Shown: positions 1-62,127 of the stretch, one piece after another
How the letters are laid out: the number at the start of each line of letters is the position of its first letter
How positions within the stretch are numbered: the stretch's first letter is position 1
NCBI GenBank assembly: GCA_036387915.1
Contig: DASVSV010000208.1
Coordinates: 1-62,127, forward strand
Direction: 5' to 3'
DNA length: 62,127 nucleotides
Source: Thermoanaerobaculia bacterium
GTDB taxonomy: Bacteria; Acidobacteriota; Thermoanaerobaculia; Gp7-AA8
The notes under the pieces: generated by a model
The model's input: only the letters and a program-made list of their open reading frames with translations
Told to the model about the DNA's origin: nothing
Databases searched by the model: none
Made by a program: the position numbers and the translations under genes

Positions 1-100
1 GGGCGGGTGACTTCCGGCGAGAGTCGTTCAGGCGAGAGCCGCGTTCGCACGGGAGGGGCGGGCTGAAGCCACGCCCTACGTTTGGCAAACGCTGCGCGTT

Positions 101-892
101 TTAAATCGCCTCGGCCAGCGTGTCGCGCAGGCGGTCGAAGACGAAGAAGCCGAGGGCCATCGAGCCGACGGCGTAGCAGACGATCAGCACTCCGTCGGAG
201 AGATTGGGCAGGCGGCCGAAGAAGAAGATGTCCTGGTAGGCGACGACGAAGGGCGTCATCGGGTTGATGCGCAGCAGCGCGCGCATCGGGCGTGACTGGA
301 TGTTGCTGATCAGGTAGATGATCGGCGTCATGAAGAAGCCGAGCTGGATGACGTTGGCCACGATGTCGCGCAGGTCGCGGAAGAGCACCGCCGCCGAGGA
401 CACGGTCATGGCAATGCCGGCGACGAACATCGTCTGCAGCAGCATCAGCACCGGCGCGAGCAGCAGCGTCGCGCTCACCGTGAACTTGCCCAGCAGCGCG
501 AACACCGCGATGGCGGTGAGCAGGATCGGGATGGCCAGCGCAAAGTGCACGAGGTGCGACAGCACGACCACCAGCGGCAGCGCCTCCGCCGGGAACATGA
601 CCTTCTTGATCAGACCCGCGTTCGCGGAGATCGACGTCGTCGACTCCAGCACCGCCGCGGCGAAAAACGTCCACGGCAGAATCCCGGAGAAGAGATAGAG
701 CGGATACGCGTCGCCGACCTGCTGCGGCAGGAACTTCGTGAACACCAGCGTGTAGACCGCGAGCAGCAGCAGCGGATTGGCGAGCGACCAGAAAAACCCG
801 AGGACCGAGCCGCGGTAGCGCGCCTTCAGGTCGCGGGCCGTGAGGGCGGCGATCAGCTGGCGGTGCCGGTAGAGGTTCCCGAGCTCACTCAA
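101..892 (-). CDS. ABC-2 type exporter permease (Wzm/TagG/KpsM-like)
   Basis: 263-aa ORF with multiple hydrophobic helices. The N-terminal LTARDLKARYRGSVLGFFWSLANPLL signature is typical of ABC-2 permeases. Its start overlaps the stop of the upstream FHA gene (889-892). Confidence 0.85.
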   Translation of the reverse strand: MSELGNLYRHRQLIAALTARDLKARYRGSVLGFFWSLANPLLLLAVYTLVFTKFLPQQVGDAYPLYLFSGILPWTFFAAAVLESTTSISANAGLIKKVMFPAEALPLVVVLSHLVHFALAIPILLTAIAVFALLGKFTVSATLLLAPVLMLLQTMFVAGIAMTVSSAAVLFRDLRDIVANVIQLGFFMTPIIYLISNIQSRPMRALLRINPMTPFVVAYQDIFFFGRLPNLSDGVLIVCYAVGSMALGFFVFDRLRDTLAEAI

Positions 893-1461
893 TGGTCTTC
901 CGTCACGATCAGCATGAGCGTCGTCGCACCGACCTGGAACTCCGACTTGTCCGCCAGCTCCACCTGTCCGCGGATCTTCTCGCCGTTGACCAGCGTGCCG
1001 TTCGTCGAGCCGAGGTCTTCGACGGTGTAGGCCAGGTCGCGGATCTCCACCGCCGCATGCTGCCGCGACGCCTCGGTGTCATTGAGGGTCAGGTCGGCGG
1101 AGGCGCGGCCGATCGTCACGCGCGGTCGGTCGATGCGAAACACCGTCCCGGCGTCGGGACCGTCGAGGATCGCCAGCGAAAGGCGCTTTCCCGTGGGGAG
1201 CTGCAGCGCGTCCGCCTGCGCGGTGCCCGGCTGCGGAAGCGGCGACTGTTCGGTCGACTCCTGTACGCGCGGCGTCTCGACTTTGCCGGCCATCGTGCGG
1301 TCGCCGGCTGCCACCGCCGGCGCGGCCGCCTGAAACGCGGGATTGTGGATCTCGAAGATCTGCTGGCAGCGCGCGCACTTGATCTTCTTCGACGGTTTTC
1401 GCTCGAAGCGCTCCTCGTCGTACTGGTACTTCGAATGACAACCCGGACACTCGATGATCAT
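889..1461 (-). CDS. MJ0042-type zinc-ribbon plus FHA domain protein
   Basis: N-terminus MIIECPGCHSKYQYDE...IKCARCQQIF has two CxxC pairs. The C-terminus RVTIGRASADLTLNDTEASRQHAAVEI...EDLGSTNGTLVNGEKI is a classic FHA signature. The start is placed at ATG 1461 (canonical MxIxCPxC N-terminus). ATG 1476 and the longest ORF start at 1575 are alternatives. Confidence 0.8.
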   Translation of the reverse strand: MIIECPGCHSKYQYDEERFERKPSKKIKCARCQQIFEIHNPAFQAAAPAVAAGDRTMAGKVETPRVQESTEQSPLPQPGTAQADALQLPTGKRLSLAILDGPDAGTVFRIDRPRVTIGRASADLTLNDTEASRQHAAVEIRDLAYTVEDLGSTNGTLVNGEKIRGQVELADKSEFQVGATTLMLIVTEDH

Positions 1462-1496
1462 GCGAAGCGCGATCATTGCATAGAATCGCGGCAGCC

Positions 1497-3206
1497 ATGA
1501 AGAAGCTCCTCGCCGTACTCGCGCTGTTGCCGCTCGCCTGTCAGACCAGCATGCAGACTGAGAACGAAACCGCATCCGCTCCTCCGCGCGGCAAGCTCGA
1601 AGTGCTTCCGGGCGTCGAGCTCCGCCTCCGCCAGTTGCCGCGAGTGGCCGTCGACTACGACCGCTCGCTGCTCGATGAAAACGAGCGCGCCGTCGTGGCC
1701 AGGCTGATCGAAGCGTCGAAGTTCATCGACGAGATCTATTGGCGGCAGGTCTCCGAGGACAATCCGCGGTACCGCCAGCAACTGGCCACGCAGGTCAACG
1801 ACTCCAACCGCGATCGGGCGGCGTACGAGTACTTCATCGCCAACAAAGGACGCTGGGATCGGCTGGCGCAGGACGAGCCGTTCGTCGAGCCGTTCGGCGC
1901 CGTGGGACACAAGCCAGAGGGCGCCGCCTTCTATCCCGCCGACCTGACCAAGGAAGAGATGGAGCGCTATATCGCCGCGCATCCGGAGCAGAAGGACGCG
2001 CTGCAGGGACTCTTCACGGTCGTGCGCCGTCAGGGCGACCGGCTGGTGACCATCCCCTACTCGGTGCACTATCGCGAGTATCTCGAGCCTGCCGCCGCGC
2101 GCCTGCGCGAGGCCGCCGCGCTGACCAACAACGCCTCGCTGCGCGATTACCTCACCAAGCTCGCGGACGCGTTCTTCCGCGACAACTATCGCGAGAGCGA
2201 CATCGCCTGGATGGACCTCAACGGGCCGCTGGAAATCGTCATCGGGCCGTACGAGGTCTACGAGGACGCGCTGTTCAACTACAAGGCCGCGTTCCAGTCG
2301 TTCATCAACGTCGTCGACCGCCCGGAGACGGAGAAGCTCGCCGTTTACGCGCAGCATCTGCCGGCCATGGAGCAGAACCTTCCCATCCCGAACGAGCACA
2401 AGAACCCGAACCGCGGCACGGAGTCGCCGATCCGCGTGGTGCAGGAGATCTTCACCGCCGGCGACGCGCGCCGCGGCGTGCAGACCGCCGCCTTCAACCT
2501 GCCGAACGACGAATGGGTGCGCGAGAACAAGGGCTCGAAGAAGGTCCTGCTCAAGAACGTGATGGACGCGAAGTACCGCATGAGCGGCGCGCCGATCGCC
2601 AACCGCGTGCTCGACCCGTCGCAGCGCAATCTGCTCAACTTCGACGCGTACTTTAATTTCGTGCTCTTTCACGAGCTGTCGCACGGCCTCGGACCGGGAC
2701 TGATCGTCCCCCCGGGCGGCGGCGAGCGCACCGACGTGCGCTTCCTGCTGAAGGAAACGTACTCCGCGATCGAGGAGTGCAAGGCCGACGTCCTCGGCGT
2801 CTGGAACATCCTCTACGCGATGGACCAGGGCCTGCTGCGCCTCTTCACCGAGGAGCAGCTCTACGCCACCTACGCCGGCCTGCACTTCCGCTCGATGCGC
2901 TTCGGCATCGACGAGGCGCACGGACGCGGCACGGCCGTGCAGTGGAACTGGCTGCGCGAGAACGGCGCGATCGTGCCCAACGCCGACGGCACGTTCCGCG
3001 TCGACTTTGCGAAGTCGCGCGAGGGCGTGAAGTCGCTGGCCACCGAGCTGCTGATGATCGAGGCCACCGGCGACTACGCGCGGGCGCAGCGCTTGCTCAC
3101 AAAGTACGGCGTGTCGACGCCCGAGATCGCAGCGGTCACCGCGCGCCTGAAGGACATCCCCGTCGACATCACGCCGTTCTTCCCTGCGGCGGGTGAGACG
3201 GAGTAA
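1497..3206 (+). CDS. Lipoprotein zinc metallopeptidase, dipeptidyl-peptidase III (M49)-like
   Basis: MKKLLAVLALLPLAC is a lipobox. HELSHGLG (HExxH) followed by EECKADVLG matches the two M49/DPP3-type zinc motifs. The ORF-track start at 1476 is a TTG, so ATG 1497 is preferred. Confidence 0.7.
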   Translation: MKKLLAVLALLPLACQTSMQTENETASAPPRGKLEVLPGVELRLRQLPRVAVDYDRSLLDENERAVVARLIEASKFIDEIYWRQVSEDNPRYRQQLATQVNDSNRDRAAYEYFIANKGRWDRLAQDEPFVEPFGAVGHKPEGAAFYPADLTKEEMERYIAAHPEQKDALQGLFTVVRRQGDRLVTIPYSVHYREYLEPAAARLREAAALTNNASLRDYLTKLADAFFRDNYRESDIAWMDLNGPLEIVIGPYEVYEDALFNYKAAFQSFINVVDRPETEKLAVYAQHLPAMEQNLPIPNEHKNPNRGTESPIRVVQEIFTAGDARRGVQTAAFNLPNDEWVRENKGSKKVLLKNVMDAKYRMSGAPIANRVLDPSQRNLLNFDAYFNFVLFHELSHGLGPGLIVPPGGGERTDVRFLLKETYSAIEECKADVLGVWNILYAMDQGLLRLFTEEQLYATYAGLHFRSMRFGIDEAHGRGTAVQWNWLRENGAIVPNADGTFRVDFAKSREGVKSLATELLMIEATGDYARAQRLLTKYGVSTPEIAAVTARLKDIPVDITPFFPAAGETE

Positions 3207-3211
3207 CGATC

Positions 3212-3454
3212 ATGGAAGGACGTGTCCTCCTCAAATGCGGCGAGTGTGACCTGACCCGGGAGATCGCCGGCGAGATCCCCGACGAATTCACGCGCTCTTT
3301 CGACGAAGCCGTCCACCAGGACGGCTGGGTCCCCCGCCCCGGCGCCAACACCGCCTCCCTCATCTGCCGCGACTGCCTGGTCAAATACGCCGGCCACGAG
3401 ACGGTCGACGACGAGGAGAAGGTGCAGGGGCGCAAGAACCCGATGGAGCCGTGA
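3212..3454 (+). CDS. Small hypothetical protein with two Cys pairs (possible zinc ribbon)
   Basis: 80-aa ORF starting 5 nt after the peptidase stop. It has strong G/C third-position bias and the pairs CGEC...CRDC. Confidence 0.5.
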   Translation: MEGRVLLKCGECDLTREIAGEIPDEFTRSFDEAVHQDGWVPRPGANTASLICRDCLVKYAGHETVDDEEKVQGRKNPMEP

Positions 3455-3575
3455 GCTTTAGTCCATCCTGAGCGAAGCGAAGGATCAACGGAGCCCTCAC
3501 GAGAAACGTCCGATGCACGCTTCAGGTGAGGGCTCCATTGACCCTTCGGCGCGATGCGCCTCAGGGTGAACTGCT

Positions 3576-5474
3576 CTACGCCAGCTTCCGGATCGCCTCT
3601 TCCACCTGTTCCGCGGTCGGCACCACCGGCTGTACGAGGTCGCCTTCCAGCCACTCGTACTCGCCCTTCATCATCTTCTGCACGACCTTGTAGGCCAGCT
3701 CGTCGTGGTTGTCGAAGAGGGTGCGGAAGTTCTGGTCGATGCGGATGCGGGATTCGCGGCAGAAGAGGTCGGCCAGCTCGAGTGCGTTCTTGTTGCCCTG
3801 CTTGGCCAGCATCAGCGCGTAGCTGATCGTGGCCGACATGGCGAAGAGGTCGGTGCCGATGTCGACGATGCGGAAGAGCACCATCTGCTTGCGCTCCAGC
3901 TTCGCCTGGAAGCGCATCATCGCGTGGAAGATCGAGCGCGCCACGTGGCGTGACTGGCGCTCGACGTAGCCCATGTGCGTGCCGAGGCGGCCCAGGTCGC
4001 CGTGTTTCGGGAAGCGGCTCCAGCCGAGGTACTTGCTCGGGTACCAGGTCGAGTAGAAGGCGCCCGCCTTCGCCGCGGCGGAGAACTTCTCGCCGGTCGG
4101 CGTGTCGGGGAGCAGGATCTTGTAGCCGCGCTTCATGTGCGGGTCGACGGCCTCGCGGGCGATGAAGAGATGCTGGATCTCGCTGGTGCCCTCGAAGATG
4201 CGGTTGATGCGCATGTCGCGCATGATCCGCTCCACCGGATACGCCTTCTCGCCGCGCGCCTTGAGCGACGTGGCCGTCTCGAATCCGCGTCCGCCGCGGA
4301 TCTGCACGAGATGGTCGACGCACTGCCAAGCCACTTCGGTATTGAAGAGCTTGGCCATGGCCGCTTCGAGTCGGAGATCGACGTCGCCGCGATCCGCCAG
4401 TCCCGAGGTCAGCCAGACGATCGCTTCCATCGCCAATGTATGGGAGGCCATCCATGCCAGCTTCGACGCAACCGCCTCGTGCTTGCCGATCGGGAGACCC
4501 CACTGCACGCGCTCGTTCACCCAGTCGCGGGCGATCTCGAGCATGCGGCGCGCGCCGGCGGCGCAGCCGGCGGGAATGGTCAGGCGGCCGGTGTTCAGCG
4601 TGATCAGCGCGAGCTTGAGGCCGAGGCCTTCACCCCAGAGCAGGTTCTCTTTCGGGATGAAGACGTCGTTGAACTTGATCAGGACGTTGCCGATGCCGCG
4701 CAGTCCCATGAACTGGCAGCGGTGCGAGATGTCGACGCCCGGCGTGTCCATGTCCAGGATGAAGGCCGAGATCTGTTTCTTCTCTTTTCCCTTCACGACT
4801 TTCGGCGGCGTCTGGGCCATGACCACGATGACCTCGGCCTTGAGACCGTTCGTGCACCACAGCTTCTCGCCGTTGAGGATCCAGCCCTTGCCGTCCGGCG
4901 ACGGCGTGGCGCGCGTCTCCATCTTGGCCGGATCGGAGCCGACGCCCGGCTCGGTGAGCGCGAACGCGGAGATCGCGCCGTTGGCGAGGCGGGGCAGATA
5001 CTTCTTCTTCTGCTCCTCCGTGCCGAACAGCTTGAGCGGCTGCGGGACACCGATGGACTGGTGCGCGGAAAGCCAGGCCACGCTCGAGCCGCACCACGTG
5101 GCCACGAGGCCGATGGCGCGGTTGTAGTTCGTGGCGCTGAAGCCGAGGCCGCCGTACTCCTTGGGGATCTTCATCCCCCAGGCGCCGAGCTCGTTGAAGC
5201 CCTTGAAGAGCTCGTAGTCGTACTCCCCTTTGAGGTCGATCTCATCCGCGTCGACGTTCTCGGCGAGGAACCGCTCCATCTTCTTCAGGAACTCGTCGGC
5301 CTCGGCCTTGTCGGCGGCGGGCTGCTCCGGGAAAGGATGGATCAGGTCGAAATTGACTTTGCCGAGGAAGAGGTCCCCGACGAATGAGGGCTTCTCCCAC
5401 TCGGTCTCGCGCGAGGCCTCCGCGACCTCCATCGCCTCGACGGCGCCCTGTGTCTTGACTTCCGCCATGTGCAA
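3576..5474 (-). CDS. Long-form acyl-CoA dehydrogenase (FadE / ACAD with C-terminal extension)
   Basis: 632 aa. Motifs LTEPGVGSDPA, KLWCTNG and IFEGTSEIQ are typical of ACAD N, middle and C domains. There is an extra C-terminal helical domain of about 200 aa. Confidence 0.9.
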   Translation of the reverse strand: MHMAEVKTQGAVEAMEVAEASRETEWEKPSFVGDLFLGKVNFDLIHPFPEQPAADKAEADEFLKKMERFLAENVDADEIDLKGEYDYELFKGFNELGAWGMKIPKEYGGLGFSATNYNRAIGLVATWCGSSVAWLSAHQSIGVPQPLKLFGTEEQKKKYLPRLANGAISAFALTEPGVGSDPAKMETRATPSPDGKGWILNGEKLWCTNGLKAEVIVVMAQTPPKVVKGKEKKQISAFILDMDTPGVDISHRCQFMGLRGIGNVLIKFNDVFIPKENLLWGEGLGLKLALITLNTGRLTIPAGCAAGARRMLEIARDWVNERVQWGLPIGKHEAVASKLAWMASHTLAMEAIVWLTSGLADRGDVDLRLEAAMAKLFNTEVAWQCVDHLVQIRGGRGFETATSLKARGEKAYPVERIMRDMRINRIFEGTSEIQHLFIAREAVDPHMKRGYKILLPDTPTGEKFSAAAKAGAFYSTWYPSKYLGWSRFPKHGDLGRLGTHMGYVERQSRHVARSIFHAMMRFQAKLERKQMVLFRIVDIGTDLFAMSATISYALMLAKQGNKNALELADLFCRESRIRIDQNFRTLFDNHDELAYKVVQKMMKGEYEWLEGDLVQPVVPTAEQVEEAIRKLA

Positions 5475-5636
5475 CTCCTTTTGGGTCGGCCTTACAGAAT
5501 TCGTACCGCCCGGCTTTCAGTGCGGGCGCAGTATGAATGAACGGCCATTCAGCCGTCAATTTGCAGGACCGGGGCCAGTGGCGGGAGTGTTCAGGGCACC
5601 GCTCGCGGCGGCGTCAGCCGACTTGGACGGGAGTGA

Positions 5637-7586
5637 TCACTTCAGGTCGAACGTCTCGATGATGTGCGGCTTGTAGCCGTCCTCCTTGTTGAATTTCGCG
5701 GATTGGAACCAGGGGACGCCGTGCTGGTCGGGGCCGGGTGCCTGGAACTTCCAGTCCGTGGCCACCCGGCGCAGTCCGATCGCGTAGACGCGCAGCGTTC
5801 CGTCGGGGTTGAGGCGCATGCGCAGGATGTTTTTGTAGCCCTCGATGGACATCGACGAGAACAACTCCCCTTCGTGCACGCCGGTGAAGCGGGCCATGAA
5901 AAACAGGTACGTGGCGAAGAGCCAGGCGCCAAAGAACCAGCCGAGGAGGAAGAGGGTGACGATCAGGGCGACGTTGAACCAGATGTTGCCCGGTTCAAGG
6001 TCGAGTTTCCCGAGCCCCTGCGTGACCCACGAGACGAGCGTGCAGCAGAGCACGACGTGCGCGAGGCCGTGCAGCCAGCCGAGATGCTTCGCGATCGGCT
6101 GATGCCCTTCCGCGGAGCTGGAAGTGAACTTTGCCAGTCCGTAAACGATGAGGAGCCCGAGCGCCGCGCTCAAGGGACTGAAGAGGAACGCCCTGCCGAA
6201 TCCGCCGAAATGCGCGCGGATCGGATTGGCCAGCACGTAATCGAGCAGCGATCCCTGGCCGAACACACCGACACCGCGGCTCCCCGTCTGCAGCAGCCAC
6301 GCGAACAGCACATAGATCACCGCCAGTAGCGCACTGAAGGATTTGTTGCGGAACGGCATCCACCAGACGTCGTCCGCGAACTCGCGGGACTCGCGCGTGT
6401 TCGGAAAGGCCTTCACCTTCTTGTAGAGGTTCATCGGCTCCTGCGCCGCCACCGTTTCGCGCGCGCCTTCGCGAACCGTGATCGCCGGCGGCATCTGCTC
6501 GGTGCCGAGGAGGAATGCGCCGCCGCCGCCGGCCGTGATGCGGACCGTGTGCTCCGCCATTTTTTCCGCCGACTCGTAGCGCACGTAATGATGCAGGTCG
6601 CCGGAGAGGACGAGCTTCAACTGCAGGCCTTTCGCGCGGATGTAGGTCTTCTCGAAATGTGCGAGGGTGTTGAACGCCTCCGGCTTGGTGCGGCAGGTGC
6701 GCGGCGAGTCGCTGCCGGTGCAGTTCACCCAGCTCGGCTCCGCGGTGATGAGGATGATCTTGTGCCTGGCCGCCTCGGCGGGGTCGGTGCCGCGCGGCGC
6801 CAGCTTCTCCCCCAATTCGTGAAAGTAGGTCAGCTGCGGGAGGTCCATGTCGGACTCGAGCTGGCTGTCGATGGCCCAGATCCACCAGTCGTTGGGGAGC
6901 TTGATGGCGAAGTAGCTGCGGCGCTGGCGGGTGCGCCAGCCGCCGACCCAGCGGCCGTTGCGTTCGCCCGTTCCGTCGCCCTTCGGCTTGCGCTGGCAGA
7001 AGATGCGGAGAAAGCTGGTCAGGCCGTCGTACCAGTCGTGATTGCCGGGCAGCGCGAACATGGCCGGCGCGAATTTTCCGGCGGTCTCGTTGTGCTGGAC
7101 GTACGGCAGCGCGGCGCGATACGGACCGATGAAACGGTGCTGGTATTCGTCGCGCGCGGCGGTGGGATAGACCTGGTCGCCGCCGAGGACGACGAAGTCG
7201 CCGCGCTTGGTCTGGTGGTTCTCTTCGCCGAATTGCAGCGAGAGATCCATGGCCAGCAGCCGGGCCACGGAGTAGGTCGAGTTGAAACCGTCGCCGAGGT
7301 CGGCCGTGTAGTCGAACCAGATCGGTTGTCCGTCGCGGAATTCGAACTCGTGGTCTTCGCCGTGCGCGTCGGCCAGGGCGGCCTGCAGCTCGCGCTTGTC
7401 GGCGTAGGACCCGAACGTCGCCGCGATGGCGGCCTTGATGCCGGACCGCGCCAGCTGCGCCGGCGCGAGCCAGTCCACCATCGGCTGCGGCTTGAAATCA
7501 ACGCTCGCCAGCGTGTCGCTGGCCGGATGCGGACAGGCGGATGAGTGCGGAACGGTCTCCGCGCCCGGGATCGGGATGGCAGCCAT
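5637..7586 (-). CDS. Membrane-anchored calcineurin-like metallophosphoesterase
   Basis: GDQVYP, GNHDWYDG and SGDLHHY metallophosphoesterase motifs are followed by several hydrophobic helices and a C-terminal domain of about 90 aa. The start is uncertain: ATG 7586 is chosen, and the longest ORF begins at 7664. Confidence 0.78.
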   Translation of the reverse strand: MAAIPIPGAETVPHSSACPHPASDTLASVDFKPQPMVDWLAPAQLARSGIKAAIAATFGSYADKRELQAALADAHGEDHEFEFRDGQPIWFDYTADLGDGFNSTYSVARLLAMDLSLQFGEENHQTKRGDFVVLGGDQVYPTAARDEYQHRFIGPYRAALPYVQHNETAGKFAPAMFALPGNHDWYDGLTSFLRIFCQRKPKGDGTGERNGRWVGGWRTRQRRSYFAIKLPNDWWIWAIDSQLESDMDLPQLTYFHELGEKLAPRGTDPAEAARHKIILITAEPSWVNCTGSDSPRTCRTKPEAFNTLAHFEKTYIRAKGLQLKLVLSGDLHHYVRYESAEKMAEHTVRITAGGGGAFLLGTEQMPPAITVREGARETVAAQEPMNLYKKVKAFPNTRESREFADDVWWMPFRNKSFSALLAVIYVLFAWLLQTGSRGVGVFGQGSLLDYVLANPIRAHFGGFGRAFLFSPLSAALGLLIVYGLAKFTSSSAEGHQPIAKHLGWLHGLAHVVLCCTLVSWVTQGLGKLDLEPGNIWFNVALIVTLFLLGWFFGAWLFATYLFFMARFTGVHEGELFSSMSIEGYKNILRMRLNPDGTLRVYAIGLRRVATDWKFQAPGPDQHGVPWFQSAKFNKEDGYKPHIIETFDLK

Positions 7587-7716
7587 GGTTTCTCCTCGCG
7601 ACAGGACTCGGTGGACGGGACAGTGTTTTGACGGTGTCTGCCATGGGAGAGGCGCAAGGGGCACGTTTCCCTACCCGGACGGAGCGTGGGCGGCCGGTTT
7701 CGAATAAGCTCCCCCC

Positions 7717-8394
7717 ATGAAGCAGCCCACCGACCTGACCGTGGCTTCCCCCGAGCTCGACGCCGTCCTGGACGACACCGGCGTGCTGACCAATCCGCGG
7801 CCGGAGATCGACCGCGCGCAGTTGCAGCATCACCTGCGCGAGGCGCTGCGGCTGTTGCACGTCGACCTGGAGAACGAGAACGTGCTGGACACGCCGCGGC
7901 GGTGGGCGGAGTCGCTGATCCGGATGACCAGCGGCTACGACTACACGGACGTCAAGAAGTTGACCACCCTGTTCCGCAAGGCCTGCTCGCGCGCGGACGA
8001 GAACTGTCAGAACCTGGTGGTCATCGGCGGCACGTACAAGACGCTCTGCGCGCACCACATCCTCCCCTTTTACGGACGGTTCATCGTCGGCTACATCCCG
8101 GAGCGGATGATCATCGGCGCGTCGAAGATCCCGCGCATCGTGGAGGTGCACATGCGCCGGCTGCAGTCGCAGGAGCATCTCGCGCACGACGTCGCCGACA
8201 CGATCGAGAAGATCCTCGACCCGCGTGGCATCGCGGTCTGGATGGGCGGCGTGCATCTCTGCATGGTCATGCGGGGCGTGGAGCAGGAGTCGTCGTTCAT
8301 GGAGACGAACGTGCTCCGCGGCGCTTTCCTCAACGACGAGCGCACGCGCCAGGAGTTCATGTCCATCGTCAACCGCCGCGGCTCGCGGGATTAG
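7717..8394 (+). CDS. folE: GTP cyclohydrolase I
   Basis: LCAHHILPFYG...ASKIPRIVE...QSQEHL...GGVHLCMVMRGV are canonical FolE motifs. Confidence 0.92.
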   Translation: MKQPTDLTVASPELDAVLDDTGVLTNPRPEIDRAQLQHHLREALRLLHVDLENENVLDTPRRWAESLIRMTSGYDYTDVKKLTTLFRKACSRADENCQNLVVIGGTYKTLCAHHILPFYGRFIVGYIPERMIIGASKIPRIVEVHMRRLQSQEHLAHDVADTIEKILDPRGIAVWMGGVHLCMVMRGVEQESSFMETNVLRGAFLNDERTRQEFMSIVNRRGSRD

Positions 8395-8407
8395 CGCGGT
8401 CGCGGGA

Positions 8408-8571
8408 GAGGGACCGACGGGAGGCCTCCGGCGGGCGGGTACGACCGGCAGCGCTTGTTGGCCCAGCCTGATCGCACGCCCTATCTACGAAACACGTGTT
8501 TTGCGCGAAGACTGGTCCTACTAAGCGCTGCCGGTCGTACCGGCCCGCCGGAGGCCCCTTGTCGTTCCCTC
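8408..8571. repeat. Large imperfect inverted repeat (49-nt arms, 66-nt spacer) between folE and the SpoIIE-phosphatase gene
   Basis: The arm at 8408-8456 matches the reverse complement of 8523-8571 at 44 of 49 positions (hand alignment). The spacer contains the perfect 12-bp palindrome AAACACGTGTTT at 8490-8501. Confidence 0.75.
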
Positions 8572-8625
8572 CCCGCGCACCACGCCAAAACCCCCGACCC
8601 GCCGCGCCGTACACTTGTGCGGCCC

Positions 8626-11385
8626 ATGTCGCCGCGCACCCGGATTGTCCTCGTGTCCCTGCTCACCCTCGTGGTGATGGGCGGGACGCTCGTCCACATG
8701 GTGGCCCGCGCGCGGCACTGGCACGAGCAGGGGTGGAGCGGCGTCGGCTACCTCTTCGGAGAGAACGCCAGGTTCCAGGCGCAGATGATGGGCCTCGAGC
8801 TCTATCAGGTCATGATCACCGCGTCGAAGAGTCCGGCGGACGGGCGCCTCCACTATCGCGACGAGATCCTGACCCTGAACGGCATCCCGCGCGACGACGT
8901 CAAACGGCTGACCGAGCTGAACGCGCAGACGAAGCGCGGCGACACCGTCGTCTATCGCATCCGGCGCGGCAAAGAGATCCGCGACGTCCCGCTGCGCTTC
9001 GAGTCGCCGCTGCGCAGCCGCCACGTCATCCTGAGGCACCTGGCCGCGCTGACGGTCGGGCTGACCTTCGTGGCCATCGCCCTCTTCATCATGATTCGCG
9101 CGCCGCACGACACGCGGGCCACGGTGTTCTTCGCGCTGGCACTCCTCTCCGCCGTGGCGGTCATGGGCAACGCGTCCACTACTTACGAACAGATCCAGGC
9201 CCGCGGGATCGTCATCAGCGCCGCGCCGCCGGTGGACAGCTTCGTGATCTTCTCGGCCGCGGCGTTCATGTATCCGCCGCTGATCCTGCACCTGGCGCTG
9301 ATCTTTCCACGCCGGCGCCCCATCGCGGAACGGAATCCGATCGTCATCCGCTGGATCTACTCGGTCGCGGTGATGGCGGTGCTCTCGCTCGTCTTCACGG
9401 TGGTGATGATGTCGCTGATGAACTGGGACGATCCCGGCGCGGGCGAGGCCCGGCTGAAACAATTCGTCCGCCCGTTCTTCTATGGCCTGACGGCAGTGGC
9501 GGTCCTGTTCACGCTGCACGTGCTCTGGGCGGCGCGGCGCGAGGGAGTGAAGCAGGCCATCGTCGCACGGCCGTTGCGCATGTCCGTGGCCGCGATCGGC
9601 CTCCTCTTCGGCCTGACCCGCGGCGCCGGCTCCCTCCTCGGCGGCCACGCCGCCGGCATCCTCGGCGGACTCTCGATCGTGCTGCCGCTGGTGGCGATCT
9701 GCACTTTCCCCGTGCTGGCCCTGATCGCGTACGTGCGCAGTTACCTCGAGGCCAACGTCGAGGAGAAGCGGCAGGTGGCCTGGCCGATGTGGAGCCTGCT
9801 GCTCGTGGTCGGCGGGAAGATCGTGGCCGTCATCCTCAGCGTCGCGCTGGCATCCTGGGTGGCCCTGCGGCACCTCGACCTGATCGCCTGGCGCGGCGTG
9901 TTCGAGGCGCTGCAGCTCATTCCGACGCTGCTCACCCTGGCCATCCCGATCGCTTTCGCCGTGGCCATCCTCAAATACCGGCTGATGAACATCGACCTGA
10001 TCATCCGGAAGACGGTCGTCTACGCGATCCTCAGCGGCGCCATCATCGTGGTCTACCTTGGCCTGGTGGGCGGACTGGGGTCGGTCCTCGTCTATTCGTT
10101 CGGGCTCGAGAACCAGACCACGATGGTCATCGGCTCCACGCTGGTCGTGGCGCTGCTGTTCGTGCCTCTGCGCAACAAGCTGCAGTTCCTCGTCGACCGC
10201 AACCTGTTCCGCCACAAGTACGACTACCCGGCGGCGCTGAAGGCCATCTCCACCGACGCGCGCACGCTGACCGATGCGCATCAGTTCCTCAGCTCCACCG
10301 CGGAGAAGCTGCAGCAGGCCTTGCAGAACCGGGCCGTGGTGATCTTCGCCGAGCGCCAGGACGAATACGTCGCCCTGGCCAAAGTCGGCGTCGCCGACGC
10401 GCTCCTCGGGCGCCTGCGCGTGCCCTCCACTTTCGCCGAATCGCTCGACCGTCCATTCGACCCGCGCCGCCGCGCCCTGCCGCAGGAGACCGCGGCCGCG
10501 CTGGCGCGCGTCGAAGCGTCGCTGGTCGTGCCGGTCGGTACGCGCGCGTTCATCGCCGCGGCGCCGAAGTTGTCCGCGGGCGAATACGACGTCGAGGACA
10601 TCGACTTCTTCCGCTCCGTCGCCGAGCAGATCGACGTCGGGCTCGACCGCATCCGCATGCAGGCCGAGGAAGCGGATTACGAGCAGGCACGGCAGATTCA
10701 GCAGACCCTGTTGCCGCGCGACATGCCCCGCGTCGCGGGCATCGACGTCAGCGGCATCTGGCAGCCGGCGCGCACGATGGGCGGCGACTACTACGACCTG
10801 CTGCCGCTGCAGGAGAGCGAGCTGGCGGTCTGCATCGGCGACGTCGCCGGCAAGGGCATGCCCGCCGCGCTGCTGATGTCCGGACTGCAGGCCGCCGTAC
10901 GCGCGTCCGCGAGCAGCTCACCGCGCGATCTCTGCGAACGCGTGCGGCGGGTCGTGGTCTCGAGCCTCTCCGGCGGACGCTTCGTCACCTTCTTCTATGC
11001 GACGGTGGACACAGCCAACATGCGCCTGCGCTGGTGCAACGCGGGACACAACGCGCCGATCCTCGCACGCGCGGACGGCACGATCGTGCGGCTGGCGGAA
11101 GGCGGTCCGGCGTTCTCGCGCCTGCTCAAGAGCGACCGTTACGAGGAACGCGAGATCGCGCTGCAGTCCGGCGACCGGCTGGTGCTCTTCACCGACGGCG
11201 TGAGCGAGGCCATGGACGGCAACGGAGAGCTGTTCGGCGAGACTCGTATCGAAGAGCTCGTGTCCGATTGTCCCGATCTCCGCGCCAGCGAGCTGCAGAA
11301 AACCATCGTCGATGCGGCCAGCGCGTTCAGCGGAGGCGAGCTCGAGGACGATCTGACCCTCGTCGTCGTACGAATAACCGGGTAA
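8626..11385 (+). CDS. PDZ - polytopic membrane - SpoIIE/PP2C-type serine phosphatase sensor protein
   Basis: PDZ-like segment (ILTLNGIPRDD...GDTVVYRIRRG), about 10 hydrophobic helices, and a C-terminal PP2C/SpoIIE signature (GGDYYDL...GDVAGKGMPAALLMS...LFTDGVSEA...DDLTLVVV). ATG 8626 gives an N-terminus right before the first TM helix. The longest ORF starts at 8455, inside the inverted repeat. Confidence 0.85.
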   Translation: MSPRTRIVLVSLLTLVVMGGTLVHMVARARHWHEQGWSGVGYLFGENARFQAQMMGLELYQVMITASKSPADGRLHYRDEILTLNGIPRDDVKRLTELNAQTKRGDTVVYRIRRGKEIRDVPLRFESPLRSRHVILRHLAALTVGLTFVAIALFIMIRAPHDTRATVFFALALLSAVAVMGNASTTYEQIQARGIVISAAPPVDSFVIFSAAAFMYPPLILHLALIFPRRRPIAERNPIVIRWIYSVAVMAVLSLVFTVVMMSLMNWDDPGAGEARLKQFVRPFFYGLTAVAVLFTLHVLWAARREGVKQAIVARPLRMSVAAIGLLFGLTRGAGSLLGGHAAGILGGLSIVLPLVAICTFPVLALIAYVRSYLEANVEEKRQVAWPMWSLLLVVGGKIVAVILSVALASWVALRHLDLIAWRGVFEALQLIPTLLTLAIPIAFAVAILKYRLMNIDLIIRKTVVYAILSGAIIVVYLGLVGGLGSVLVYSFGLENQTTMVIGSTLVVALLFVPLRNKLQFLVDRNLFRHKYDYPAALKAISTDARTLTDAHQFLSSTAEKLQQALQNRAVVIFAERQDEYVALAKVGVADALLGRLRVPSTFAESLDRPFDPRRRALPQETAAALARVEASLVVPVGTRAFIAAAPKLSAGEYDVEDIDFFRSVAEQIDVGLDRIRMQAEEADYEQARQIQQTLLPRDMPRVAGIDVSGIWQPARTMGGDYYDLLPLQESELAVCIGDVAGKGMPAALLMSGLQAAVRASASSSPRDLCERVRRVVVSSLSGGRFVTFFYATVDTANMRLRWCNAGHNAPILARADGTIVRLAEGGPAFSRLLKSDRYEEREIALQSGDRLVLFTDGVSEAMDGNGELFGETRIEELVSDCPDLRASELQKTIVDAASAFSGGELEDDLTLVVVRITG

Positions 11386-11398
11386 AATGCGCGCAATC

Positions 11399-11857
11399 AT
11401 GCGGAAACCCCTGTTGTCGACGTCGTACGCGTTGTCGGCGTTGCTCGTCCTGTCGTTCGTGCCCACGATCGCGTTCGCGAAAGCGCAGATGCTGAACGGC
11501 GACGCCGTCGTGCGCAGCATCGGCGGCAACCGCGTGGCCGTGCTCCTCGACACGAACGCCGACCAGGCCATCGACCAGGGTTTCCTGCTGGAGTCCGACC
11601 TCCCCATCCCCGCCACCGGCGAGAAGTGCCTCGAGGCCAGCGTGGAGTACACCGAAAGCTACGTGCGCGTGACCTACAACCAGCACGTGATCGACCTCTG
11701 GGTGGCCGGCTATCCGGAGCCGCCGGTCGCGCCGGAAGAAACGGACTCGACGAAGTTCATCGGCTCCTCGCTCCTGCACAGCAGCGGCGACGGCGGCTGC
11801 ACGCTCGAGCGCGCCATGAGCGACGCGGGCGCTTGCTTCAACTACGCGAAGCAGTAA
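11399..11857 (+). CDS. Small secreted hypothetical protein
   Basis: Signal peptide MRKPLLSTSYALSALLVLSFVPTIAFA, four Cys residues, and no recognised family. Confidence 0.55.
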   Translation: MRKPLLSTSYALSALLVLSFVPTIAFAKAQMLNGDAVVRSIGGNRVAVLLDTNADQAIDQGFLLESDLPIPATGEKCLEASVEYTESYVRVTYNQHVIDLWVAGYPEPPVAPEETDSTKFIGSSLLHSSGDGGCTLERAMSDAGACFNYAKQ

Positions 11858-12070
11858 CGTTCGCGCCGTTGCTCGTCGTACGGCGGGGTGCTTCAGCGCG
11901 AGTAACGCGCCTTCAGCCGATGCAGCACCCCGGCCGAGCAACGTGTAACGCGCAACCCGTTCAGGGGCAGCAGCTCCTCCGCCCTGCGCGCTGCTGACCG
12001 CGCCCTGCCTCGCGGGACTAGATTTCCGTAACGAAACGTTCTGCGCCGTGCACGCGTAGACTAAAAAGCC

Positions 12071-12739
12071 ATGGCCATCGACAAAAAGAAGGTCCTTCGT
12101 GAGATCCGCATCTTCGTCCTGATGATCCTGATCGTCAGCTCCCTCCGCTCGGCCTTGGCCGACTGGAACGACGTTCCGACCGGCTCGATGAAGCCGACCA
12201 TCCAGGAAGGCGACCGCGTCGTCGTGAACAAGCTCGCCTACGACCTGAAGGTGCCGTTCACGACCATCGCCATCTTCAAGTGGGGCAATCCCGAGCGGGG
12301 CGACATCGTGGTGCTCTTCTCCCCCGTCGACGGCACGCGGCTCGTGAAGCGCGTGGTGGCCGTCCCGGGCGACAACGTCGAGATGCGCGACAACCAGCTT
12401 TACGTGAACGGCCGCATCGCCAAGCAGTCGCCGATTGCCATCGTCAGCTCGGATGACTTCGGCAACGCGTACGTGGCCGACGAAGACCTTTACGGCCACA
12501 ATCACAAAGTCATGCTCACGCCGGAGATCCCGGCGGTTCGCTCGTTCGGCCCGATCGCCGTCCCCGAGGGGAACTACTTCGTCCTCGGCGACAACCGCGA
12601 CAACAGCAACGACAGCCGGTTCATCGGCTTCATCGAGCGCCGGCGGATCGTCGGCGAGGCGGTGGCGGTGGCGTTCTCGCTCGACCGGTCGCGCTGGTTC
12701 GTGCCGCGCATGGACCGCTTTTTCGAAGGCTTGATCTAA
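12071..12739 (+). CDS. lepB: Signal peptidase I
   Basis: GSMKPTI (catalytic Ser box), KRVVAVPGD and GDNRDNSNDSR boxes. Confidence 0.92.
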   Translation: MAIDKKKVLREIRIFVLMILIVSSLRSALADWNDVPTGSMKPTIQEGDRVVVNKLAYDLKVPFTTIAIFKWGNPERGDIVVLFSPVDGTRLVKRVVAVPGDNVEMRDNQLYVNGRIAKQSPIAIVSSDDFGNAYVADEDLYGHNHKVMLTPEIPAVRSFGPIAVPEGNYFVLGDNRDNSNDSRFIGFIERRRIVGEAVAVAFSLDRSRWFVPRMDRFFEGLI

Positions 12740-12756
12740 ATCCACCCCAGGGAGAC

Positions 12757-13227
12757 ATGATGAGGAAAACCGCTGCCGTTGCTGTGCTGTGCCTGCTGAG
12801 CAGCTCGCTGTTCGCGCAGATGAAAGTCACCAAGCCCGCCCCCGGAAAGCAGCGCGCGCCGCTGGCCGCGGCCGGGACCACCCGCACCGCCGACCCGACC
12901 AAGTTCGCGCGCATCAGCATGGACGACGCGATCAAGCTCTACAAGTCGGGCCAGGCCGTCTTCATCGACGTCCGCTCGAACGAGCAGTTCTCGTACGGCC
13001 ACATCAAAGGCGCGCTGAGCATCCCCGGCAGCCAGCTCGTCAAGCGCTACTCCGAAGTGCCGCCGCGCAAGACCGTCATCCTCTACTGCGCCTGCAGCGC
13101 CGAACAGTCCTCCGGCCGCGCCGCCTCCGACCTCTCCGCCCACGGCGTAAAGAACGTCTTCGCGCTCAAAGGCGGCTGGGAAGAGTGGAAGAGCAAAGGC
13201 CAGCCGACCGCGGTCGGGCCGAAATAG
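12757..13227 (+). CDS. Secreted single-domain rhodanese (sulfurtransferase)
   Basis: Signal peptide, then a rhodanese fold with the active-site loop YCACSAEQSSGRA (CxxxxxR). Confidence 0.85.
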   Translation: MMRKTAAVAVLCLLSSSLFAQMKVTKPAPGKQRAPLAAAGTTRTADPTKFARISMDDAIKLYKSGQAVFIDVRSNEQFSYGHIKGALSIPGSQLVKRYSEVPPRKTVILYCACSAEQSSGRAASDLSAHGVKNVFALKGGWEEWKSKGQPTAVGPK

Positions 13228-13244
13228 GGGCAACTTTCAACGCC

Positions 13245-13556
13245 TCAAATAGGTGGCCCTTCGCCTCGGCTATCGGACCAGACCGCGAGCACCTCAATGA
13301 TGCTCTCGGAGTCGAGCACCCGGTAGTAGAGGTAGTGCCCGATGCGCGAGAGGTGGATGCGGCGAACGTCTGGAAGTTCGACATCCACCGCGGGTGGGCC
13401 GATGCGTGGCTGGTTCAGTATGAGCCGGAAGACACGCATCAGCTCATCCTGCACGGCATTCCGCGCGGCGCTCCGGTTTTTACGCCACCAGGCATTCAGG
13501 TCTTTGACCTGATGACGCGCGACTCGGCTGATGTCGATTCGAAAGAGCGTCGTCAC
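13245..13556 (-). CDS. Type II toxin, RelE/ParE family
   Basis: 103 aa with a ParE-like pattern (A..D...I..Y...... then R..........YY......I.VL.V.H). The GTG start overlaps the antitoxin stop (GTGA). Confidence 0.8.
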   Translation of the reverse strand: MTTLFRIDISRVARHQVKDLNAWWRKNRSAARNAVQDELMRVFRLILNQPRIGPPAVDVELPDVRRIHLSRIGHYLYYRVLDSESIIEVLAVWSDSRGEGPPI

Positions 13557-13780
13557 TCGTCGATCTGCAGCTCACGCAGGAGCTCGTCCGCGCTGATCTT
13601 GTCGCCCCGGTCGCACTCGGCGATCGCTTCCAGAAGAACCGCCTTGAGCTCCGGAGTGACCTCGAACCCGGTCTCATGATCGTCGACGATCAGAGTGACA
13701 TCGGCACCCTCGGGAAGCTCGCCTTCGAAGACGATCCGGCCCTGCACGACTTTGCCTGAAGCAACTTGCATCGTGAGCAT
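13553..13780 (-). CDS. Cognate antitoxin (family not recognised)
   Basis: 75-aa acidic protein immediately upstream of the ParE-like gene with a 4-nt overlap. An AGAGG Shine-Dalgarno lies 5 nt upstream of ATG 13780. Confidence 0.7.
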   Translation of the reverse strand: MLTMQVASGKVVQGRIVFEGELPEGADVTLIVDDHETGFEVTPELKAVLLEAIAECDRGDKISADELLRELQIDE

Positions 13781-13877
13781 TCTACCTCTTGGGTAACAGA
13801 CAACCCCGCCTGGGTGCCGTGCGGTCAACGGCGATGCACCAATCTCTCAGCAAAAGTCAAAGGCGCAGCGGGGATGA

Positions 13878-15191
<1,314 letters not shown>

Positions 15192-15201
15192 GCGGCGAAG
15201 G

Positions 15202-15651
15202 CTATCGCGGCGGTTTGCAGGTCTGGTAGCTGCGGTAGAGCAGGGTGATGCTGCTGGCCGCGCTTTTATCGTCGTAGACCGAGTAGAGCTGCCCCCACGG
15301 CCAATCTGTTTTAGTGCTGCCGAGCGTGCGGACGAGCCACTCGTCGTGGCTCTTGCGCCGCGCTTCCTCTTTCTCCCGCGACCAGTCGTCCCACGACGTG
15401 CCGAAGCGCGGATCGCCGTCGATCAGGGTGATGCTGTGCAGGTGCTCGTCGTGAAAGAAGAGCGAGACGAGAAACTGTCGTCCGTCCACGAGCTGCGGCC
15501 GGAGGACCGCGTTGAACCAACCGGCTTTTTCGTTGGTGTAATCGCCGCTCACGAACATCGGCGAAGCGAGGGCCGACGACTTCGTGGTGTCGCGGCTGAC
15601 GACGCCTTCCGGCGTCGTCAGCTCACCCGTTAGAGGATCGATCTGAATCAT
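15202..15651 (-). CDS. Putative immunity protein for the RHS C-terminal toxin
   Basis: 149-aa cytoplasmic-looking ORF with no signal peptide. Its ATG overlaps the TGA of the RHS gene (ATGA at 15648-15651), the canonical position for a polymorphic-toxin immunity gene. No family was recognised. Confidence 0.65.
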   Translation of the reverse strand: MIQIDPLTGELTTPEGVVSRDTTKSSALASPMFVSGDYTNEKAGWFNAVLRPQLVDGRQFLVSLFFHDEHLHSITLIDGDPRFGTSWDDWSREKEEARRKSHDEWLVRTLGSTKTDWPWGQLYSVYDDKSAASSITLLYRSYQTCKPPR

Positions 15652-18600
15652 TTCTTCATATTAAACACGCGCACCGGCTCGAGGACGTCGGCGTACGACT
15701 CGATGAAATACTGGAATCCGCCGCCGCCCCCATGCTGGCGATTCGCTCTGGTGAGGCCGGCCGGCACCTCGATGTCTTCCTTTACACGATAAGCCTGAAT
15801 CCGGTCGCGGGGCGGGTACTTGCCGGGGCGCATGTCGACCTGAACGAGGTCATGGTAGTCCTTCTGGTTGAGCTTGCTCTTCTTGATCGTCGCCAGATCG
15901 GTGTACCACTGCCCCTGACCGGGGAACGCACCGTAAATGAGCTGACCCTTCTTCAGGCGTGTGATGCGGTATTTATCCTGGCCGCCGTACCCGGGATAGA
16001 GCTGCGCGTTGCGCGCCCGCTCGATCTTCCCGGCGCGGCGCTCGCCCAGGTTCGCCGCGGCCGCGGGTGTACGATTCGACACCGCCTGTCCGCGCACGTT
16101 GCGTCCGCGCTTCGCCCCGAGGGCAGTCAGGGCGAGCTGCGCGGCGGAGACGCCGCCGCGTGTGTAGTCGCCGTGTACCACCGCCTCGTGCAGCGAGATG
16201 GCTGTCTGTGCAACGGTGACGGCGTTGTCGACACGGTTCACAATGACCGACGCGCGCAGGACGGTGCGGACCACGCGGCCCGCGCGTCCAGCCATCGAGG
16301 CGGCGCGTACCAGCACGCCTCCACCCATGCCGCCGGTGGCGACGTTCGCGAGCACGGAGGCGCCGGTGAGCGCCATCCGCATCGCGTACTCCTTCCCGTC
16401 GATCCCCCCGGTCGCGTACTGATACGTGTCCCAGGCCGCGAAGGCGATGTCGACGGCGAAGCCCCACGCCTCGCCGGTGGGATCGTTCTTGTTGATCGGA
16501 TCGTTCGCCGCGTACGCATAGAGGTTCGGCGAGTCGACGTAGCCGCGAGGATCGGGGGTCAGCCAGGTGCCGGTACGCGGGTCGAACCAGCGCGCGCGCA
16601 CGTAGCTCTTGCCGGTCATCGGGTCGAGGAACGGGTGCGCGTGGAAGCTGGACGAAACGATCAGCGTGACCGGATTGCCGATCGGTGAGCCGGCCATGCG
16701 CGGCGTGCCGAGCGCGTAGAGGCTGGGAACGTCGTAGAGCGCGGTGGTCTGCTGTTCGTCCGCCGGGAGCGCGGCGAGCCACTGCGACAGATTGGCCAGC
16801 GACTCACGCACTTCGAGCGGCAGCAGCGCAGATGTGTACACCGGCTTCGTTGCGACCGCCCACGCCGGCGCGGCGAGGAACGGCTGCGCCGAGCTCCACG
16901 CTTCGGCGCGTGCGTCCTTCGTCACCGCGATCGAGAGAGCGGACGGCGTCAGGGTCTGGCCGTCCACGACGACCGGCTCCGTCGAGACGAGCGTGTTCCA
17001 CTCCGCCTCGGTCAGGCTCCACTGCACCGTGGCGCTGTTGATGAGCGACGGTGCATTGGTGGCCGCGCGCACGACCTTGCCGGCCGCGTCGATGACCGCC
17101 AGACGCACGCCTGCCGCCAGCGTCGACGGCGCGAAGTGCTCGGTGGACCGCAGCAGCACGTCGACGGCGGTGATCTTGCCATCGGGGTCGCGGCGCGCGG
17201 AGACCGAGACGCGATCGACCGCGCTGCCCTTCAGCACTGCTTCGTCTTCGCCGTACGGGCCGCCTTCGACGCTGCGCGAAACGATGCGTCCCTGTTCGTT
17301 CAGGATGGCGTCGAGTGAGCCGGCACCGCCCTCGTCGTAAATCGGGTAGAGACGGGCAACGCCGTTTGGCGCGGTCCCATCCGCCGCCGCGACTTCCAGC
17401 GGATCGTCGTAGCGCGCGCCGCCATGGATGATCTGGCGCACCAGACCACCGTTCTCGTCGATCTGAGGATTCTGGCTCGCGCCGGCCTTGTAGATGGCCA
17501 CGAGCTGATCGTCGACCGGGTCCCAGACGAACGTCGCATCCGGCGGAAGTGCGTCGGCGGCGATGACTTCGAAGCGGTCTTCGAGCTTCCAGTCGGTCTC
17601 GGTCGGATTGCTCGTCGCGCCGGCGTACTCCGCGCGGCGGCCCACCATGCGGTCGTCACCGCTGTAGAAGTACTTCACGCGACGGGGCGAGGCCGATTTC
17701 TGCGTGACGACGGAGAGACGGCCCTTCAGGTCGTATTCGTAGATGAACTGCCCGTCTTCACTGCGCTCGCCGCCGTTGAACGAGAACGCCTCGGCGGCGC
17801 TGCCGCGCTGCATCGACGCGATCTTGTGTCCCGGTGCTTCGCTGAACAGCAGCGACGGCGGATCGACCGGAGTGGTCTTCGTACGCATGAGCGCCGAGCG
17901 GAAGTCGGCGGAGTTGAGGTCCGCGCCATCCGGCGTGGAGCCTCCGTCGCGGGCGAGGCTGGTCGCGGTGAGACGGCCGCGTCCGTCGTAGGTCCACTCA
18001 TCCGCCCGCGCGCCGCCGGAGACGCCGAGGAGCTGCGCGCGGGATTTCTGGATGCCGTCCCAGGTGACGAAGGACCCGGCAACGGTGAGGCCACCCGATT
18101 TGACTTCCATCTTGTTGGGCAGGCCGGTGCCGCTGTCGTATCCGTAATCGCGCACGATCTGCGAGCCCGTCACGGTCGTCACGACGCGGCGGTCAGGACG
18201 ATTCGCGTTGCGGTAGTCCGCCTGCAGCAGTGAGCCGCTTCCGGCGCCGCCGGACATCTGCCGTTCGATGCCGATGAGATTGCCCATGGCGTCGTGCTGC
18301 TGCGTCACCGACCGCGTCCACGCGTTCGCCGATGAGAAGCCGGAGTACGTCGGCATCGTGAACGACGTCCGCTCACCGTGCTCGTTGTAGGTGTGGCGCT
18401 GCTCGTATTGATCGATCAGCGTGCCGCCGCGATAGCGCGACTGCGTAGTCTTGCCGGCGCGTCCCTCACCGTCGTAATCGTCGTAGTCGACCACCGCGTC
18501 CGGGGTCTTCCAGCGTGTGATCCGTCCAGCGGGGTCATAGGTGTATTCGTCCAGCACCACGCCGCTGCCGCCCGTGGTCCGTTCGATTTGTCCCTTGGCG

Positions 18601-21600
18601 TTGTATTCGAACGTCTGCAGCCGGCCCTGGCGGTCGGTGATCGACTTCACGCGGCTGCCTTCCCACACGATCTTCTCGGTGGTGCCGTCCCTGTACGTGC
18701 GCTGTGTCGCACGTCCGATGAGATCCGTCTGCGTCGCCGTGACCTCGCTGGACGGGTCGGTGTAGCTGTTCATCGTGCCGGCCGCGTTGTAGCCGAAGGT
18801 CGTGCTCGCGCCGCCCGGCAGCGTCTCGCGCTTCATCGAGCCCTGCGAGTCATACGAATACGTATGCGTCCCGCGCTGCGGCGACGACGAGGCCGTGACG
18901 TTGCCCATCTGGTCGTACTGCTTGGTCCATGAGAGAGAGCCGAGCGTCTGCGCCACGGCTTCGCCGAGGGTGTTGTACTGCATCGCCATCGAGTAGCTGC
19001 CGCCACCCTTCTCGGTCTTCTGCATCTTCTGCGGAAGTCTCCCGCTGTGACCGGAGGCCTGCGCCTGCTCGAAGATCTGACTGATCGACGTGGCGCTGCC
19101 GGCGCCGCTCGCGGTCGATTGCACGCGTCCGGCGGCGTCGAACTCCGTGCGCTGCGCACGGCCGCCGGCACTGACGCCGGTGGTGCGGCCCGCGCCGTCC
19201 CACGCGACTTCCATTGTGGTGGACTGCGACCCGGCCGTCCTGGTCACCGAGCGTAGACGGCCGCCGGCGTATTGCATCGTCCACGAGCGCAGCACCGAAC
19301 CGCTGGCGTCGCGTTCTTCAATGGTCAGCGGATTGCCCATCGCGTCGATCGTCGCGACCGTGCGCGTGCCGTCGGAGGAAAGAACACCGGTGAGGTTGCC
19401 CTGCGCGTCGTAGGCGAATGCGGTCGCGGTCAGCAGATCCGACTCCGCGACGACGTTGTCCTCGAGGTCGTGCGTGTAGTGCGCGACGATCGGGCTTCCG
19501 CCGGTGGTGAGCTCACGGCCGATCGGCCGGCCCAGCGAGTCGACGATCATCGTCGTCACCGCACCGCTGGGATGATTCGTGACGATCGTGCGTCCGTTGT
19601 ACTGGATCGTCGTCGTCGCCGTTCCCACGTCCGCAACGCCCGTCACGCTCTCCGACGTCTGCCGGCCCATGATGTCGTACGTGTACGTGGTGGTGACGTC
19701 GTCGCTGCCCTGCTTGCGCGTGTGCTTGCGCAGTTTGCCGGTAGCGTCGTACTCCCATTTCTCGTCGATGCCGCCGCTGGCGGACATGTGGATCGGGCGC
19801 TGCCACTTGTCGTATTCGATGGTGGTGACGGTGCCGCGGGCGTCGGTCTCGACGGTCTTTGTCGCGCTGGGGTAGTCGAGTTTCGTAAGCAGGCCGCCGT
19901 CCACGATGGACGTCGGGAGGGCGCGGCGGTGGGGGGAGTCGGTGGCCGGCGCGTAGGTGATGGTGGCGCTGGAGCCGGCGCTGGAGGCGTCGGTGCCGCC
20001 GCTGCCGGCGATCGTGGTGAGCTGGCCGGAGGCGTCGAACTTCTCGGTCTCGTTGATCTGATCGTTGTTCGCCGAGGTGTTCTTGTTGTTGCGGCTCGGC
20101 TCGGGCGAGTCGATCTTCAGCCCGTTCGCCGTCATCGAGGAGATGAACGTCGCCAGGTTGGCGCCGGCCTGGTAGGCGATGGTCTGGGCCACCGGCGGTG
20201 CGGCGCCGCCGGTCGTGTTCGAGCCGGTCATCACGTACCCCGGCGCTTCCGGCTCCACATTCTTCCAGGTGAAGGTCGTGCTCCGGACGCCGTCCAGCGA
20301 TGCAGTTGCGTAGTTGCCGCCCGGTCCGTAGGTGAAGCGATACGTGCGGTCCTGCGAACCGGCCGGCGGCACGCCCGGCGAGATGCTGCCGGGGAGCTGA
20401 CCGAACGGCGCCGTGCTGGTGCGGACGGCGGTCTCGGTGATCGAGAGAATGTGGGCGCGGTCGGCGTAGGGGTTGGTCGGCTGCTGCGTCAGCGAGTAAG
20501 TACGCGCCTGGCCGAGGGTGTCGGTCGTCGAGACGCTGGTGGGGCCGTTGTAGTTGAAGCTGGCTGTCTCGCCGGTGCCCCACTTCTGCGCGAGCAGGCG
20601 GTCGCGCTTGAAGCCGGAGCTCGGGTCGTACGTGAACTCGAGACGCGGGCCGCCGCCGCTGAGCACTTCATGCGGCGCGGTGATTCTGGCGAGGTTCGTC
20701 CGCATTTCGAGGACGTCGTTGAAGCCTCCGCCGCCCGGCCCGTACTCGTACGCCACGGCCGGACGTCCACCGCTGACGTTCTGCACCTCGGCCAGTTTGA
20801 CTTTCGTCAGCGTGCCGCTGGCGCTCTGGTACTCGTAGTCGATCTTGCGATCGCGCCAGTCGGTGACCTGCCGGATCATGCCCGGGAACGCGCCCGACGC
20901 GCCGGCCTCGGATTCCTTCCAGTACGTGAACTTCGTGGCGCGCTGCACCGGGTCGACGACCTGCGCCAGGCGGCCGGTCTCGTCATAGACGTAGCGAATG
21001 AGGTTGCCGGAGCCCGGCGCGGACGGGTCGTAGAACTCGTCCGTCTCGAGCGTGATCCGTCCGAGGTCGTCGAAGTCGGTGACGCGCCACTGCTGGTCGA
21101 TGATGCTCCAGCCGCGGCCCGTGCGGGCGAGCTTGAGGAACAATCCTTCCGGCGCCTTGTAGTCGCCGTTGACGTACTTGAACGTCCAGACGTCGCTGCC
21201 GTCGCGATATTCGACGTCGCCGTTCGGCAGCGCGCGGAGACGGCGCAGCAGCGCCGAGTCCCAACCCTGTCCGAACACGCTGCCACCCATGGTGCGCGAG
21301 CGATACGTGCGCTCGACCAGCAGTTCCGTGCCGGCGCGGCCGCCGACGTTGAGGTCCGTCGTCGCGCTGTGCAGCTCACCGGAGTGCAGGAAGATCGTCT
21401 CGGCGATCATGCCCGTCGCCACCGGCGGGTTCTGTCCCGCGGTCAGCACCTCCGTCGGCCGGATGGTGTCGGCCATGATGGTGGTGAAGAGGCCGGACAT
21501 CCGCTTCTGTTTGCCGAGGTACTCGTACTCGGTGCCTTCGAAGACCGTGTCGTCGCCGAGGCCGGCCAGTTCGGGACGGACGGTGAGATAGCGGCCATTC

Positions 21601-24600
21601 GTATAGAGCTCGTAGATGCCGTCGCTCTCGGTTTTCGTCTTGAGGAACTCCGGCCGCTCGCATGCGTAGCAGCCTGCTTCCGCCTTCTTCTCCTTCGAGG
21701 CGCCGTTCCAGTTGTACTGCTCACTGGCGCGCGGGTCGCTGACGGCGACGATCCACGGCGACATGTAGCGGTTGTAACCGCGCTGGTATTTGAGCTGGCT
21801 GGCCAGCGCGTCAGGCACGACACGCTTGAACTTGAAGTTGGTGGCGGCGCGGTCGCCGGTTTCCGACGTGCCGTCGCGGCGCTTGCGGCGCAGGTGCGCG
21901 CGCGGGAAGCCGTTCGGCGTCTGCTCGGTGATGGCGCCGGCGATGCGCTCGCTCTCGACGGCCATCCAGAGCTCGTTGTTCGGCATCGAGTTGAGCAGGC
22001 CGCCGGGCAGACCGACCTCGAGGCGGAACGCTCCCATGGACGCGTTCTCCTTGCACGGCGCCGGCTTGCCGGCGCAGAGGCCGTCGATGGTGGTCTTGAG
22101 ATGATCGGGAATGGCCACGCCGAGAGGAATGACGCCACCGACCTCGGTCAGGCCATTGCCGAGGTTGACCTTCATCTTCACGACCGGGTCGACCGCGGAG
22201 ACGGCCTTGACCACGCGCGCGGCCATGTTCGCGCCGTAGATGATGCCGGTGCTGGCGTCGAAGATCGGCGGCTGCGAGCCGGCCGTGAGACCCGGCTCCG
22301 ACTTCCAGATGATGCGCGGGTCGTCCGCGCCGATCTCGTTCGGATCGGACGGCGTGCCGGCGATGGCCTTCGCGGCCGTCGGGAAGAGACCCTCGACGTA
22401 GTTGCCGTCCGCGTCGAAGCGCTCGTCAATCCGGGAGAGGTCGACCAGCAGCACGCGGCCGTTCTTGTCCGTGACCACGGCGGTGTTCGAGTCCTGCATC
22501 ACGCGCAGGCCGACCGCGCCTCCGGGGATCCAGATGACGTCGGCGATGTGATAGTCGTCGAGGGGGAACGGCGGCGTGAAAAACGGGTCCCCGGTGGTCT
22601 CGACGACGACGATTCCGTAATCGAGCGCCGCCACGAGCAGGTAGTCGCGCTGCGCGGGGAGGTCGCGCAGCGTGCCGCGAATACCGCGCGTGTTCTCTTC
22701 CGCGGTGACCGACCAGTGCACCTGCGACATGGACATCGTGTGCATGTTCGGCGAGCCGATGGCGTTCCGCAGCGCCTGCATGCGCGGCGCTTCGTTGCCC
22801 GGCGGGAACGTGCGGAAGAGCAGGCCGGTCTCGCCGCGCTGGTCGCACGTGGCGTCGTTGCTCGGCGTGCCGGCCGCCGATCCGGAGAGGTGCACGCGGT
22901 AGTCGAGCACGCCCTTGGACGGATGGTTGGCGAAGATGTACAGATCGCCACTGGGATCACCGCGGACCTCGACGTCGGTGTTGATGTAGTTCTCGCCGAT
23001 GGCCCAGATCGGCGGCTCGATGCCGCATTCGCGGCCGACGATGCCGTTGCCGAGGAAGTGCTGCTCTTTATACCGGTTGGCCTGGGTCGTCCCCGGATAG
23101 CGATTCGACTCCATGGCGTTGATGTCGTAGACGCCGACGCCGTAGCCGAGGTGCGCAACGACCGCGTAGGCCCGGCGGTTCTTCACGATGCGAAGCTTGT
23201 CGGTCGGGCGCGCCAGCACGTTCTTGAGGGTGGCGCTGCCGCCGATGGTCGCGTCGGCGGACCAGCTCATGTCGAGATCGGGGTTCTCGATGGTGATGCG
23301 CTGGTAGTTGTACGTGTCGTTCGAGAACGGCACGGTCACGTTGTAGCTCTTCAGGTCTTCGATCGGGAAGTCGGCGGTCTCGCTGGCGCCGGTGCCGGCG
23401 ACGAAGAGCTGGCGGTCCGCAAAGTCCGTCGTGTCGTCCTGGTTGACGATCTTCACGCGGAACGGAATCGACTCGGGACGGTCGGAGAGGATGGTGTTGC
23501 TGGGCAGCCCGATCATCGAGCTGTAGCCCAGCTTCCAGTTGATGATCGACGACGCCTTCGACTGCTGCACCGTCGCACCGGCCACGAGGTCCTCGACGCG
23601 ATAGGTCAGCATCACGCCGACGATGTTCAGGTCGGCGGTGGTGACCACTCGGCCATGACGGTCGACCTGCACGGCCATCGTTTTGTAGATCGTGTTCGGC
23701 GGCCCGATGTGGGAGAGCTGCGGCGCGGTGCCGTTGATGGCGGCCGGGTTCGACATGTCGAACGTGCGTAGTCCGCCGTCGAGGGCAGCCACCATCAGCG
23801 CGTTGCCGTGCATGGCCATGCCGCGAATGACTCCGGTGTCGGCTGCCATGAACGAGCCGATCTCCCCTTCCGGCTTGCGGACGTGGAAAATCAGCGGGAG
23901 GTCGGCGCCGCCGCCGACCGCGACGAGGTTGTTGTTCGCCGCCGGCACCGTGCCCGCGCCGAGCTTGAGCCCCGCTCCCTCGGTGGTGGCATCGGTGAGC
24001 GTGCCCTTCAGTGTGAGACGGTAGACCGCCTCGCGCTGGAGCGCGCCAGGCAGAATGATGTTGATGCGCTTCTCGCCGGAATCGACGGTGAAGCGCGCGT
24101 GCGCGGTGATGTCGGTGTAGTTCGGCTGGCCGCCGGACGCCGGCTCCGGCGCCTGCTCCAGCTTGAGCTGCGTGTGAAGGAAGGCGTCGACGGCGCCGTC
24201 ATCGGACGGGTTCTCGCCGAGGAAGATCGCCTCGTTCAACACGATCGAGACGGGATGCGAGGCGTCGACGTCCTTCTGCTCGATGAGCAGCACGATGCGG
24301 TCGCCGAGCTTCGCACCGATGCTCAGCGAACCACCGGCGGTGCCGGAGACGGACGTGCCTTGCTTCACGTTGAGGAGCTGCACGTGCAGCTCCGAGTCGA
24401 GGGGATCGTCGCTCGGCGACACGACTACGTTGTCGTTCGCGACCGTGACGCTGAAGTTGCGGACCGTGCGGATCTCGATGTCCTCTACGTCGAGGTCGAG
24501 GATCTCGACCCGGAACGGACTGCCGAAGACCGGATACGGGCCGCTGTCATTCTGCTGCGGCGTGGGGATGGTGGCGATCTCGCCCGGCTCGCCGACCGGA

Positions 24601-27600
24601 ATCGGGTCGTATGCGCGCTGGAACGCCTGCAGCCCCGTGGCGCGGTCGATGCCGTAGACCGTGAACGGACGGCCGGTGATCACCGGGATGATCCGACCGC
24701 CGCGCTCGAAGTTATGGACGTACGGGTCGTAGTAGGACCAGAAGATGTCCCACATCAGGTCGTAGCCGGTCTGCAGCCCTTCCATCACCCCCCAGCCGAC
24801 GCTTCCGCCGACCGGAACCTTGATGTCCAGGACCATGTAGCGCCCGCCGCGGATGAGGCGGAGCATGTAGTCGCGGGCCTGCCGGCCGACCAGCGTGGAG
24901 TTCGTGCCGGTCTTGAGGTTCGTGACCCCGATCTTTGCGTTCTGCGTTTCCTCGTCGAGCACCGTCGTGAACTTGCCGTCCTTGACCTGCATCATGTCCA
25001 CGACCGCCAGACGCGGTCCGCGGACGGACATGCCCTTCCACGCCAGGATGAAGTCCCTGCCGGTGGTGTTGAGCCCCGGCGGCACCGCGACTTCGACGTC
25101 GAGCGGCTTGTTGGCGAAACCTTCGAAGTCGATGTTGACGCTGGTCGCGTAGTTGTTCTCGGCCTCGAGCTCCGGGATGTCGAGGAACTCGGCCTTCTGC
25201 GCGGAGTTCACGGTGACGATGGTCGGCGTGTCGAACGCACCCTCGGGCACGTTGACGGTGATGCCTTCCGGCGACGTGAACGTGACGGCCGCTCCCGCCG
25301 GAGCCACGAATCCTTTGCCGTCCTCGGTGACGAACGGCGTGAGCGCGTAGATGCCGGCCAGGGCGCCGTTGGTGTTGACGACCTGCAGGTCGATCAAGTC
25401 GCCCGTCGTCACGCGGTCGCGCACGTCGTCATCGCCGATGAGGAACGAGAACGAGCCGTCGCTCGCGGCGGTGGCCTGATACCGGACGAAAAAGTCGCGC
25501 ACGCGGCGCGTGGCCACGGCCTGCCAGCCGGCAGGCAGCGCGCCGGCATCGCCGGTGATGCGCGAGATGCCGGCTTCGTTCGGGATGGTGATGCGGATGC
25601 GCTCGCGGCGGATCTGCGTGTTGACGAAGACCGCCACGGTGGCGAACGAGAAGCTGGCGCTGCGCGCGAGCGTCGCCCCGTTGGTGCCGCGGATCGACTG
25701 CGAGATGACGACGCTGTACGCGGTGTTCGGCTCGAAGCGCTCGCCGGCGGTGAGCGTCCAGATGACACCGGTCGTCCCTTCGGAGGCGGCGCGGCCACTC
25801 ACGGTCTTGCCGGTGATGGCGTTGACGACGGTGATGGATTCGTTCGTCACGGAGGCAGGGTCGATGGCGGGCGTGAACGCGGCGCGGATGTTCGTGGTCA
25901 GCGCGACGTCGCGCGTGACGGTGCCAAATGTGAGCGCGGCCTGCGACGGGGGATCGCCTTTGAAGATGGTGACATTGCCGAGGACCGGCGGCTGCGGGAC
26001 GAGCAGCAGGTCGACGCGCACGACGGCGTCGGGATCGACCTGTGCGGCGTGCGTGTACGTCGCGCCGTCGCCGGTGGTGGTGTGGCGCGGGACGAGCGTG
26101 AACGGCGCGGCGGGCTTGGCCGGGACCGGCACGTTGTAGATGCCGTTCGTGCGCGTGAGCTCGTGCACGCCGAGGGGGTTGGCGATGACGCGGGCGTCGG
26201 AGAGCAGACGGCCCGTCAGGTCGCGCATGCGCACCGTGCCGGTGGCGAACGCAATCGGCGCGTCGGCGGCGAGGACGATGTAGCGGCCTTCGCGTACGAC
26301 GCCGTCGACGGGCAGCGCGGAGCGGTCGATGGACCTGGTGGTGAAGCGGATTGCGGGCGTCGCGGTCTGCGACGGGTCGACGGCCATCATCGGCGCGGCC
26401 AGGCGGACGATGCGGCCGTACGGCGTCTGGTCGAGCAGCTCGGCCAGGATGACCTGCGCGTTCGGCGCGGGCATCTTCGCCGCGTCGACGCTGAACGTGG
26501 CCCGGGCGGGGACGAACAACTCGACGCCGGCGATGGCGTCGGGCTGGCCGTCGCCGTCGAGGTCCTGCGGCGCGGGTTGCACGGCGCGCTGCAGCGTGAG
26601 CTGGAAGCCGCCGACGACGCGGAAGCCGGCGATGTTGCCGACCGCGGCGAGGTCGCTGGCGTTGAGCGAGGTCGCGGTCGCGCGCAGCGGCTCCGGCACG
26701 GCTCCGGTCGGGATCTCGATGGCCACCTTGTCGTCCGCGGGCACGCGTCCGCCCTCGGAACCGATGAGCGTTCCGCGGTCGAGGCGGCCGGGATACGGGA
26801 GGATGCGGATGTGGTCGAAGCCGACTTCGAGGATGACCTGCGCGGCTTTCGCGCTCGGCGCGAGGTGGAAGTCGGCGATGCCGAGGTCGCCGCTGAGGTT
26901 GCGGTAGAGGAGGAGGTCGGTGGCGAACGGAGGATCGAGGAGGCGCGAGCCGTCGGCGAGACGGAGCTCCTCGTCAATGTACGCTTGTACCGCGGTACCG
27001 CTGGGGAACTTCGCCTCCCCCGCGCCTTCGATGCGCAGCGTGGCCACGGTGCGGCCGGTGGGAACGACGATGGCCGGGTCGAGCTTGAAGTCGCGCTCGA
27101 CCAGCTCCGGCGCGGTGGCCGGCGCGGCGGGCACGCCCTGCAGCACGTCGCCCACGACCGGCAGCGGCGGCGGCGTGAGCCCCGGCGCCTTGTCGGAGTA
27201 GACCAGCGCGTACGCACCGGCGCCCGGAATCGGGAACGACGCGCGGCCGTCACCGGCCACGTTCACCGAGGACGCGAGCACGCGCCATTCGTCGCGCACC
27301 GCGTCGTAGTGCACGGCGGTGAGGTTCTGCGCCGCGGAGGTGACGGCGCCGGCGGGCGTGTGGAACGTGAGCGTCGCGGCGCTCAGCGAAGGCGCGTTCT
27401 CGAGCTGCACTTCGGCCGAGGCGATGGGCGACCAGCCGAGGGGGAGCAGGCCGGTGAGGGCCTGCGCGCTGATGGCGGTGAGCGTCACCTTCGCGCCGCT
27501 GGCGGCGGAGGGAACGGCCAGATCGACCTTCCGGGTGATGCCGGTGTCGCCGCCGTGCGTCAGCGCCAGCGCGGCGCCGGTGGACGTCTGCGACGGGCCG

Positions 27601-30600
27601 CGGTGCGTGAGACGGATGTCGATCGGGATCACGCCCGCGCCGGCCGGCACGATGATCTCGCGGAACACGCTGGTGTAGCCCGCGTGCGCGGCGCTGATCG
27701 TGTGTGCGCCTTCCGGCAGGCGGGCGAGATAGCGGCCGCGCGCGTCAGTGGTGGTGGTGACCGGCGCCGGAGAAGCAACGTCGACGGCGATGGTCACGCC
27801 CGGAAGCGGGCGGCCGGTGGTCGCGTCGTAGACCTCACCGGAGATGAAGCCGGAGCCGTCGCCCGTCTCCGGCTGACCGCCGGCGAGCGTGAACTCCTGC
27901 GTGTACGGCGTGGTCAGCTTGTTGCCGGTCGTGTCTTCGATCTGCGTCCCGACGGTGAGCGTGAACGCGCGCTGGGTCAGATCGGAGGCCGGCGTGACGG
28001 TGACGCTGTTGCCGGCGACGCTGGTGGTGCCGGCGACGGTGGTGCCGTCGCCGAGGGTGAGCACGATGCCGGCGCCGCCGACGCTCACCGTCGACGCGTC
28101 GAGCGCCTCGGAGAAGCTGATGGTCAACTTGTTGACGGTGCGGTCGAAGGCGGCGTTGAGCACCTGCGGACCGCTGCAGTCGACGCGCACGGTGAGCTCG
28201 GCCGCGGGCGAGAGGCTGCCGTCGGAGCCAACCACGCGCACGCGCACGACCGTGAAGCCGGACTGGCCGCTCATCGGATAGGTGAAGGTGAAGCGGCCAT
28301 GCGAATCGGCGGAGGTGGTGAGGACGAGCGTGCCCGACTCGAGGCGCACGCGCGCGCCCGGCGCGGCGGTGCCGGTCACGGACATCGACTGGCCGCAGAC
28401 GGCGCTGCCGACCGGGTCGACGTTCGGCGGCGTCGACGGGGCGGACGAGGCGACGGTGAAGCTGCTCGCGTAAGCCTCGGCGACGGCGGTGCCGGCGAGG
28501 TTCTTCGCGGCGCCGTTCACGCGCATCGTGTAACGGCCGCCCTTGGCGAGCAGCGTCGACGGCGCGAAGGTGAGCACGTCCTTGTCGAGGTAGAGCGAGC
28601 CGGAGACCGGCGCGCCGTTCGCGTCCTCGAGACGGAAGCCGCCGCTCAGCGAGGCCACGTCCATCGGCTGCGAGAAGAGCACGAGCAGCAGCGCGCCCGC
28701 GTCGACTTCGGTCGCGTTCTGCGCGGGGAATGACTCGACGACCTTCGGCGCGTCGTTGAGACGGGTGACGAAGATGACCGTCGCGGCGCTGGTGCCGTCC
28801 GGCTCCGTGACGCGCGCGACCACCGGCGTGGTCGCACCGGAGACCGGCGAGAACGTTGCGGTGGCGGTGTAGCTCGAGCCGCTGATGGTCGCGCCGTTGC
28901 CGTTGACGTCGACCAGCGCGCCCGCCTCCGCGGTGAAGGTGCCGGTGACGGTGAACGTGTTGCTGCCGGGGCCGAACCAGGACTGGCTTGCGGGGGAAGT
29001 GATGCTGATGCCGGGTGAGCCGGCCACGAGCTTCACGACGACCGTGGCCGTGGCCTCGCGGTTCAGGCGATCGCGCCCGGAGACGCGCAGGGTCTGGTCG
29101 CCGCTGGAGAGCGGCACGTCGATGGCCGCGAAGGCGCCGGTGGTGTCGCTGAAGCGCTCGGCGTTCGCGGGCCTGGTCTGGTTGCCGCTCAGGTTCGTGA
29201 CGACGATCGATGCGGGATCGATGTTCGTGTACGTGCCGCTGACGGTGATGCGGTTCACGCCGGTGGTGGCGTTGGCGGTCGGCGTGCTGATGGCGATCGA
29301 CGGCGCGTCCTTTTCGTAGACGCCGCGGCGCGAGGCGGTGGCGGTGCGTCCCGCGGCGTTGCGGCCGTGCGCGACGATGATGTTCAGTCCGTCCGCGAGC
29401 CGTACGGTGGGGACGGTGAAGGTCGTGCCGGTGATGGTGGCGGCGACGCCGTTCACGTCCGCGCTGGTCACGCCCGGGCCGACAGTGCCGCTGACCGCGA
29501 TCGTCTCCTGCGACGTCACGAAGCCTTCGGCCGGCGTATTGATGTTGATCGACGGATCGCCGGTGACGCGCTGCAGCGTGAGCGTGGCGGGCGTGCCGGT
29601 GGGCGTGCCGTTGGCGTCGGTGCAGTTGACGGTGACGACGTTCGTCCCTTCGTTCGGCAGCTCGACGGTCGCGGAGAACGAACCGTCGGCGACCACGGCG
29701 GGGACGCCGTTGGCCTTCACGCCGATCGCGCCGCCGGAGCGGCCGACGATGGTCACGGAACTCGACAGCACGACCGCGTTGTTGGTCGGGTCGAAGCCTT
29801 CGAGCTTGCAGTCGGCGGTGGCGGTGGCGGCGCCGATGAAGAACATCCGCTCCGCGCGCGACTGGTTGCCGGCGCGGTCGCGGGCCGTGGCGACGACGGA
29901 GTGTCCGCCGGCCGCGGTCACGCTCGACGGCGCGGCGGCGACGGTGCCGTCGATGGTGAGCTCGGTGGTCACGGAGCCGCCGGCATCGCTCGCGTCGAGC
30001 GAGATCGCGGCCCGCGTGGCGAAACGAGCGCCGTCGGAGAGCGGCTGGCTCGACTCGAGGATGGTCAGCGACGGCGGCGTGAAGTCGGCCGTGACGTGCG
30101 TCGACGCGGACGTCTGCAGTCCGTTCGACGCGGTGGCCGTGGCCGTGATCGTGTTCTCCCCTTCCGTCAGCGCGTAGCCGGTCAGGCGGAAGCCGCCCGG
30201 CGCGTCGACGGGCACGCTCTGCGTGCCGATGGTGACGGTCGTGCCGCGGCCCGCGGTGAGCAAGCGGCCGGCGACGTCGGTCGAACGGCGGTTGGTGATC
30301 GAGCGATCGGCGGGATACGTGAGGATGATGCCCGCACCGGCGTCGTCGCGCAGGACGGTCACGTCGGCGCGGCCGTTGTTGCCGGCGGCGTCGCGCGCGG
30401 CGATGAAGATCGCGTTGGCGCCATAGTCGAGCGGCAGCTCGACAGCGAATGAGCCGCCGTCGCCGAGGGTCAGCGGCGCGCCGTTGATCGTCGCGGCGAC
30501 GGCGCCGGTGACGGTGCCGCGCACTTCGACACGATCGCTGCGGATGACGGCGTCGTTGGCCGGCGAGGCGATGGTCACGGCCGGCGGTGTGCGGTCGATG

Positions 30601-33095
30601 GTGAACGTCGCTTCCGCACTGCCGCTGTGGCCGAGGTTGTCGGTGGCGGTGGCGTGGATGCGGTATTCGCCGTCGGCGGTGATGGTCGTGCCGGACGTGT
30701 ACGTGGCGCCGTTCAGCGTCGCGCGGACCGGCGCGTCCGGCATTGCGCGCAACACCGGTGTGATGGCGCGGTTGTAGAGCGTGCCGTTCACGATCGGGAG
30801 GCCGCTCTCGCGGATCTCGACGGCCGGCGCGTTCGTGCGCACGACGACGCTGTACGCGACCGAGGCGCTGTTGCCGGCGCGGTCGGTGGCGACGAGCGTG
30901 AAGCGGTTCGTGCCTTCCGCGAACGGCACGCCGGCGATGGTGAAGCTGCCGCCGGCGCCCGGCGTCGCGGAGAGAGAGGTCGCGTCGACGGTCACGGTCG
31001 CGACGTCGGTGTCGGTCTTCGCGGCGATGGCGTTCGGCGTCGTACCGACGGTGCCGCCGTTCGCGGGCTGGAACTCGCGAATGGAGGGCGCGGTGAGATC
31101 GATCGTGAACTCGACCGTCTTCTCCGTCGCGTGCCCGGCGCAGTCCGTGGCCTTCACCACGAGCTTGTGCGCGCCTTCACCGTCGACGGACGTGCCGGAG
31201 GTGTACGCGGCGCCGTCGAGCGTTGCCGTGACGGTGACGTTGGGATCGGTGTCGGTGGCGCGGACGAACAGCGACACCGCGCGATTGGTGAGCGTGGTGG
31301 TGAACGGCGCGCCGCCGGCAGTCACTTCGATTGCGGGGGCGGTGCGGTCGACGATCACGCCGCGCGAGCGGGAGGCGGTGTGGCCGGTCGTGTCGCGCGC
31401 CTCGACCGTGATCAGCAGTTTGCCTTCCGTCGCCGGAATGCTCGCCGTCCACGCGCCGCCGGTGACGGTCGCATTCACCCCGTTCACTCTCACGAAGTCG
31501 AGGCGCCCCTCGGCCACAGTGCCGCTGACGGTGATCGTGGCCGCGTCGACGCAGGCGTCGGCGGCGGGGGTGGTGATGGTGAGCTCGGGGGCGCGCGTGT
31601 CGACGGCCAGCGAGAGCGTGGCGGTGCCGGTGTTGCCGGCGCGGTCGGTGCCGGTGGCGACGATGGTGTTCGCCCCTTCGAGCAGCGCGACGGGGCCGGT
31701 GAAGGTCTTCGCGGTCGCGTCGACGGTGGCGGGGGTGCCGCCGAGGGTGACGGTGACGGCGTCGTCGGAGCCGCCGATGACGATGGCCTGCGCTGCAGTG
31801 AGCACGGCGCCGTTCTGGTGCGAGGTGAAGGTCAGGACCGGCGCGGTCTTGTCGATGGTGAACGTGAACGGACCGGCCGTCGTCGTCCAGCCGGCTTCGT
31901 CGACGGCGGTGAGGGAGAGCTGGTGCGTTCCTTCGATGCCGTACGCGAGGCCGGGCGTGTAGGGCTGGCCGTCGATGGTGGCGCTGACGACGGTGTTGCT
32001 GACGTCGACCACGGTCGCGGTGATGACCACGTCGCGGTTGAAGTAGAAGTTCGCGGGGAAGGCGTTGCCGCTCTCGAGCGCCGACACCACGGGCGGCGTC
32101 TTGTCGACGAGGAACTTGCGCTCGGTCTCGCTGGCGTTGCCGGCGCTGTCGGACGCGCGCACGAGCAGCGTGTGCCAGCGCTCCGTCGTCACCGGCGTGA
32201 GCGAGGTGTACGGCGCGCCGTTGAGCGTCGCGGTGAAGTTGACGGCGGAGAGGTCGTCGGTGACTTTGACCTCCGGCGTGGCGTCGCGCTTGAAGACGGT
32301 GCCGTCGGCGAGCGGCGTGCCGCTCTCGAGGATGGAGATCAGCGGCGCGGTGAAGTCGACGGGGGACTTCGCGAAGAGGTCGTCGACGTACGCCTCCCCT
32401 TTCACCGCGGACCAGATGCCGATGCGGCCGGAGGTCAGACGCGACGAGGCGGCGTCGACGGCGTCGATGGAGAACGTTTGCGGCTCGGTCGAGCCTTCAG
32501 GCCAGAAGCGGGCGCGGATCTTCGTGGAGTTGTCGGCGTCGTCGACCTCGATGACGAAGCGGTACCACTTGTTGACGTCGACCGAGACGTTGCTGTCGAC
32601 GGTGCCGGAGATCGAGCCGGCACCGAAGCCGAAGAGCTGCATGGTCAGCTTGCCGGCCGGCGTGGACCAGAGTCCGATGAGGTAGTAGCTGTCGCTCTGC
32701 GGATACGAGGAGAGGAACGTCAGTCCGATGCGCGTGTCGTCGCTGGTGCGGAGCAGGCGCCCGCGGTACTCGAAGCGGCCCCTGGCCGAGAAGGTCTTCG
32801 GCGCGTGCGTGGAGAACGTGCCGATGCGCGGGTTGCTGCCTTCCGGCTTGCCCGAGCTCTGCTTCGTCCCGTACACGACGTTCGGGTTCTTCTTGTCGAT
32901 CGGGTCGGGCCACGTCTTGTACAGGCCCTGCGCCTCCGGCCGCGGCTGGCCGATGGAGTTGTCGATCCAGCCCGGCGGGTTGGCCTGCGTACCGTAGGCC
33001 TGGAAGCCGTCGATGAACTCGACTTCGGGCGGCGGGGTCTGCGCGAGGGCGAGGCTCGCGAACAGCACAGCAATCAGCGTGGCAGTTCTTCTCAT
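15648..33095 (-). CDS. Giant (5,815 aa) secreted RHS/YD-repeat polymorphic toxin with LamG, Ig-like array, TTR-like domain and propeller-like region
   Basis: Uninterrupted 17.4-kb ORF with a signal peptide. Contains many YD-type repeats (YxYDxxGR/N), an RHS-associated core end motif, and a variable C-terminal extension followed by an overlapping small ORF. Confidence 0.92.
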   Translation of the reverse strand: MRRTATLIAVLFASLALAQTPPPEVEFIDGFQAYGTQANPPGWIDNSIGQPRPEAQGLYKTWPDPIDKKNPNVVYGTKQSSGKPEGSNPRIGTFSTHAPKTFSARGRFEYRGRLLRTSDDTRIGLTFLSSYPQSDSYYLIGLWSTPAGKLTMQLFGFGAGSISGTVDSNVSVDVNKWYRFVIEVDDADNSTKIRARFWPEGSTEPQTFSIDAVDAASSRLTSGRIGIWSAVKGEAYVDDLFAKSPVDFTAPLISILESGTPLADGTVFKRDATPEVKVTDDLSAVNFTATLNGAPYTSLTPVTTERWHTLLVRASDSAGNASETERKFLVDKTPPVVSALESGNAFPANFYFNRDVVITATVVDVSNTVVSATIDGQPYTPGLAYGIEGTHQLSLTAVDEAGWTTTAGPFTFTIDKTAPVLTFTSHQNGAVLTAAQAIVIGGSDDAVTVTLGGTPATVDATAKTFTGPVALLEGANTIVATGTDRAGNTGTATLSLAVDTRAPELTITTPAADACVDAATITVSGTVAEGRLDFVRVNGVNATVTGGAWTASIPATEGKLLITVEARDTTGHTASRSRGVIVDRTAPAIEVTAGGAPFTTTLTNRAVSLFVRATDTDPNVTVTATLDGAAYTSGTSVDGEGAHKLVVKATDCAGHATEKTVEFTIDLTAPSIREFQPANGGTVGTTPNAIAAKTDTDVATVTVDATSLSATPGAGGSFTIAGVPFAEGTNRFTLVATDRAGNSASVAYSVVVRTNAPAVEIRESGLPIVNGTLYNRAITPVLRAMPDAPVRATLNGATYTSGTTITADGEYRIHATATDNLGHSGSAEATFTIDRTPPAVTIASPANDAVIRSDRVEVRGTVTGAVAATINGAPLTLGDGGSFAVELPLDYGANAIFIAARDAAGNNGRADVTVLRDDAGAGIILTYPADRSITNRRSTDVAGRLLTAGRGTTVTIGTQSVPVDAPGGFRLTGYALTEGENTITATATASNGLQTSASTHVTADFTPPSLTILESSQPLSDGARFATRAAISLDASDAGGSVTTELTIDGTVAAAPSSVTAAGGHSVVATARDRAGNQSRAERMFFIGAATATADCKLEGFDPTNNAVVLSSSVTIVGRSGGAIGVKANGVPAVVADGSFSATVELPNEGTNVVTVNCTDANGTPTGTPATLTLQRVTGDPSININTPAEGFVTSQETIAVSGTVGPGVTSADVNGVAATITGTTFTVPTVRLADGLNIIVAHGRNAAGRTATASRRGVYEKDAPSIAISTPTANATTGVNRITVSGTYTNIDPASIVVTNLSGNQTRPANAERFSDTTGAFAAIDVPLSSGDQTLRVSGRDRLNREATATVVVKLVAGSPGISITSPASQSWFGPGSNTFTVTGTFTAEAGALVDVNGNGATISGSSYTATATFSPVSGATTPVVARVTEPDGTSAATVIFVTRLNDAPKVVESFPAQNATEVDAGALLLVLFSQPMDVASLSGGFRLEDANGAPVSGSLYLDKDVLTFAPSTLLAKGGRYTMRVNGAAKNLAGTAVAEAYASSFTVASSAPSTPPNVDPVGSAVCGQSMSVTGTAAPGARVRLESGTLVLTTSADSHGRFTFTYPMSGQSGFTVVRVRVVGSDGSLSPAAELTVRVDCSGPQVLNAAFDRTVNKLTISFSEALDASTVSVGGAGIVLTLGDGTTVAGTTSVAGNSVTVTPASDLTQRAFTLTVGTQIEDTTGNKLTTPYTQEFTLAGGQPETGDGSGFISGEVYDATTGRPLPGVTIAVDVASPAPVTTTTDARGRYLARLPEGAHTISAAHAGYTSVFREIIVPAGAGVIPIDIRLTHRGPSQTSTGAALALTHGGDTGITRKVDLAVPSAASGAKVTLTAISAQALTGLLPLGWSPIASAEVQLENAPSLSAATLTFHTPAGAVTSAAQNLTAVHYDAVRDEWRVLASSVNVAGDGRASFPIPGAGAYALVYSDKAPGLTPPPLPVVGDVLQGVPAAPATAPELVERDFKLDPAIVVPTGRTVATLRIEGAGEAKFPSGTAVQAYIDEELRLADGSRLLDPPFATDLLLYRNLSGDLGIADFHLAPSAKAAQVILEVGFDHIRILPYPGRLDRGTLIGSEGGRVPADDKVAIEIPTGAVPEPLRATATSLNASDLAAVGNIAGFRVVGGFQLTLQRAVQPAPQDLDGDGQPDAIAGVELFVPARATFSVDAAKMPAPNAQVILAELLDQTPYGRIVRLAAPMMAVDPSQTATPAIRFTTRSIDRSALPVDGVVREGRYIVLAADAPIAFATGTVRMRDLTGRLLSDARVIANPLGVHELTRTNGIYNVPVPAKPAAPFTLVPRHTTTGDGATYTHAAQVDPDAVVRVDLLLVPQPPVLGNVTIFKGDPPSQAALTFGTVTRDVALTTNIRAAFTPAIDPASVTNESITVVNAITGKTVSGRAASEGTTGVIWTLTAGERFEPNTAYSVVISQSIRGTNGATLARSASFSFATVAVFVNTQIRRERIRITIPNEAGISRITGDAGALPAGWQAVATRRVRDFFVRYQATAASDGSFSFLIGDDDVRDRVTTGDLIDLQVVNTNGALAGIYALTPFVTEDGKGFVAPAGAAVTFTSPEGITVNVPEGAFDTPTIVTVNSAQKAEFLDIPELEAENNYATSVNIDFEGFANKPLDVEVAVPPGLNTTGRDFILAWKGMSVRGPRLAVVDMMQVKDGKFTTVLDEETQNAKIGVTNLKTGTNSTLVGRQARDYMLRLIRGGRYMVLDIKVPVGGSVGWGVMEGLQTGYDLMWDIFWSYYDPYVHNFERGGRIIPVITGRPFTVYGIDRATGLQAFQRAYDPIPVGEPGEIATIPTPQQNDSGPYPVFGSPFRVEILDLDVEDIEIRTVRNFSVTVANDNVVVSPSDDPLDSELHVQLLNVKQGTSVSGTAGGSLSIGAKLGDRIVLLIEQKDVDASHPVSIVLNEAIFLGENPSDDGAVDAFLHTQLKLEQAPEPASGGQPNYTDITAHARFTVDSGEKRINIILPGALQREAVYRLTLKGTLTDATTEGAGLKLGAGTVPAANNNLVAVGGGADLPLIFHVRKPEGEIGSFMAADTGVIRGMAMHGNALMVAALDGGLRTFDMSNPAAINGTAPQLSHIGPPNTIYKTMAVQVDRHGRVVTTADLNIVGVMLTYRVEDLVAGATVQQSKASSIINWKLGYSSMIGLPSNTILSDRPESIPFRVKIVNQDDTTDFADRQLFVAGTGASETADFPIEDLKSYNVTVPFSNDTYNYQRITIENPDLDMSWSADATIGGSATLKNVLARPTDKLRIVKNRRAYAVVAHLGYGVGVYDINAMESNRYPGTTQANRYKEQHFLGNGIVGRECGIEPPIWAIGENYINTDVEVRGDPSGDLYIFANHPSKGVLDYRVHLSGSAAGTPSNDATCDQRGETGLLFRTFPPGNEAPRMQALRNAIGSPNMHTMSMSQVHWSVTAEENTRGIRGTLRDLPAQRDYLLVAALDYGIVVVETTGDPFFTPPFPLDDYHIADVIWIPGGAVGLRVMQDSNTAVVTDKNGRVLLVDLSRIDERFDADGNYVEGLFPTAAKAIAGTPSDPNEIGADDPRIIWKSEPGLTAGSQPPIFDASTGIIYGANMAARVVKAVSAVDPVVKMKVNLGNGLTEVGGVIPLGVAIPDHLKTTIDGLCAGKPAPCKENASMGAFRLEVGLPGGLLNSMPNNELWMAVESERIAGAITEQTPNGFPRAHLRRKRRDGTSETGDRAATNFKFKRVVPDALASQLKYQRGYNRYMSPWIVAVSDPRASEQYNWNGASKEKKAEAGCYACERPEFLKTKTESDGIYELYTNGRYLTVRPELAGLGDDTVFEGTEYEYLGKQKRMSGLFTTIMADTIRPTEVLTAGQNPPVATGMIAETIFLHSGELHSATTDLNVGGRAGTELLVERTYRSRTMGGSVFGQGWDSALLRRLRALPNGDVEYRDGSDVWTFKYVNGDYKAPEGLFLKLARTGRGWSIIDQQWRVTDFDDLGRITLETDEFYDPSAPGSGNLIRYVYDETGRLAQVVDPVQRATKFTYWKESEAGASGAFPGMIRQVTDWRDRKIDYEYQSASGTLTKVKLAEVQNVSGGRPAVAYEYGPGGGGFNDVLEMRTNLARITAPHEVLSGGGPRLEFTYDPSSGFKRDRLLAQKWGTGETASFNYNGPTSVSTTDTLGQARTYSLTQQPTNPYADRAHILSITETAVRTSTAPFGQLPGSISPGVPPAGSQDRTYRFTYGPGGNYATASLDGVRSTTFTWKNVEPEAPGYVMTGSNTTGGAAPPVAQTIAYQAGANLATFISSMTANGLKIDSPEPSRNNKNTSANNDQINETEKFDASGQLTTIAGSGGTDASSAGSSATITYAPATDSPHRRALPTSIVDGGLLTKLDYPSATKTVETDARGTVTTIEYDKWQRPIHMSASGGIDEKWEYDATGKLRKHTRKQGSDDVTTTYTYDIMGRQTSESVTGVADVGTATTTIQYNGRTIVTNHPSGAVTTMIVDSLGRPIGRELTTGGSPIVAHYTHDLEDNVVAESDLLTATAFAYDAQGNLTGVLSSDGTRTVATIDAMGNPLTIEERDASGSVLRSWTMQYAGGRLRSVTRTAGSQSTTMEVAWDGAGRTTGVSAGGRAQRTEFDAAGRVQSTASGAGSATSISQIFEQAQASGHSGRLPQKMQKTEKGGGSYSMAMQYNTLGEAVAQTLGSLSWTKQYDQMGNVTASSSPQRGTHTYSYDSQGSMKRETLPGGASTTFGYNAAGTMNSYTDPSSEVTATQTDLIGRATQRTYRDGTTEKIVWEGSRVKSITDRQGRLQTFEYNAKGQIERTTGGSGVVLDEYTYDPAGRITRWKTPDAVVDYDDYDGEGRAGKTTQSRYRGGTLIDQYEQRHTYNEHGERTSFTMPTYSGFSSANAWTRSVTQQHDAMGNLIGIERQMSGGAGSGSLLQADYRNANRPDRRVVTTVTGSQIVRDYGYDSGTGLPNKMEVKSGGLTVAGSFVTWDGIQKSRAQLLGVSGGARADEWTYDGRGRLTATSLARDGGSTPDGADLNSADFRSALMRTKTTPVDPPSLLFSEAPGHKIASMQRGSAAEAFSFNGGERSEDGQFIYEYDLKGRLSVVTQKSASPRRVKYFYSGDDRMVGRRAEYAGATSNPTETDWKLEDRFEVIAADALPPDATFVWDPVDDQLVAIYKAGASQNPQIDENGGLVRQIIHGGARYDDPLEVAAADGTAPNGVARLYPIYDEGGAGSLDAILNEQGRIVSRSVEGGPYGEDEAVLKGSAVDRVSVSARRDPDGKITAVDVLLRSTEHFAPSTLAAGVRLAVIDAAGKVVRAATNAPSLINSATVQWSLTEAEWNTLVSTEPVVVDGQTLTPSALSIAVTKDARAEAWSSAQPFLAAPAWAVATKPVYTSALLPLEVRESLANLSQWLAALPADEQQTTALYDVPSLYALGTPRMAGSPIGNPVTLIVSSSFHAHPFLDPMTGKSYVRARWFDPRTGTWLTPDPRGYVDSPNLYAYAANDPINKNDPTGEAWGFAVDIAFAAWDTYQYATGGIDGKEYAMRMALTGASVLANVATGGMGGGVLVRAASMAGRAGRVVRTVLRASVIVNRVDNAVTVAQTAISLHEAVVHGDYTRGGVSAAQLALTALGAKRGRNVRGQAVSNRTPAAAANLGERRAGKIERARNAQLYPGYGGQDKYRITRLKKGQLIYGAFPGQGQWYTDLATIKKSKLNQKDYHDLVQVDMRPGKYPPRDRIQAYRVKEDIEVPAGLTRANRQHGGGGGFQYFIESYADVLEPVRVFNMKK
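15651..16022 (-). other. C-terminal toxin domain, possibly TNT/ART-fold (NAD+-targeting) like
   Basis: The last ~125 aa read YGGQDKYRITRLKKGQLIYGAFPGQGQWYTD....RIQAYRVKEDIEVPAGLTRANRQHGGGGGFQYFI. The Y.V....V..G........GGG.QY pattern resembles the C-terminal signature of TNT (PF14021)-type NAD glycohydrolases as I remember it. This was not verified by search. Confidence 0.35.
16095..16469 (-). other. Hydrophobic, Gly/Ala-rich linker between the RHS core end and the toxin domain
   Basis: AWGFAVDIAFAAWDTYQY...ALTGASVLANVATGGMGGGVLVRAASMAGRAG has glycine-zipper-like hydrophobic stretches directly after DPTGE. Confidence 0.5.
16470..21392 (-). repeat. RHS/YD-repeat shell region (about 1,641 aa, residues 3902-5542)
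   Basis: Begins FLHSGELHSATTDLNVGGRAG...ERTYRSR...GQGW. Dozens of YD repeats follow (YVYDETGRL, YTYDIMGRQ, FAYDAQGNL, YSYDSQGSM, YTYDPAGRI, WTYDGRGRL, YEYDLKGRL). It ends with RARWFDPRTGTWLTPDPRGYVDSPNLYAYAANDPINKNDPTGE (16470-16598), matching the RHS repeat-associated core consensus. Confidence 0.9.
22176..23858 (-). other. LVIVD-like beta-propeller-like region upstream of the YD shell (about residues 3080-3640)
   Basis: Repeated segments are of the type GMAMHGNALMVAALDGGLRTFDMSNPA, AYAVVAHLGYGVGVYDINA, DYLLVAALDYGIVVVETTGDP and AVVTDKNGRVLLVDLSRI. Boundaries are approximate. Confidence 0.5.
27606..27854 (-). other. Carboxypeptidase-regulatory-like (TTR-like) domain
   Basis: ISGEVYDATTGRPLPGVTIAVD...TTDARGRYLARLPEGAHTISAAHAGY. 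Confidence 0.7.
28746..32363 (-). repeat. Array of about 14 diverged bacterial Ig-like domains (about residues 245-1450), followed by two SbsA_Ig/Big_5-like domains
   Basis: Roughly 85-aa periodicity with boundary motifs D(K/R/T)T(A/P)P(V/A/E/S)(V/L/I) and RD/TD..AGN. Examples are DKTPPVV, DKTAPVL, DTRAPEL, DRTAPAI, DLTAPSI, DRTPPAV and DFTPPSL. PKVVESFPAQNATEVD...FSQPMD is Big_5-like. Confidence 0.75.
32367..33023 (-). other. LamG / concanavalin-A-like lectin domain
   Basis: Residues about 25-243: FEYRGRLLRTSDDTRIGLTFLS...YYLIGLW...NKWYRFVIEV...IRARFWPEG...GRIGIWSAVKGEAYVDDL is a typical Laminin_G_3-like pattern. Confidence 0.6.
33039..33095 (-). other. Sec signal peptide of the RHS giant
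   Basis: MRRTATLIAVLFASLALAQ/TPP shows n-h-c organisation with an A-x-A-type cleavage site. Confidence 0.8.
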
Positions 33096-33098
33096 TCT

Positions 33099-36000
33099 CT
33101 ATTCCTGGGGCCAGACGATGGTGGTGTAGTGGTTTTCGCCGGCAACGAAGATGGTGTTGCCGGCCACGTCGACGTCGGTGACGTTGCCGGGGGTTTTCTG
33201 ATTGCCGAGGATCACCGGCGCGCTCTTGTTGGTGACGTCGACGAAGGTGACGCCCGGACCTCCGGCGTCGGCGACGGCGAGGTGATTCGGACCGGCCATG
33301 TCGATGCCGCGGGCGATGCCCGGAGTGTTGACGATGGTCTTGACGGTCGGCGTGAACGGATTGGTCATGTCGACGATGGCCACCCCCGCGTCGCCGCCGG
33401 CGACGTAGAGCGTGTTGCCGTCGAGCATCGCGTCGAGCGGCTCGAAGTTGGGGATGTCGATGTCGGCGATCTTCACCAGCGCGTTGATGTTGGTGCGGTG
33501 GATGACGGCGATGTCGTGGCCGATGCCCCCGGGGCGGTCGGTGGTGAGCGCGATCAGATACGAGGAGCCCATCGTCACGAGCGAGCGCCAGAGCAGGCCG
33601 CCGGTGCCCATCCCCTGCGACCGCACGTAGAGCGGCGCGGCCGGGTTGGCGACGTTGTAGATGTGGATGCGCGCGTCGTTGTGCCAGTCCTTCTCCGCGG
33701 TGAAGGCGTAGTCGCCGGCGACGGCGATCGCTCCCTCGGAGCCGCTGGGATTGCCGTTCGTGGCCACGTTCATCGTCATCGCGGGGTCGGTGAGGTTGAC
33801 CGTGGCGATGCGCTCGGCGGCAAAGAACGCGTAGCCGTTCGCGAAGACGACGTCGTTCAGCGCGCCGGAGTTGGAGAAGAAGTACTGCGGCGACTGTCCC
33901 TTGCGGTGGAGCATGTACCGCGCGGAGCCGCCGATGGCGGTGCCGTAGAACGAGCCGGTCATGGCCACCGTGTTCGTGCCGTCGCTGACGATGCGGCGCG
34001 CGCGGAAGTTGCCGTCGGCCGCGGTGACGGGGTTGGTGACGACGCTCGTCACGACGCCGTGCATCGGGGTGAGGTCGCGCGTGGTCGTGCGGCCGGCGGC
34101 GTCGGTGATGGTGACGGTGAGCTTCTGCGCCGGTGTCGCGGCGACGGTGGCGGTAAATGAGCCGTTCGCGTTGACGGTGACGGACGGTGAGGGGACAGAG
34201 GTGACGGTGTTGGTCACGTGCGCGGTGAGCGGGGCGATACCGGTCGCGGCCAGCGCGGCACCGGTGACGGTGGTCGCGGTCAACGCCGGCGTGACGGTCA
34301 GCAGCGACTCGTTGAGCATCGGCGGCAGCGCGACGTTGGCGATCGCGGTGACTCCGAGCTCGCTGGCGACATACATCGCGCCGCGGCTGAGGGCAACGTC
34401 GTACGCGGAGCCGGGCACCGGCTGCGAACCGGTCTCCAGCGGCGCGAGGGCGTTCGTGACGTCGATCATGTTGATGCCGTTCGCGCCGTTCGCCACGGCC
34501 AGCACGGAGCCGGCGATGTCGAGGTTGCGCGCCGCTCCGAGGTAGACGGTCGACAGCACGACCGGAGCGGCCGGGTTGCTGAGGTCGACGATGGCCACGG
34601 AACCGTTCGTGCCGTTGATGTATGCGCGGTTGCCGAGCACGCGGCCGTGGAAGGCGTCGAAGTTCGGGATGTCGAGCTGCGACACGAGGCGGAGGTTGTG
34701 GATGTCGCGGCGGTCGATGACCAGCACGTCGCGGCCGATGTTGTTCGGACGGTCGTAGCTGGTGCCGATCAGGTAGTCGGTGCCGAACGCGATCAGGTCG
34801 TTGAAGCGCATCCCGCCGACGCCCACCCCCTGCGAGCGGATGTAGAGCGGCGTTCCGGGCGAGGTGACGTCGTAGACGTGCACGCGGCCGTCGTTGTGCC
34901 AGTCCCACTCCGCCGTGAACGCGTAGCCGTCGACGAGCTCGACGGCGCTCTCCGAACCGCTCGGGTTGCCGTTGGCGGCGTAGTTCAGCGTGGACGTCGT
35001 GCTGCTCAGGTTGAGGGTGATCAGACGCTCGGCAGCGATGTAGGCCCAGCCGTTCTTCACGTCGACGTCCGAGACGATTCCGGCGCCGGTGGCGAGCGTG
35101 CGCTCGTACACCGGATTGCCGGGCGTGGTCACGTCGAAGAGGAGCAGTTTGTCGGAGCTGGTAATGGTGGGGAAGCTCGCCACCACGAGGTCATCACCGT
35201 CCGCGGCCACGGTGCGTGCGCCGAAGTTGGAGTCGGTCATGGTCATGGCCGCGGTGAGGGTGATGTGGCGTGTCTGCAATCCGAACGGAACGTTGCCGAG
35301 GGTGAGCGGGCCGGAGACGCGGCCGGCGGCGTCGGTGACTTTGATCGTCAGCGGGTCGCCCGGCTTCCCGGTGAGCTGCGCGTTGAAGCTGCCGTTGCCA
35401 CCGACGACCGCCGCCGCGCTGACGCCGGTGCGGCCGTTGCGGACCTCGGCCTCGAGGGGACCGTAGCCGAGGAGCGCGCCGGCGGTGCCGATGACGGTGG
35501 CGGCGGAGACGCCGTCTCCGGACGTCCGGATCAGCGAGCGGTCGATGAGCGGCGGGGTGGCCAAGCCGTCGATGACGGCCAGGCCGATCTCGTTGGCGAC
35601 GTAGAGGGTGGTCCCGTTGAACGCGGCGTCCCAGGCCGAGCCGCCCAGCGGCTGATTGCCGAGCACGGCCGGGAGGCCGGCCGGTGAGGCGTCGACGAAC
35701 GTCGCGCCGGCGCTGCTGTCGGCGACCGCGAGGAGCGATCCGGCGGTGGCAATTGCGCGCGGGTTGCCCGGCGTCTGCACCAGTCCGCGCAGCGCGGGCG
35801 CGGCGGGATTGGCGAGGTCGACGACCGCCATCGACGTAGCGCCGGTGACGTAGAGGTTCGTGCCGACGACCCTGGCCTGGAACGCGTCGAAGTTCGGGAT
35901 CTCGAGCTCCCCGAAGCGCTTGAGGTTGTAAATGTCGCGGCGGTCGATGACCACCACGTCGCGGCCGATATTGCCCGGACGGTCGTAGCTGATGCCGATC

Positions 36001-39000
36001 AGGTAATCGGTGCCGTACGCGACCAGGTCGGCGAAGCGGTGGCCGCCGATGCCCAGCCCCTGCGAGCGGATGTACCGCGGCGCGGCCGGCGTGGAGACGT
36101 CGTAGATGTGGACGCGCGCGTCGTTGTGCCAGTCCCACTCCGCGGTGAAGGCGTAGCCGTCGATCAGCTCGACGGCGCTCTCCGAGCCGCTGGGATTGCC
36201 GTTCGCGGCGTAGGTCGGCACGGAGGCGGGGTCGGCGAGGTCGAGCAGGACCAGGCGTTCGGCAGCGACGTAAGCCCAGTTGTTCCGCACGGCCACGTCG
36301 TAGACGTTGCCCGCGCCGGTGCCGAGCGTGCGCTTGTAGACGGGGTTGGCGCGCGTGCTGACGTCGAAGAGCACCAGCTTGTCGGACGCGTTGAGAGCCG
36401 GGAAGCTGGCCACGATGACGTGGTCGCCGCCGGTGGCGACGTTGCGGGCCATGAAGTTGGCGTCGGTGTTCGACGTCGGAATCACGACGCTGCGCGACTG
36501 CGCGCCGAACGGCACGCGGCCGGCGACGAGCGGTCCGTTGACCTTGGCGAACGTGTCGGTGGCCTTGACGGTGATGGTGTCGTAGGCCGCGGCCTCGAGG
36601 ACGGCAGTGAAGCTGCCGTCGCTCTGCACGGTGGCCGTGACGGCCGCGCCGCTCCTGGCGTTGCGGACTTCGGCGGCAATCGGCATCGCGCCGCCGATGG
36701 CCTGCGCGGCGCCGGTCACGGTGACGCTGGTACCGGTCAGCGACAGCGAGATGCGGGAGAGGTTGATCGACGGCGCAACCTGCACCGGCACGAGGGCCAG
36801 TCCGAGCTCGTTCGCGACGTAGAGGTACGGGCCGACGATCGACACGTCGAAGGCGTTGCCGGTGACGGCGTTCGTTCCGACGTGAGCCGGCGCCGCTGGA
36901 GCGCCGACGTCGATCGTGGCCACGCCCGCCGCGCCGGCCGCGGCGAAAGCGTCGTTGCCGGCCACGGTCACGCCCGGCGCCGCGGCGGGAATGGCAACGG
37001 TGCCGGAGACGCGCGGCGCGGCGGGATTGGAGAGGTCGACGACGACGAACTGATTCGAGGAGAGACTGCCGACGTAGAGGTTCGTCCCCACGATCGTGCC
37101 GCGGAAGCCGTCGAAGTTCGGGACGTCGAGCTGCGACACGAGCTTGAGGTTCTGCACGTCGCGGCGGTCGATGACCACCACGTCCCGTCCGACGTTGCCC
37201 GGGCGGTCGTAGCTGACGCCGATCAGGTAGTCGCTGCCGAACGCGATCAGATCGCTGAAGCGCGTGCCGCCGATGCCCATCCCCTGCGAGCGCAGGTAGC
37301 GCGGCACGGACGGCACGGAGACGTCGTAGATATGGAGGCGGGCGTCGTTGTGCCAGTCCCACTCCGCGGTGAAGGCGTAGCCTCCGGCCAGTACGACGGC
37401 GCTCTCGCTGCCGCTCGCATTCGCGTTCGCGAGCACGGGCACGGCGGCCGGGTCGTCGAGCTTCAGAGTGGCGAAGCGGTCGGCGGCGATGTACGCCCAA
37501 CCATTCGAAACGACCACGTCGCGGACGAAGCTGATGCCGAGGTTGACGGTGCGGAGATGCGCCGGGCGTGCGACGTCGCTGACGCTGAGCGTGACCACAG
37601 TCGGGCTGCCGCCGTTGCTGGTGGGATAGCTGGCGACGGCCGCGTAGGCTCCGTCGCGCGAGAAGGTACGCGGCAGGAACGCCGCGTCGACGGCCCACTC
37701 GCTCTTGGCAATCTGCGACGGCGTGGAGGTGCCGTTCGTCAGCGTGCCCACGGTCAGCAGCGTGGACTCGAGCGCGTAGAAGTTCGCGTCGCGCGCCTTG
37801 AGCGTGATGGTCTCGCCCGCGCTGCCCTGCACCGGCACCGCGAAAGAGCCGTCCGCACCGACGGCCACGTTGTAGACGTTGCCGGAGGTGGTGTTCGTGG
37901 CGAAGACGGTGACGGGCGCGTCGAGGTCGATGACCGCGCCGGCTGCGCCGATGACGGCGGAGCCGGTGGCGGTCTGCTGCAGGGTGATCAGCGCCGCGTT
38001 GACCGCGGGCGGCGCCTGGTTGTTGCCGAGGAGCACCGAGGGCGCGTCCTTGTCGATGGTGGTGGTGGTCTCGACGAGGTCGATCACGTCGAGGCGCGCG
38101 TTGCGAAGCTTGACGCCGGCGAACCGGTGCAGGCCGCGCAGCGGCTGGCCGGCGGCCGCGGTCAACGCGTTGGCGGCAACGTCGACGGTGAGGGTTTTGT
38201 TGTCGTTGCTGACGATCGGCCAGCTCTTCGTGCGGTCATAGTTGGCGACGACGCGCACTCCTTCGAGCTGGTTCTGTCCCGGATAGCTCGCATTCGCGTC
38301 GCGCACAAAGGCCGTCCCGACTTCGGTCGCGGTGGAGTAGCCGATCGTCGAGAGCCGCGTGTGGCGCGAGGTTGCACGCGTGCCGTTGTCGACGATCAGG
38401 TCGCCCAGCGCCGCGTTGTCGGCCTTGAGGTAGACCGTGCCGGGCGCGCCGACGGTGCTGACGGCGTTCGACTGCGGAGCGAGGGCGGTGATCTTCGCCT
38501 GCGGGATGGAGAGGGTGCCGTAGTAAAGAGCGATGCGGCCGCCGCCGCCGGAGGCTCCGCTGACGCCGATGCCGCCGTCCGCGTGGATCTCGCCCGCGCC
38601 TTCGATGACGTCCGCGTCGACGCGGATGCTGCCGCCGGCGCCTGCGCCGTCAGCCGCCTCGCCGTTCGCGAGGATCTTGCCGTCAACGACGATGCGCGTC
38701 GCGGCGATGCGGGCCACGCCGCCGCCCGACTTGCAGAGCGAGCAGGAGCCGGTGCCGCTCATCGCACCCGCGGAGCCCGGCGCGTTCGGGTTGACCGCGG
38801 AGCCGTACGTCGCGCCGAGGGTGGCGGTGGCGACGGCCAGTCCGCCCTGACCGGCGTGGCTGCCGCCGGAGAGGTTGGTGGCGCCGCCGGTGAGAGTCGG
38901 CTTGCCGGTCGTCGAGTCGTAAGTGGTTCCGACGCCGCCGACGACGCCGGTCAGGCCGCGGATGGAGACGTCGATCATCGACAGCGGGTCGATGGTGATG

Positions 39001-42000
39001 GTCTGGTCGACGTCGACGTTCAGGCGATTGATCAGCGTGCTGGTGGCGCGCGAGTGCGTGAGGTTGGCGCCGGTCCGCAGGGCCAGGTTGCGGGCCATGA
39101 GCGTGCCGTTCACTTCGACGATGCCGCCGTTCTCGATCGCGACGTCGCCCGCGGAATGCACGAGCGGCGTGCGGATGATGCCGTTCGTGCCGCCGGTGAA
39201 CGACGGCGCGGAGAGCGCGGTGCTCTGCAGGATCGCGCCGCCGCGGGCGGTGATGCGGTCCGCGCGGACGATGCCTCGATACGCGACGCCCGCGGACGCG
39301 GCGACGTTGCCGTTGACGGTGACGCCGTTCGTGCTGCGCGCGGTGACCTCGTGCTCTTCGGTGACGTCGCCGTTCGCGTCGAGCAGCTGGATGCGCGTCC
39401 CTTCGACGTCGAACGGAACCGCGTTCGAGAGCGTCAGCGTGTTGCCCGAGACGGCGGTGACGGTGCCGGCGCCGGCGTGCAGGAGCGTGGTGCCGTTCAG
39501 CGTGACGCGGCCGAGGTTGTCGGCCACGAGCTCGTTGGAGACCTTGGCGCCGTTCGCGTCGAGGCGGTGGTAGTAGACGGTGCCGCTCGCGCCGGCCAGC
39601 GTGCCGGAAGCCTGCAGCGACGCGGCGCTGACTTTGGCGGTCGACAGTGAGAAGTCGCGATAGTAGAAGGCGATGCGGCCGCCGCCGCCGGAGGCGCCGC
39701 TGCCGTTGATGCCGCCGTCGGCGCGGATCTGGCCGCCGCCGCGAATGACCGGCGCGTCGATGCGGATCGAGCCGCCGGCGCCGGAGGCGTCGTCCTGCTG
39801 CCCGTTGGCCTGGATGCTGCCGTCAACGTGCACCGTGCCGGCGGTGATGCGCACGACGCCGCCGCCCGCGCGGCAGGCCGCGCAGGTCGTGGAGCTCGAG
39901 CTGCCCGCGCCGCCCGGCTCGTCCGGATCGAACATCGACCCGTAAACCTCGGCCACGTTGCCGGCGGTGTTCGCCGTGCCCGCACCGCCATGGCTGCCGC
40001 TGGAGCGCCCGGTCGCGCCGCCGGTGAGAGTCGGCTTGCCGGTGGCCGGGTCGTACGTGTAGGCGGTCCCGCTCACGTTGCCGGTGATGCCGCGCGAGTT
40101 GACGTCGATCGCGCCGGTGCAGGAGACGTAGACCGCGCCCGTGGCGGTGAACGTCAGGCGATGCACGTTCGTCGCGTCGGTGGCGGGATGCGTGACCAAC
40201 GCGCCGTCGAGCACGACCAGCCGCTCGAAGGTGTGCGCGCCGACGATGGTCGTGACGCCCGCGCGGACGATCACGGTCTTGTTGTCGAACGACGTGTCGT
40301 TCGCGGCGATGGTGGTGTTCGCGGAGATGACGGTGCCGGTGACGACGCTGAACGTCGTGGCCACGCTCTCCTGCGAGCCGGCCGCGTTGGTGGCGACGGC
40401 GCGCACGTTGTACGTGGTGCCGGCCACCGCGTCCGCCGGGATGGTGAACGTGGTTTCGTAGTGGCTGGTCAGGCCGGAGACGCCCGTGGCCAGGACCGGC
40501 GTCGTGGAGTCGCCGATGAACATCTCCACTTTCTGGATGCCGTTCGAGGCGTTGCCGACCGTGTTGCCGACCGCGAAGACACGCAGCTTGACCGGATAGC
40601 CGGCCGGGTAGATCGAGTTCGGTGTGGCGCAGACGAAGTTGATCGACGGCGCGTTCGGGTCGGTGTTCGGCTGGATGCGGATGTCGACCGACGGGCTGCT
40701 GGTGTTGCCCTCGTAATCCTTCGCGATGACGGTCAGCGGACGGGTGACGATCTCGGTGCCGTCGACCGGCGGCACGGGCACGGTGACGGTGTACTGCGAG
40801 CCGGTCCAGGTCATCGGAACCTGCGCGCCGTCGCCGATCTGCAGCACGACGCTCTTCACGCCGACTTCCACGTCATTGACGGTGGCGCGCACGAGGATGG
40901 TGTTGCCCGTGCCTTCGTTGAAGAGCGTGTTGGCCGCGGGCTGGGTGATGGTCACGGCCGGCGCGACGGTGTCCTTGATGATCTGCACGGCCAGCTGCTG
41001 CGTCGTCGACGGACGTCCCGGGTATCCATCCTCGGCCACGAGATCGAAGACGAGGTTCTGTCCGCCCGGCGTCGTGTTCGGCACGGCGAAGGTGAACTTG
41101 CGGTCGACCACCGTCGGAGCGTTCAACGTAACGGTCTGCGACTGCGGGCTGGTCGGAACGATCGAGCTGGTCAGGGTCAACTTGTTGACCTTCACGTCGT
41201 CGTGCGCGGAGATCGTGACGGTGACGTTGTTGCCCGGATAGAACGACATCGGCGCGGCCTCGAACTTGTCGATGACCACCGGTGCGTTCGCGGCCACCGT
41301 GTACGTGACCGGCGCGAGCTGCGTGGTGCGGCCGGCGCGATCGCGCGCGCTCAGCGTGAGCGTGGCCGGGCCGATCACGGCGTCGGCCGGAACGGTGAGG
41401 CTCGTGTTCGAGGTCGGCGCGGTGGGATAGCTGAAGTGCGCGTCGACGCGGTCCGGCGTGACCGGGCTCCACGAGGCGGTGACGGAGCCGATGCCGGCAG
41501 CCGAGGTGACGGCGTAGTTGAGGCCGAGCGTGCCGCCCTGGTGAACGGTGCCGCCGGCGACCGGCGCGGTGGTGGCGGTGAGGACCGGGACGTCGTTCTT
41601 CAGGACCAGCACCGCGGTCGGGTCGATGACGGCCGCGGTGCGGTTGTCGGTGGCGCCGTTGATCTCGATCGACGCGTCGGCGCGGACGAGAGCGCGCTGT
41701 CCCAGGACGACGCGGTCGAAGCGCAGCGTGCCGGAAAGCGGGGTCGGACGGGTGAGGTGGACCGAGGCCGGGAAGCGGTCGTCGTACGCGGAGACGAACA
41801 GCTCGCCGAGGGACTGGCCGGGGCGGCGGACGTAGATCGTGCCGGCGCCACCGTCGAGGTACGCCGCGGCTTCGGCCGTCGTGTCGTTGCGGCCGCCGCG
41901 CGATTGGACCTGCACGCCGACGCTTTCGACGTCGAAGCGCTCCGACGCGTTGATGGCCACGCGGCCGCCGCCCGCGCCGCGGGAGTTGTTCGGGCTGCCG

Positions 42001-45000
42001 TCGTCGTCGCCGCCGTTCGCGGTGATGCGCGCTGAGATGCCGGTGACGAGCTGCGCGACCGTCACGTTGACGCTGCCGCCCGCGCCGGCATTGCCGTCGC
42101 CGGCGCGCGGGTTGCCGTCGGCGCGGATCGCGCCGGCGATGGAGAAGACGCTGCCCTGCAGCTTGACCGCGCCGCCGCCGGATGCGCCGGCGTTGCCGCT
42201 GTTCACGCCGCCGCCACCACCCGTGCCGAGGTCGGCCGGGTTGGTGATGGAGCCGTAGACGGCGTTCGTCACGCCGGTGGTGTTGGCGGTCTCACCGCCC
42301 ACGCCGGCGTGCGACGCGGAGGCGTACGTGCTCGGTCCGCCTTCGCTGGTATTGCCGGCGGTGCGTCCGCGCTGGTCGTTGTTCTTCAGGCCCGTGCCGT
42401 CGGCGCTGGTGGCCCAGCCGCCGAGGTAGCCGCGGCCGCTGACGTCGATCGCGGAGGCGCAGTCGACGGTCAGGTTGTTCGTGACGTTGAGGTCGAGACG
42501 ATGCTCGGTGGTGGTCGTCGTCGGCAGCGTCTCCACGCGGCCGCCGTCGAGCACGAGCAGGTTCCTGAGCGTGAGCGGCACGTGCGGGATGAACTTCGCC
42601 GTGGCGCCGCGCACGAGGATGGTCTTGCCGGTGTACGTCGAGGCATCTGCCGCGGTGACGGCCTGGATGCGGTTCTCGACGGTGAGGTCGACGTCGACCA
42701 GCTCGAGCGGGATGTTGATGGTGAGGTCGTGGGACGGATTGGCGTCGCTGATCGTGACGGTCAGCGCGTACGGCGTGCCGGCGGCCGGCGTCGTGATCGT
42801 GGCCGTGGCCTCGAAGATGTCGGTCGAGCCGACGCGCAGCGCGGGCACCGGGTTGGCGACGCCGGGGATGGTGAACTTCACGCCGGTGACGGAGATGTCG
42901 TCCGTGGCGCGGGCCTGCAGCTTCAGCGCGAAGGTCGCGTTCGCGGGATACGCGGCGCGCTCGGCGGGGCACGCCCACGCGCCCTTCGGCACGGTCGGGT
43001 CGTTCACGCCGATGTACACGACCTCGGTGCTGCGCGAGATCACGTTGTTGTCGTAGTCCTTCACCGTGACGGTGATGGGGATGACGGTGTCGACGTTCTT
43101 GGCCGGGACGGTGATCTGTCCCGAGGCCACGGCCCATGTGCCGTTGCTGCTCTTGACGAAGAGCGCGTTGCCAGGCGTGACGCGGATGGTCTGGTTGTCG
43201 AACGAGAACGCCACTTCGGCGACGCCGGTCTCGAGATCCTTGACCACCGTCGAGATCTGGAACTTGTCGCCGATGCGGTACTCGGTCTGCGCGGCGGGCG
43301 AGAAGGTGATGATCTCCGGCGCGACGGTGTCGAGCGTGAGGTCGAGCTCCGCGAGGTCCTCGGCCTTGAGGCCGCGCACGTCGGTGACGATGGCCTTGAA
43401 CGCGACCTTCGTGCCGCTCTGCAGTTGCGGGACGAGGTCGAAGTCGAAGCTGGCCGTCGGCCACGGGTCGTTGACCTTGACGCGGGTCATGTTCTTCGTC
43501 TGCGTGGCCACGAACGGCGTGCCGTCGCGCTTCGTGCCGCGCGCTTCGATCTGCAGCGCGGCGAACGTGCCTTCGTCCTCGAAGGTGACGGTGGCCAGGG
43601 CGTGGTTGCCGGCGTAGATCGAAGTCGGCGGTGCGAGGGTGATGGCGACGTTCTTCGGCGCGGCGTTCGGCTTGACCTGCCAGGTGATCGAGGACGGGTC
43701 GCCTTCGTTGCGCGAGTGGTCGGTGGCGACGGCGCGCAGCGTGAGCGTGGTGCCTCCGCCGGTGGTGTCGGGCGCGACGAACTTGTACGTCCACGGCGCG
43801 GCGGACGCGGTGTAGATGTACGTCGACGTGCTGCCGTCGACCTTGAAGTAGTCGACCTTGGCGACGTCGGTCGCGGTGGTGCCGGCGGCGGTGCCGTTGC
43901 GCACGTCGACGCCGAGCGTGTACTCGACGCCGGAGATCAGCGGGAACTCCGCGGGCACCGGCGAGACGAAGTTCACGAACGGCTTGACGAGGTCGTAGGA
44001 GAAGAAGTGGAAGGTCTGCGTCGCGGCCGGGTTGCCCTGCAGGTCTTTCACGCCGGAGATGACGACGCGGTAGAACGACTCCTGCTCGATCTCTTCGTTC
44101 GGCGTGAAGAAGAGGGTCAGGCCATGCGCCGGATCGAGGAACGTGTTGCCCTGTTTCTCGGCGACGACCGTGCCGCCCGCACCGGCCGCGCTGATCTTGT
44201 AGAAGCGCAGCTGGCCGGGCTCGATCGGCTCGTTCCAGCGGAACTCGAACGTGGTCGCGGGCTGCAGCGCCTGCGTCACGGCCGGGACCACCTTGACGAC
44301 CTGCGGCTCGGCGTAATCGGAGGTGATGAAGCTCGCGCCGCGCGGCGCGGGGAGCTTGTTGCCGGTCAGGTCGCGGACCTCGCCGGAGACGACGATGCGG
44401 TAGAGCGTGTTGCTCTTCAGCGGGAACTTCTGCCCCGCGGGCGCGGCGGGCGGCGTGGCGATGACGGTGAACGTGCCGTCGGCGTTGACCGAGGAGACGA
44501 ACGACGTCGAGACCGGCGTCGTGCTGTCGGCCGGGATGAGCTGCAGGTAGTTGGTGTTGAGATAGGTCGACTGAATGCGCTCGCTGAAGATGAGGCGCAC
44601 CGACGAGTCGGGCGAGACGTTGCTGGCGTTGTTCGCCGGGAAGATGCTGACCACGGTCGGCGGCGTGGCGTCGAGCTTCACGTTCGGCGCGTTGACGGTC
44701 TTCGAGGCGTCGCCGAGGGCCACGTTGACGGTCTGGCGGGCGCCGACGGTGACGTCGTTCGGGCCCATGTAGGTCAGCGTGACGGTGGTGCTGGTGGGGA
44801 TGCCGTTGAAGACGTAGCGGCCGCCCGAGTCGGTGAGCATCTCCAGCACGCGGCTGGAGAACGAGGCGATGACGCGCGTGCCGATCGACGGCCCGCCCGC
44901 TTCCGCTTCGACGTAGCCCGCCACCGCGGCGTACGCGCCGAGGGTTACGGTGACGCTGGCCGCGGTGGTCTGGCTGGCGAGGGTGGTGCTGGCCGAGCCG

Positions 45001-48000
45001 GAGAAGGCGTTGTCCTGCGAGACGACCTGCACGTACGCGGCGCCGAGCGGGATGCCGCGCGCCGTGGCCAGGCCAGTGGCGTCGGTGTAGACGATCACGC
45101 TCTTGCTGCCGCCCGAGACCGTGACCTTGGCGTTGACGGACGGCGTTGCGCCCTGCACGACGCGCACGTCGACGGTGCCGTGCGCCGGAAGCACGAGCTT
45201 CAGCGGATCGGCCGCGGAGCCCTTCGGGAACTTGCCGGTCGTGTTGATGGTGCGCTGCTCGCCGCCGATTTCCTTGACGACGATCGAGTAGGTCTCGTTC
45301 TCCAGCACGCCCTGCATCTGGAAGTTGTTGCCCTGCAGCTCGCGCAGGAAGTCGTCGTTGCGCTGGCGCACTTCCATGCTCACCACCGGCGCGAGGACGT
45401 TCGAGTTGCCGCCGGTGTCGTTCGGCAAATAGACGGACGCATGCAGCGTCTCGATCGGCTCGAGCTCCAGCGTGACGAACGGATTCGGATCGGACTGCGA
45501 GAGGTTGCGCGAGGCGAATGCGCGGCGATTGGTGAGCGTGTCTTTCGCCTCGAGCTTGAAGATGCCTTCGCGCACGCCTTCGAAGAGGAAGACGCCCGCG
45601 GTGTCGGTGCTGGCGCGGGTCTGGAACGCGGTCATCGACAGCGTGACCGGCGCGCCCGGCACGCCGCGGCCGGCGGCTTCGGGGTCGGACAGCTTGCCGT
45701 CGACGCGGCCGCTGAACTCGAGCACCACTTCCCTGTCGGCGCCGGTGAGGTTGACGACCGTGAACTGGCCCGTGCCGCCCGACTTGCCGAGGGCCTTGGA
45801 GTACGCGGTGATCTTGTACAGCGTGCCGACCGGCACTTCGGCGAAGCGGATCACGCCGTTGCCGTCAGTCGTACCGAGGTCGAACACGTCACGATCGCGG
45901 ATCAGCGTCACCTCGGCATTCGCAACGCCGGCGTTCTGCGCGTTCGGGTCGACGACGCGGACGGTGACGGGACCGAAGCCGGTCGCGCCGATGCCGACGT
46001 ACGCGGTGATGTGCTCCCCTTCCTGCGAGAGCGTGCCGGTCCAGGTGCCGCGGATATCCTGGTTGGCCGGATCGGCGGCGGTGATGCGGAGCGGTCCGGT
46101 GAAGACGTTGCTGAAGCGGAAGCGGCCGGCGATGTCGGTCGTCTGCCAGTCTCCGGCCTTGCCGAAGTCGCGCAGCGGGAAGTCGAGCTCTTTGAGCGCG
46201 AAGTTCGCCAGCGGCACCGGCGCGTTGTCGGAGAGGTCGTTCGGCGTGTTGTCGACGACGTTGTTCGCGGAGTTCTGCGGGTCGAAGACTTTGTAGCCGG
46301 CGTAGACGACGCGGCCGTCGATCGAGCCCTGCGTGCGCATGATCACGGCGATGTTGCTGACCGGGCCGCCGAGGCTGGGCGTGTTGCCGGTTGCGAGGCC
46401 GGTGCGGTAGACGCCGTCCTGCGTGATGTCGGCGATGACGCGGAAGCCGACGCCCGCGGCCACGTTCTTGAACTCGAAGCTCCCGTCCGGCCGCGAGGTA
46501 AAGATGCCCGGATTCTGCCGGCCGTCCTCGATGCGCACGGCCGCACCCGGGATCGGCGTGCGCCCGTCGACGGCGTAAATCACGCCGCTCACGGTGGAGA
46601 GCTTGTTGAGCTGCAGGGTGATGGTGGCGACGTCGCCGTCGAAGCCGAGCTTCGTGCTGTTCGAGGCGTAGCCGTACACCGGATGCGCGCTGGAGGCGGT
46701 GAAGTTCTGCAGCGCCGGGACCTTGTCGAAGGTCGCGAAATCGGGCTGCCCGTTGACGGCCGTCGAGGCGCTGCGCGTCTTCGGCGCCAGCCCCTGCGTC
46801 TCTTCTTCCCACGCCGGATAGACGAGGGAGACGTCGCCGATCAGGTCGATGTCGGCGGCGAGCTTCGTGCGCACTTTGCCCTGGCCGGGCAGACGCAGCG
46901 TGAGCGACGCCACGTGACCGTTGAACTCGACTTTGGCGCTGCCGGTCGCGGTCTGGTCGCCGTATGTGCCGTTGCCGTCGCCGATGGCCCAGACGGTGGT
47001 CGTGCCGCCGACGGCGACGTCCTTCAGCTCGTATACGCCGCCGCTCTTCTCTTCGAGCGGCGTCGGGCCAAGGGGCGGAAAGCCGGGCTCGATGACGCGG
47101 AAGCCGGAGACGGCCGAGCCGGCCGCGTTGAGCAGCTTCACGCGCACGGTGCCGGTGCCGTAGCCGTCCGCGGTGGAGATGAAGATGGGGACGAAGTTCG
47201 TGACCTGCGGGTTGAGCTGCGGCACGAACACGGTCGCCGAGCGGGTGGTGATGGGGTCGTACGCGGCGATCTTCTTGCCGGCGAACGAGGTCGGGATGGA
47301 CGGGAAGACGAAGTGTCCGTTCGCGTCCGCCGTCGTGGCCTGCGCGCCTTCGATCTTCACCAGCGCGCCCGGGACGCGTTCGTACTTTGACGTGTCGCCG
47401 GGGAAGAGCGGGTTCTCGCGCGTGACGTCCCCTTCCACGACCACCAGCGCCTCGGCCGGCTTGACGTTGAGGATGAGCGTGAGCTCGCGCGTCTCGTCGG
47501 CGGCCAGGTCGAAGTCGAGCGCCGTGGCTTCGCGCGAGACGTTCCACTCCGCGGCCAGCACGGTCACGAAACCGGCCGGTACTTTCGTGAACGTGAAGCG
47601 GCCCGACGTGTCGGTGTAGCCGTCGACGAGTCCGTAGCCCTGCGTGTAGACGCCGACGCGCGCGTTGGCGACGACGCCGTTCGTGTCGCTGCGGCGCACG
47701 ACCCCGCCGATCGTGGCGATGCCGGGATGCGGGCGGCGATAGATGGAGAGGTCGCGCACGAGGCGCTGCCCCGGCGTCTTGATCTCCGACGCGGCGAACG
47801 TGACGTTGCCGTCGGCGTCGGTCGCGCTGAACGTCAGCGGTCCGACCGGAAGGTCGGTCACGGAGTAGCGGCCGTTCGCGTCGGTGGTGGTCTGGCGGAA
47901 CTGGTCGAACATCGTGCTGCCGACCACGACGCGCGCTTCCTTCACCACTTCGCCGTTGTCGTACCGCACGACCCCCTCGGCGCTGCCGCGTCCGAGGAAG

Positions 48001-52451: not shown

Positions 52452-53591
52452 TCAGACCCCGTCGAAGGCGTTTTCGAGGTCGGCGATGAGGTCTTCGATG
52501 TCTTCGATGCCGACGGAGATGCGCACCAGGCCGGGGGTGATGCCGAGGCGGGTGCGGGTTTCGAGGGGGACGGAGGCGTGGGTCATGGTCTCGGGGTGCG
52601 AGATCAGGGTCTCGACGCCGCCCAGGGACTCGGCGAGGGAGCAGAGGCGGACGCGGTCGAGGAACTTCTTCGCGTTGTCGAGCGAGCCGAGATCGAAGGA
52701 GATCATCGAGCCGAAGCCGTTCATCTGGCGTTTGGCCAGCTCGTGCTGCGGGTGATCGGGCAGCCCGGGGTAGTAGATCTTCTGCACCTTCGAATGATTC
52801 GAAAGGTAGTTGGCCATGGCCACGCCGTTCTCCTCGTGGCGCTTCATGCGCACCGCGAGCGTCTTCACGCCGCGCAGCACGAGCCACGAGTCAAATGGCG
52901 AGAGGATCGCGCCGACCGCGTTCTGCAGGAAGCCGATCTGTTCGCCGAGCTCGTCGCTGTTCGAGATCACCGCGCCGCCGACGGAGTCGGAGTGTCCGTT
53001 GAGGAACTTCGTCGTCGAGTGCACGACGATGTCCGCACCGAGGTCGATCGGCTTCTGCAGCCAGGGCGAGCAGAACGTGTTGTCGACGACGACCAGTGCG
53101 CCGCCCTTGTGCGCGACGTCCGCGCAGGCGGCGAGATCGGTCACGGTCATCATCGGATTGGTCGGCGTCTCGAGAAACACGAGCCGCGTGTTCGCGCGCA
53201 TCGCGCTGCGCAGGTTGTCGACGTTCGACGTGTCGACGTACGTGAACTCCAGTCCGAACTTCTCCAGCACGCGGCTGAAGAGGCGGTACGAGCCGCCGTA
53301 CATGTTCTCGCCCGCGATCACGTGATCGCCCGATTTCAAAAGACGGAAAACGGTATCGGTGGCCGACATGCCGGACGCGAAGCAGTGCCCGTACTTGCCG
53401 CGCTCGAGCGCCGCGAGATTCGCTTCCAGCGCCGAGCGCGTGGGGTTCTTCGTGCGCGCGTACTCATAACCCTTGTGCCGTCCGAGCTCGGGCTGCACGT
53501 AGGTCGAGGTCTGGTAGATCGGGATGGTGACGGCGCCGGTATGCGGCTCCGGCTCCTGCCCGGCGTGGATGCAATCGGTGGAAAAACCCAT
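52452..53591 (-). CDS. Cys/Met-metabolism PLP enzyme (cystathionine gamma-synthase / gamma-lyase / beta-lyase family)
   Basis: MGFSTDCIHAGQEPEPHTGAV..PIYQTSTY...YARTKNPTR...HSTTKFLNGHSD (PLP-lysine box)...RISVGIEDIEDLIADL. Confidence 0.9.
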   Translation of the reverse strand: MGFSTDCIHAGQEPEPHTGAVTIPIYQTSTYVQPELGRHKGYEYARTKNPTRSALEANLAALERGKYGHCFASGMSATDTVFRLLKSGDHVIAGENMYGGSYRLFSRVLEKFGLEFTYVDTSNVDNLRSAMRANTRLVFLETPTNPMMTVTDLAACADVAHKGGALVVVDNTFCSPWLQKPIDLGADIVVHSTTKFLNGHSDSVGGAVISNSDELGEQIGFLQNAVGAILSPFDSWLVLRGVKTLAVRMKRHEENGVAMANYLSNHSKVQKIYYPGLPDHPQHELAKRQMNGFGSMISFDLGSLDNAKKFLDRVRLCSLAESLGGVETLISHPETMTHASVPLETRTRLGITPGLVRISVGIEDIEDLIADLENAFDGV

Positions 53592-53609
53592 GTGGCCTCG
53601 CTTTGCTCG

Positions 53610-53681
53610 GGATTGAGGATGCAGGATTGAGGATTGAGGATTCGCCGCCGTCCTCAATCCTCAATCCTCAATTCTCAATCC
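53610..53681. repeat. Inverted repeat built from tandem GATTGAG-type heptamers around a GC-rich loop
   Basis: A perfect 18-bp stem pairs 53623-53640 (AGGATTGAGGATTGAGGA) with 53651-53668, with a 10-nt loop TTCGCCGCCG. The stem extends imperfectly to about 31 nt. It lies in the 83-nt gap between the two transsulfuration genes. Confidence 0.8.
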
Positions 53682-54676
53682 CTTTTGCGCCACCGCGAGT
53701 ACACGCCTTTCGACATGTAGCGCTCCGAGGCGTCGGGGATGACGGTCACGACGCGCTTGCCGCGTCCGAGGCGTTGAGCGACTTCGAGTGCGGCGGCGAC
53801 GTTCGCGCCGGCGGAGGACGCGCCGAGGATCCCTTCCTCGGCCGCGAGCCGCGCGACCATGTCGAACGCGGGATCGTCGTCGACGCGGATCACGTCCGTC
53901 GCCAGCGACATGTCGAGGACGGGAGGGATGAACGCCGATGCGCCGATGCCTTCCACTTCGTGCGGACCTGCTTCGCCGCCTTTGAGGATCGACCCCTGCG
54001 GCTCGACCACGTAACACTGCACGTCGGGCAGCCGTTCGCGCAGGTAGCGGGCCACGCCGCTGAACGTGCCGCCGGTGCCCGCGCCCGCGACCCACGCGTC
54101 GACGCGGCCGTCGAGCTGTTCGAAGATCTCCGGGCCCGTGGACTCGTAATGCTCCTGGGCGTTGAACGGATTCGCGAACTGCTGCGGCACATACGCGCCG
54201 TCGATCTCGCTCGCGAGCTCCTCGGCTTTGGCGATGGCGGCCTTCATGCCGCCGTCTTTCGGCGTGAGAATCACCTCGCCGCCGAGGGCCTTCATCACTT
54301 CGCGCTTCTCGGTCGAGAAATGCTCGGGGACGCAGAGGATGACGCGGTAGCCCTTCTGCACGCCGGCCAGGGCCAGGGCAACGCCGGTGTTGCCCGCGGT
54401 CGGCTCGACGATCGTGCCGCCGGGCTTCAGCAGGCCGGCACGCTCGGCGCGCTCGATCATGCCGATGCCGATGCGGTCCTTCACCGAGAAGCCGGGATTG
54501 AGCAGCTCGAGCTTGACGTAGATGTCCGCGTCGTCGGGGCCGGTGATCCTGCGCAGACGCACCATGGGCGTGTTGCCGATGAGATCGAGGATGGAATCGA
54601 CGGGGCGGGGGTTCGGGCGTGTCAAGCGGCGCGGATCATAACCCAGGGCGCGGCACGTAAAGCGCAGGGTAGGCAA
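53675..54676 (-). CDS. Cysteine synthase / cystathionine beta-synthase-family PLP enzyme (no CBS pair domains)
   Basis: ILDLIGNTPMVRL...NPGFSVKDRIG...GNTGVALA...GTGGTFSG. The start is uncertain: the longest ORF uses TTG 54676, and an internal TTG at 54625 gives a more typical N-terminus. Confidence 0.88.
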   Translation of the reverse strand: MPTLRFTCRALGYDPRRLTRPNPRPVDSILDLIGNTPMVRLRRITGPDDADIYVKLELLNPGFSVKDRIGIGMIERAERAGLLKPGGTIVEPTAGNTGVALALAGVQKGYRVILCVPEHFSTEKREVMKALGGEVILTPKDGGMKAAIAKAEELASEIDGAYVPQQFANPFNAQEHYESTGPEIFEQLDGRVDAWVAGAGTGGTFSGVARYLRERLPDVQCYVVEPQGSILKGGEAGPHEVEGIGASAFIPPVLDMSLATDVIRVDDDPAFDMVARLAAEEGILGASSAGANVAAALEVAQRLGRGKRVVTVIPDASERYMSKGVYSRWRKRD

Positions 54677-54693
54677 ACGATGATCGAGAACGA

Positions 54694-54723
54694 AAACGGC
54701 CGGCGTTTGCGCGCCGGCCGTTT
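54694..54723 (-). terminator. Rho-independent terminator of the zinc-ribbon gene
   Basis: A 12-bp GC-rich stem AAACGGCCGGCG/CGCCGGCCGTTT with a 6-nt loop. On the minus strand it is followed by TTTTCGTTCTC. It lies 33 nt downstream of the stop at 54756. Confidence 0.65.
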
Positions 54724-54755
54724 GGAATCGAAGGGTCGATTTGAATCGAAAGGGG

Positions 54756-55079
54756 TTACGCCCAGCTCGAGGGGCGGCTGTTCGAGCGGCGCTGGTTGTA
54801 GCAATCGCGGCAGTAGACCGGCTTGCCGCTCACCGGGGTGAACGGAACCTCGGTCGGGATGCCGCAGCTGTCGCACGTGACGCTCACCATCTGGCGCGAA
54901 CGGCCGTCGGAACCGCCGTTGCCATCGCGCGAGACCTTCCGCTTGTCGCGGCAGTTCTTGCAGCGCTTCGGCTCGTTCGTGAATCCGCGCTCGGCGTAGA
55001 ACGCCTGCTCGTTGCGGCTGAAGATGAACTCCTGTCCACAGTCGGCACAGTTGAGGGACTTATCGTTGAAAGTGTCCAT
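54756..55079 (-). CDS. Zinc-ribbon protein with duplicated CxxC-x17-CxxC motif
   Basis: MDTFNDKSLNCADCGQEFIFSRNEQAFYAERGFTNEPKRCKNCR...VTCDSCGIPTEVPFTPVSGKPVYCRDCY is a widespread small zinc-binding family. ATG 55079 is chosen over the longest ORF start at 55121. Confidence 0.8.
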   Translation of the reverse strand: MDTFNDKSLNCADCGQEFIFSRNEQAFYAERGFTNEPKRCKNCRDKRKVSRDGNGGSDGRSRQMVSVTCDSCGIPTEVPFTPVSGKPVYCRDCYNQRRSNSRPSSWA

Positions 55080-55351
55080 GAAACCTTGATCTCCTAACGG
55101 TTTGTAGCCTGGTGATTGCATTTGCCGCAGCGGGTGTCACGTGCGGGGGGCCGCGACCCTGCCCCCGCCTGATGGATGAAAACTACGAGTGCGTTTGGAA
55201 TCGACCCCCTTCCGAGTCCACGGGAACAACACGATTCCCCCAACGAACGCCGCTGTCCGATTTGGAGGTGTTCATATTGATCCCGATGGCTGGCGTTTTA
55301 GCATAGCTTTCCGAGGAATGTCACGAAGAAGGATGGAACTCAAAATAAATC

Positions 55352-55365
55352 GTCAAGGTCTTGAC
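55352..55365. promoter_or_regulatory. Palindrome GTCAAGGTCTTGAC immediately upstream of the DUF72 start (second copy of the MarR-proximal motif)
   Basis: 12 of 14 positions are identical to 51947-51960. The extended CGTCAAGnTnTTGACCAy matches at 15 of 18. It lies 5 nt before GTG 55371. Confidence 0.4.
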
Positions 55366-55370
55366 CATCG

Positions 55371-56225
55371 GTGAAAACCAGCAAAATTAGAATCGGTCCC
55401 GCCGGGTGGAGCTACAAGGATTGGGAGGGCGTGGTGTATCCGCCGCACGGCTCGAAGTTCGATCCGCTCGGCTATCTGGCCGGCTTCTTCGACACCATCG
55501 AGATCAACTCGCCGTTCTACCGGATCCCGCCGCCGAATCACGCCACGAGCTGGGCGCGCCGGGTCGCGTCGAACGCCGATTTCAAGTTCACGACGAAGGT
55601 CTTCCGCGGCTTCACGCACGAGAAGGCCACGCTGGAAAAGGCCGACCTCAAAGCGTTCCGCAACTATCTCGATCCGCTGATGGAGGCCGATCGCCTCGGC
55701 GCGATCCTGCTGCAGTTTCCGTGGAGCTTCAAGAACACACCCGAGTCGCGCGTGCGCCTCGTCGACCTGTTCGAGGCCTTCGCCGACTATCCGAAAGCAC
55801 TCGAGGTGCGCCACGCCACGTTTCAGGAGCCGGAGTTCTACGAGTTCCTCGACGAGCACGACGTCGGCTGGGTGAACGTCGATCAGCCGCTCTTCTCCGA
55901 TTCCGTGAAACCGTCCGACACGGTGACCGGCCCCGTCGCGTATGCGCGTCTGCACGGCCGCAATTACGAGAAGTGGTTCGCGCACAACGAGTCGTGGGAG
56001 CGATACAACTATCTCTATTCGCCGAAGGAGCTCGAGCCCTGGGTCGAGCGCATCGGCAAGATGGCCAAGAACACGGACACGTACGTCGTGACCAACAACC
56101 ACTTCCGCGGCCAGGCCATCCTCAACGCGGGCGAGCTCAAAGAGTCGCTCGGACAGAACGGAGACGTTCCGCCGCAGTTGCAGGAAGCGTATCCGGAGAG
56201 GTTCGAGGGAAAAGGCAAAAGGTAA
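55371..56225 (+). CDS. DUF72 (UPF0759, YecE-like) family protein
   Basis: IRIGPAGWSYKDWEGVVYP....FDTIEINSPFY... has the typical DUF72 N-terminus, and the 284-aa length fits. Confidence 0.85.
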   Translation: MKTSKIRIGPAGWSYKDWEGVVYPPHGSKFDPLGYLAGFFDTIEINSPFYRIPPPNHATSWARRVASNADFKFTTKVFRGFTHEKATLEKADLKAFRNYLDPLMEADRLGAILLQFPWSFKNTPESRVRLVDLFEAFADYPKALEVRHATFQEPEFYEFLDEHDVGWVNVDQPLFSDSVKPSDTVTGPVAYARLHGRNYEKWFAHNESWERYNYLYSPKELEPWVERIGKMAKNTDTYVVTNNHFRGQAILNAGELKESLGQNGDVPPQLQEAYPERFEGKGKR

Positions 56226-56315
56226 AAGGGAAAAGTGGCTTCGCCGGATTCGCGCTGACGCGATGCGACCGCCGCGTAGCGGCACTTTTACCTTTCTCCC
56301 TTTACCTTTCACCTC
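56206..56315. repeat. Imperfect inverted repeat built from purine-rich AAAAGGN-type short repeats around a 44-nt GC-rich loop
   Basis: The arm at 56206-56238 (GAGGGAAAAGGCAAAAGGTAAAAGGGAAAAGTG) matches the reverse complement of 56283-56315 at 26 of 33 positions. The left arm overlaps the DUF72 stop, and the right arm ends 20 nt before the selB ATG. Confidence 0.65.
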
Positions 56316-56334
56316 GCATGTACGATTCGCGCCG

Positions 56335-58212
56335 ATGACTCGCAAGAAACGCGTGGTCGGGACGGCCGGCCACATCGATCACGGAAAAACTTCGCTGGTG
56401 CGCGCGCTGACCGGCATCGACACCGATCGCCTTCCCGAAGAGAAGCGCCGCGGCATCACCATCGACCTCGGGTTTGCGAGCTGGTTCACCGACGACTATC
56501 AGATCGGTTTCGTCGACGTGCCCGGCCATGAACGCTTCGTGAAGAACATGCTGGCCGGCGTGGGCGGCATCGACAGCGTGCTGCTCGTCGTCGCCGCGGA
56601 CGAGTCGATCAAGCCGCAGACGCGCGAGCATTTCGCGATCTGCAAGCTCCTCGGCATCCCCTCCGGCGTCGTGGCCATGACCAAGAGCGATCTCGTCGAG
56701 CGCGACATCCTCGAGCTCGTGCGCATGGAAGTGGAGGAGCTCGCCGCCGGCAGTTTCCTCGAAGGAAAGCCGGTCATTCCGGTCAGCAGCACCACCGGCG
56801 CGGGACTCGACGACCTGCGCGCGGCGATCGTCGAATCCGTCTCTGCAGTCGGCGATCGCGATGCGAGCACGCGCGTGTTCCGTCTGCCCATCGACCGTGT
56901 CTTCACGATGAAAGGCTTCGGCTCCGTCATCACCGGCACGACGCTCTCCGGACGCGTGCGCGTCGAAGACGAAGTGGAAGTGCTGCCCGCCGCGCGCACC
57001 AGCCGCGCGCGCGCGATCCAAGTGCACGGCGAGGCGCGCGACGAAGCGTCGGCCGGCGAACGGACGTCGATGAACCTCGCCGACATTCCGCTCGAAGAGA
57101 TCCAGCGGGGGCATCAGGTCCTGCATCCGAACACGCTGCGGCCGTCGCAGGTCATCACCGTGCGGCTCGAGCTGCTGCCGGACGCGAAGCCGCTCAAGGA
57201 GCAGACCCGCATCCGCTTTCATCACCTCTCCGCCGAGCTCCTCGGCACGATCCGCTTCGTCGACGTCACGGACGGCGAGCTGCGTCCCGGCGACGGTGCG
57301 TTCGCGCAGATCCGGCTCGAGTCGCCGGTGGTCGCGGCCGCGGGCGACCGCTTCGTCATCCGCCGCTACTCACCCGCGTTCACGATCGGCGGCGGCGTGG
57401 TGCTCGACGCGCATCTGTCGAAGCTCAGCCGCGGCACGCGCGCGGAATTGCTGGAGATTCTGGCCAGCGGCTCGCTGCCGCAACGGGTCGAGCTGATCGC
57501 GAAACTGCAGGGACTGCGCGGCGTGACCATCGACGAACTGCAGGCGCGTACCGGCATCCGCGCGGAGTCGCTGACGAAAGAGCTGCGCAGCGTGCCAAAC
57601 GCGGTGAAGACCGGCAGCACGTTCCTGCACGACGACGTGCTGGCGGACTTTCGCCGCAAGGCGATGGAGTTCCTGGACGGCTACTTCAAGAGCAACAAGA
57701 TGGCCGTGAACGTGCCGAAGAGCGAGTTCGTGCAGAAGCTCATCCCCGCCGGCGCGCCGGTGAATTTCCTGCTGAACGATCTCGGCAAGGAGCAGATCGC
57801 GACGCTGCAGGGCGACGTTCTCGAGATCCCCGGCCGCTCCAAAACCCTCGGCGGCGCGGAAGGGGAACTGGCGCGCGAGATCGAAGCGCGCTACGCCGGC
57901 GCGGGACTGCAGACGCCCGCGACCTCGGAGCTGATCAAGACCATCCACCAGCGCACCAAGGTCATCGAAGGGATCATCGGCTTCCTGGTGAAGCAGGGAA
58001 CTTTGGTGCGGCTGGCAGAGGGCGTCTATCTCCATCGCGACGTCATCGCCGCGGCGCGCGAAAAGCTGTCGACGAAGAAGGGCGAGACGATCGACGTCGC
58101 GCAGTTCAAGGACCTGTTCGGCATCTCGCGCAAGGTGGCCATTCCGCTGCTCGAGTACTTTGACAAGGAAGGCGCCACCAAGCGCGTCGGCGATTCGCGA
58201 ACGGTGCTTTGA
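56335..58212 (+). CDS. selB: Selenocysteine-specific translation elongation factor
   Basis: [51 protein letters not shown], and long C-terminal winged-helix repeats. ATG 56335 gives the canonical N-terminus. Confidence 0.9.
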
Positions 58213-58221
58213 CTATGGAGT

Positions 58222-58251
58222 GCGGCGGCCTTTCGCCGCCGCTTTCAAATT
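58222..58251 (+). terminator. Rho-independent terminator of selB (left copy of a duplicated cassette)
   Basis: GCGGCGGC-CTTTC-GCCGCCGC followed by TTTCAAATT, beginning 10 nt after the selB TGA. Confidence 0.7.
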
Positions 58252-58335
58252 CGGTTGCGAGACACGATGACGTCGCACGTTACGATGCGGTCGAGTGACG
58301 CGCAAGCTCTCGCCGTCTCGGTCGCACGAGTTCCC

Positions 58336-58364
58336 GAATTAGAAAGCGGCGGCCGGGCCGCCGC
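58336..58364 (-). terminator. Rho-independent terminator (right, inverted copy of the same cassette) behind the small minus-strand ORF
   Basis: The minus strand reads GCGGCGG-CCCGG-CCGCCGC followed by TTTCTAATT, beginning about 10 nt after the TGA at 58374-58376. Confidence 0.65.
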
Positions 58365-58373
58365 ACTCCATAG

Positions 58374-58541
58374 TCAGTCCTCGTTTACTCCGCTGTTCCA
58401 CGAGGGTGGGTCGCTCGCGGGGAACGACTCGGCGATCGCTTCGTCGATGCGGTCCTCGCTGTCCATCGGCGGCTCCGGGTCCCTGAGCGGGTCGATGCGG
58501 CCGCCGCGCTCCTTCTGCCAGTCTCTCTGCGGTGGTTCCAT
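58374..58541 (-). CDS. Small (55 aa) conserved-looking protein with C-terminal ESFPASDPPSW motif
   Basis: Hand translation gives MEPPQRDWQKERGGRIDPLRDPEPPMDSEDRIDEAIAESFPASDPPSWNSGVNED. It falls below the ORF-track length cutoff. I remember the (D/E)xSFPASDPP(S/A)W motif recurring in small bacterial proteins. A dedicated terminator follows its stop. No obvious Shine-Dalgarno is present. Confidence 0.5.
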   Translation of the reverse strand: MEPPQRDWQKERGGRIDPLRDPEPPMDSEDRIDEAIAESFPASDPPSWNSGVNED

Positions 58542-58567
58542 GGCGGAGAGCGCTGCGGGAAGCGCGC

Positions 58568-59299
58568 CTATTGCGCGGGCTTCGGCTTCGGTGTGACGTC
58601 TTTGTAGTCCTTCGGCAGCGCGAGCACCGACTGCGGGACCTCTCTCTGCACGATGCCGGTGACGGTGCGCTCGACGACGAGCTTGTCATTGCCGAGGGGG
58701 ACTTCGGTGCGGTCGGAGAGGGGGAAGCCGCGCTCGCGGACGAGGACCTCGTCGACGGCGCGCATCATCGGGGCGAGCGGCGAGGACGGGGTGTCGCTGG
58801 CGTGCATCATGGCGAAGAGGCCGCGCGGGATCTGCGGATGCTCGCCGAGCCAGAGCTCGCGGCGATAGGCGCCCGATTGGATCACCACCTGTTGCGCATT
58901 CGCGCCGAGGAAGGCCTTGCGCTCGTTGGTGCGGGCCAGCTTCGCGCGCGGGTAGTGCGCCGGAAGGGCAGCGTCCAGCGTCGCGCCGCGCGTCTTGACG
59001 ATCGACGCGAGTGCTTCCGTGCGGATGGTCTTCTCCACGTCGTCGACGTACGTCACCGTGTCAGCCTTCGTGTCGAAGAGGCGCCAGGTCTCGTGCTCGC
59101 CCATGCTGCGGGCGCGGTCGCCCGCGATGACCAGCGTGTGGTCGAAGGTCTTGTCGGGCGCGACGGTCGTACGGATCGTGACCACGGTCGCGCGCACCTG
59201 CGGCCCGGCGGCGGCGGGCTTTTTCGCGGAAGGCTGCTGCTGCGCCGGTTTGCATGAGACGCAAACCGCAACGGCGACGAAGATGGCCAGGTGTCGCAC
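58568..59299 (-). CDS. Lipoprotein of unknown function
   Basis: GTG start, MRHLAIFVAVAVCVSC lipobox, 243 aa. The start overlaps the polA stop by 1 nt. Confidence 0.75.
   Translation of the reverse strand: MRHLAIFVAVAVCVSCKPAQQQPSAKKPAAAGPQVRATVVTIRTTVAPDKTFDHTLVIAGDRARSMGEHETWRLFDTKADTVTYVDDVEKTIRTEALASIVKTRGATLDAALPAHYPRAKLARTNERKAFLGANAQQVVIQSGAYRRELWLGEHPQIPRGLFAMMHASDTPSSPLAPMMRAVDEVLVRERGFPLSDRTEVPLGNDKLVVERTVTGIVQREVPQSVLALPKDYKDVTPKPKPAQ

Positions 59300-62127: not shown

What the first reader, a model, noticed from the sequence alone, without database searches (positions are those of the whole stretch)
15648..33095. 5,815-aa RHS protein with teneurin / fused TcB-TcC-like order: LamG, ~14 Ig, TTR-like, propeller-like, 1,641-aa YD shell, toxin
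The module order read from the translation is as follows. Signal peptide (1-19). LamG-like lectin (about 25-243). About 14 Ig-like domains (about 245-1450). Two Big_5 domains. One carboxypeptidase-regulatory (TTR-like) domain (about 1748-1830). About 1,240 aa with no family I recognise (1830-3070). An LVIVD-like propeller-like region (about 3080-3640). A YD shell (3902-5542) ending in the RHS core motif. A 273-aa C-terminal extension. A TTR-like domain, then a propeller, then a YD shell, then a C-terminal toxin is the order known for teneurins and for TcB-TcC cocoons. Here it is fused to a ~3,000-aa lectin and Ig stalk and exported through Sec. The size is several-fold above typical Rhs or WapA proteins.
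Basis: partly seen in the sequence, partly recalled or inferred. Interest (0 to 1): 0.85.

Follow-up and report, generated by a model that had tools for sequence, protein, structure and literature searches.

The report
Giant Sec-exported Rhs NADase toxin
This is a real 5,815-residue gene from an acidobacterial (Thermoanaerobaculia-type) genome that most likely encodes a giant surface fibre ending in a protein cage holding an NAD-destroying toxin, with its antidote gene next door; it is a new architectural variant of the known Rhs toxin family, not a new kind of system.

Summary
Window 15648..33095 (minus strand) is one intact 5,815-aa ORF. More than 15 independent Thermoanaerobaculia/Acidobacteriota assemblies carry collinear ORFs of 5,700-6,400+ aa, so it is not a chimera.

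Confirmed modules:
- Sec signal peptide.
- Exactly 14 Ig-like repeats.
- Big_5 domains and a CarboxypepD_reg (TTR-like) domain.
- A beta-propeller (fold level; LVIVD hits in orthologues only).
- A YD/RHS shell: AF2 pLDDT 91.6, with Foldseek matches to Rhs, TLP, teneurin and TcBC shells.
- An RHS-associated core with both catalytic Asp residues.

The 273-aa tail has two parts. The first is a pre-toxin module shared with other RHS proteins. [quoted passage not shown] A 149-aa ORF overlaps the stop codon and is the likely immunity gene.

By profile the shell is closest to ordinary bacterial Rhs, not to teneurin or Tc. No FN-plug, NHL or TcB domains are detected. The propeller precedes the shell rather than being inserted in it. 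Relatives without a propeller keep a conserved 260-aa cap. Bacterial teneurin-like toxins with Ig stalks were also described in 2026.

Verdict: new variant of a known kind, moderate interest.

The parts
15648..33095 (-). ORF A: 5,815-aa RHS/YD-shell polymorphic toxin precursor
   Evidence: One stop-free ORF. Collinear with orthologues over residues 1 to about 5552.
33039..33095 (-). Sec (SPI-type) signal peptide, residues 1-19
   Evidence: Read from the sequence: MRR, a hydrophobic core, then ALA|Q. Stand-alone relatives P0018 and P0032 also start with signal peptides. Inferred, with no predictor run.
32367..33023 (-). N-terminal conserved domain, residues 25-243; possibly a ConA/LamG-like jelly roll (unverified)
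   Evidence: Conserved in 5 orthologues at 40-71% identity. Only 1 of 6 gives weak Laminin_G_3 or Polysacc_lyase hits. No hit for the window protein itself.
28764..32348 (-). 14 tandem Ig-like repeats, residues 250-1444 (stalk)
   Evidence: The jackhmmer self-profile gives 14 domains with E=1e-17 to 1e-32. Pfam finds Glucodextran_B x8, Big_13 x3 and Big_3_3.
27876..28754 (-). Two Big_5 Ig-like domains, about residues 1448-1740
   Evidence: Pfam Big_5, E=1e-25, 2 stretches, best at 1448-1547.
27645..27845 (-). CarboxypepD_reg-like (TTR-like) domain, residues 1751-1817
   Evidence: Pfam CarbopepD_reg_2, E=6e-12, 45.8 bits against a cut-off of 32.2.
23886..27608 (-). Conserved middle region, residues 1830-3070, mostly unassigned. 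Contains Big_5 at 2394-2486 and a Big_5-like domain just before the propeller.
   Evidence: 42-72% identical across 13 orthologues. Big_5 is found in 14 of 14 members and a pre-propeller Big_5 in 7 of 12. No other Pfam or PDB relative.
22125..23867 (-). Beta-propeller, about residues 3077-3657 (roughly seven blades with inserts; first blade LVIVD-like)
   Evidence: AF2 model mec294d8e2afa, pTM 0.70. Foldseek matches WD40 and designed propellers at probability 1.0, TM up to 0.63. LVIVD is found in 4 of 12 orthologues. The first blade resembles the LVIVD blades of protein B.
21393..22124 (-). Conserved cap/linker domain of about 245 aa, residues 3658-3901, with a nearly invariant (>=90%) CxxC (C3809, C3812)
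   Evidence: pLDDT about 88 when modelled with the shell against about 51 without it. It is the most conserved segment against L035, at 96.9% aa identity. It sits directly after the signal peptide in the propeller-less relatives P0018 and P0032. Conservation is shown.
16470..21392 (-). YD/RHS repeat shell, residues 3902-5542, starting with DUF6531 (3903-3966)
   Evidence: Pfam DUF6531 and RHS_repeat. TIGR01643 scores 71.5 bits. AF2 gives pLDDT 91.6 for residues 3640-4839. Foldseek matches Rhs cores at 1e-39, TLP 9ifo at 5e-34, teneurins and TcB-TcC. The family profile against PDB sequences agrees.
16647..17228 (-). Insertion of about 195 aa inside the RHS-associated core, residues 5290-5483
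   Evidence: Alignment with clade members and ordinary Rhs proteins. The TIGR03696 match starts only at profile position 24.
16473..16628 (-). RHS-associated core / aspartyl autoprotease motif, residues 5490-5541. Predicted catalytic D5515 and D5538; predicted cleavage after DPTGE (E5542|A5543).
   Evidence: TIGR03696 scores 54.7 bits against a cut-off of 32.5. The segment aligns to YenC2, TccC2 and teneurin core segments. The two DPxG motifs have Asp residues 23 apart, as described for RHS proteins in PMC13018210. Orthologue similarity ends here.
16050..16469 (-). Pre-toxin Gly/Ala-rich helical module, residues 5543-5682
   Evidence: It has its own homologues (E down to 9e-31), positioned directly after the DPxG| site of other RHS proteins that carry different toxins.
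15651..16037 (-). TNT-like NAD(P)+ glycohydrolase toxin domain, residues 5687-5815
   Evidence: PDB 6XTD chain A (Serratia Rhs1-CT), E=3e-13. 7 of 9 aligned cleft residues are conserved, including the strictly conserved Gln (Q5795), mapped onto PMC10539506. Pfam TNT is sub-threshold at E=0.04.
15202..15651 (-). 149-aa candidate immunity gene; ATGA overlap with the stop of A; no signal peptide
   Evidence: GC3 of 0.83. 4-nt overlap. Conserved together with the toxin in L035, with 11 synonymous against 7 nonsynonymous changes. No known family.
33099..50924 (-). Upstream co-directional gene B: 5,941-aa LVIVD/CarboxypepD_reg/Big_5 surface protein, likely in the same operon
   Evidence: 3-nt gap to A with an AGGA motif 9 nt before A's ATG. 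Pfam domains. A B-like gene precedes the A-like gene in L003 and L004.

Best explanation
ORF A encodes a Sec-exported, fibre-like RHS (YD-shell) polymorphic toxin of a clade restricted to Thermoanaerobaculia/Acidobacteriota.

Proposed mechanism:
1. The signal peptide takes the precursor across the inner membrane.
2. An N-terminal conserved domain, 14 Ig-like repeats, Big_5/TTR-like domains and a 1,240-aa conserved region form a long stalk. The stalk presents a beta-propeller and a YD-repeat cocoon away from the cell.
3. The cocoon (residues 3902-5542) is closed at its N-terminal end by a clade-specific 245-aa cap plus DUF6531, and at its C-terminal end by the RHS-associated core.
4. The core's two aspartates (D5515, D5538) cut the chain after DPTGE5542. 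This leaves a 273-aa cargo inside the cocoon.
5. [quoted passage not shown]
6. After delivery to a neighbouring cell the enzyme depletes NAD(P)+.
7. The producer is protected by the cytoplasmic 149-aa protein encoded by the overlapping downstream gene.

Shown here: the ORF and its conservation, domain identities, the shell fold, the core motif, the switch from conserved scaffold to variable C-terminus at the motif, toxin homology with conserved cleft residues, and the co-inherited downstream ORF.

Inferred: export route beyond Sec, surface display, encapsulation and self-cleavage, target organism, role of the propeller, and function of the immunity protein.
For: - ORF integrity and independent replication.
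- RHS membership: PF05593 at E=5e-27 and DUF6531; TIGR01643 and TIGR03696 above their cut-offs.
- Shell fold: AF2 pLDDT 91.6 and pTM 0.85. Foldseek matches T6SS Rhs at 1e-39, TLP at 5e-34, teneurins at 1e-30 and TcB-TcC at 1e-22.
- Polymorphic-toxin behaviour: orthologues are collinear at 40-63% identity up to residue about 5541-5588, then unrelated. Their tails carry TNT, AHH nuclease, Tle3-like lipase, PT-TG plus PT-HINT, and other domains.
- Toxin: 6XTD_A at E=3e-13. Y5703, D5707, W5730, Q5752, V5753, R5763 and Q5795 match residues lining the Rhs1-CT catalytic cleft. There are 457 homologues, mostly at C-termini of other large proteins.
- Immunity candidate: ATGA overlap, co-conserved with the toxin in L035 with an excess of synonymous changes. 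A stand-alone relative has a SUKH immunity gene in the same position.
- No T6SS, TcA or other dedicated secretion genes in the 62 kb.
Against: - No experiment supports export, cleavage or toxicity.
Closure of the cocoon and the positions of the cap and propeller are therefore untested.
- Pfam TNT is below threshold (14 bits against 27). Two cleft positions of Rhs1-CT (S1384, H1412) are not conserved.
- The immunity candidate has no recognisable family and only one homologue cluster.
- How a 600-kDa protein would cross the outer membrane of a diderm is unknown.
- The residue after DPxG is Glu rather than the canonical Leu, although it varies across the clade.
- A 29-kDa cargo is about twice that of RhsA or BiTLP. 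Encapsulation therefore depends on the larger shell really enclosing more volume.
Confidence: 0.72

Rival explanations
1. It is a genuine but highly divergent bacterial teneurin-like protein (TLP). On this reading the Big_5-like domain before the propeller is the FN-plug equivalent and the propeller is a replaced or diverged NHL. Together with the shell they would form the same integrated superfold as BiTLP and teneurins, sharing ancestry with them.
For: - The linear order BIG, TTR-like, (unknown), Ig-like, propeller, YD shell, short polymorphic CTD, immunity gene matches the published TLP scheme.
- TLPs are reported in Acidobacteriota.
- The TLP structure 9ifo is a strong Foldseek match to the shell model at 4.6e-34.
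- TEN_YD-shell is listed among precomputed Pfam hits of many clade members.
Against: - No FN-plug, TEN_NHL or NHL hit at E<=10 in this protein or at E<=1 in 12 orthologues.
- The propeller has LVIVD signatures and matches 7-bladed WD40 folds best.
- The shell profile is 25 orders of magnitude closer to T6SS-type Rhs than to TLP.
- A DUF6531-type shell start and an extra 245-aa cap lie between the propeller and the shell, whereas in the TLP scheme the FN-plug precedes the NHL and the NHL is followed directly by the shell.
- Propeller-less clade members exist.
- The TLP authors' own HMMs were not available to test.
Confidence: 0.15
2. It is a fused TcB-TcC-like cocoon whose propeller gates cargo release into a TcA-like translocator, which might be the neighbouring giant protein B.
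For: - The cocoon and cargo sizes (1,641-aa shell, 29-kDa cargo) are nearer to Tc BC than to T6SS Rhs, as compared in PMC8765631.
- A propeller is present.
- The TcC core segments align.
- A second giant protein is co-operonic.
Against: - No TcB mid-domain, SpvB or TcA family hits appear anywhere.
- The propeller is N-terminal to the shell start, not inserted in it.
- B consists of Ig, CarboxypepD_reg and LVIVD adhesin-type repeats.
- Tc components have the weakest profile similarity of all shell classes.
- Propeller-less relatives carry their own signal peptide.
Confidence: 0.03
3. It is primarily an adhesin or scaffold, in the sense of metazoan teneurins, whose toxin is vestigial or serves signalling rather than killing. 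Alternatively, the toxin targets eukaryotic grazers rather than bacteria.
For: - About 3,600 of the 5,815 residues are stalk or propeller.
- It is co-operonic with another LVIVD adhesin-like giant.
- TNT-family NADases also kill eukaryotic cells (PMC10539506 introduction).
- The TLP paper links such proteins to social behaviour.
Against: - The toxin cleft residues and both autoprotease aspartates are intact.
- The toxin and immunity ORFs show an excess of synonymous over nonsynonymous changes against L035.
- The clade swaps C-terminal toxins, including nucleases and lipases, as expected under antagonistic selection.
- A dedicated cytoplasmic immunity gene is retained.
Confidence: 0.08
4. It is a T6SS-delivered Rhs effector, or the long ORF is an assembly artefact.
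For: The closest solved shells and the toxin homologue (Serratia Rhs1) are T6SS effectors.
Against: - The N-terminus is a Sec signal peptide.
- No PAAR or VgrG family hit was returned for protein A, and no T6SS genes lie within 62 kb.
- The size is far beyond T6SS cargo.
- Against an artefact: more than 15 independent collinear ORFs, a 92%-identical second assembly, and no long DNA repeats.
Confidence: 0.02

Closest known systems
Bacterial teneurin-like proteins (TLPs; BiTLP, PDB 9IFO/9PT5; Raoelijaona et al., Nat Commun 2026, PMC13018210)
   Same: - Sec signal.
- N-terminal Ig (BIG) and TTR-type adhesion modules, then a propeller, then a YD shell that ends in a DPxG...DPxG aspartyl autoprotease motif.
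- A short polymorphic C-terminal toxin and an immunity gene immediately downstream.
- Rare and clade-restricted, and also reported in Acidobacteriota.
   Different: - No FN-plug or NHL is detectable. The propeller is LVIVD-like with about 7 blades.
- An extra 245-aa cap plus DUF6531 lies between the propeller and the shell.
- The TTR-like domain is 1,240 aa upstream of the propeller.
- The shell is about 1.5x longer and carries a 195-aa insertion in the core.
- The cargo is about 29 kDa against about 15 kDa.
- The total length is 5,815 aa against about 2,200 aa.
- By profile the shell is closer to T6SS-type Rhs than to TLP.
T6SS Rhs effectors (P. protegens RhsA 7Q97; Serratia marcescens Db10 Rhs1 with its NADase CT, 6XTD; Tse5; Tse15)
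   Same: - Closest shell sequences and folds.
- The same RHS-associated core.
[quoted passage not shown]
- The toxin-immunity gene pair arrangement.
   Different: - A Sec signal peptide replaces the PAAR, prePAAR or VgrG-binding N-terminus.
- No T6SS genes are nearby.
- A 3,600-aa stalk and propeller are added.
- The immunity protein is unrelated to RhsI1.
- The cap domain differs.
WapA-type Sec-exported Rhs/YD toxins of Gram-positive bacteria (comparison from general knowledge of polymorphic toxin systems)
   Same: Signal peptide, N-terminal wall or adhesion region, YD shell, polymorphic C-terminal toxin, downstream immunity gene, contact-dependent antagonism.
   Different: The host is presumably diderm. 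The protein is 2.5x larger, with a propeller and a 14-Ig stalk. Outer-membrane passage is unexplained.
Tc toxin BC cocoon (TcdB2-TccC3 4O9X; YenB-YenC2 4IGL)
   Same: - A large YD cocoon with a cargo of about 30 kDa.
- The aspartyl autoprotease core.
- A beta-propeller associated with the cocoon.
   Different: - In Tc the propeller is inserted in the shell.
- Tc needs a TcA translocator and has no Sec signal or Ig stalk.
- None of the TcB or TcA families is detected here.
- Tc shows the weakest profile similarity of the shell classes.

Membership tests
RHS / YD-repeat polymorphic toxins | Multiple RHS/YD repeats | tested here: met
   PF05593 at E=5e-27. TIGR01643 scores 71.5 bits against a cut-off of 15.8.
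RHS / YD-repeat polymorphic toxins | RHS-associated core domain with PxxxxDPxG and two catalytic Asp residues | tested here: met
   TIGR03696 scores 54.7 bits against a cut-off of 32.5 at residues 5490-5541. D5515 and D5538 are 23 residues apart, within TPDPRG...NDPTGE. The segment aligns to YenC2 and TccC2.
RHS / YD-repeat polymorphic toxins | Beta-spiral shell fold | tested here: met
   AF2 model of residues 3640-4839 with pLDDT 91.6. Foldseek E=1e-39 to 1e-22 against Rhs, TLP, teneurin and TcBC shells. Closure of the whole shell was not testable.
RHS / YD-repeat polymorphic toxins | Conserved scaffold with a variable C-terminal toxin after the core, and a downstream immunity gene | tested here: met
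   Similarity to 16 orthologues stops at the motif, and their tails are unrelated with different toxin families. A downstream overlapping ORF is co-conserved with the toxin.
RHS / YD-repeat polymorphic toxins | Autoproteolytic release and encapsulation of the toxin | not testable with these tools
   Needs biochemistry or a full structure.
Bacterial teneurin-like proteins (TLP superfold) | FN-plug domain | tested here: not met
   Pfam returned no family for residues 3001-3900 at E<=10, and only Big_5 plus weak ZU5/BRK for 1801-3033. No FN-plug or fn3 hit appears in 12 or 14 orthologues at E<=1. Caveat: the authors' own HMMs were not available.
Bacterial teneurin-like proteins (TLP superfold) | Six-bladed NHL propeller | tested here: not met
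   No NHL or TEN_NHL hit. LVIVD is found in 4 of 12 orthologues. The best fold matches are 7-bladed WD40 domains.
Bacterial teneurin-like proteins (TLP superfold) | YD shell of the TLP/teneurin type | tested here: inconclusive
   The fold matches 9ifo. By profile, however, TLP scores 1e-30 against 1e-55 for T6SS Rhs.
Bacterial teneurin-like proteins (TLP superfold) | TIP domain between the TTR and the FN-plug (present in 96% of TLPs) | not testable with these tools
   No model of TIP was available. The 1,240-aa region after the TTR-like domain is unassigned.
Tc toxin BC subunits | TcB-specific domains, a propeller inserted within the shell, and a TcA partner | tested here: not met
   No TcdB_toxin_mid or SpvB hits. 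The propeller precedes DUF6531. The 62-kb window encodes no TcA-like gene.
T6SS Rhs effectors | PAAR, prePAAR or VgrG-linked N-terminus and a T6SS locus | tested here: not met
   The N-terminus is a signal peptide followed by Ig repeats. The neighbours are housekeeping genes.
TNT-like NAD(P)+ glycohydrolase toxins (Rhs1-CT Db10 / 'Tne3' type) | Sequence homology to a solved, biochemically characterised member | tested here: met
   6XTD_A at E=3e-13 over residues 5701-5808. NADase activity of Rhs1-CT is reported in PMC10539506.
TNT-like NAD(P)+ glycohydrolase toxins (Rhs1-CT Db10 / 'Tne3' type) | Strictly conserved catalytic-cleft Gln plus aromatic and hydrophobic cleft residues | tested here: met
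   Q5795 corresponds to Q1452. Y5703, W5730 and V5753 correspond to Y1359, F1386 and V1409. D5707, Q5752 and R5763 are also conserved. S1384 and H1412 are not. These were mapped by hand from the alignment and the residue list.
TNT-like NAD(P)+ glycohydrolase toxins (Rhs1-CT Db10 / 'Tne3' type) | Pfam TNT (PF14021) above the gathering score | tested here: not met
   13.9-14.7 bits against a cut-off of 27. The orthologue L004 carries a true TNT domain at 87.5 bits.
TNT-like NAD(P)+ glycohydrolase toxins (Rhs1-CT Db10 / 'Tne3' type) | Enzymatic NAD(P)+ hydrolysis, and neutralisation by the cognate immunity protein | not testable with these tools
   Needs an assay. The immunity candidate is unrelated to RhsI1.

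The most novel reading that the evidence does not exclude
The propeller, the 245-aa CxxC cap and the enlarged YD shell with its 195-aa core insertion form an integrated superfold. It would have arisen independently of the teneurin/TLP FN-plug-NHL-shell and of the Tc propeller-gated cocoon, making it a third, convergent solution for coupling a propeller to an Rhs cage. In this reading it is mounted on a stalk of more than 3,000 aa and works together with the co-operonic 5,941-aa LVIVD protein as a new Sec-dependent contact-killing apparatus of Acidobacteriota. The outer-membrane passage and target-cell entry mechanisms would also be new.
Probability: 0.3. Interest if true: 0.65.

Novelty: new variant of a known kind. 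Interest (0 to 1): 0.45.

Why it matters
- It extends the Rhs cage toxin family to a distinct architecture in a poorly studied soil phylum. This architecture is conserved across at least 25 Acidobacteriota (mostly Thermoanaerobaculia) species-level genomes.
- If the propeller really cooperates with the cage, this would be a third way of pairing a propeller with an Rhs cocoon, after Tc toxins and teneurins/TLPs. That bears on how the teneurin superfold evolved.
- The clade offers natural comparisons. Propeller-less 2-kb-class versions and 6,000-aa versions share the same cap and shell, so the contribution of the stalk and propeller to delivery could be dissected.
- It raises a concrete open problem: how a diderm exports and uses a 600-kDa Sec substrate.
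- Practically, it adds an annotated NADase toxin and a new immunity family.

Tried and rejected
- Pfam, NCBIfam and PDB sequence searches on the propeller region found nothing. Only structure prediction and orthologue scans were informative.
- A PDB profile search of the 1,240-aa middle region gave only short spurious hits to designed Kelch proteins and an Ig-like match to TssM. Weak ZU5 hints were not reproducible across orthologues (2 of 14).
- The LamG assignment could not be verified.
- The immunity candidate has no PDB, Pfam or NCBIfam family and only one near-identical homologue cluster. Its role rests on position and co-conservation alone.
- A phmmer search of the DUF6531 region against PDB sequences failed to link it to the RhsA cork. 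That equivalence therefore remains an assumption.
- Direct A-versus-B comparison shows they are not paralogues. Only the LVIVD-like first blade is shared weakly.
- The first 900 aa of protein B have no PDB relative, so there is no TcA-like hint.
Both were redone.
Blade count, cap position and shell closure could therefore not be measured.
- A literature search for LVIVD together with RHS found no description of this architecture.
Full report
**Observation.** Window 15648..33095 holds one ATG-initiated ORF of 5,815 codons on the minus strand. Its third-position GC is 0.91, like the other real genes in the window. Inside it, no direct DNA repeat exceeds 62 nt at 76% identity, and the only tandem arrays are 35-54 nt long. 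The repeated Ig domains are therefore too diverged at the DNA level to cause misassembly.

Independent assemblies reproduce the gene. L035, a 150-kb JGI metagenome contig, is 92% identical at the nucleotide level. It is collinear across the last 10 kb of the gene, the downstream 149-aa ORF and enolase, and the gene was called there as 5,821 aa. A scan of species-representative genomes found 32 related loci, all in Thermoanaerobaculia/Acidobacteriota MAGs. Of the 23 long loci examined, 19 carry stop-free reading frames of 5,647-6,420 aa. The chimera alternative is therefore rejected.

**Anatomy, N to C (residue i ends at window position 33095-3(i-1)).**

- *Signal peptide.* Residues 1-19 look like a Sec SPI signal peptide (MRR, hydrophobic core, ALA|Q; read).
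- *N-terminal domain.* Residues 25-243 are conserved in orthologues. The LamG/ConA-like assignment could not be verified. The window protein gives no Pfam, NCBIfam or PDB hit. One of six orthologues gives weak Laminin_G_3 and Polysacc_lyase hits.
- *Ig stalk.* A profile built from the protein's own repeats finds exactly 14 Ig-like domains between 250 and 1444. Pfam names them Glucodextran_B (8), Big_13 (3) and Big_3_3.
- *Big_5 and TTR-like domains.* Two Big_5 domains and a CarbopepD_reg_2 domain (1751-1817) follow.
- *Middle region.* Residues 1830-3070 are strongly conserved in the clade at 42-72% identity. Apart from a Big_5 domain at 2394-2486 and a Big_5-like domain abutting the propeller, they match nothing.

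**Propeller.** An AF2 model of residues 3060-3960, built on 12 sequences, gave pTM 0.70 with confident beta structure over roughly 3077-3657. Foldseek returned only beta-propellers at probability 1.0. The best TM scores were to 7-bladed WD40 domains, and no teneurin or TcB propeller appeared in the top 50.

The DSSP string suggests about seven four-stranded blades with inserts.

LVIVD (PF08309) scores above its Pfam cut-off in at least two orthologues (P0001, P0002). It is matched at E<=1 in 4 of 12 members, but not in this protein. The first blade resembles the LVIVD blades of the neighbouring protein B. No NHL, TEN_NHL or FN-plug hit appears at E<=10.

**Cap and shell.** Residues 3640-4839 were modelled with 30 sequences and gave pLDDT 91.6 and pTM 0.85. 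Foldseek matches were:

| Target class | E-value |
|---|---|
| T6SS Rhs cocoons | 1e-39 to 1e-33 |
| Bacterial teneurin-like protein 9IFO | 4.6e-34 |
| Teneurins | 1e-30 to 1e-24 |
| TcB-TcC | about 1e-22 |

The shell starts with DUF6531 (3903-3966). It contains YD repeats above the curated cut-offs and ends in the RHS-associated core (TIGR03696, 5490-5541).

A family profile ranks PDB sequences as follows:

| Target class | E-value |
|---|---|
| T6SS Rhs | 1e-55 to 1e-38 |
| Bacterial TLP | 1e-30 |
| Teneurins | 1e-19 |
| TcC | 1e-17 |

The shell is therefore an ordinary bacterial Rhs shell by descent.

Two clade-specific features stand out. The first is a conserved cap of about 245 aa between the propeller and DUF6531, with a nearly invariant (>=90%) CxxC. 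It is the most conserved segment against L035, with 44 synonymous and 8 nonsynonymous differences. It is modelled confidently only together with the shell (mean pLDDT about 88 against about 51). The deeper alignment used for the second model could also explain that gain. The second is an insertion of about 195 aa inside the RHS-associated core (5290-5483), which ordinary Rhs proteins lack.

**Is the propeller the plug?** Probably not. Clade members P0018 (2,051 aa) and P0032 (1,898 aa) begin with their own signal peptides. These are followed directly by the cap domain, the shell and a toxin. P0018 is flanked by a SUKH-type immunity gene.

The autonomous unit is therefore signal peptide, cap, shell, toxin. 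The stalk and propeller are additions. This argues that the cap and DUF6531 close the N-terminal mouth. In RhsA the plug is described as homologous to the TcB constriction domain (PMC8765631). Equating DUF6531 with that plug is my assumption and was not shown by sequence.

**Core motif and cargo.** The sequence ...TPD5515PRG...NKND5538PTGE5542|A places two DPxG motifs with their aspartates 23 residues apart. This is the bipartite DPxG-X18-DPxG arrangement described for RHS proteins, where both aspartates act in catalysis (PMC13018210).

Orthologues are collinear with A at 40-63% identity from the N-terminus to residue 5541-5588. After that they share nothing. Their tails are 250-440 aa long and carry TNT, AHH nuclease, Tle3-like lipase, PT-TG plus PT-HINT, DUF6765 or DUF6883. 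This is the textbook signature of a polymorphic toxin. The residue after DPxG varies in the clade (Q, N, L, E, R, T), so Glu here is not exceptional.

The 273-aa tail of A is bipartite.

- *Pre-toxin module.* Residues 5543-5682 form a Gly/Ala-rich helical module. Its homologues sit directly after the DPxG| site of unrelated RHS proteins that carry other toxins. By analogy with the entry domains of CDI and Rhs toxins, I infer a translocation role.
- *Toxin domain.* Residues 5701-5808 match chain A of PDB 6XTD at E=3e-13. [quoted passage not shown]

I mapped that paper's residues onto the alignment with an offset of 1318. Y5703, D5707, W5730 (for F1386), Q5752, V5753, R5763 and the strictly conserved Gln (Q5795 for Q1452) are retained. 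S1384 and H1412 are not. Pfam TNT itself is sub-threshold.

**Immunity and operon.** A 149-aa ORF (15202..15651) starts within the stop codon of A through an ATGA overlap. It has no signal peptide and coding-like GC3. It is co-inherited with the toxin in L035, with 11 synonymous and 7 nonsynonymous changes. It has no known family and is unrelated to RhsI1. I assign it as the cognate immunity protein by position and analogy.

Upstream, gene B (33099..50924, 5,941 aa) ends 3 nt before A's ATG, with an AGGA motif at -9. It encodes CarboxypepD_reg, Big_5, Big_7 and strong LVIVD repeats. A B-like gene also precedes the A-like gene in the two closest loci. A 284-aa signal-peptide protein of unknown family and a divergent MarR gene lie further upstream.

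The remaining neighbours are housekeeping genes. No T6SS, TcA, T1SS or two-partner secretion genes were found.

**Comparison with what is known.** Homology and the specific order are not supported:

- No FN-plug or NHL is detected.
- The propeller is of a different type.
- The TTR-like domain is 1,240 aa away from the propeller.
- The propeller is not inserted in the shell as it is in TcB.
- The shell is closest to ordinary Rhs.

The concept of Sec-exported bacterial teneurin-like toxins is already published (PMC5851990, PMC6425310 and especially PMC13018210, Feb 2026). Those proteins have BIG/TTR stalks, encapsulated polymorphic toxins and downstream immunity genes.

What is new here is a distinct, conserved acidobacterial architecture:

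- an LVIVD-like propeller;
- a new cap domain;
- an enlarged shell with a core insertion;
- a cargo of about 29 kDa;
- a total length of 5.8-6.4 thousand residues;
- pairing with a second giant LVIVD protein.

I rate it a new variant of a known kind, with interest 0.45.

Noticed in passing
window 33099..50924 (-): A second giant gene (B, 5,941 aa) lies immediately upstream and is probably co-transcribed. It has a signal-peptide-like N-terminus, at least 4 CarboxypepD_reg domains, Big_5/Big_7, Gly-rich beta-helix-like segments and about five tandem units of roughly 400 aa with strong LVIVD hits (111 bits). It is not a paralogue of A. A B-like gene also precedes the A-like gene in L003 and L004.
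   Followed up: partly
window 50935..51888 (-) and 51964..52392 (+): A protein of about 284 aa with a signal peptide and no known family sits 10 nt upstream of B. It may be the first gene of the operon. A divergent MarR-family regulator lies next to it.
   Followed up: partly
window 13245..13828 (-): A ParE-family toxin (103 aa, Pfam E=1e-11) is preceded by an overlapping 91-aa ORF that is the likely antitoxin. The pair lies between the enolase and rhodanese genes. This stretch is absent from the otherwise syntenic L035, so it looks like a recent insertion.
   Followed up: partly
window 16647..17228 (-), residues 5290-5483: An insertion of about 195 aa lies inside the RHS-associated core domain, between the '...YGEDE' and 'FHAHPF...RWFDP' segments. 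It is conserved throughout this clade and absent from ordinary Rhs proteins. Its fold and role are unknown.
   Followed up: partly
window 16050..16469 (-), residues 5543-5682: A pre-toxin module (consensus about WSAxxxxGFAAYDTYQYATGxISGxEYAGRMALNGAAL..GGMGGG) begins exactly at the DPxG cleavage site. It recurs in RHS proteins of other lineages upstream of different toxins, for example PT-HINT. It has no Pfam family.
   Followed up: partly
P0018 (JGI 3300056388) and P0032: Stand-alone clade members of 1,900-2,050 aa consist of signal peptide, cap, shell and toxin, with no stalk or propeller. P0018 carries WHH/Colicin-DNase and a SUKH immunity gene.
   Followed up: yes
JGI 3300041965 contig (no DNA held) and L002: In some related loci the giant gene is split into several ORFs. 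In one, a second partial propeller+RHS cassette (1,370 + 438 aa) follows the main gene. These may be frameshifts or orphan toxin cassettes for C-terminal displacement.
   Followed up: no
window 21393..22124 (-), residues 3658-3901: The cap domain contains a nearly invariant (>=90%) CxxC (C3809, C3812) and a second Cys pair (C3674, C3681). These could form a metal or disulfide site, given that BiTLP shows a cleavage site, a possible metal ion and a disulfide in its plug.
   Followed up: no
P0107 (2,961 aa): A large protein combines a RES domain with a C-terminal homologue of this NADase domain. That would place two NAD+-targeting toxin domains in one polypeptide.
   Followed up: no

Follow-up and report, generated by a model that had tools for sequence, protein, structure and literature searches.

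The closest described system is the C-terminal toxin of Rhs1 from Serratia marcescens Db10 (Rhs1-CT; PDB 6XTD, chain A), for which HPLC and toxicity assays demonstrated NAD(P)+ glycohydrolase activity (Hagan et al. 2023, PMC10539506). It has a TNT-like palm domain and stands for an NADase group with the proposed name 'Tne3' (PMC10539506), and this family naming has since been taken up again (PMC13285283). The activity of the group consists in cleaving NAD+ and NADP+, but not their reduced forms, into ADP-ribose(-P) and nicotinamide. The PDB title of 6XTD, 'putative deoxyribonuclease RhsA', is an outdated name, as the deposited protein is a proven NADase. The same palm superfamily comprises the TNT/PF14021 group, i.e. 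the C-terminal NADase of M. tuberculosis CpnT, AfNADase and Rhs1CT-SJC1036 ('Tne4'). The interbacterial toxins Tse6 (Tne1) and Tne2 travel as PAAR-linked cargo of the T6SS, have transmembrane domains at the N-terminus and depend on EF-Tu or a chaperone. With respect to export, polymorphic toxins include a class termed 'T2SS/Sec-dependent, RHS repeats' (Zhang et al. 2012, PMC3482391). The WapA-type Rhs/YD toxins of Bacillus subtilis are Sec-dependent and combine a signal peptide, a long extracellular region for presentation, an Rhs shell, a variable toxin and an adjacent immunity gene.

The window, i.e. the whole stretch of 62,127 nucleotides that was analysed, encodes a protein of like layout, together with the following features.

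15648..33095, minus strand: gene for a 5815-aa Rhs/YD-repeat polymorphic toxin bearing the C-terminal extension (ORF list)
33042..33095, minus strand: predicted Sec signal peptide MRRTATLIAVLFASLALA, with the putative cleavage site before the following Q (read off the translation by eye)
16473..16628, minus strand: Rhs-associated core end with a paired DPxG autoproteolysis motif (TIGR03696 and sequence)
16065..16469, minus strand: pre-toxin linker module, extension aa 1-135 (relatives, AF2, composition)
15651..16064, minus strand: toxin domain of the Serratia Rhs1-CT(Db10)/'Tne3' type, predicted to act as an NAD(P)+ glycohydrolase (phmmer, profile, AF2, Foldseek)
15202..15651, minus strand: candidate cognate immunity gene, 149 aa (position, ATGA overlap with the toxin stop)

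The large protein shows the architecture of an Rhs/YD-repeat polymorphic toxin, that is, repeats, a core with paired DPxG motifs and a variable C-terminal domain. Its Pfam content comprises Ig-like arrays (Glucodextran_B, Big_13, Big_5, CarbopepD_reg_2), DUF6531 and RHS_repeat, with the RHS repeats matching PF05593 at 9e-26. In the translation, the amino terminus reads as a signal peptide with a basic n-region, a hydrophobic core and an A-x-A site. The Rhs_assc_core model TIGR03696 scores 55.7 bits (cutoff 32.5, E 5e-15), and its match stops at the G of DPTG, where the translation of 15648-17300 on the minus strand gives the core end ...YAYAANDPINKNDPTGE. The two motifs are spaced as DPRG-x19-DPTG and followed by E; judging from the Rhs family, this is a putative site of autoproteolytic cleavage. 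As the initial annotation had stated, the protein continues past this point for exactly 273 codons, from 16469 down to 15651, before the TGA at 15650-15648. The peptides it quoted from this extension (AVDIAFAAW, ALTGASVLANVATGGMGGGVLV, AQLALTALGA, YGAFPGQGQWYT and YRVKEDIEVPAGLTRANRQHGGGGGFQYFI) are all present; so is the peptide given there as the pattern 'YG....G.G.WYT', albeit written with one dot too many.

Like Serratia Rhs1, the window protein carries its toxin at the Rhs C-terminal tip after a DPxG core, with a small gene just downstream. Serratia Rhs1 is, however, a T6SS effector of the ~1.5-kb class with roughly 1477 aa, a length deduced from residue numbering, whereas the window protein has 5815 aa, a predicted Sec signal peptide as well as Ig-like arrays, and no PAAR or VgrG nearby. 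Of the two, only the window protein has a 135-aa pre-toxin module between cleavage site and toxin. Neither a PAAR nor a VgrG domain turned up in a Pfam domain scan of the 5815-aa protein, and no T6SS genes were seen in the window among the neighbouring genes scanned. Since the predicted signal is moreover of the Sec type, the label 'type VI effector' is not applicable at present. The features that set Tse6 and Tne2 apart as T6SS cargo were likewise not seen in the window protein. Compared with the WapA-type toxins, it is far larger and has another type of toxin and another pre-toxin module.

The toxin domain spans aa 136-273 of the extension, corresponding to aa 5678-5815 of the protein (~138 aa). 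In a phmmer search with the extension, 6XTD_A was the sole significant match (E 3.2e-13, aa 159-266), and a profile built from 50 family sequences, the window sequence included, matched the same chain over 128 positions with E 1.2e-42. The identity to Serratia Rhs1-CT amounts to about 31%. A word-indexed search with the whole extension returned relatives of the linker only, as those of the toxin domain were lost to the word filter, and therefore an exhaustive phmmer search was used. It retrieved 401 library representatives at E<=1e-3, so that the family is large, numbering 401 or more clusters at 50% identity. Its members come from Planctomycetota, Bacteroidota, Alphaproteobacteria, CPR and Bacillota, among others. 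For 150 of 154 matches, no more than 20 residues separate the domain from the C-terminus, and the carriers include Rhs, DUF6443 and other proteins. Such a terminal position on varied carriers is what marks the tip of a polymorphic toxin. An Rhs core end upstream of the domain was found in 2/154 matches by a strict regular expression, the matches being mostly metagenomic fragments or non-Rhs carriers.

The initial annotation had proposed a possible TNT-type NAD-targeting toxin in the last ~125 aa of the protein on the basis of a sequence motif. The motif does give a PF14021 match over the same stretch, but a weak one (14.3 bits against a gathering threshold of 27, E 0.059). As this score is under the Pfam cutoff, the curated criterion does not assign the domain to PF14021. 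Of 50 family members scanned, none matched any Pfam model or reached PF14021 at E<=0.01, and NCBIfam had no match for either the toxin or the linker part of the extension. The Rhs1-CT NADase family thus has no Pfam model. Given this and the sub-threshold PF14021 score, the functional assignment rests on a single characterised relative at about 31% identity.

Structure prediction points in the same direction. The AF2 model of the toxin domain (pLDDT 95.7, pTM 0.88) shows a palm-domain fold, i.e. a twisted antiparallel sheet with an N-terminal helix. Its best Foldseek match is 6xtd_A (TM 0.85/0.89, rmsd 1.6 A over 129 columns), and the next 17 matches (E<=1.3e-3) are AfNADase and other fungal NADases, Tse6 and Tne2 only. 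With AfNADase structures the match reaches E 1.4e-5 and probability 1.0. TNT itself is a weaker match (E 0.11), and the TM score towards the TNT/PF14021 group is only about 0.5. The domain is therefore placed in a separate family within the superfamily, with the palm fold and the catalytic-site Gln in common. Tse6 and Tne2 (E 2.4e-5 and 1.3e-3) share the fold and, as predicted here, the chemistry; similarity to them at the sequence level was not detected. Hence, the profile and structure comparisons proposed in the initial annotation yielded significant matches to NADases. Its caveat that a new toxin fold would be just as conceivable is refuted by the match to Rhs1-CT in sequence and structure. 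A nuclease or deaminase was rejected as well.

For the comparison of active sites, we converted 6XTD chain positions into Rhs1 numbering with an offset of +1318, which fits every residue named in PMC10539506. Three codons are of particular relevance and were located by alignment.

15906..15908, minus strand: codon of Trp5730, equivalent to Phe1386 of Rhs1-CT, the aromatic residue stacking on ribose/nicotinamide
15807..15809, minus strand: codon of Arg5763, equivalent to Arg1418 of Rhs1-CT, a phosphate contact
15711..15713, minus strand: codon of Gln5795 (the Q in GGGGGFQY), equivalent to Gln1452 of Rhs1-CT

In the family, the first of these columns is aromatic in 148/149 domains (F 82, Y 40, W 26), the second is R in 147/149 and the third Q in 145/149. 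The exchange F1386A abolished the toxicity of Rhs1-CT, and the R1418A and Q1452A variants were non-toxic; the Gln is also conserved in Tse6, Tne2 and AfNADase (PMC10539506). The residue that the initial annotation had singled out for mutagenesis is thus the one that aligns with the catalytic-site Gln1452, which TNT-type NADases conserve strictly. Further residues are identical in the window domain and Rhs1-CT, namely Q1354, Y1359, G1361, D1363, Q1408, V1409 and G1446, so that the complete set Q, Y, D, aromatic, Q-V, R, Q is shared, along with sequence family and fold. The active-site columns of Rhs1-CT are near-invariant across the 149 family domains, and all of them are intact in the window toxin. 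Three positions differ from Serratia: S1384 is changed to G, S1399 to N and H1412 to R/P. Mutating any of these in Serratia caused a partial loss (PMC10539506). All of these variants occur commonly in the family, with G in 17/149 and N in 31/149 domains.

From these results we are confident that the C-terminus of the extension is a fresh member of the established NADase toxin family of the Serratia Rhs1-CT type, with NAD(P)+ glycohydrolase as its predicted activity. As TNT-like NADases and ART toxins have a common core, the fold alone cannot tell the chemistries apart, and the domain might instead use NAD+ as a donor, either as an ADP-ribosyltransferase acting on protein or RNA or as an ADP-ribosyl cyclase. 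Rhs-borne enzymes of both kinds exist, such as the ART-fold Tne5 and the ARC toxins (PMC13285283). Yet by a wide margin the nearest relative is an enzyme with proven hydrolase activity, which releases ADP-ribose and nicotinamide, and neither an ART nor a cyclase appears among the significant Foldseek matches. In addition, the position that in ARTs (R-S-E / H-Y-E) holds the catalytic Glu, at the end of the NAD-binding cleft, is occupied here by Gln5795, a Gln that recurs in TNT, Tse6, Tne2 and AfNADase; in equating the two positions we presume what is established for TNT-type enzymes rather than a superposition. Transferase or cyclase activity is therefore very unlikely.

Directly downstream, the open reading frame at 15202-15651 on the minus strand, which the initial annotation had already named, starts with an ATG that overlaps the toxin TGA as ATGA. 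Judging from this position, the 149-aa product is likely the immunity protein of the toxin. It is acidic (pI 5.5, against 9.9 for the toxin), and at the orthologous locus it still adjoins the toxin. Its homologues fall into one cluster only, 95% identical, and it matched nothing in Pfam, NCBIfam or the PDB. RhsI1 of Serratia (6XTD chain B), a 163-aa protein with His131 as a plug, shows no similarity to it and was not retrieved even at E<=10. A 7-sequence alignment of the toxin family retrieved six other genome loci, and the 149-aa protein is unlike the downstream ORFs at all of them. Immunity types vary among these other loci too, so that an RhsI1-type immunity protein does not define the toxin family. 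Small, unrelated immunity proteins also accompany Tse6 and Tne2, and the present candidate would add another one to a toxin class with convergent immunity solutions.

The Rhs protein has a 93% identical orthologue in a second metagenome, and comparison with it shows that linker, toxin and immunity candidate are all under purifying selection (dN/dS 0.26, 0.14 and 0.16, respectively). These values bear on the question whether toxin and immunity gene are a decayed or inactive relic at the tip of a giant protein that serves only as an adhesin. Although the departure of three secondary residues from the Serratia enzyme would fit such a relic, the near-invariant family positions are all intact and the frame is open through all 5815 codons. 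Moreover, the low ratios of toxin and immunity ORF were obtained against a relative at dS about 0.13-0.23 in which the active site is unchanged. Decay is thus extremely improbable. The GC3 of the toxin and immunity genes (0.82-0.83) is lower than that of the Rhs body (0.916 +/- 0.035), which we count as a probable cassette signature; megablast gave no plasmid match to the cassette. The toxin tip is very probably an ordinary bacterial-warfare cassette carried by an unusual protein.

The preceding 135 residues are less readily explained. The initial annotation had described a hydrophobic, Gly/Ala-rich linker resembling a glycine zipper that might insert into membranes. Its composition is borne out (A+G+V 46%), but the zipper is not. 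GxxxGxxxG does not occur in the linker, and the 8 small-xxx-small-xxx-small triplets compare with ~6.4 expected from 37% G/A/S. Judged by sequence, zipper-like motifs are hence no commoner than composition predicts. Membrane insertion is not established either, as no 19-residue stretch exceeds a Kyte-Doolittle mean of 1.28, while 1.6 is the usual threshold for a membrane span. In Tse5-CT-type toxins, GxxxGxxxG lies within segments of sufficient hydrophobicity to span a membrane; the window linker lacks the motif and stays below that hydropathy. AF2 predicts helices at residues 2-19 and 25-45 (pLDDT 81-91), while the remainder is at 34-63. In each of about 14 relatives found, the module begins directly after the DPxG[EL] of an Rhs core. 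The toxins behind it differ and include Tox-SHH nucleases and several partners without a Pfam match. An alignment of five sequences (43-50% identity) has 29 invariant columns, with FAAWDTYQ and TGGMGGG as conserved motifs and invariant residues that are mostly polar or aromatic (D14, T15, Y16, Q17, E27, Y28, R55). The linker has no relative in Pfam or the PDB, its profile giving only noise in the latter (DELLA proteins, E about 0.8). The linker is thus a rare, unannotated but conserved module, predicted to be helical and reused ahead of varied toxins, and this is the one piece of positive evidence for the linker reading of the initial annotation.

Several roles are conceivable. A membrane-active linker, either a glycine-zipper pore or depolariser like Tse5-CT or a set of true transmembrane helices carrying the NADase across, would be in keeping with the Ala/Gly/Val-rich composition, the predicted helices, the net charge of +7 and an uncharged 23-residue stretch (MALTGASVLANVATGGMGGGVLV). 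It would also suit the toxins behind the module, NADase and Tox-SHH nucleases, which all need to reach the cytoplasm, and membrane crossing by non-T6SS Rhs cargo has no established mechanism. We nevertheless regard it as rather unlikely. Besides the low hydropathy and the chance-level zipper motifs, the largely polar and aromatic invariant residues suit a folded or binding module, and the later helices are Arg-rich. The linker resembles no solved protein, and AF2 confidence is low beyond aa 45. Quite possibly, though probably not, the linker is a passive packaging element or tether that takes up space in the unusually large Rhs shell or guides the cargo during threading and release, and does nothing in the target cell. 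In every relative its start coincides exactly with the autoproteolysis site, and it is restricted to a small set of related metagenomic Rhs proteins, as would be expected if it had co-evolved with a particular type of Rhs shell and not with a target. The Serratia protein does without it, as residue 19 of the 6XTD chain is already in the helix before the conserved core according to the profile alignment. On the other hand, 29 invariant columns and a dN/dS of 0.26 exceed the needs of a mere spacer. Our preferred guess is that the linker aids either release from the Rhs shell or passage over the target inner membrane.

Taken together, the extension is very probably the cargo of a Sec-exported surface Rhs toxin and consists of a helical pre-toxin module and an NAD(P)+ glycohydrolase, coupled to an immunity protein. 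In the scenario that we propose, the Rhs core would cut itself at DPRG...DPTG(E) and free a 273-aa, two-part fragment from the surface-displayed giant. Its first part would be the ~135-aa module shared with a few other Rhs proteins, whose toxins differ but likewise act in the cytoplasm, and its second part the ~138-aa palm-fold enzyme of the TNT-like NADase superfamily. In the target cell, this enzyme would convert NAD+ and NADP+ into nicotinamide and ADP-ribose(-phosphate). Trp5730 and Tyr5703 may grip the nicotinamide-ribose and Arg5763 the phosphates, while the cluster of Gln5698, Asp5707 and Gln5795 would position ribose and water. Loss of NAD(P)+ should then lead to a collapse of redox metabolism and to growth arrest. 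The producer would be shielded by the translationally coupled, acidic 149-aa protein, which most likely plugs the active-site cleft, by analogy with other unrelated NADase immunity proteins.

A bolder reading takes the FAAWDTYQ/TGGMGGG module as an exchangeable device that passes the cargo of Sec-secreted, T6SS-independent Rhs giants through the cytoplasmic membrane of the target. We consider this improbable; if true, it would explain why the module is recombined ahead of toxins that are unrelated but all act in the cytoplasm, such as the NADase and the SHH nuclease. The same logic is known from the bipartite CdiA-CT toxins, in which a conserved N-terminal sub-domain for entry into the cytoplasm is recombined with various toxins; the resemblance is architectural only, with no homology to the window linker. 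The module would then play the part in Rhs proteins that the cytoplasm-entry domains play in CdiA-CT, and it would bear on how Rhs cargo gets into the cytoplasm without a T6SS, and the 149-aa protein would be a further independent way of blocking a TNT-type NADase. Irrespective of the linker, a concrete function, the depletion of NAD(P)+, is now predicted for the tip of an orphan protein of 5815 aa encoded by an uncultured bacterium of soil type, and the Rhs1-CT NADase family extends well beyond T6SS effectors and Enterobacteria.

The toxin domain at the end of the Rhs protein (residues 136-273 of the 273-residue extension) belongs to the Rhs1CT-Db10 ('Tne3') family of NADases within the TNT-like superfamily. 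A search of PDB sequences with the extension gave one clear match, chain A of 6XTD (E 3.2e-13, aa 159-266), i.e. the Rhs1-CT/RhsI1 complex of Serratia marcescens Db10 (PMC10539506). The name of the PDB entry, 'putative deoxyribonuclease RhsA', misleads: the depositors demonstrated that the protein, which has a TNT-like palm domain, acts as an NAD(P)+ glycohydrolase, and they proposed the new subgroup 'Tne3' (PMC10539506). A later paper treats Tne1-Tne4 as established families (PMC13285283). The initial annotation had compared part of this domain to a TNT motif; the Pfam TNT model, PF14021, does match weakly at exactly this place (aa 222-257, E 0.059), but with 14.3 bits it fails the cutoff of 27 bits, so that the domain is not a PF14021 member by the Pfam threshold.

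An AlphaFold2 model of the toxin domain, computed with the family alignment, reached a pLDDT of 95.7 and a pTM of 0.88. When the model was compared with the PDB by Foldseek, 6xtd_A was the top match (E 2.3e-13, TM 0.85/0.89, rmsd 1.6 Å). The next matches were NADases only (the Aspergillus, Neurospora and Fusarium enzymes, Tse6 and Tne2); TNT ranked below them with E 0.11, and the rest of the list was noise. The new toxin fold, considered initially as the alternative, is rejected, and the central idea of a TNT-type NAD-targeting toxin is borne out by both the sequence and the structure matches to 6XTD chain A.

An exhaustive phmmer search against 1.84 billion representatives yielded 401 proteins at E<=1e-3, 94 of them at E<=1e-10. 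The domain ends at most 20 residues from the C-terminus in 150 of 154 matches, and its carriers include Rhs proteins, one DUF6443 protein and one RES-domain protein. A profile of 50 family members recovered 6XTD_A with E 1.2e-42, and no Pfam model matched these 50 members. One relative, P0005 (694 aa), carries the NADase domain twice (aa 273-389 and 579-694). In another, P0030 (2961 aa), the NADase domain is preceded at a distance of about 80 residues by a RES domain, which is another NAD+-degrading toxin type.

An offset of +1318 converts the 6XTD chain numbering to Rhs1 numbering. As it recovers all the residues that the paper names (Y1359, G1361, D1363, S1384, F1386, S1399, Q1408, V1409, H1412, R1418, I1438, S1439, Q1440, G1446 and Q1452), the alignment can be read directly. 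F1386 and R1418 are essential in Rhs1-CT (F1386A and R1418A are non-toxic), as is Q1452, which is strictly conserved throughout TNT-type NADases (PMC10539506). In the alignment these residues correspond to Trp5730, Arg5763 and Gln5795; the last is the Q of GGGGGFQY, singled out from the outset as a residue to mutate, and corresponds to the catalytic Gln. The polar cluster Q1354, D1363 and Q1452 is identical, and so are the active-site residues Y1359, Q1408 and V1409. Among 149 aligned family domains the active-site columns are almost invariant: Q156 (141), Y161 (141), D165 (146), the aromatic residue at 188 (148), Q210 (149), R221 (147), N243 (149) and Q253 (145). Three positions differ at which mutation weakened the Serratia toxin but did no more (PMC10539506): S1384 is replaced by G, S1399 by N and H1412 by R or by P, according to how the sequences are aligned. 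Each of these variants is common among family members. The Gln instead of Glu at the catalytic position argues for hydrolase over transferase chemistry, a step that draws on established knowledge of TNT-type enzymes.

The toxin domain is borne by a giant protein with an adjoining small ORF:
15648-33095, minus strand: giant Rhs protein gene (ORF, 5815 aa)
15202-15651, minus strand: downstream ORF (149 aa), its ATG overlapping the toxin TGA as ATGA

In the translation the Rhs core ends with ...RWFDPRTGTWLTPDPRGYVDSPNLYAYAANDPINKNDPTGE, and the extension starts with AWGFAVDIAFAAWDTYQ... and runs for 273 residues up to the TGA; all peptides quoted in the initial annotation are found in it. The match to the Rhs-associated core model TIGR03696 of NCBIfam (55.7 bits) ends at the G of DPTG. 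This puts the boundary set at 16469 where autoproteolysis of the Rhs protein is expected; cleavage there would free a ~29-kDa fragment that begins at Ala5543 or beside it. The N-terminus, MRRTATLIAVLFASLALA|Q, resembles a Sec signal peptide as judged by eye from the translation. According to Pfam, Ig-like arrays (Glucodextran_B, Big_13, Big_5 and CarbopepD_reg_2) are followed by DUF6531 and RHS repeats within the last ~1900 residues, and a PAAR or VgrG domain was not found in the 5815-aa protein. The Rhs region is identical to a JGI metagenome contig (Ga0334942_000052, JGI 3300034008), and a relative with ~93% protein identity (locus L001) has the same Rhs protein, extension and downstream ORF.

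The first ~135 residues of the extension form a linker with 46% Ala+Gly+Val and a net charge of +7, originally read as a glycine-zipper-like segment suggestive of membrane insertion. Hydropathy and motif statistics do not support this reading: over 19 residues the Kyte-Doolittle mean peaks at 1.28, at GASVLANVATGGMGGGVLV, below the usual threshold of 1.6, the linker has no GxxxGxxxG, and eight small-xxx-small-xxx-small triplets compare with ~6.4 expected from composition. AlphaFold2 on the full extension predicts the linker to be helical throughout, with confidence only in its initial helical hairpin (aa 2-19 and 25-45, pLDDT 81-91); residues 63-84 have a pLDDT below 50. Sequence and then profile searches found relatives in about a dozen proteins and three more metagenomic loci, and none among Pfam models or solved structures. 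Every relative starts directly after the DPxG[E/L] of an Rhs core, and a five-sequence alignment shows 29 invariant positions, including W2, FA..DTYQ, EY, MAL, TGGMGGG and R55; a low-complexity accident is therefore rejected. The toxins C-terminal to the module vary (Tox-SHH HNH nucleases, a Hint domain and several domains without assignment). Together, the conserved positions, the fixed site after the Rhs core and the varied toxins show that the linker is a rare, conserved and exchangeable pre-toxin module. Serratia Rhs1 lacks it, its toxin following directly after the core. An entry or release role would fit because the partner toxins all act in the cytoplasm, but the evidence does not tell it apart from a role in packaging that is peculiar to this lineage of Rhs proteins. 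At locus L011 (908-3052), an Rhs tip carries the module (…DPTGELIGFVFDAAFAAYDTYQ…) with SAGTAGTA in place of the TGGMGGG loop. A ~150-aa basic domain comes next, and an ORF of 220 aa lies downstream; Pfam matches neither, and the two may be an uncharacterised toxin-immunity pair.

The product of the downstream ORF has no signal peptide, and its pI is 5.5 versus 9.9 for the toxin domain. Its HDEHLH stretch (aa 67-72) is a candidate for a loop that would plug the toxin cleft at Q5795 and W5730. It matched nothing in Pfam, NCBIfam or the PDB; the homologues found form a single cluster, the 95%-identical orthologue. It shows no likeness to RhsI1, or to the small ORFs 3' of family toxins in Botrimarina, Bacteroidota, Nitrospirillum, Peregrinibacteria, a gammaproteobacterial MAG and Christensenella, which comprise at least three further types. 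The Serratia study likewise reports diverse immunity proteins for one NADase fold (PMC10539506). Three of the ORFs directly 3' of family toxins, each of ~90 aa, lie at L002 (5435-5701, planctomycete), L003 (559-834, Bacteroidota MAG) and L007 (4052-4324, Christensenella MAG). They are weakly alike (BLASTP 1e-4 to 1e-3 in a tiny database), have no Pfam match and may represent one more family of immunity proteins for NADases of this type. L005 (142-1097), from a Peregrinibacteria (CPR) MAG, and L006 (5001-5947), from a MAG labelled Gammaproteobacteria, share a near-identical toxin, 93-aa downstream ORF and following genes. This is due either to very recent transfer or to a binning/contamination problem.

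dN/dS versus the orthologue (dS 0.13-0.23) and GC3
Linker: dN/dS 0.26; GC3 0.859
Toxin domain: dN/dS 0.14; GC3 0.819
Downstream ORF: dN/dS 0.16; GC3 0.826
Rhs body: GC3 0.916 +/- 0.035 (sd), minimum 0.826 of 40 chunks

The active-site residues are unchanged in the orthologue. When 15205-16064 was compared with 40 equal-sized chunks of the Rhs body (16470-33095), the GC3 of the toxin domain and downstream ORF lay at or below the chunk minimum, and the drop starts close to where the linker meets the toxin domain rather than at the DPTGE site. These values are a mild cassette signature with a boundary near the linker/toxin junction, only suggestive because amino-acid composition contributes.

Among the neighbours of the Rhs gene that were scanned, genes with housekeeping functions (enolase, rhodanese, signal peptidase, SelB, PolA) accompany one for another giant secreted protein, and there is no T6SS component:
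13245-13828, minus strand: ParE-family toxin gene (103 aa) and small upstream ORF, between enolase and rhodanese
33099-50924, minus strand: second giant ORF (5941 aa), its stop 4 nt ahead of the Rhs start codon
56263-58212, plus strand: SelB, selenocysteine-specific elongation factor (ORF)
59299-61962, minus strand: DNA polymerase I, PolA (ORF)

The SelB and DNA polymerase I genes confirm that this is chromosomal DNA and not a mobile element. The 5941-aa product has a signal-peptide-like N-terminus of its own (…AVSSALA|GE), CarboxypepD_reg, Big_5 and SdrD_B domains, LVIVD repeats and a beta-propeller, and may be expressed together with the Rhs protein as its partner. The ParE-family gene occurs in contigs L008 and L009 and is missing from the ~93%-identical L001, which has ~400 bp between enolase and rhodanese; with its small ORF it is a strain-specific toxin-antitoxin insertion.

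As a whole, the locus is an ordinary polymorphic toxin-immunity cassette, the immunity part being a candidate. Modestly unusual are its giant Sec-type carrier, apparently T6SS-independent, its unannotated pre-toxin module and its orphan immunity candidate.

What the first reader, a model, noticed from the sequence alone, without database searches (positions are those of the whole stretch)
15202..15651. Orphan-family 149-aa ORF overlapping the RHS stop (ATGA): candidate immunity protein
The ATG at 15649-15651 overlaps the TGA of the RHS gene. The product lacks a signal peptide and is the only ORF between the toxin and the convergent eno gene, which sits 10 nt from its stop. This position and size are canonical for a cognate immunity protein, but I cannot place the sequence in a known Imm family. 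No additional orphan toxin-tip and immunity cassettes follow, so the locus shows no sign of C-terminal tip displacement.
Basis: inference. Interest (0 to 1): 0.6.

Follow-up and report, generated by a model that had tools for sequence, protein, structure and literature searches.

The report
RhsI1-like immunity gene behind NADase toxin
The small gene that overlaps the stop codon of the giant RHS toxin gene is real and is most likely the antidote that protects the cell from that protein's NAD-destroying tip, because toxin tip and small protein both resemble the two partners of a solved Serratia toxin-antidote complex; it is an ordinary weapon-and-shield pair, though the antidote family is in no catalogue.

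Summary
A 149-aa ORF lies at 15202-15651 (-). Its ATG overlaps the TGA of a 5,815-aa RHS gene (ATGA), and it ends 10 nt from the convergent eno gene.

"Orphan family" is wrong. Pfam and NCBIfam have no model, but an exhaustive search finds 752 cluster representatives.

The immunity reading is supported.
- The last ~110 residues of the RHS protein match PDB 6XTD chain A, the Serratia marcescens Rhs1-CT NAD(P)+ glycohydrolase ("Tne3"), at E=3e-13. Arg and Gln of the essential Phe/Arg/Gln triad are kept and the Phe is Trp.
- The ORF's family profile matches chain B of the same entry, the immunity protein RhsI1 (E=0.004).
- Its AlphaFold model (pLDDT 94) has 6xtd_B as its only significant PDB fold match.
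- RhsI1's active-site-plugging loop aligns with the conserved family motif D-x-[K/R]-[S/G]-G.
- The same toxin-immunity pairing recurs in three other lineages.
- In congeneric genomes, the same slot behind related giant RHS genes holds catalogued Imm families.

Caveat: about 26 of 30 readable homolog loci have no adjacent toxin of this family, so most members look like solitary (orphan) immunity genes.

Earlier notes of this scan report Rhs1-CT-like NADase tips on other DNA with other or uncatalogued immunity proteins. I checked none of them. The verdict is a new member of a known kind. Binding and protection are untested.

The parts
15202..15651 (-). 149-aa RhsI1-like immunity gene (P0001). 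It is cytoplasmic and has no signal peptide.
   Evidence: ORF and translation. Family of 752 clusters. Profile hit to 6xtd_B. AlphaFold pLDDT 93.7. Foldseek sole significant hit 6xtd_B. Coding GC3 pattern.
15648..15651 (-). ATGA overlap: the immunity ATG (15649-15651) overlaps the RHS TGA (15648-15650). This suggests translational coupling.
   Evidence: Sequence read directly. About a third of the downstream ORFs behind related RHS genes in the genus also start at offset -3.
15262..15273 (-). Codons for D127-D128-K129-S130, the tip of the predicted beta-hairpin (strands 120-127 and 132-139). It aligns with the RhsI1 inhibition loop D129-P130-H131-N132.
   Evidence: Alignments. Secondary structure. 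In the family, column 127 is D in 92% and column 129 is K or R in 93%. The loop's role in Serratia is described in PMC10539506.
15651..16055 (-). NAD(P)+ glycohydrolase toxin domain of the RHS protein (residues 5681-5815), of the Rhs1-CT / 'Tne3' type with a TNT-like fold.
   Evidence: phmmer hit to 6xtd_A at E=3.2e-13. Weak Pfam TNT hit at E=0.07. W5730, R5763 and Q5795 align with the essential F1386, R1418 and Q1452. Y5703, D5707 and V5753 align with Y1359, D1363 and V1409.
16056..16469 (-). About 138-aa Gly/Ala-rich hydrophobic linker between the RHS cleavage motif and the NADase domain (residues 5543-5680).
   Evidence: Translation. No family match. No BLAST match to the tips of congeneric RHS genes. 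Function not tested.
16470..16517 (-). End-of-core motif YAYAANDPINKNDPTGE, which marks the start of the variable tip.
   Evidence: TIGR03696 Rhs_assc_core hit at E=4.8e-5. The motif is conserved in 24 of 30 loci fetched from same-genus genomes (the window's own among them) and is followed there by unrelated tips.
15648..33095 (-). Whole 5,815-aa RHS gene that carries the toxin tip. It has a Sec-type N-terminus, Ig-like domains, DUF6531 and RHS repeats.
13914..15191 (+). Convergent enolase gene. It bounds the module and is not part of it.
   Evidence: The same order RHS - immunity - eno occurs in the related contig L001.

Best explanation
ORF 15202-15651 (-) encodes the cognate immunity protein of the NAD(P)+ glycohydrolase domain at the C-terminus of the 5,815-aa RHS protein. 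It is a distant homolog of Serratia marcescens RhsI1.

Shown here:
- The gene is real and conserved.
- It belongs to a large family that is in no catalogue.
- Toxin tip and small protein each resemble one chain of the solved Rhs1-CT-RhsI1 complex.
- The toxin keeps Arg and Gln of the essential triad, with Trp in place of the Phe.

Inferred:
- The two genes are co-transcribed and translationally coupled through the ATGA overlap.
- The protein stays in the cytoplasm and binds the NADase domain 1:1.
- It covers the active-site cleft. The hairpin tip D127-D128-K129-S130 places a basic side chain (Lys129, where RhsI1 has His131) against the aromatic and Tyr residues of the cleft (W5730, Y5703).
- This protects the producer, and sister cells that receive the toxin, from NAD(P)+ depletion.

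The route by which the tip is delivered is not established. The RHS protein has a Sec-type N-terminus and no PAAR domain.
For: 1. The tip matches 6xtd_A (Rhs1-CT NADase) at E=3.2e-13. The residues essential for toxicity in Serratia, F1386, R1418 and Q1452 (PMC10539506), align with W5730, R5763 and Q5795. The Tyr, Asp, Gln-Val, Arg and Gln positions are invariant in five related tips.

2. The family profile matches 6xtd_B (RhsI1) at E=0.0039 over profile positions 2-140. hhalign gives E=2e-4. The AlphaFold model has pLDDT 93.7 and pTM 0.86. Foldseek against the PDB gives one hit below E=0.001, which is 6xtd_B with probability 1.0 and TM 0.63/0.58. The next hit has E=0.3.

3. The RhsI1 inhibition loop aligns with a highly conserved family motif: D127 in 92% and K/R129 in 93% of members. 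[quoted passage not shown]

4. The pairing recurs. RHS proteins in L012 (a Myxococcales MAG) and L045, and a short tip ORF in L025/L027, carry the same toxin domain directly upstream of a family member. Toxin and immunity diverge in parallel.

5. Genus comparison. The tips after the conserved DPxG motif are mutually unrelated. They are followed by small ORFs, often overlapping by ATGA. These include Imm33-like, Imm11 and Imm44 proteins. The one pair of homologous tips (L066 and L070) has homologous downstream ORFs.

6. The ortholog in L001 has 11 synonymous and 7 non-synonymous codon changes, and the tip (93% identical) and the immunity protein (95%) are kept together.
Against: - No experiment and no complex model was possible.
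- Sequence similarity to RhsI1 is marginal: 16% identity, hhalign probability 46%, Foldseek rmsd 5.5 A.
- About 26 of 30 readable homolog loci have no toxin of this family upstream. Their neighbours are ordinary genes such as thioredoxin, FtsX/MacB, DJ-1, MFS, a kinase and PIN.
- Nine genomes with such copies have no toxin domain at all. The family could therefore have another primary role.
- In Serratia, the H131A mutant still neutralises the toxin.
- The toxin-linked member in L012 has YYPQDG in place of YDxKSG. The loop residue is therefore not indispensable.
Confidence: 0.85

Rival explanations
1. The family has a different main cellular job, for example binding or regulating an endogenous NAD-related enzyme. 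On this view its position behind the RHS toxin is secondary or coincidental, and it may not neutralise this toxin.
For: Most family members are solitary and sit in unrelated housekeeping contexts. Nine such genomes lack the toxin domain. The family is unusually well conserved for an immunity protein, for example in SWxDWSxEKExxRKxxHDxWL. One member lies beside an ADP-ribosylglycohydrolase fragment.
Against: Where a polymorphic-toxin gene adjoined, its tip was of the one family whose complex with RhsI1 is solved. The conserved motifs fall on elements that the paper names as the RhsI1 interface, the beta7-beta8 link and the beta9-beta10 loop. That mapping was done by alignment only. Solitary immunity genes are a documented phenomenon (PMC10539506).
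Confidence: 0.08
2. The protein is a helper for the toxin tip, acting as a chaperone, stabiliser or export adaptor, and is not an inhibitor.
For: Some small genes next to RHS/T6SS effectors are adaptors. Translational coupling would suit a 1:1 partner of any kind.
Against: No match to any chaperone or adaptor family in the Pfam scan. Its only structural relative is an immunity protein that blocks the active site. It lies downstream of the toxin, in the slot that holds Imm families in the genus.
Confidence: 0.04
3. The ORF is a chance open frame in GC-rich DNA and encodes nothing.
For: Many ORFs of 50-150 aa occur by chance in this window. Two shadow ORFs overlap it.
Against: 752 homolog clusters. 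pLDDT 93.7. Coding GC3 pattern, unlike the shadow ORFs. A conserved syntenic ortholog with mostly synonymous change.
Confidence: 0.01

Closest known systems
Serratia marcescens Db10 Rhs1-CT / RhsI1 (PDB 6XTD; proposed 'Tne3' NADase effector-immunity pair; Hagan et al. 2023, PMC10539506)
   Same: Both partners are homologous. The tip matches chain A at E=3e-13 and keeps the essential residues. The small protein matches chain B by profile (E=0.004) and by fold, as the sole significant Foldseek hit. The gene order, RHS tip followed immediately by the immunity gene, is the same. The inhibition loop falls at the same hairpin.
   Different: Only about 16% identity to RhsI1. Lys, not His, is at the loop tip. 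There is a strong SWxDWSxEKE-helix motif that RhsI1 has only in vestigial form. The carrier is a 5,815-aa RHS protein with a Sec signal and Ig-like domains, from a genome an earlier, unchecked note assigns to Acidobacteriota, rather than a ~1,470-aa PAAR-Rhs fired by a T6SS. A 138-aa hydrophobic linker precedes the toxin.
Tse6-Tsi6 (PDB 4ZV0) and Tne2-Tni2 (PDB 6B12), T6SS NADase effector-immunity pairs
   Same: Same logic: a TNT-like-fold NAD(P)+ glycohydrolase is neutralised by a small cytoplasmic protein that occludes the cleft with a basic residue (Lys62 or Arg153; PMC10539506).
   Different: According to the paper, these immunity proteins have unrelated folds. Neither appeared in the profile or fold searches.
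Mycobacterium tuberculosis TNT-IFT (PDB 4QLP)
   Same: Broad TNT-like NADase fold. The tip has a weak Pfam TNT hit at E=0.07.
   Different: IFT is unrelated. It gave no sequence or fold match. The context differs (CpnT outer-membrane protein, host-directed).
Catalogued polymorphic-toxin immunity families (SUKH/SMI1_KNR4, Imm11, Imm33, Imm44 and others)
   Same: Same genomic slot and size. These families occupy the equivalent position behind related RHS genes in the genus. A SUKH-1 gene follows another toxin in this genome.
   Different: Neither P0001 nor 100 family members match any of them.

Membership tests
RhsI1-type NADase immunity proteins (prototype S. marcescens Db10 RhsI1, PDB 6XTD chain B) | Detectable sequence homology to RhsI1 over the full length | tested here: met
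   hmmsearch of the 100-sequence family profile against the PDB finds 6xtd_B at E=0.0039, covering profile positions 2-140 and chain residues 4-144. hhalign gives E=2e-4 with probability 46%. The similarity is marginal but full-length and specific.
RhsI1-type NADase immunity proteins (prototype S. marcescens Db10 RhsI1, PDB 6XTD chain B) | RhsI1 alpha/beta fold: small N-terminal sheet, short helix, then a main antiparallel sheet ending in the beta9-beta10 hairpin | tested here: met
   AlphaFold model with pLDDT 93.7. Foldseek against the PDB gives 6xtd_B as the only hit with E<0.001, at probability 1.0 and TM 0.63/0.58. The rmsd of 5.5 A shows real divergence. The fold description comes from PMC10539506.
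RhsI1-type NADase immunity proteins (prototype S. marcescens Db10 RhsI1, PDB 6XTD chain B) | Encoded immediately downstream of an Rhs1-CT-type NADase tip | tested here: met
   ATGA overlap with the RHS gene. The tip matches 6xtd_A at E=3.2e-13. The same arrangement occurs in L012, L045, L025/L027 and L001.
RhsI1-type NADase immunity proteins (prototype S. marcescens Db10 RhsI1, PDB 6XTD chain B) | Inhibition loop carrying a basic residue that enters the catalytic cleft (D129-P130-H131-N132 in RhsI1) | tested here: inconclusive
   The loop aligns with D127-D128-K129-S130 at a predicted hairpin tip. Asp is kept in 92% and K/R in 93% of the family. Insertion into the cleft could not be modelled. 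H131A is dispensable in Serratia, and the L012 member lacks the motif.
RhsI1-type NADase immunity proteins (prototype S. marcescens Db10 RhsI1, PDB 6XTD chain B) | Binds and neutralises the cognate toxin | not testable with these tools
   This needs co-expression rescue, a pull-down and an NADase inhibition assay. No multimer prediction was available.
Rhs1-CT / 'Tne3' NAD(P)+ glycohydrolase toxin domain (for the upstream tip) | Homology to Rhs1-CT with the residues essential for toxicity (F1386, R1418, Q1452) | tested here: met
   phmmer E=3.2e-13. W5730, R5763 and Q5795 align with them. The aromatic residue is Trp instead of Phe. The mutational data are from PMC10539506. Enzyme activity was not tested.
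SUKH / SMI1_KNR4 and other Pfam Imm families | Match to the family HMM above threshold | tested here: not met
   P0001 has no Pfam hit with E below 0.04, and none near a gathering threshold. None of 100 family members matched. NCBIfam gave no hit with E below 0.04.
IFT (immunity factor for TNT), Tsi6, Tni2 | Sequence or fold similarity to the solved immunity chains (4QLP, 4ZV0, 6B12) | tested here: not met
   None appears in the PDB profile search at E<=10. None appears among the 50 best Foldseek hits.

The most novel reading that the evidence does not exclude
The RhsI1-like proteins form a large family that is in no catalogue and spans many phyla. At least 752 clusters at 50% identity were found, and the fetched loci come from MAGs labelled Acidobacteriota (Pyrinomonadales), Myxococcota, Planctomycetota, Bacteroidota, Gemmatimonadota and Bacillota. 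Most members are solitary genes in genomes without the toxin, yet they keep the active-site-plugging D-x-[K/R]-[S/G]-G loop. On this reading the family is mainly a standing, broadly cross-protective shield against Tne3-type NADases in soil communities. The window would hold one of the few true cognate pairs, mounted on a Sec-exported 5,815-aa RHS protein that would have to deliver its tip without a PAAR/T6SS spike.
Probability: 0.35. Interest if true: 0.5.

Novelty: new member of a known kind. Interest (0 to 1): 0.3.

Why it matters
- It turns an unannotated small ORF into a testable toxin-immunity pair with a structural template (6XTD).
- It extends the RhsI1 immunity fold, described in 2023 as previously unobserved, from Serratia to soil bacteria of several phyla.
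- It defines a family of several hundred clusters that Pfam and NCBIfam lack, which could be turned into a model for annotation.
- Most members are solitary and keep the inhibitory loop. That offers a tractable case for asking how far orphan immunity genes cross-protect against a toxin class.
- For the window itself the result is ordinary: a polymorphic-toxin tip with its antidote.

Tried and rejected
Searches that gave nothing useful:
- Pfam and NCBIfam scans of P0001 gave only noise (Vault E=0.046, YrbL E=0.045). A Pfam scan of 100 family members gave one weak DUF6984 hit.
- The word-indexed protein search found only the 95% ortholog. That would have suggested an orphan. The exhaustive phmmer search overturned it.
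- Single-sequence AlphaFold failed (pLDDT 39). The run with the alignment succeeded.
A 15-sequence subset worked, but it biases the sample towards members with SWDDWS.
- tblastn with the toxin tip against homolog loci found nothing beyond L001. Only phmmer and jackhmmer recovered the divergent tips.

Negative results on distribution:
- No homolog of the immunity protein in 34 same-genus and 26 further related genomes.
- The toxin domain was found in only 1 other of 400 genomes of the phylum. That weak hit (L021) has no immunity homolog within the fetched 3.3-kb locus.

Rejected readings:
- Chance ORF.
- SUKH/Imm, IFT, Tsi6 or Tni2 membership.
- T6SS-spike delivery as a given. The genome has TssC and Hcp on another contig, but the RHS protein has a Sec-type N-terminus and no PAAR domain.

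Full report
**1. The observation**

The ORF listing gives a 149-aa ORF at 15202..15651 on the minus strand and a 5,815-aa ORF at 15648..33095 on the same strand. The junction reads AAGAAATGATTCAG, so the ATG at 15649-15651 overlaps the RHS TGA. The convergent gene at 13914..15191 is enolase. Its stop lies 10 nt from the ORF's stop.

The frame is open for only three codons upstream of the ATG, and homologs start at the same place. The N-terminus has no hydrophobic stretch (read by eye).

ORFs of this length are frequent in this 67.5% GC window, so length alone means little. Four results show it is a gene:
- The ORF has a coding GC pattern (GC1/2/3 = 0.57/0.47/0.82), whereas the two overlapping shadow ORFs do not.
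- A soil-metagenome contig carries a 95%-identical ortholog in the same order, RHS (5,821 aa) - ORF - eno - rhodanese. It differs by 11 synonymous and 7 non-synonymous codons.
- The ORF has hundreds of homologs.
- It folds confidently in prediction.

**2. Not an orphan family**

Pfam and NCBIfam give nothing for the protein, and Pfam gives nothing for 100 of its relatives. The word-indexed search found only the ortholog.

The exhaustive phmmer search of 1.84 billion cluster representatives found 752 proteins at E<=1e-3 and 183 at E<=1e-10. Most are stand-alone proteins of 135-150 aa. The consensus is MIDxxTG...FGxSWxDWSEEKExxRKxxHDxWL...WGxVxSxYDxKSGxSxI. A few are tandem duplicates, or carry N-terminal CxxC-rich or TPR extensions.

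No homolog was found in 34 same-genus and 26 more distant related genomes. There is one copy in the window's own assembly.

**3. What it resembles**

The last ~110 residues of the RHS protein match PDB 6XTD chain A at E=3.2e-13. The entry is the 1.3-A complex of the Serratia marcescens Db10 Rhs1 C-terminal toxin with its immunity protein RhsI1. The toxin is an NAD(P)+ glycohydrolase of the TNT-like fold, proposed as subgroup Tne3 (PMC10539506).

A profile of the ORF's family matches chain B of the same entry, RhsI1, at E=0.0039 over essentially the full length of both. hhalign gives E=2e-4 with probability 46%.

With the 100-sequence alignment, AlphaFold2 gives pLDDT 93.7 and pTM 0.86. Foldseek against 350,542 PDB chains returns exactly one hit below E=0.001. 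It is 6xtd_B, at E=2.5e-4, probability 1.0 and TM 0.63/0.58. The next hit has E=0.3.

Each link to RhsI1 is weak on its own: 16% identity and rmsd 5.5 A. Even so, the sequence profile, the fold search and the neighbour's identity all point to the same PDB entry.

IFT, Tsi6 and Tni2 did not appear in either the profile or the fold search, and no SUKH/Imm family matched in the Pfam scans.

**4. Residue-level reading**

The offset between chain and paper numbering was fixed from the alignment. The checkpoints Y1359, D1363, S1384, F1386, V1409, L1410, H1412, R1418, I1438, S1439 and Q1452 all fall on the right letters.

The residues whose alanine substitution abolishes toxicity in Serratia are F1386, R1418 and Q1452. 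They align with W5730, R5763 and Q5795. Y1359, D1363 and V1409 align with Y5703, D5707 and V5753. These positions are invariant in five related tips, with the aromatic position W or F. The tip is therefore probably an active NADase. Activity is inferred, not shown.

In RhsI1, the beta9-beta10 loop D129-P130-H131-N132 enters the catalytic cleft. Tsi6 and Tni2 place Lys62 and Arg153 in the same spot. That loop aligns with D127-D128-K129-S130 of the ORF, at the tip of the predicted hairpin between strands 120-127 and 132-139. Across 100 family members, Asp127 is kept in 92% and position 129 is Lys or Arg in 93%.

Two caveats apply:
- H131A RhsI1 still neutralises its toxin.
- The toxin-linked member in L012 reads YYPQDG at this point.

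**5. Genomic context of relatives**

I fetched 10 loci from species-representative genomes, 23 from metagenomes and several by exact-protein look-up.

An iterative search with the window's tip found the same toxin domain directly upstream of the family member in these loci:
- L001/L031, the ortholog.
- L012, a Myxococcales MAG, where the upstream protein is an RHS protein.
- L045, where the upstream protein is an RHS protein with DUF6531.
- L025/L027, a short 126-154-aa tip ORF. On a sister contig the same immunity gene lies next to a YD-shell gene.

Toxin and immunity identities fall together across these pairs.

Of the loci with at least 400 nt of upstream sequence, 4 groups have the toxin and 26 loci do not. 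Some of the 26 are close relatives of one another. Their upstream neighbours include thioredoxin, FtsX/MacB, YdeI/OmdA, DJ-1/PfpI, an MFS transporter, a protein kinase, a PIN domain, a CPBP protease and an amidohydrolase.

In nine genomes with such solitary copies, the toxin profile found nothing anywhere, while the positive-control genome (that of L012) scored E=5e-61. These are MAGs, so absence is not proven.

I do not take it as a refutation. Where a polymorphic-toxin gene was found adjoining a family member (all four cases), its tip belonged to this one toxin family. Solitary immunity genes are also documented (PMC10539506). The result does leave room for a different primary role of the family, which I put at about 8%.

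**6. The slot in the genus**

A search with the last 372 residues of the RHS core found related, mostly giant RHS genes in 25 of 34 congeneric genomes.

After the conserved YxFxxxDPxNxxDPxG motif, most of the complete tips are 250-313 aa long, and almost none resembles another. Nearly all are followed by a small same-strand ORF, which starts at offset -3 (ATGA) in about a third of cases. The one clearly homologous tip pair, L066 and L070 (33% identity), has homologous downstream ORFs (31% identity).

Nine of these downstream ORFs were scanned. Five hit Imm33-like, Imm11, Imm44, DUF4265 or pentapeptide-repeat models.

The position behind the tip is thus an immunity slot throughout the genus, and tip plus small gene behave as one exchangeable unit. 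GC3 is 0.84 in the tip and 0.82 in the ORF, against 0.91 for the whole RHS gene and for eno. That is a weak hint that the unit was acquired.

**7. Mechanism and what remains open**

Most likely the two genes are co-transcribed and translationally coupled. The cytoplasmic 149-aa protein binds the NADase domain and blocks its cleft. This protects the producer before export, and protects kin after delivery.

Delivery is unresolved. The RHS protein has a Sec-type N-terminus, Ig-like domains, DUF6531 and RHS repeats, but no PAAR domain. A 138-aa hydrophobic linker precedes the toxin. The genome does encode TssC and Hcp on another contig.

No complex could be modelled.

**8. Comparison and verdict**

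This is a new, distant member of the RhsI1 immunity kind, paired with a Tne3-type NADase tip. The literature recognises NADase families Tne1 to Tne5. The modest new content is as follows:
- The family is large and uncatalogued.
- Most members are solitary.
- The family keeps a basic loop tip.
- The carrier is unusual.

Earlier notes of this scan report Rhs1-CT-like NADase tips on other DNA. At least one is paired with a different immunity family (DUF6966), and others with uncatalogued or unnamed families. I did not check those.

Confidence that the ORF is the cognate immunity protein is 0.85. Interest is 0.3.

Noticed in passing
L085 (own genome, contig C461) 2191-3771 (+) and 3992-4486 (+): There is a second polymorphic-toxin cassette in the same genome. 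A 526-aa ORF carries the RHS core-end motif and a partial Tox-SHH (HNH/EndoVII) hit. A SUKH-1 (SMI1_KNR4) immunity-type gene follows it.
   Followed up: partly
L056-L084 (same-genus genomes): Giant RHS genes with open frames of up to about 7,400 codons are common in the genus. Their tips after the DPxG motif are hypervariable, and most of the complete ones are 250-313 aa long. Short ORFs of 300-650 aa that match only the last 60-75 residues of the core look like displaced or orphan tips.
   Followed up: partly
window 16056-16469 (-): A 138-aa Gly/Ala-rich hydrophobic segment lies between the RHS cleavage motif and the NADase domain. It matches no family and has no BLAST similarity to the equivalent part of congeneric tips. 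It may be a membrane-translocation element.
   Followed up: no
Proteins P0013, P0034; P0006, P0010, P0012, P0015; P0005: The family occurs in fused forms. These are tandem duplications of the immunity domain, N-terminal extensions with paired CxxC motifs (P0012 carries PF26783), and a TPR-containing N-terminus.
   Followed up: no
L033 3603-4001 (+), directly upstream of a family member at 4004-4453: A small ORF directly upstream of a family member has a partial ADP-ribosylglycohydrolase hit (E=2.4e-7). This is another NAD/ADP-ribose-related neighbour.
   Followed up: no
L021 (G076:C2) 1486-2559 (+): This is the only other hit to the toxin domain among 400 genomes of the phylum. It is a 358-aa frame with a partial NADase-like segment near its N-terminus. 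It has no Pfam match and no immunity-family gene nearby.
   Followed up: partly
own genome contig C376, about 7339-9074 (-): T6SS sheath (TssC/VipB, E=3e-136) and Hcp (E=3e-32) genes are present in the genome, far from the RHS locus.
   Followed up: no
window 15651-16469 and 15202-15651 (-): The tip and the immunity gene have a GC3 of 0.84 and 0.82, against 0.91 for the whole RHS gene and for eno. This is a weak compositional hint that the unit was acquired.
   Followed up: no

Follow-up and report, generated by a model that had tools for sequence, protein, structure and literature searches.

The question raised by this locus is what a stable hairpin built of tandem heptamers represents in the 83-nt gap between two genes of the same strand. 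The window (the whole stretch of 62,127 nucleotides of a Thermoanaerobaculia genome analysed here) contains three such structures, denoted copies 1 to 3, in the following setting.

52452..53591, minus strand: gene for a Cys/Met-metabolism PLP enzyme (cystathionine gamma-synthase/lyase type), downstream of copy 1; start codon ATG 53589-53591, GAGG ribosome-binding site 53598-53601, 8 nt past copy 1
53609..53682: copy 1, candidate foldback element of the GGATTGA family; left arm 53609-53640, loop 53641-53650, right arm 53651-53682
53675-53677, minus strand: TGA stop codon of the PALP gene, within the right arm of copy 1 (the arm that comes first in the mRNA)
53675-54676, minus strand: PALP gene (cysteine synthase / CBS-like), upstream of copy 1
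55371-56225: DUF72 gene, with its TAA stop codon (56223-56225) inside the left arm of copy 2
56204..56316: copy 2, degenerate candidate foldback element of the AAAAGGN family; arms 56204-56237 and 56283-56316
56335: start of selB, beyond copy 2
61960-61962, minus strand: ATG start codon of polA; copy 3 sits 17 nt upstream
61979..62071: copy 3, candidate foldback element of the GAGGAAA family
62079-62081: TAG stop codon, 7 nt ahead of copy 3, of an open frame (read by eye) that runs off the end of the window

The arms of copy 1 (32 nt each, 91% complementary) comprise 4.5 units apiece, namely GGATTGA and the variants GGATGCA and GAATTGA, and enclose a 10-nt loop, TTCGCCGCCG. Direct reading of the pairing and the coordinates bears out the perfect 18-bp stem (53623-53640 with 53651-53668) that an initial annotation of this DNA had placed in the gap, which extends on the minus strand from the stop codon at 53675-53677 to the ATG at 53589-53591; the predicted RNA fold has a free energy of -51.1 kcal/mol (z = -7.6). 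Copy 3 has arms of 29 nt at 97% complementarity, or of 38 nt at 87%, and a fold of -57.3 kcal/mol (z = -6.1). Copy 2 is the weakest of the three (fold z = -2.9), with 34-nt arms that are only 79% complementary and a 45-nt loop. All three hairpins previously recognized are real; all lie between protein-coding genes and not at an rRNA helix tip, and a tRNA scan beside copy 3 detected no tRNA.

These hairpins are far from unique in the genome. A scan of the 5.7 Mb genome for further copies, which the initial annotation had suggested (arms of at least 16 nt, complementarity of at least 85%, loop of at most 80 nt), detected 925 hairpin loci, of which at least 209 have periodic arms, compared with 25 loci, none of them periodic, in a control genome shuffled in 100-nt blocks. 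The periodic hairpins fall into approximately 10 unit families with a common layout: 3-5 tandem units of 7, 8 or 10 nt, a GC-rich loop, and the reverse complements of the same units. Families other than those in the window that share this architecture include CAGGGCG, GGTTGCT, AGKCTCAY (an 8-mer) and GTTCCTCGGA (a 10-mer). The view that the three sites represent one architecture with different units can accordingly be extended: they are members of a single genome-wide class. The further generalization that the arms are purine-rich and of low GC content does not always hold for the class, given families such as CAGGGCG and GGTTGCT; averaged over the class, GC content is 54% in arms and 66% in loops.

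Several properties of the class are highly regular. In all 10 families, the array pairs read unit-then-complement (214 pairs), and not a single pair shows the reverse order. The arms keep a constant length of 26-30 nt, independently of unit length; unit number varies, reaching 11-12 units, and the outer ends of each family are sharp. Dozens of unlinked loci show variant units in an identical succession, such as GGATTGA-GGATGCA-GGATTGA. Arms are common to the copies of one family and loops are unrelated: comparison of loops among same-family copies revealed just residual runs of units and short GC-rich matches, with the exception of a 21-nt loop match in a two-copy 6-mer family. Searches against Rfam families produced only sub-threshold matches to eukaryotic miRNA hairpins and to CsrC, which were rejected as low-complexity hairpin artefacts.

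The position of the elements relative to genes (gene calls made in this analysis) is equally regular. Most are intergenic (198 of the 209), with a median distance of 7 nt from the stop codon to the element (interquartile range 1-15.5) and of 29 nt from the element to the next start codon, and frequently the element itself contributes the stop codon that ends the upstream gene; where the gap is roomy, 17 of 29 elements still lie within 25 nt of the stop codon. Among the 185 classifiable elements, 139 are located between co-directional genes, and divergent gaps harbor 16% of the elements, equal to their share among all gaps. The elements occupy the narrow space from the stop codon to the ribosome-binding site of the next gene. 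This abutment or supply of stop codons was overlooked in the initial annotation, as were the fixed polarity and the genes bracketed by identical arms that are described below.

Stable hairpins located directly past stop codons could be unusual intrinsic terminators that dispense with a U-tract. The elements indeed lack U-tracts; the stem of copy 1 is followed by CCCGAGCAAAGCGAGG, and this hairpin lies within a tight operon, 18 nt from the next ATG and 8 nt from its ribosome-binding site. Furthermore, the elements are under-represented in convergent gaps (9% of the elements, whereas such gaps make up 13% of all gaps in number and 20% in length). The terminator reading is barely tenable, and the earlier preference for other readings of copy 1, based on its location between co-transcribed genes and on the missing U-tract, is upheld. 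A terminator scan around copies 1 and 2 yielded a single match, in the copy 2 loop (56271-56283), with 3.6 expected from shuffled sequence, and a sigma-70 promoter scan around the same two copies identified no promoter-like site.

The tight adjacency to stop codons, roomy gaps included, and the great stability of the RNA folds would fit another scenario, in which the hairpins are intercistronic RNA elements selected by the host for mRNA 3′-end protection, as processing sites or for translational coupling; the equivalent repeats of Xanthomonas are mostly transcribed, and some transcripts end inside them (PMC4692102). However, the mismatches in the stems are uncompensated, and G.U is not over-represented among them on the sense strand (69 G.U vs 85 A.C, p = 0.23), so that pairing seems to follow from the two arms consisting of one and the same repeat rather than from selection at the RNA level. 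The many interchangeable units also speak against an operon-specific trans factor, and among 20 congeners, 9 have nothing at site 1 and others carry unrelated units there. Host-selected RNA elements are therefore a rather unlikely explanation.

Paired heptamer arrays are a kind of repeat already known, descriptively, from Xanthomonas and Geobacter. In Geobacter metallireducens, paired "putative global regulator binding sites" of classes 1-3, with the units GTTGCTYN, TCTCCGTS[Y] and MTYCTGA, occur between the genes of amino-acid operons, the two members of a pair being on opposite strands and separated by a spacer of variable length; protein binding is the interpretation proposed, and the IS elements ISGme8/9 keep a fixed distance to these sites (Aklujkar et al., 2009; PMC2700814). 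Compared by description, the genome analysed here shares the 3-5 tandem units, opposite-strand pairing, variable spacer and several classes per genome. By analogy, the arrays could be DNA-binding sites for nucleoid or global-regulator proteins: 3-5 tandem units of 7-10 nt on each side resemble iterated protein-binding sites, the constant arm length is compatible with this role, and binding of the IHF/HU type has been proposed for paired 3-5 tandem 7-9-mers (PMC2700814). Nevertheless, the elements follow stop codons instead of occupying promoter regions (divergent gaps account for just 16%), approximately 10 unrelated units would demand as many regulators, and the sites are not conserved among sister species, which makes this interpretation improbable.

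In Xanthomonas campestris and X. axonopodis, inverted pairs of GGGAATC heptamers (about 3-5 units) include 70-75 convergent, stem-loop-capable pairs per genome, mostly located between co-directional ORFs within 50 bp of a stop codon and poorly conserved among sister species (Rehm et al., 2015; PMC4692102). The present genome resembles them in its convergent arrays of at least 3 units (the 214 pairs), in the preference for co-directional gaps and in the proximity to stop codons. It differs from Xanthomonas, where a single G-rich unit has been investigated for its ability to form a G-quadruplex, in having about 10 unrelated units, most of them incapable of forming such structures; direct reading of the GGATTGA, GAGGAAA and AAAAGGN units finds no G3 run.

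Comparison of orthologous gaps, also suggested in the initial annotation, detected the same family in some genomes and a different family or no element in others. At site 1, the 20 congeners include 5 with GGATTGA-type arrays, 5 with AAATTGA, 1 with GGTTGTC and 9 with an empty site, and the insertion points differ among them; in congeners with an empty site, the end of the PALP protein, as read from the sequences, is different (SRWRK-ES* or a longer tail). Site 2 is occupied by five different families or by other palindromes, or is empty. Between this genome (G000) and the congener G006, roughly 8 sites are cognate, 8 carry different families and 10 are empty. When filled and empty sites are aligned, the insert consists of the arms and the loop together, and loop sequences sought at empty sites as pre-existing local DNA were absent. 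Sequence comparison shows that the elements are inserted DNA when set against the empty sites of sister species. Among the options initially considered, a REP-like element comes closest, given that sister species gain, lose and swap families at a single site.

The same data bear on the simplest scenario, local replication slippage and fold-back with nothing mobile or trans-acting. Short tandem units are prone to slippage, unit number is variable and the loops are specific to each site. However, slippage does not account for the same units, even in the same variant order, at dozens of unlinked loci, for the absolute polarity, for whole families that change variant between species at several loci together, or for the empty sites, most of which lack a seed repeat; this origin is very unlikely.

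A different perspective is offered by a small protein-coding gene. PF05635 (S23p) is a four-helix-bundle family found in the intervening sequences (IVS) of 23S rRNA. To our knowledge, no role or catalytic activity has been assigned to this family, for which a structure has been solved (2GSC). All three PF05635 genes in the genome adjoin arrays of abundant families (GGATTGA, GTTCCTCGGA and GAGGAAA).

G000, contig C175, 4076-4499: PF05635 cassette with arrays on both sides, the arms being GGATTGA as in copy 1
G000, contig C186, 8718-9201: PF05635 cassette with arrays on both sides
G000, contig C63: PF05635 gene with an array on one side and the contig edge on the other

The two-sided cassettes in this genome are approximately 420-480 nt in size (approximately 420-610 nt genus-wide), and within the genus 25 of the 31 PF05635 loci have arrays. 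Across many phyla, periodic inverted arms accompany 44 of 80 PF05635 loci (38 of them with period 7), compared with 2 of 572 control small genes (Fisher p = 1e-43); the loci were collected with a 4-sequence alignment, and the armed fraction of 55% applies to close relatives of the proteins of this genus. The solved protein itself, XCC0516 of Xanthomonas (PDB 2GSC; E = 3.7e-25 to a PF05635 protein of this genome), is flanked by a GGGAATN array at 622544-622583 (plus strand) and a GGGAATC array at 622956-622983 (minus strand). Although XCC0516 falls between arrays tabulated in the Xanthomonas study, the link to PF05635 is not remarked there, nor are the fixed polarity and the unique loops (PMC4692102).

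In five genomes, which are related and hence not independent, the dominant hairpin variant (GGATTGA, AAATTGA or GAATTGA) is the one that forms the arms at the orthologous PF05635 gene, as follows from genome-wide counts of 21-mers (given in the order GG/AA/GA).

G000: GG cassette arms; 123/0/4
G006: AA cassette arms; 3/105/3
G012: GG cassette arms and a second cassette with AA arms; 105/11/3
G003: GA cassette arms; 51/0/53
G049: AA cassette arms; 13/20/3

The subtype of the PF05635 protein tracks the arm subtype, a co-variation that linkage alone would produce within one 450-nt cassette. A tree of the cassette flanks, based on just 1.6 kb, hints that the arm types may not be monophyletic and carries no weight in the conclusions. 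In G050, the cassette's own locus holds a 156-nt internal-deletion derivative without the gene; an origin of the hairpin loops as remnants of such deletions in cassettes was not convincing (p = 0.046 for GGATTGA, p = 0.76 for the 10-mer family). In 100-kb samples, seven genomes that have 4 or more PF05635 genes yielded 11 periodic hairpins, and seven genomes without PF05635 yielded none. Hairpin density does not scale with the number of PF05635 copies (G093, with 25 genes, has 1 hairpin per 100 kb; G037, with 14 genes, has none), and in both G000 and G006 roughly half of the families lack a PF05635-bearing copy in the assembly.

Because the same arms bracket a PF05635 gene in this genome, the hairpins resemble relatives of the PF05635 cassette that lack the gene, and not terminators. 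We estimate at about 60% the probability that copies 1-3 belong, as members without a gene, to a genome-wide population of small, IVS-like foldback elements that behave as proposed below. The hairpins and the PF05635 cassettes would then constitute a single system of elements, similar to the REPIN/RAYT pairing or to the ORF-less and ORF-bearing rRNA IVS.

The Coxiella IVS, 428-444 nt long, is closed by a terminal stem of 28 bp, has an S23p ORF within its loop and is excised by RNase III; ORF-bearing IVS of about 430 nt (Coxiella, Leptospira) and ORF-less ones of about 100 nt (Salmonella, Yersinia) are viewed as selfish inserts (PMC4990558). The elements described here share with the IVS the terminal inverted repeats that form a long stem (28 bp or more) and, at the C175 and C186 loci although not in copy 1, the PF05635 gene in the loop, but they lie in mRNA operons after stop codons rather than at the tips of rRNA helices. 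By analogy with IVS biology, an element transcribed within an operon mRNA would form about 30 bp of double-stranded RNA, and RNase III, the gene for which is present in this genome, would cut the stem and part the two cistrons, probably with no terminator role and with a net effect on the host that is probably neutral to mildly modulatory.

The parallel with REP/BIME/REPIN sequences and RAYTs, described in Enterobacteria and Pseudomonas (PMC3116915), includes abundance, intergenic location, a species-specific consensus, one vertically inherited signature gene flanked by the repeats of the dispersed population, and replacement at orthologous sites. There are differences as well: the signature gene here encodes a four-helix bundle instead of a Y1 transposase, each arm is a tandem array where a REP is one imperfect palindrome of 20-40 nt, and the spacers, homologous among REPIN copies, are unrelated. 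Actual mobilization by a RAYT (Y1) transposase, or descent as MITEs from a conventional insertion sequence, might be contemplated for palindromic, abundant, intergenic repeats with a species-specific consensus in a genome with six PF01797 matches. However, arrays are absent from the 3-kb surroundings of all six Y1 (PF01797) genes, the arms themselves are not palindromes and lack a GTAG-type head, and internal sequences are not shared; no consistent target-site duplication was detected in the flanks of 29 aligned GGATTGA copies. These observations render both variants highly improbable. The inverted ends are reminiscent of MITEs, from which the elements differ in the lack of target duplications and shared internal sequence, and no transposase gene bracketed by the arrays was found. 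Foldback (FB) transposons of Drosophila also have long inverted terminal repeats of short tandem units around a variable middle part, but these are kilobase-scale, eukaryotic elements. Cyanobacterial STRR are tandem heptamers that fill intergenic DNA. Unlike the elements described here, STRR are mostly direct arrays. In Nostoc, Rehm et al. found few inverted pairs (PMC4692102).

If the hairpins are foldback elements related to the PF05635 cassettes, the manner of their spread requires explanation. Given that the loops are unrelated both between copies and to the cassette interior, simple copy-and-paste of whole elements, in the style of MITEs or REPINs, fails to explain it, and we infer that propagation or homogenisation acts on the arms and not on the loops. 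A speculative and distinctly doubtful extension is that arms are written or converted singly by a sequence-specific process centered on a pentameric PF05635 protein, with about one subunit per unit and hence 3-5 units per arm, such that cassette and hairpins form a partnership of the RAYT/REPIN kind without a transposase. Such arm writing would account for the absolute polarity, the constant arm length at any unit size, the unique loops, the lack of target duplications and the species-wide switches of variant that match the cassette.

For annotation, the practical consequences are that such hairpins should not be labelled terminators or sRNAs, that neighboring genes acquire new or altered stop codons and C-terminal residues from them, and that they disrupt short-read assemblies. 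More generally, three puzzles that are separate in the literature searched coincide here: the intergenic heptamer repeats that crowd the genomes of Xanthomonas, Geobacter, cyanobacteria and, as described here, Acidobacteria; the rRNA intervening sequences; and the function of PF05635/S23p. This genome and its 34 congeners represent a tractable data set. The arms flanking PF05635 predict the prevalent hairpin variant of a genome, which raises the hypothesis that the PF05635 protein binds its own heptamer array and drives the spread or homogenisation of the arms.

All three heptamer-armed inverted repeats proposed for the window are present, with the following coordinates and neighbours (gene calls are our own and crude, and neighbour identities were assigned by Pfam).

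Hairpins of the window and adjacent genes
52452-53591, minus strand: Cys/Met PLP enzyme, one neighbour of copy 1
53609-53640 (left arm) and 53651-53682 (right arm): copy 1, 32-nt arms, 91% complementary, 10-nt loop
53675-54676, minus strand: PALP enzyme (cysteine synthase / CBS type), the other neighbour of copy 1
56204-56316: copy 2, degenerate AAAAGGN units, 79% complementarity, neighbours a DUF72 gene and selB
61979-62071: copy 3, GAGGAAA units, as strong as copy 1, 17 nt upstream of polA

Copy 1 consists of GGATTGA units with the variants GGATGCA and GAATTGA, and direct reading confirms the perfect 18-bp core reported within its arms. The stop codon of the upstream gene sits within the first arm of copy 1 (TGA, 53675-53677) and of copy 2 (TAA, 56223-56225). 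Folded as the transcribed strand, copies 1, 2 and 3 yield -51.1 (z = -7.6), -49.2 (z = -2.9) and -57.3 kcal/mol (z = -6.1), respectively; an Rfam search with the three hairpins found no family. The terminator scan agrees with the initial annotation that copy 1 lacks a U-tract, with no U-tract terminator-like site detected 3' of it.

Two other features adjoin these hairpins. A motif, CATGTA(C/G)GAT(T/G)CGCGC, located 8-12 nt 5' of the selB start codon in the window (56316-56340) and at orthologous loci (L194-L222), is kept in most congeners regardless of the element occupying the upstream gap and may act as a selB signal in the 5' UTR or close to the promoter. A short hairpin, GGACCC-GAAA-GGGTCC, is present at the end of the window (final 50 nt, 62079-62127) inside an open frame that leaves the contig end and has its stop 7 nt before copy 3; tRNA and Rfam searches at this hairpin returned no match.

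The wider family of inverted tandem-unit hairpins anticipated from these sites does exist. In the assembly that holds the window as contig C208 (G000; 5.73 Mb, 589 contigs, 66% GC and, like the others used, a draft MAG), a scan for arms of at least 16 nt, complementarity of at least 85% and loops of up to 80 nt recovered 925 hairpin loci, 209 of them with periodic arms, mostly of period 7 (145 loci; period 8 in 49, period 10 in 13). The same genome shuffled in 100-nt blocks gave 25 loci, none periodic. The families include GGATTGA, GAGGAAA, AGGSATG, AAAAGGT, GGTTGCT, CAGGGCG, CAGCTCK and GCGATGA, along with the 8-mer AGKCTCAY and the 10-mer GTTCCTCGGA. Polarity is absolute: among array pairs up to 150 nt apart, the unit precedes its complement in 214 and follows it in none. 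Arms measure 26-30 nt irrespective of unit length; loops have a median of 28 nt and complete elements of 81 nt. Elements have sharp outer ends (GGATTGAGG... to ...CCTCAATCC) against unrelated flanks, in which aligned copies display no consistent target duplication. The variant order GGATTGA-GGATGCA-GGATTGA-GGATTGA recurs in copy 1 and at unlinked loci on contigs C425 and C456, so that relatedness among the copies reflects copying, as opposed to independent slippage. Nested elements, with outer heptamer arrays around inner arrays of a different unit or long GC-rich palindromes, occur at C453:1511-1720, C453:3481-4219, C196:3968-4503 (which contains a 5-copy repeat of ~33 nt) and C365:1014-1291, so that hairpin centres accept further insertions.

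The 209 elements lie between co-directional (139), divergent (30) or convergent (16) genes, at contig edges (13) or within our own gene calls (11), compared with 71% co-directional, 16% divergent and 13% convergent for all gaps by count; thus, there is no enrichment at sites expected of terminators. Elements lie a median of 7 nt (interquartile range 1-15.5) from the stop codon and a median of 29 nt from the next start; where the gap leaves at least 100 nt to spare, 17 of 29 elements are still within 25 nt of the stop. Periodic hairpins occupy 14%, and hairpins of any kind 36%, of the 100-150-nt gaps. These elements are insertion-type repeats that are tolerated or targeted directly after stop codons.

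Comparison of orthologous gaps gave a mixed picture: the same families recur in some congeners, but many gaps are empty or filled by other units. The copy 1 gap, retrieved from 20 congeneric genomes, holds GGATTGA/GAATTGA hairpins in 5, AAATTGA in 5, GGTTGTC in 1 and is empty (11-40 nt) in 9. Insertion points differ among genomes: in two, the stop codon ends a longer protein tail 2-3 nt ahead of the element, and in G000 and others it shortens the tail and provides the stop. These data imply at least three fillings of this gap. The copy 2 gap contains GTTCCTCGGA, AGGCAGT, AGCGATG or GGGCGTT hairpins in other species and, elsewhere in the genus, other palindromes, whole genes or nothing. Over 395 kb compared with the closest congener, G006 (genes ~87% identical), orthologous sites carry the cognate family in roughly 8 cases, a different family in 8 and nothing in 10; two gene-less sites have GGATTGA in G000 versus AAATTGA in G006. 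In G006, G045, G048 and G050, non-heptamer palindromic families (for example, GTAGGGCGGGCTGAAGCCCGCCCTAC and TGTCATCCTGAGC...GAAGGATCCCC) occupy gaps that hold heptamer hairpins in sister species.

Alignments of filled with empty sites show that arms and loop are inserted together and that the loop was not already present as local sequence. Loops are unrelated to each other within families and show no relation to the gene-bearing copy's interior, which is at odds with ordinary copying and pasting of entire elements in the manner of MITEs or REPINs. The arm is probably the propagated or homogenised unit.

Array pairs 200-700 nt apart in G000 enclose small genes, and all three of its genes for PF05635 (23S_rRNA_IVP), the family of 23S rRNA intervening-sequence (IVS) proteins, adjoin arrays of an abundant hairpin family.

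PF05635 genes of G000
C175:4076-4499: GGATTGA arrays on both sides
C186:8718-9201: GTTCCTCGGA arrays on both sides
C63: GAGGAAA array at one side, a contig edge at the other

Each of the 35 genomes in the genus carries 1-9 PF05635 genes; arrays lie within ~100 nt at 25 of 31 loci examined, on both sides at ~20, and complete cassettes span 420-610 nt. A four-sequence alignment was used to retrieve a wider sample of 80 loci, the best matches to the proteins of this genus, across many phyla; inverted repeats flank 51, periodic in 44 and of period 7 in 38, compared with 2 of 572 size-matched G000 genes, one itself PF05635 (Fisher p = 1e-43). A G000 protein matches PDB 2GSC, XCC0516 of Xanthomonas campestris (E = 3.7e-25). 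From the arrays tabulated by Rehm et al. (supplementary tables, PMC4692102), XCC0516 is bracketed by GGGAATN (622544-622583, +) and GGGAATC (622956-622983, -), the second overlapping its start codon, within a total span of 440 nt. The IVS of Coxiella, with a 28-bp terminal stem, has a length of 428-444 nt and is excised by RNase III (PMC4990558). Within the literature searched, no paper connects PF05635 to heptamer repeats.

A hicA/hicB-like toxin-antitoxin pair lies between inverted GAGGAAA arrays (C28:12444-12995), so the arms can enclose cargo besides a PF05635 gene. In G000, two sites (C379:13363-13839 and C507:6738-7527) orthologous to PF05635 cassettes of G006 lack arrays and contain a hicAB-like pair and a nucleotidyltransferase-type gene pair. 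It appears that small cassettes displace one another at fixed intergenic positions.

The C175-type cassette occupies a conserved locus across the genus, with different arms.

State of the C175-type locus
GGATTGA arms: G000, G021, G012
AAATTGA arms: 12 genomes
GAATTGA arms: G002, G003, G020
GAATTGK arms: G018, G010, G023
G050: 156-nt gene-less internal-deletion derivative, AAATTGA arms
G011: unrelated GCAGAAG hairpin
Empty: 5 genomes

Counts of three-unit 21-mers across the whole genome follow the cassette arm type in five genomes, which, as relatives, are not independent.

21-mers with at most one mismatch (GG, GGATTGA; AA, AAATTGA; GA, GAATTGA; reversed-pattern control, 0)
G000, GGATTGA arms: GG 123, AA 0, GA 4
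G006, AAATTGA arms: GG 3, AA 105, GA 3
G012, GGATTGA arms and second AAATTGA cassette: GG 105, AA 11, GA 3
G003, GAATTGA arms: GG 51, AA 0, GA 53
G049, AAATTGA arms: GG 13, AA 20, GA 3

The second G012 cassette combines AAATTGA arms with an AA-type protein; protein subtype goes with arm subtype, as linkage alone would also predict. The remaining G006 cassettes have GGTTGCT and AGGCTCAY arms, both also dispersed families there; for the AGCGATG, ACGAGGT and CGGTTGK hairpins of G006, no cassette with such arms was found in the assembly. In 100-kb samples from 16 other genomes of the class, the 7 with at least four PF05635 genes have 11 periodic hairpins and the 7 without PF05635 none (binomial p ~0.001, ignoring relatedness); the two with one such gene also have none, and density does not rise in step with the number of genes. 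G093, of family f8 in the same class, shows only one periodic hairpin in its sample despite 25 PF05635 matches, several of which cluster on contig C56. The elements belong to populations with arms matching a resident PF05635 cassette.

Stem mismatches of elements between co-directional genes comprise 69 that would be G.U in the sense RNA and 85 that would be A.C (G.U only in antisense; p = 0.23), and variant units in one arm are not mirrored in the other. Complementarity therefore looks like a by-product of the two arms repeating a single unit and is no evidence of selection for an RNA helix.

By analogy with RAYTs and REPINs, or with ORF-bearing and ORF-less IVSs, cassette and hairpins would form one system in which the arm is the unit of propagation. 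Judged by adjacency, RAYT-type Y1 transposases (PF01797) play no part. Within an operon transcript the ~30-bp helix is, from IVS biology, a putative substrate of RNase III, the gene for which is present in G000, and its cleavage would uncouple the two cistrons while transcription continued. By the tests that define these classes, elements of the window type are not REP/RAYT elements, MITEs or intrinsic terminators. The same architecture is found in the Xanthomonas repeats (a single G-rich unit in 70-75 inverted pairs close to stop codons; PMC4692102) and in the paired sites of Geobacter metallireducens (3-5 tandem 7-9-mers, read as regulator sites; PMC2700814). The hairpins and cassettes share stem, sizes and loop gene with rRNA intervening sequences, whereas the location differs. 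New for G000 are the absolute polarity and the confinement of sharing to the arms; also new are the match of cassette arms to the dominant hairpin variant across five genomes and the location of XCC0516 between heptamer arrays.
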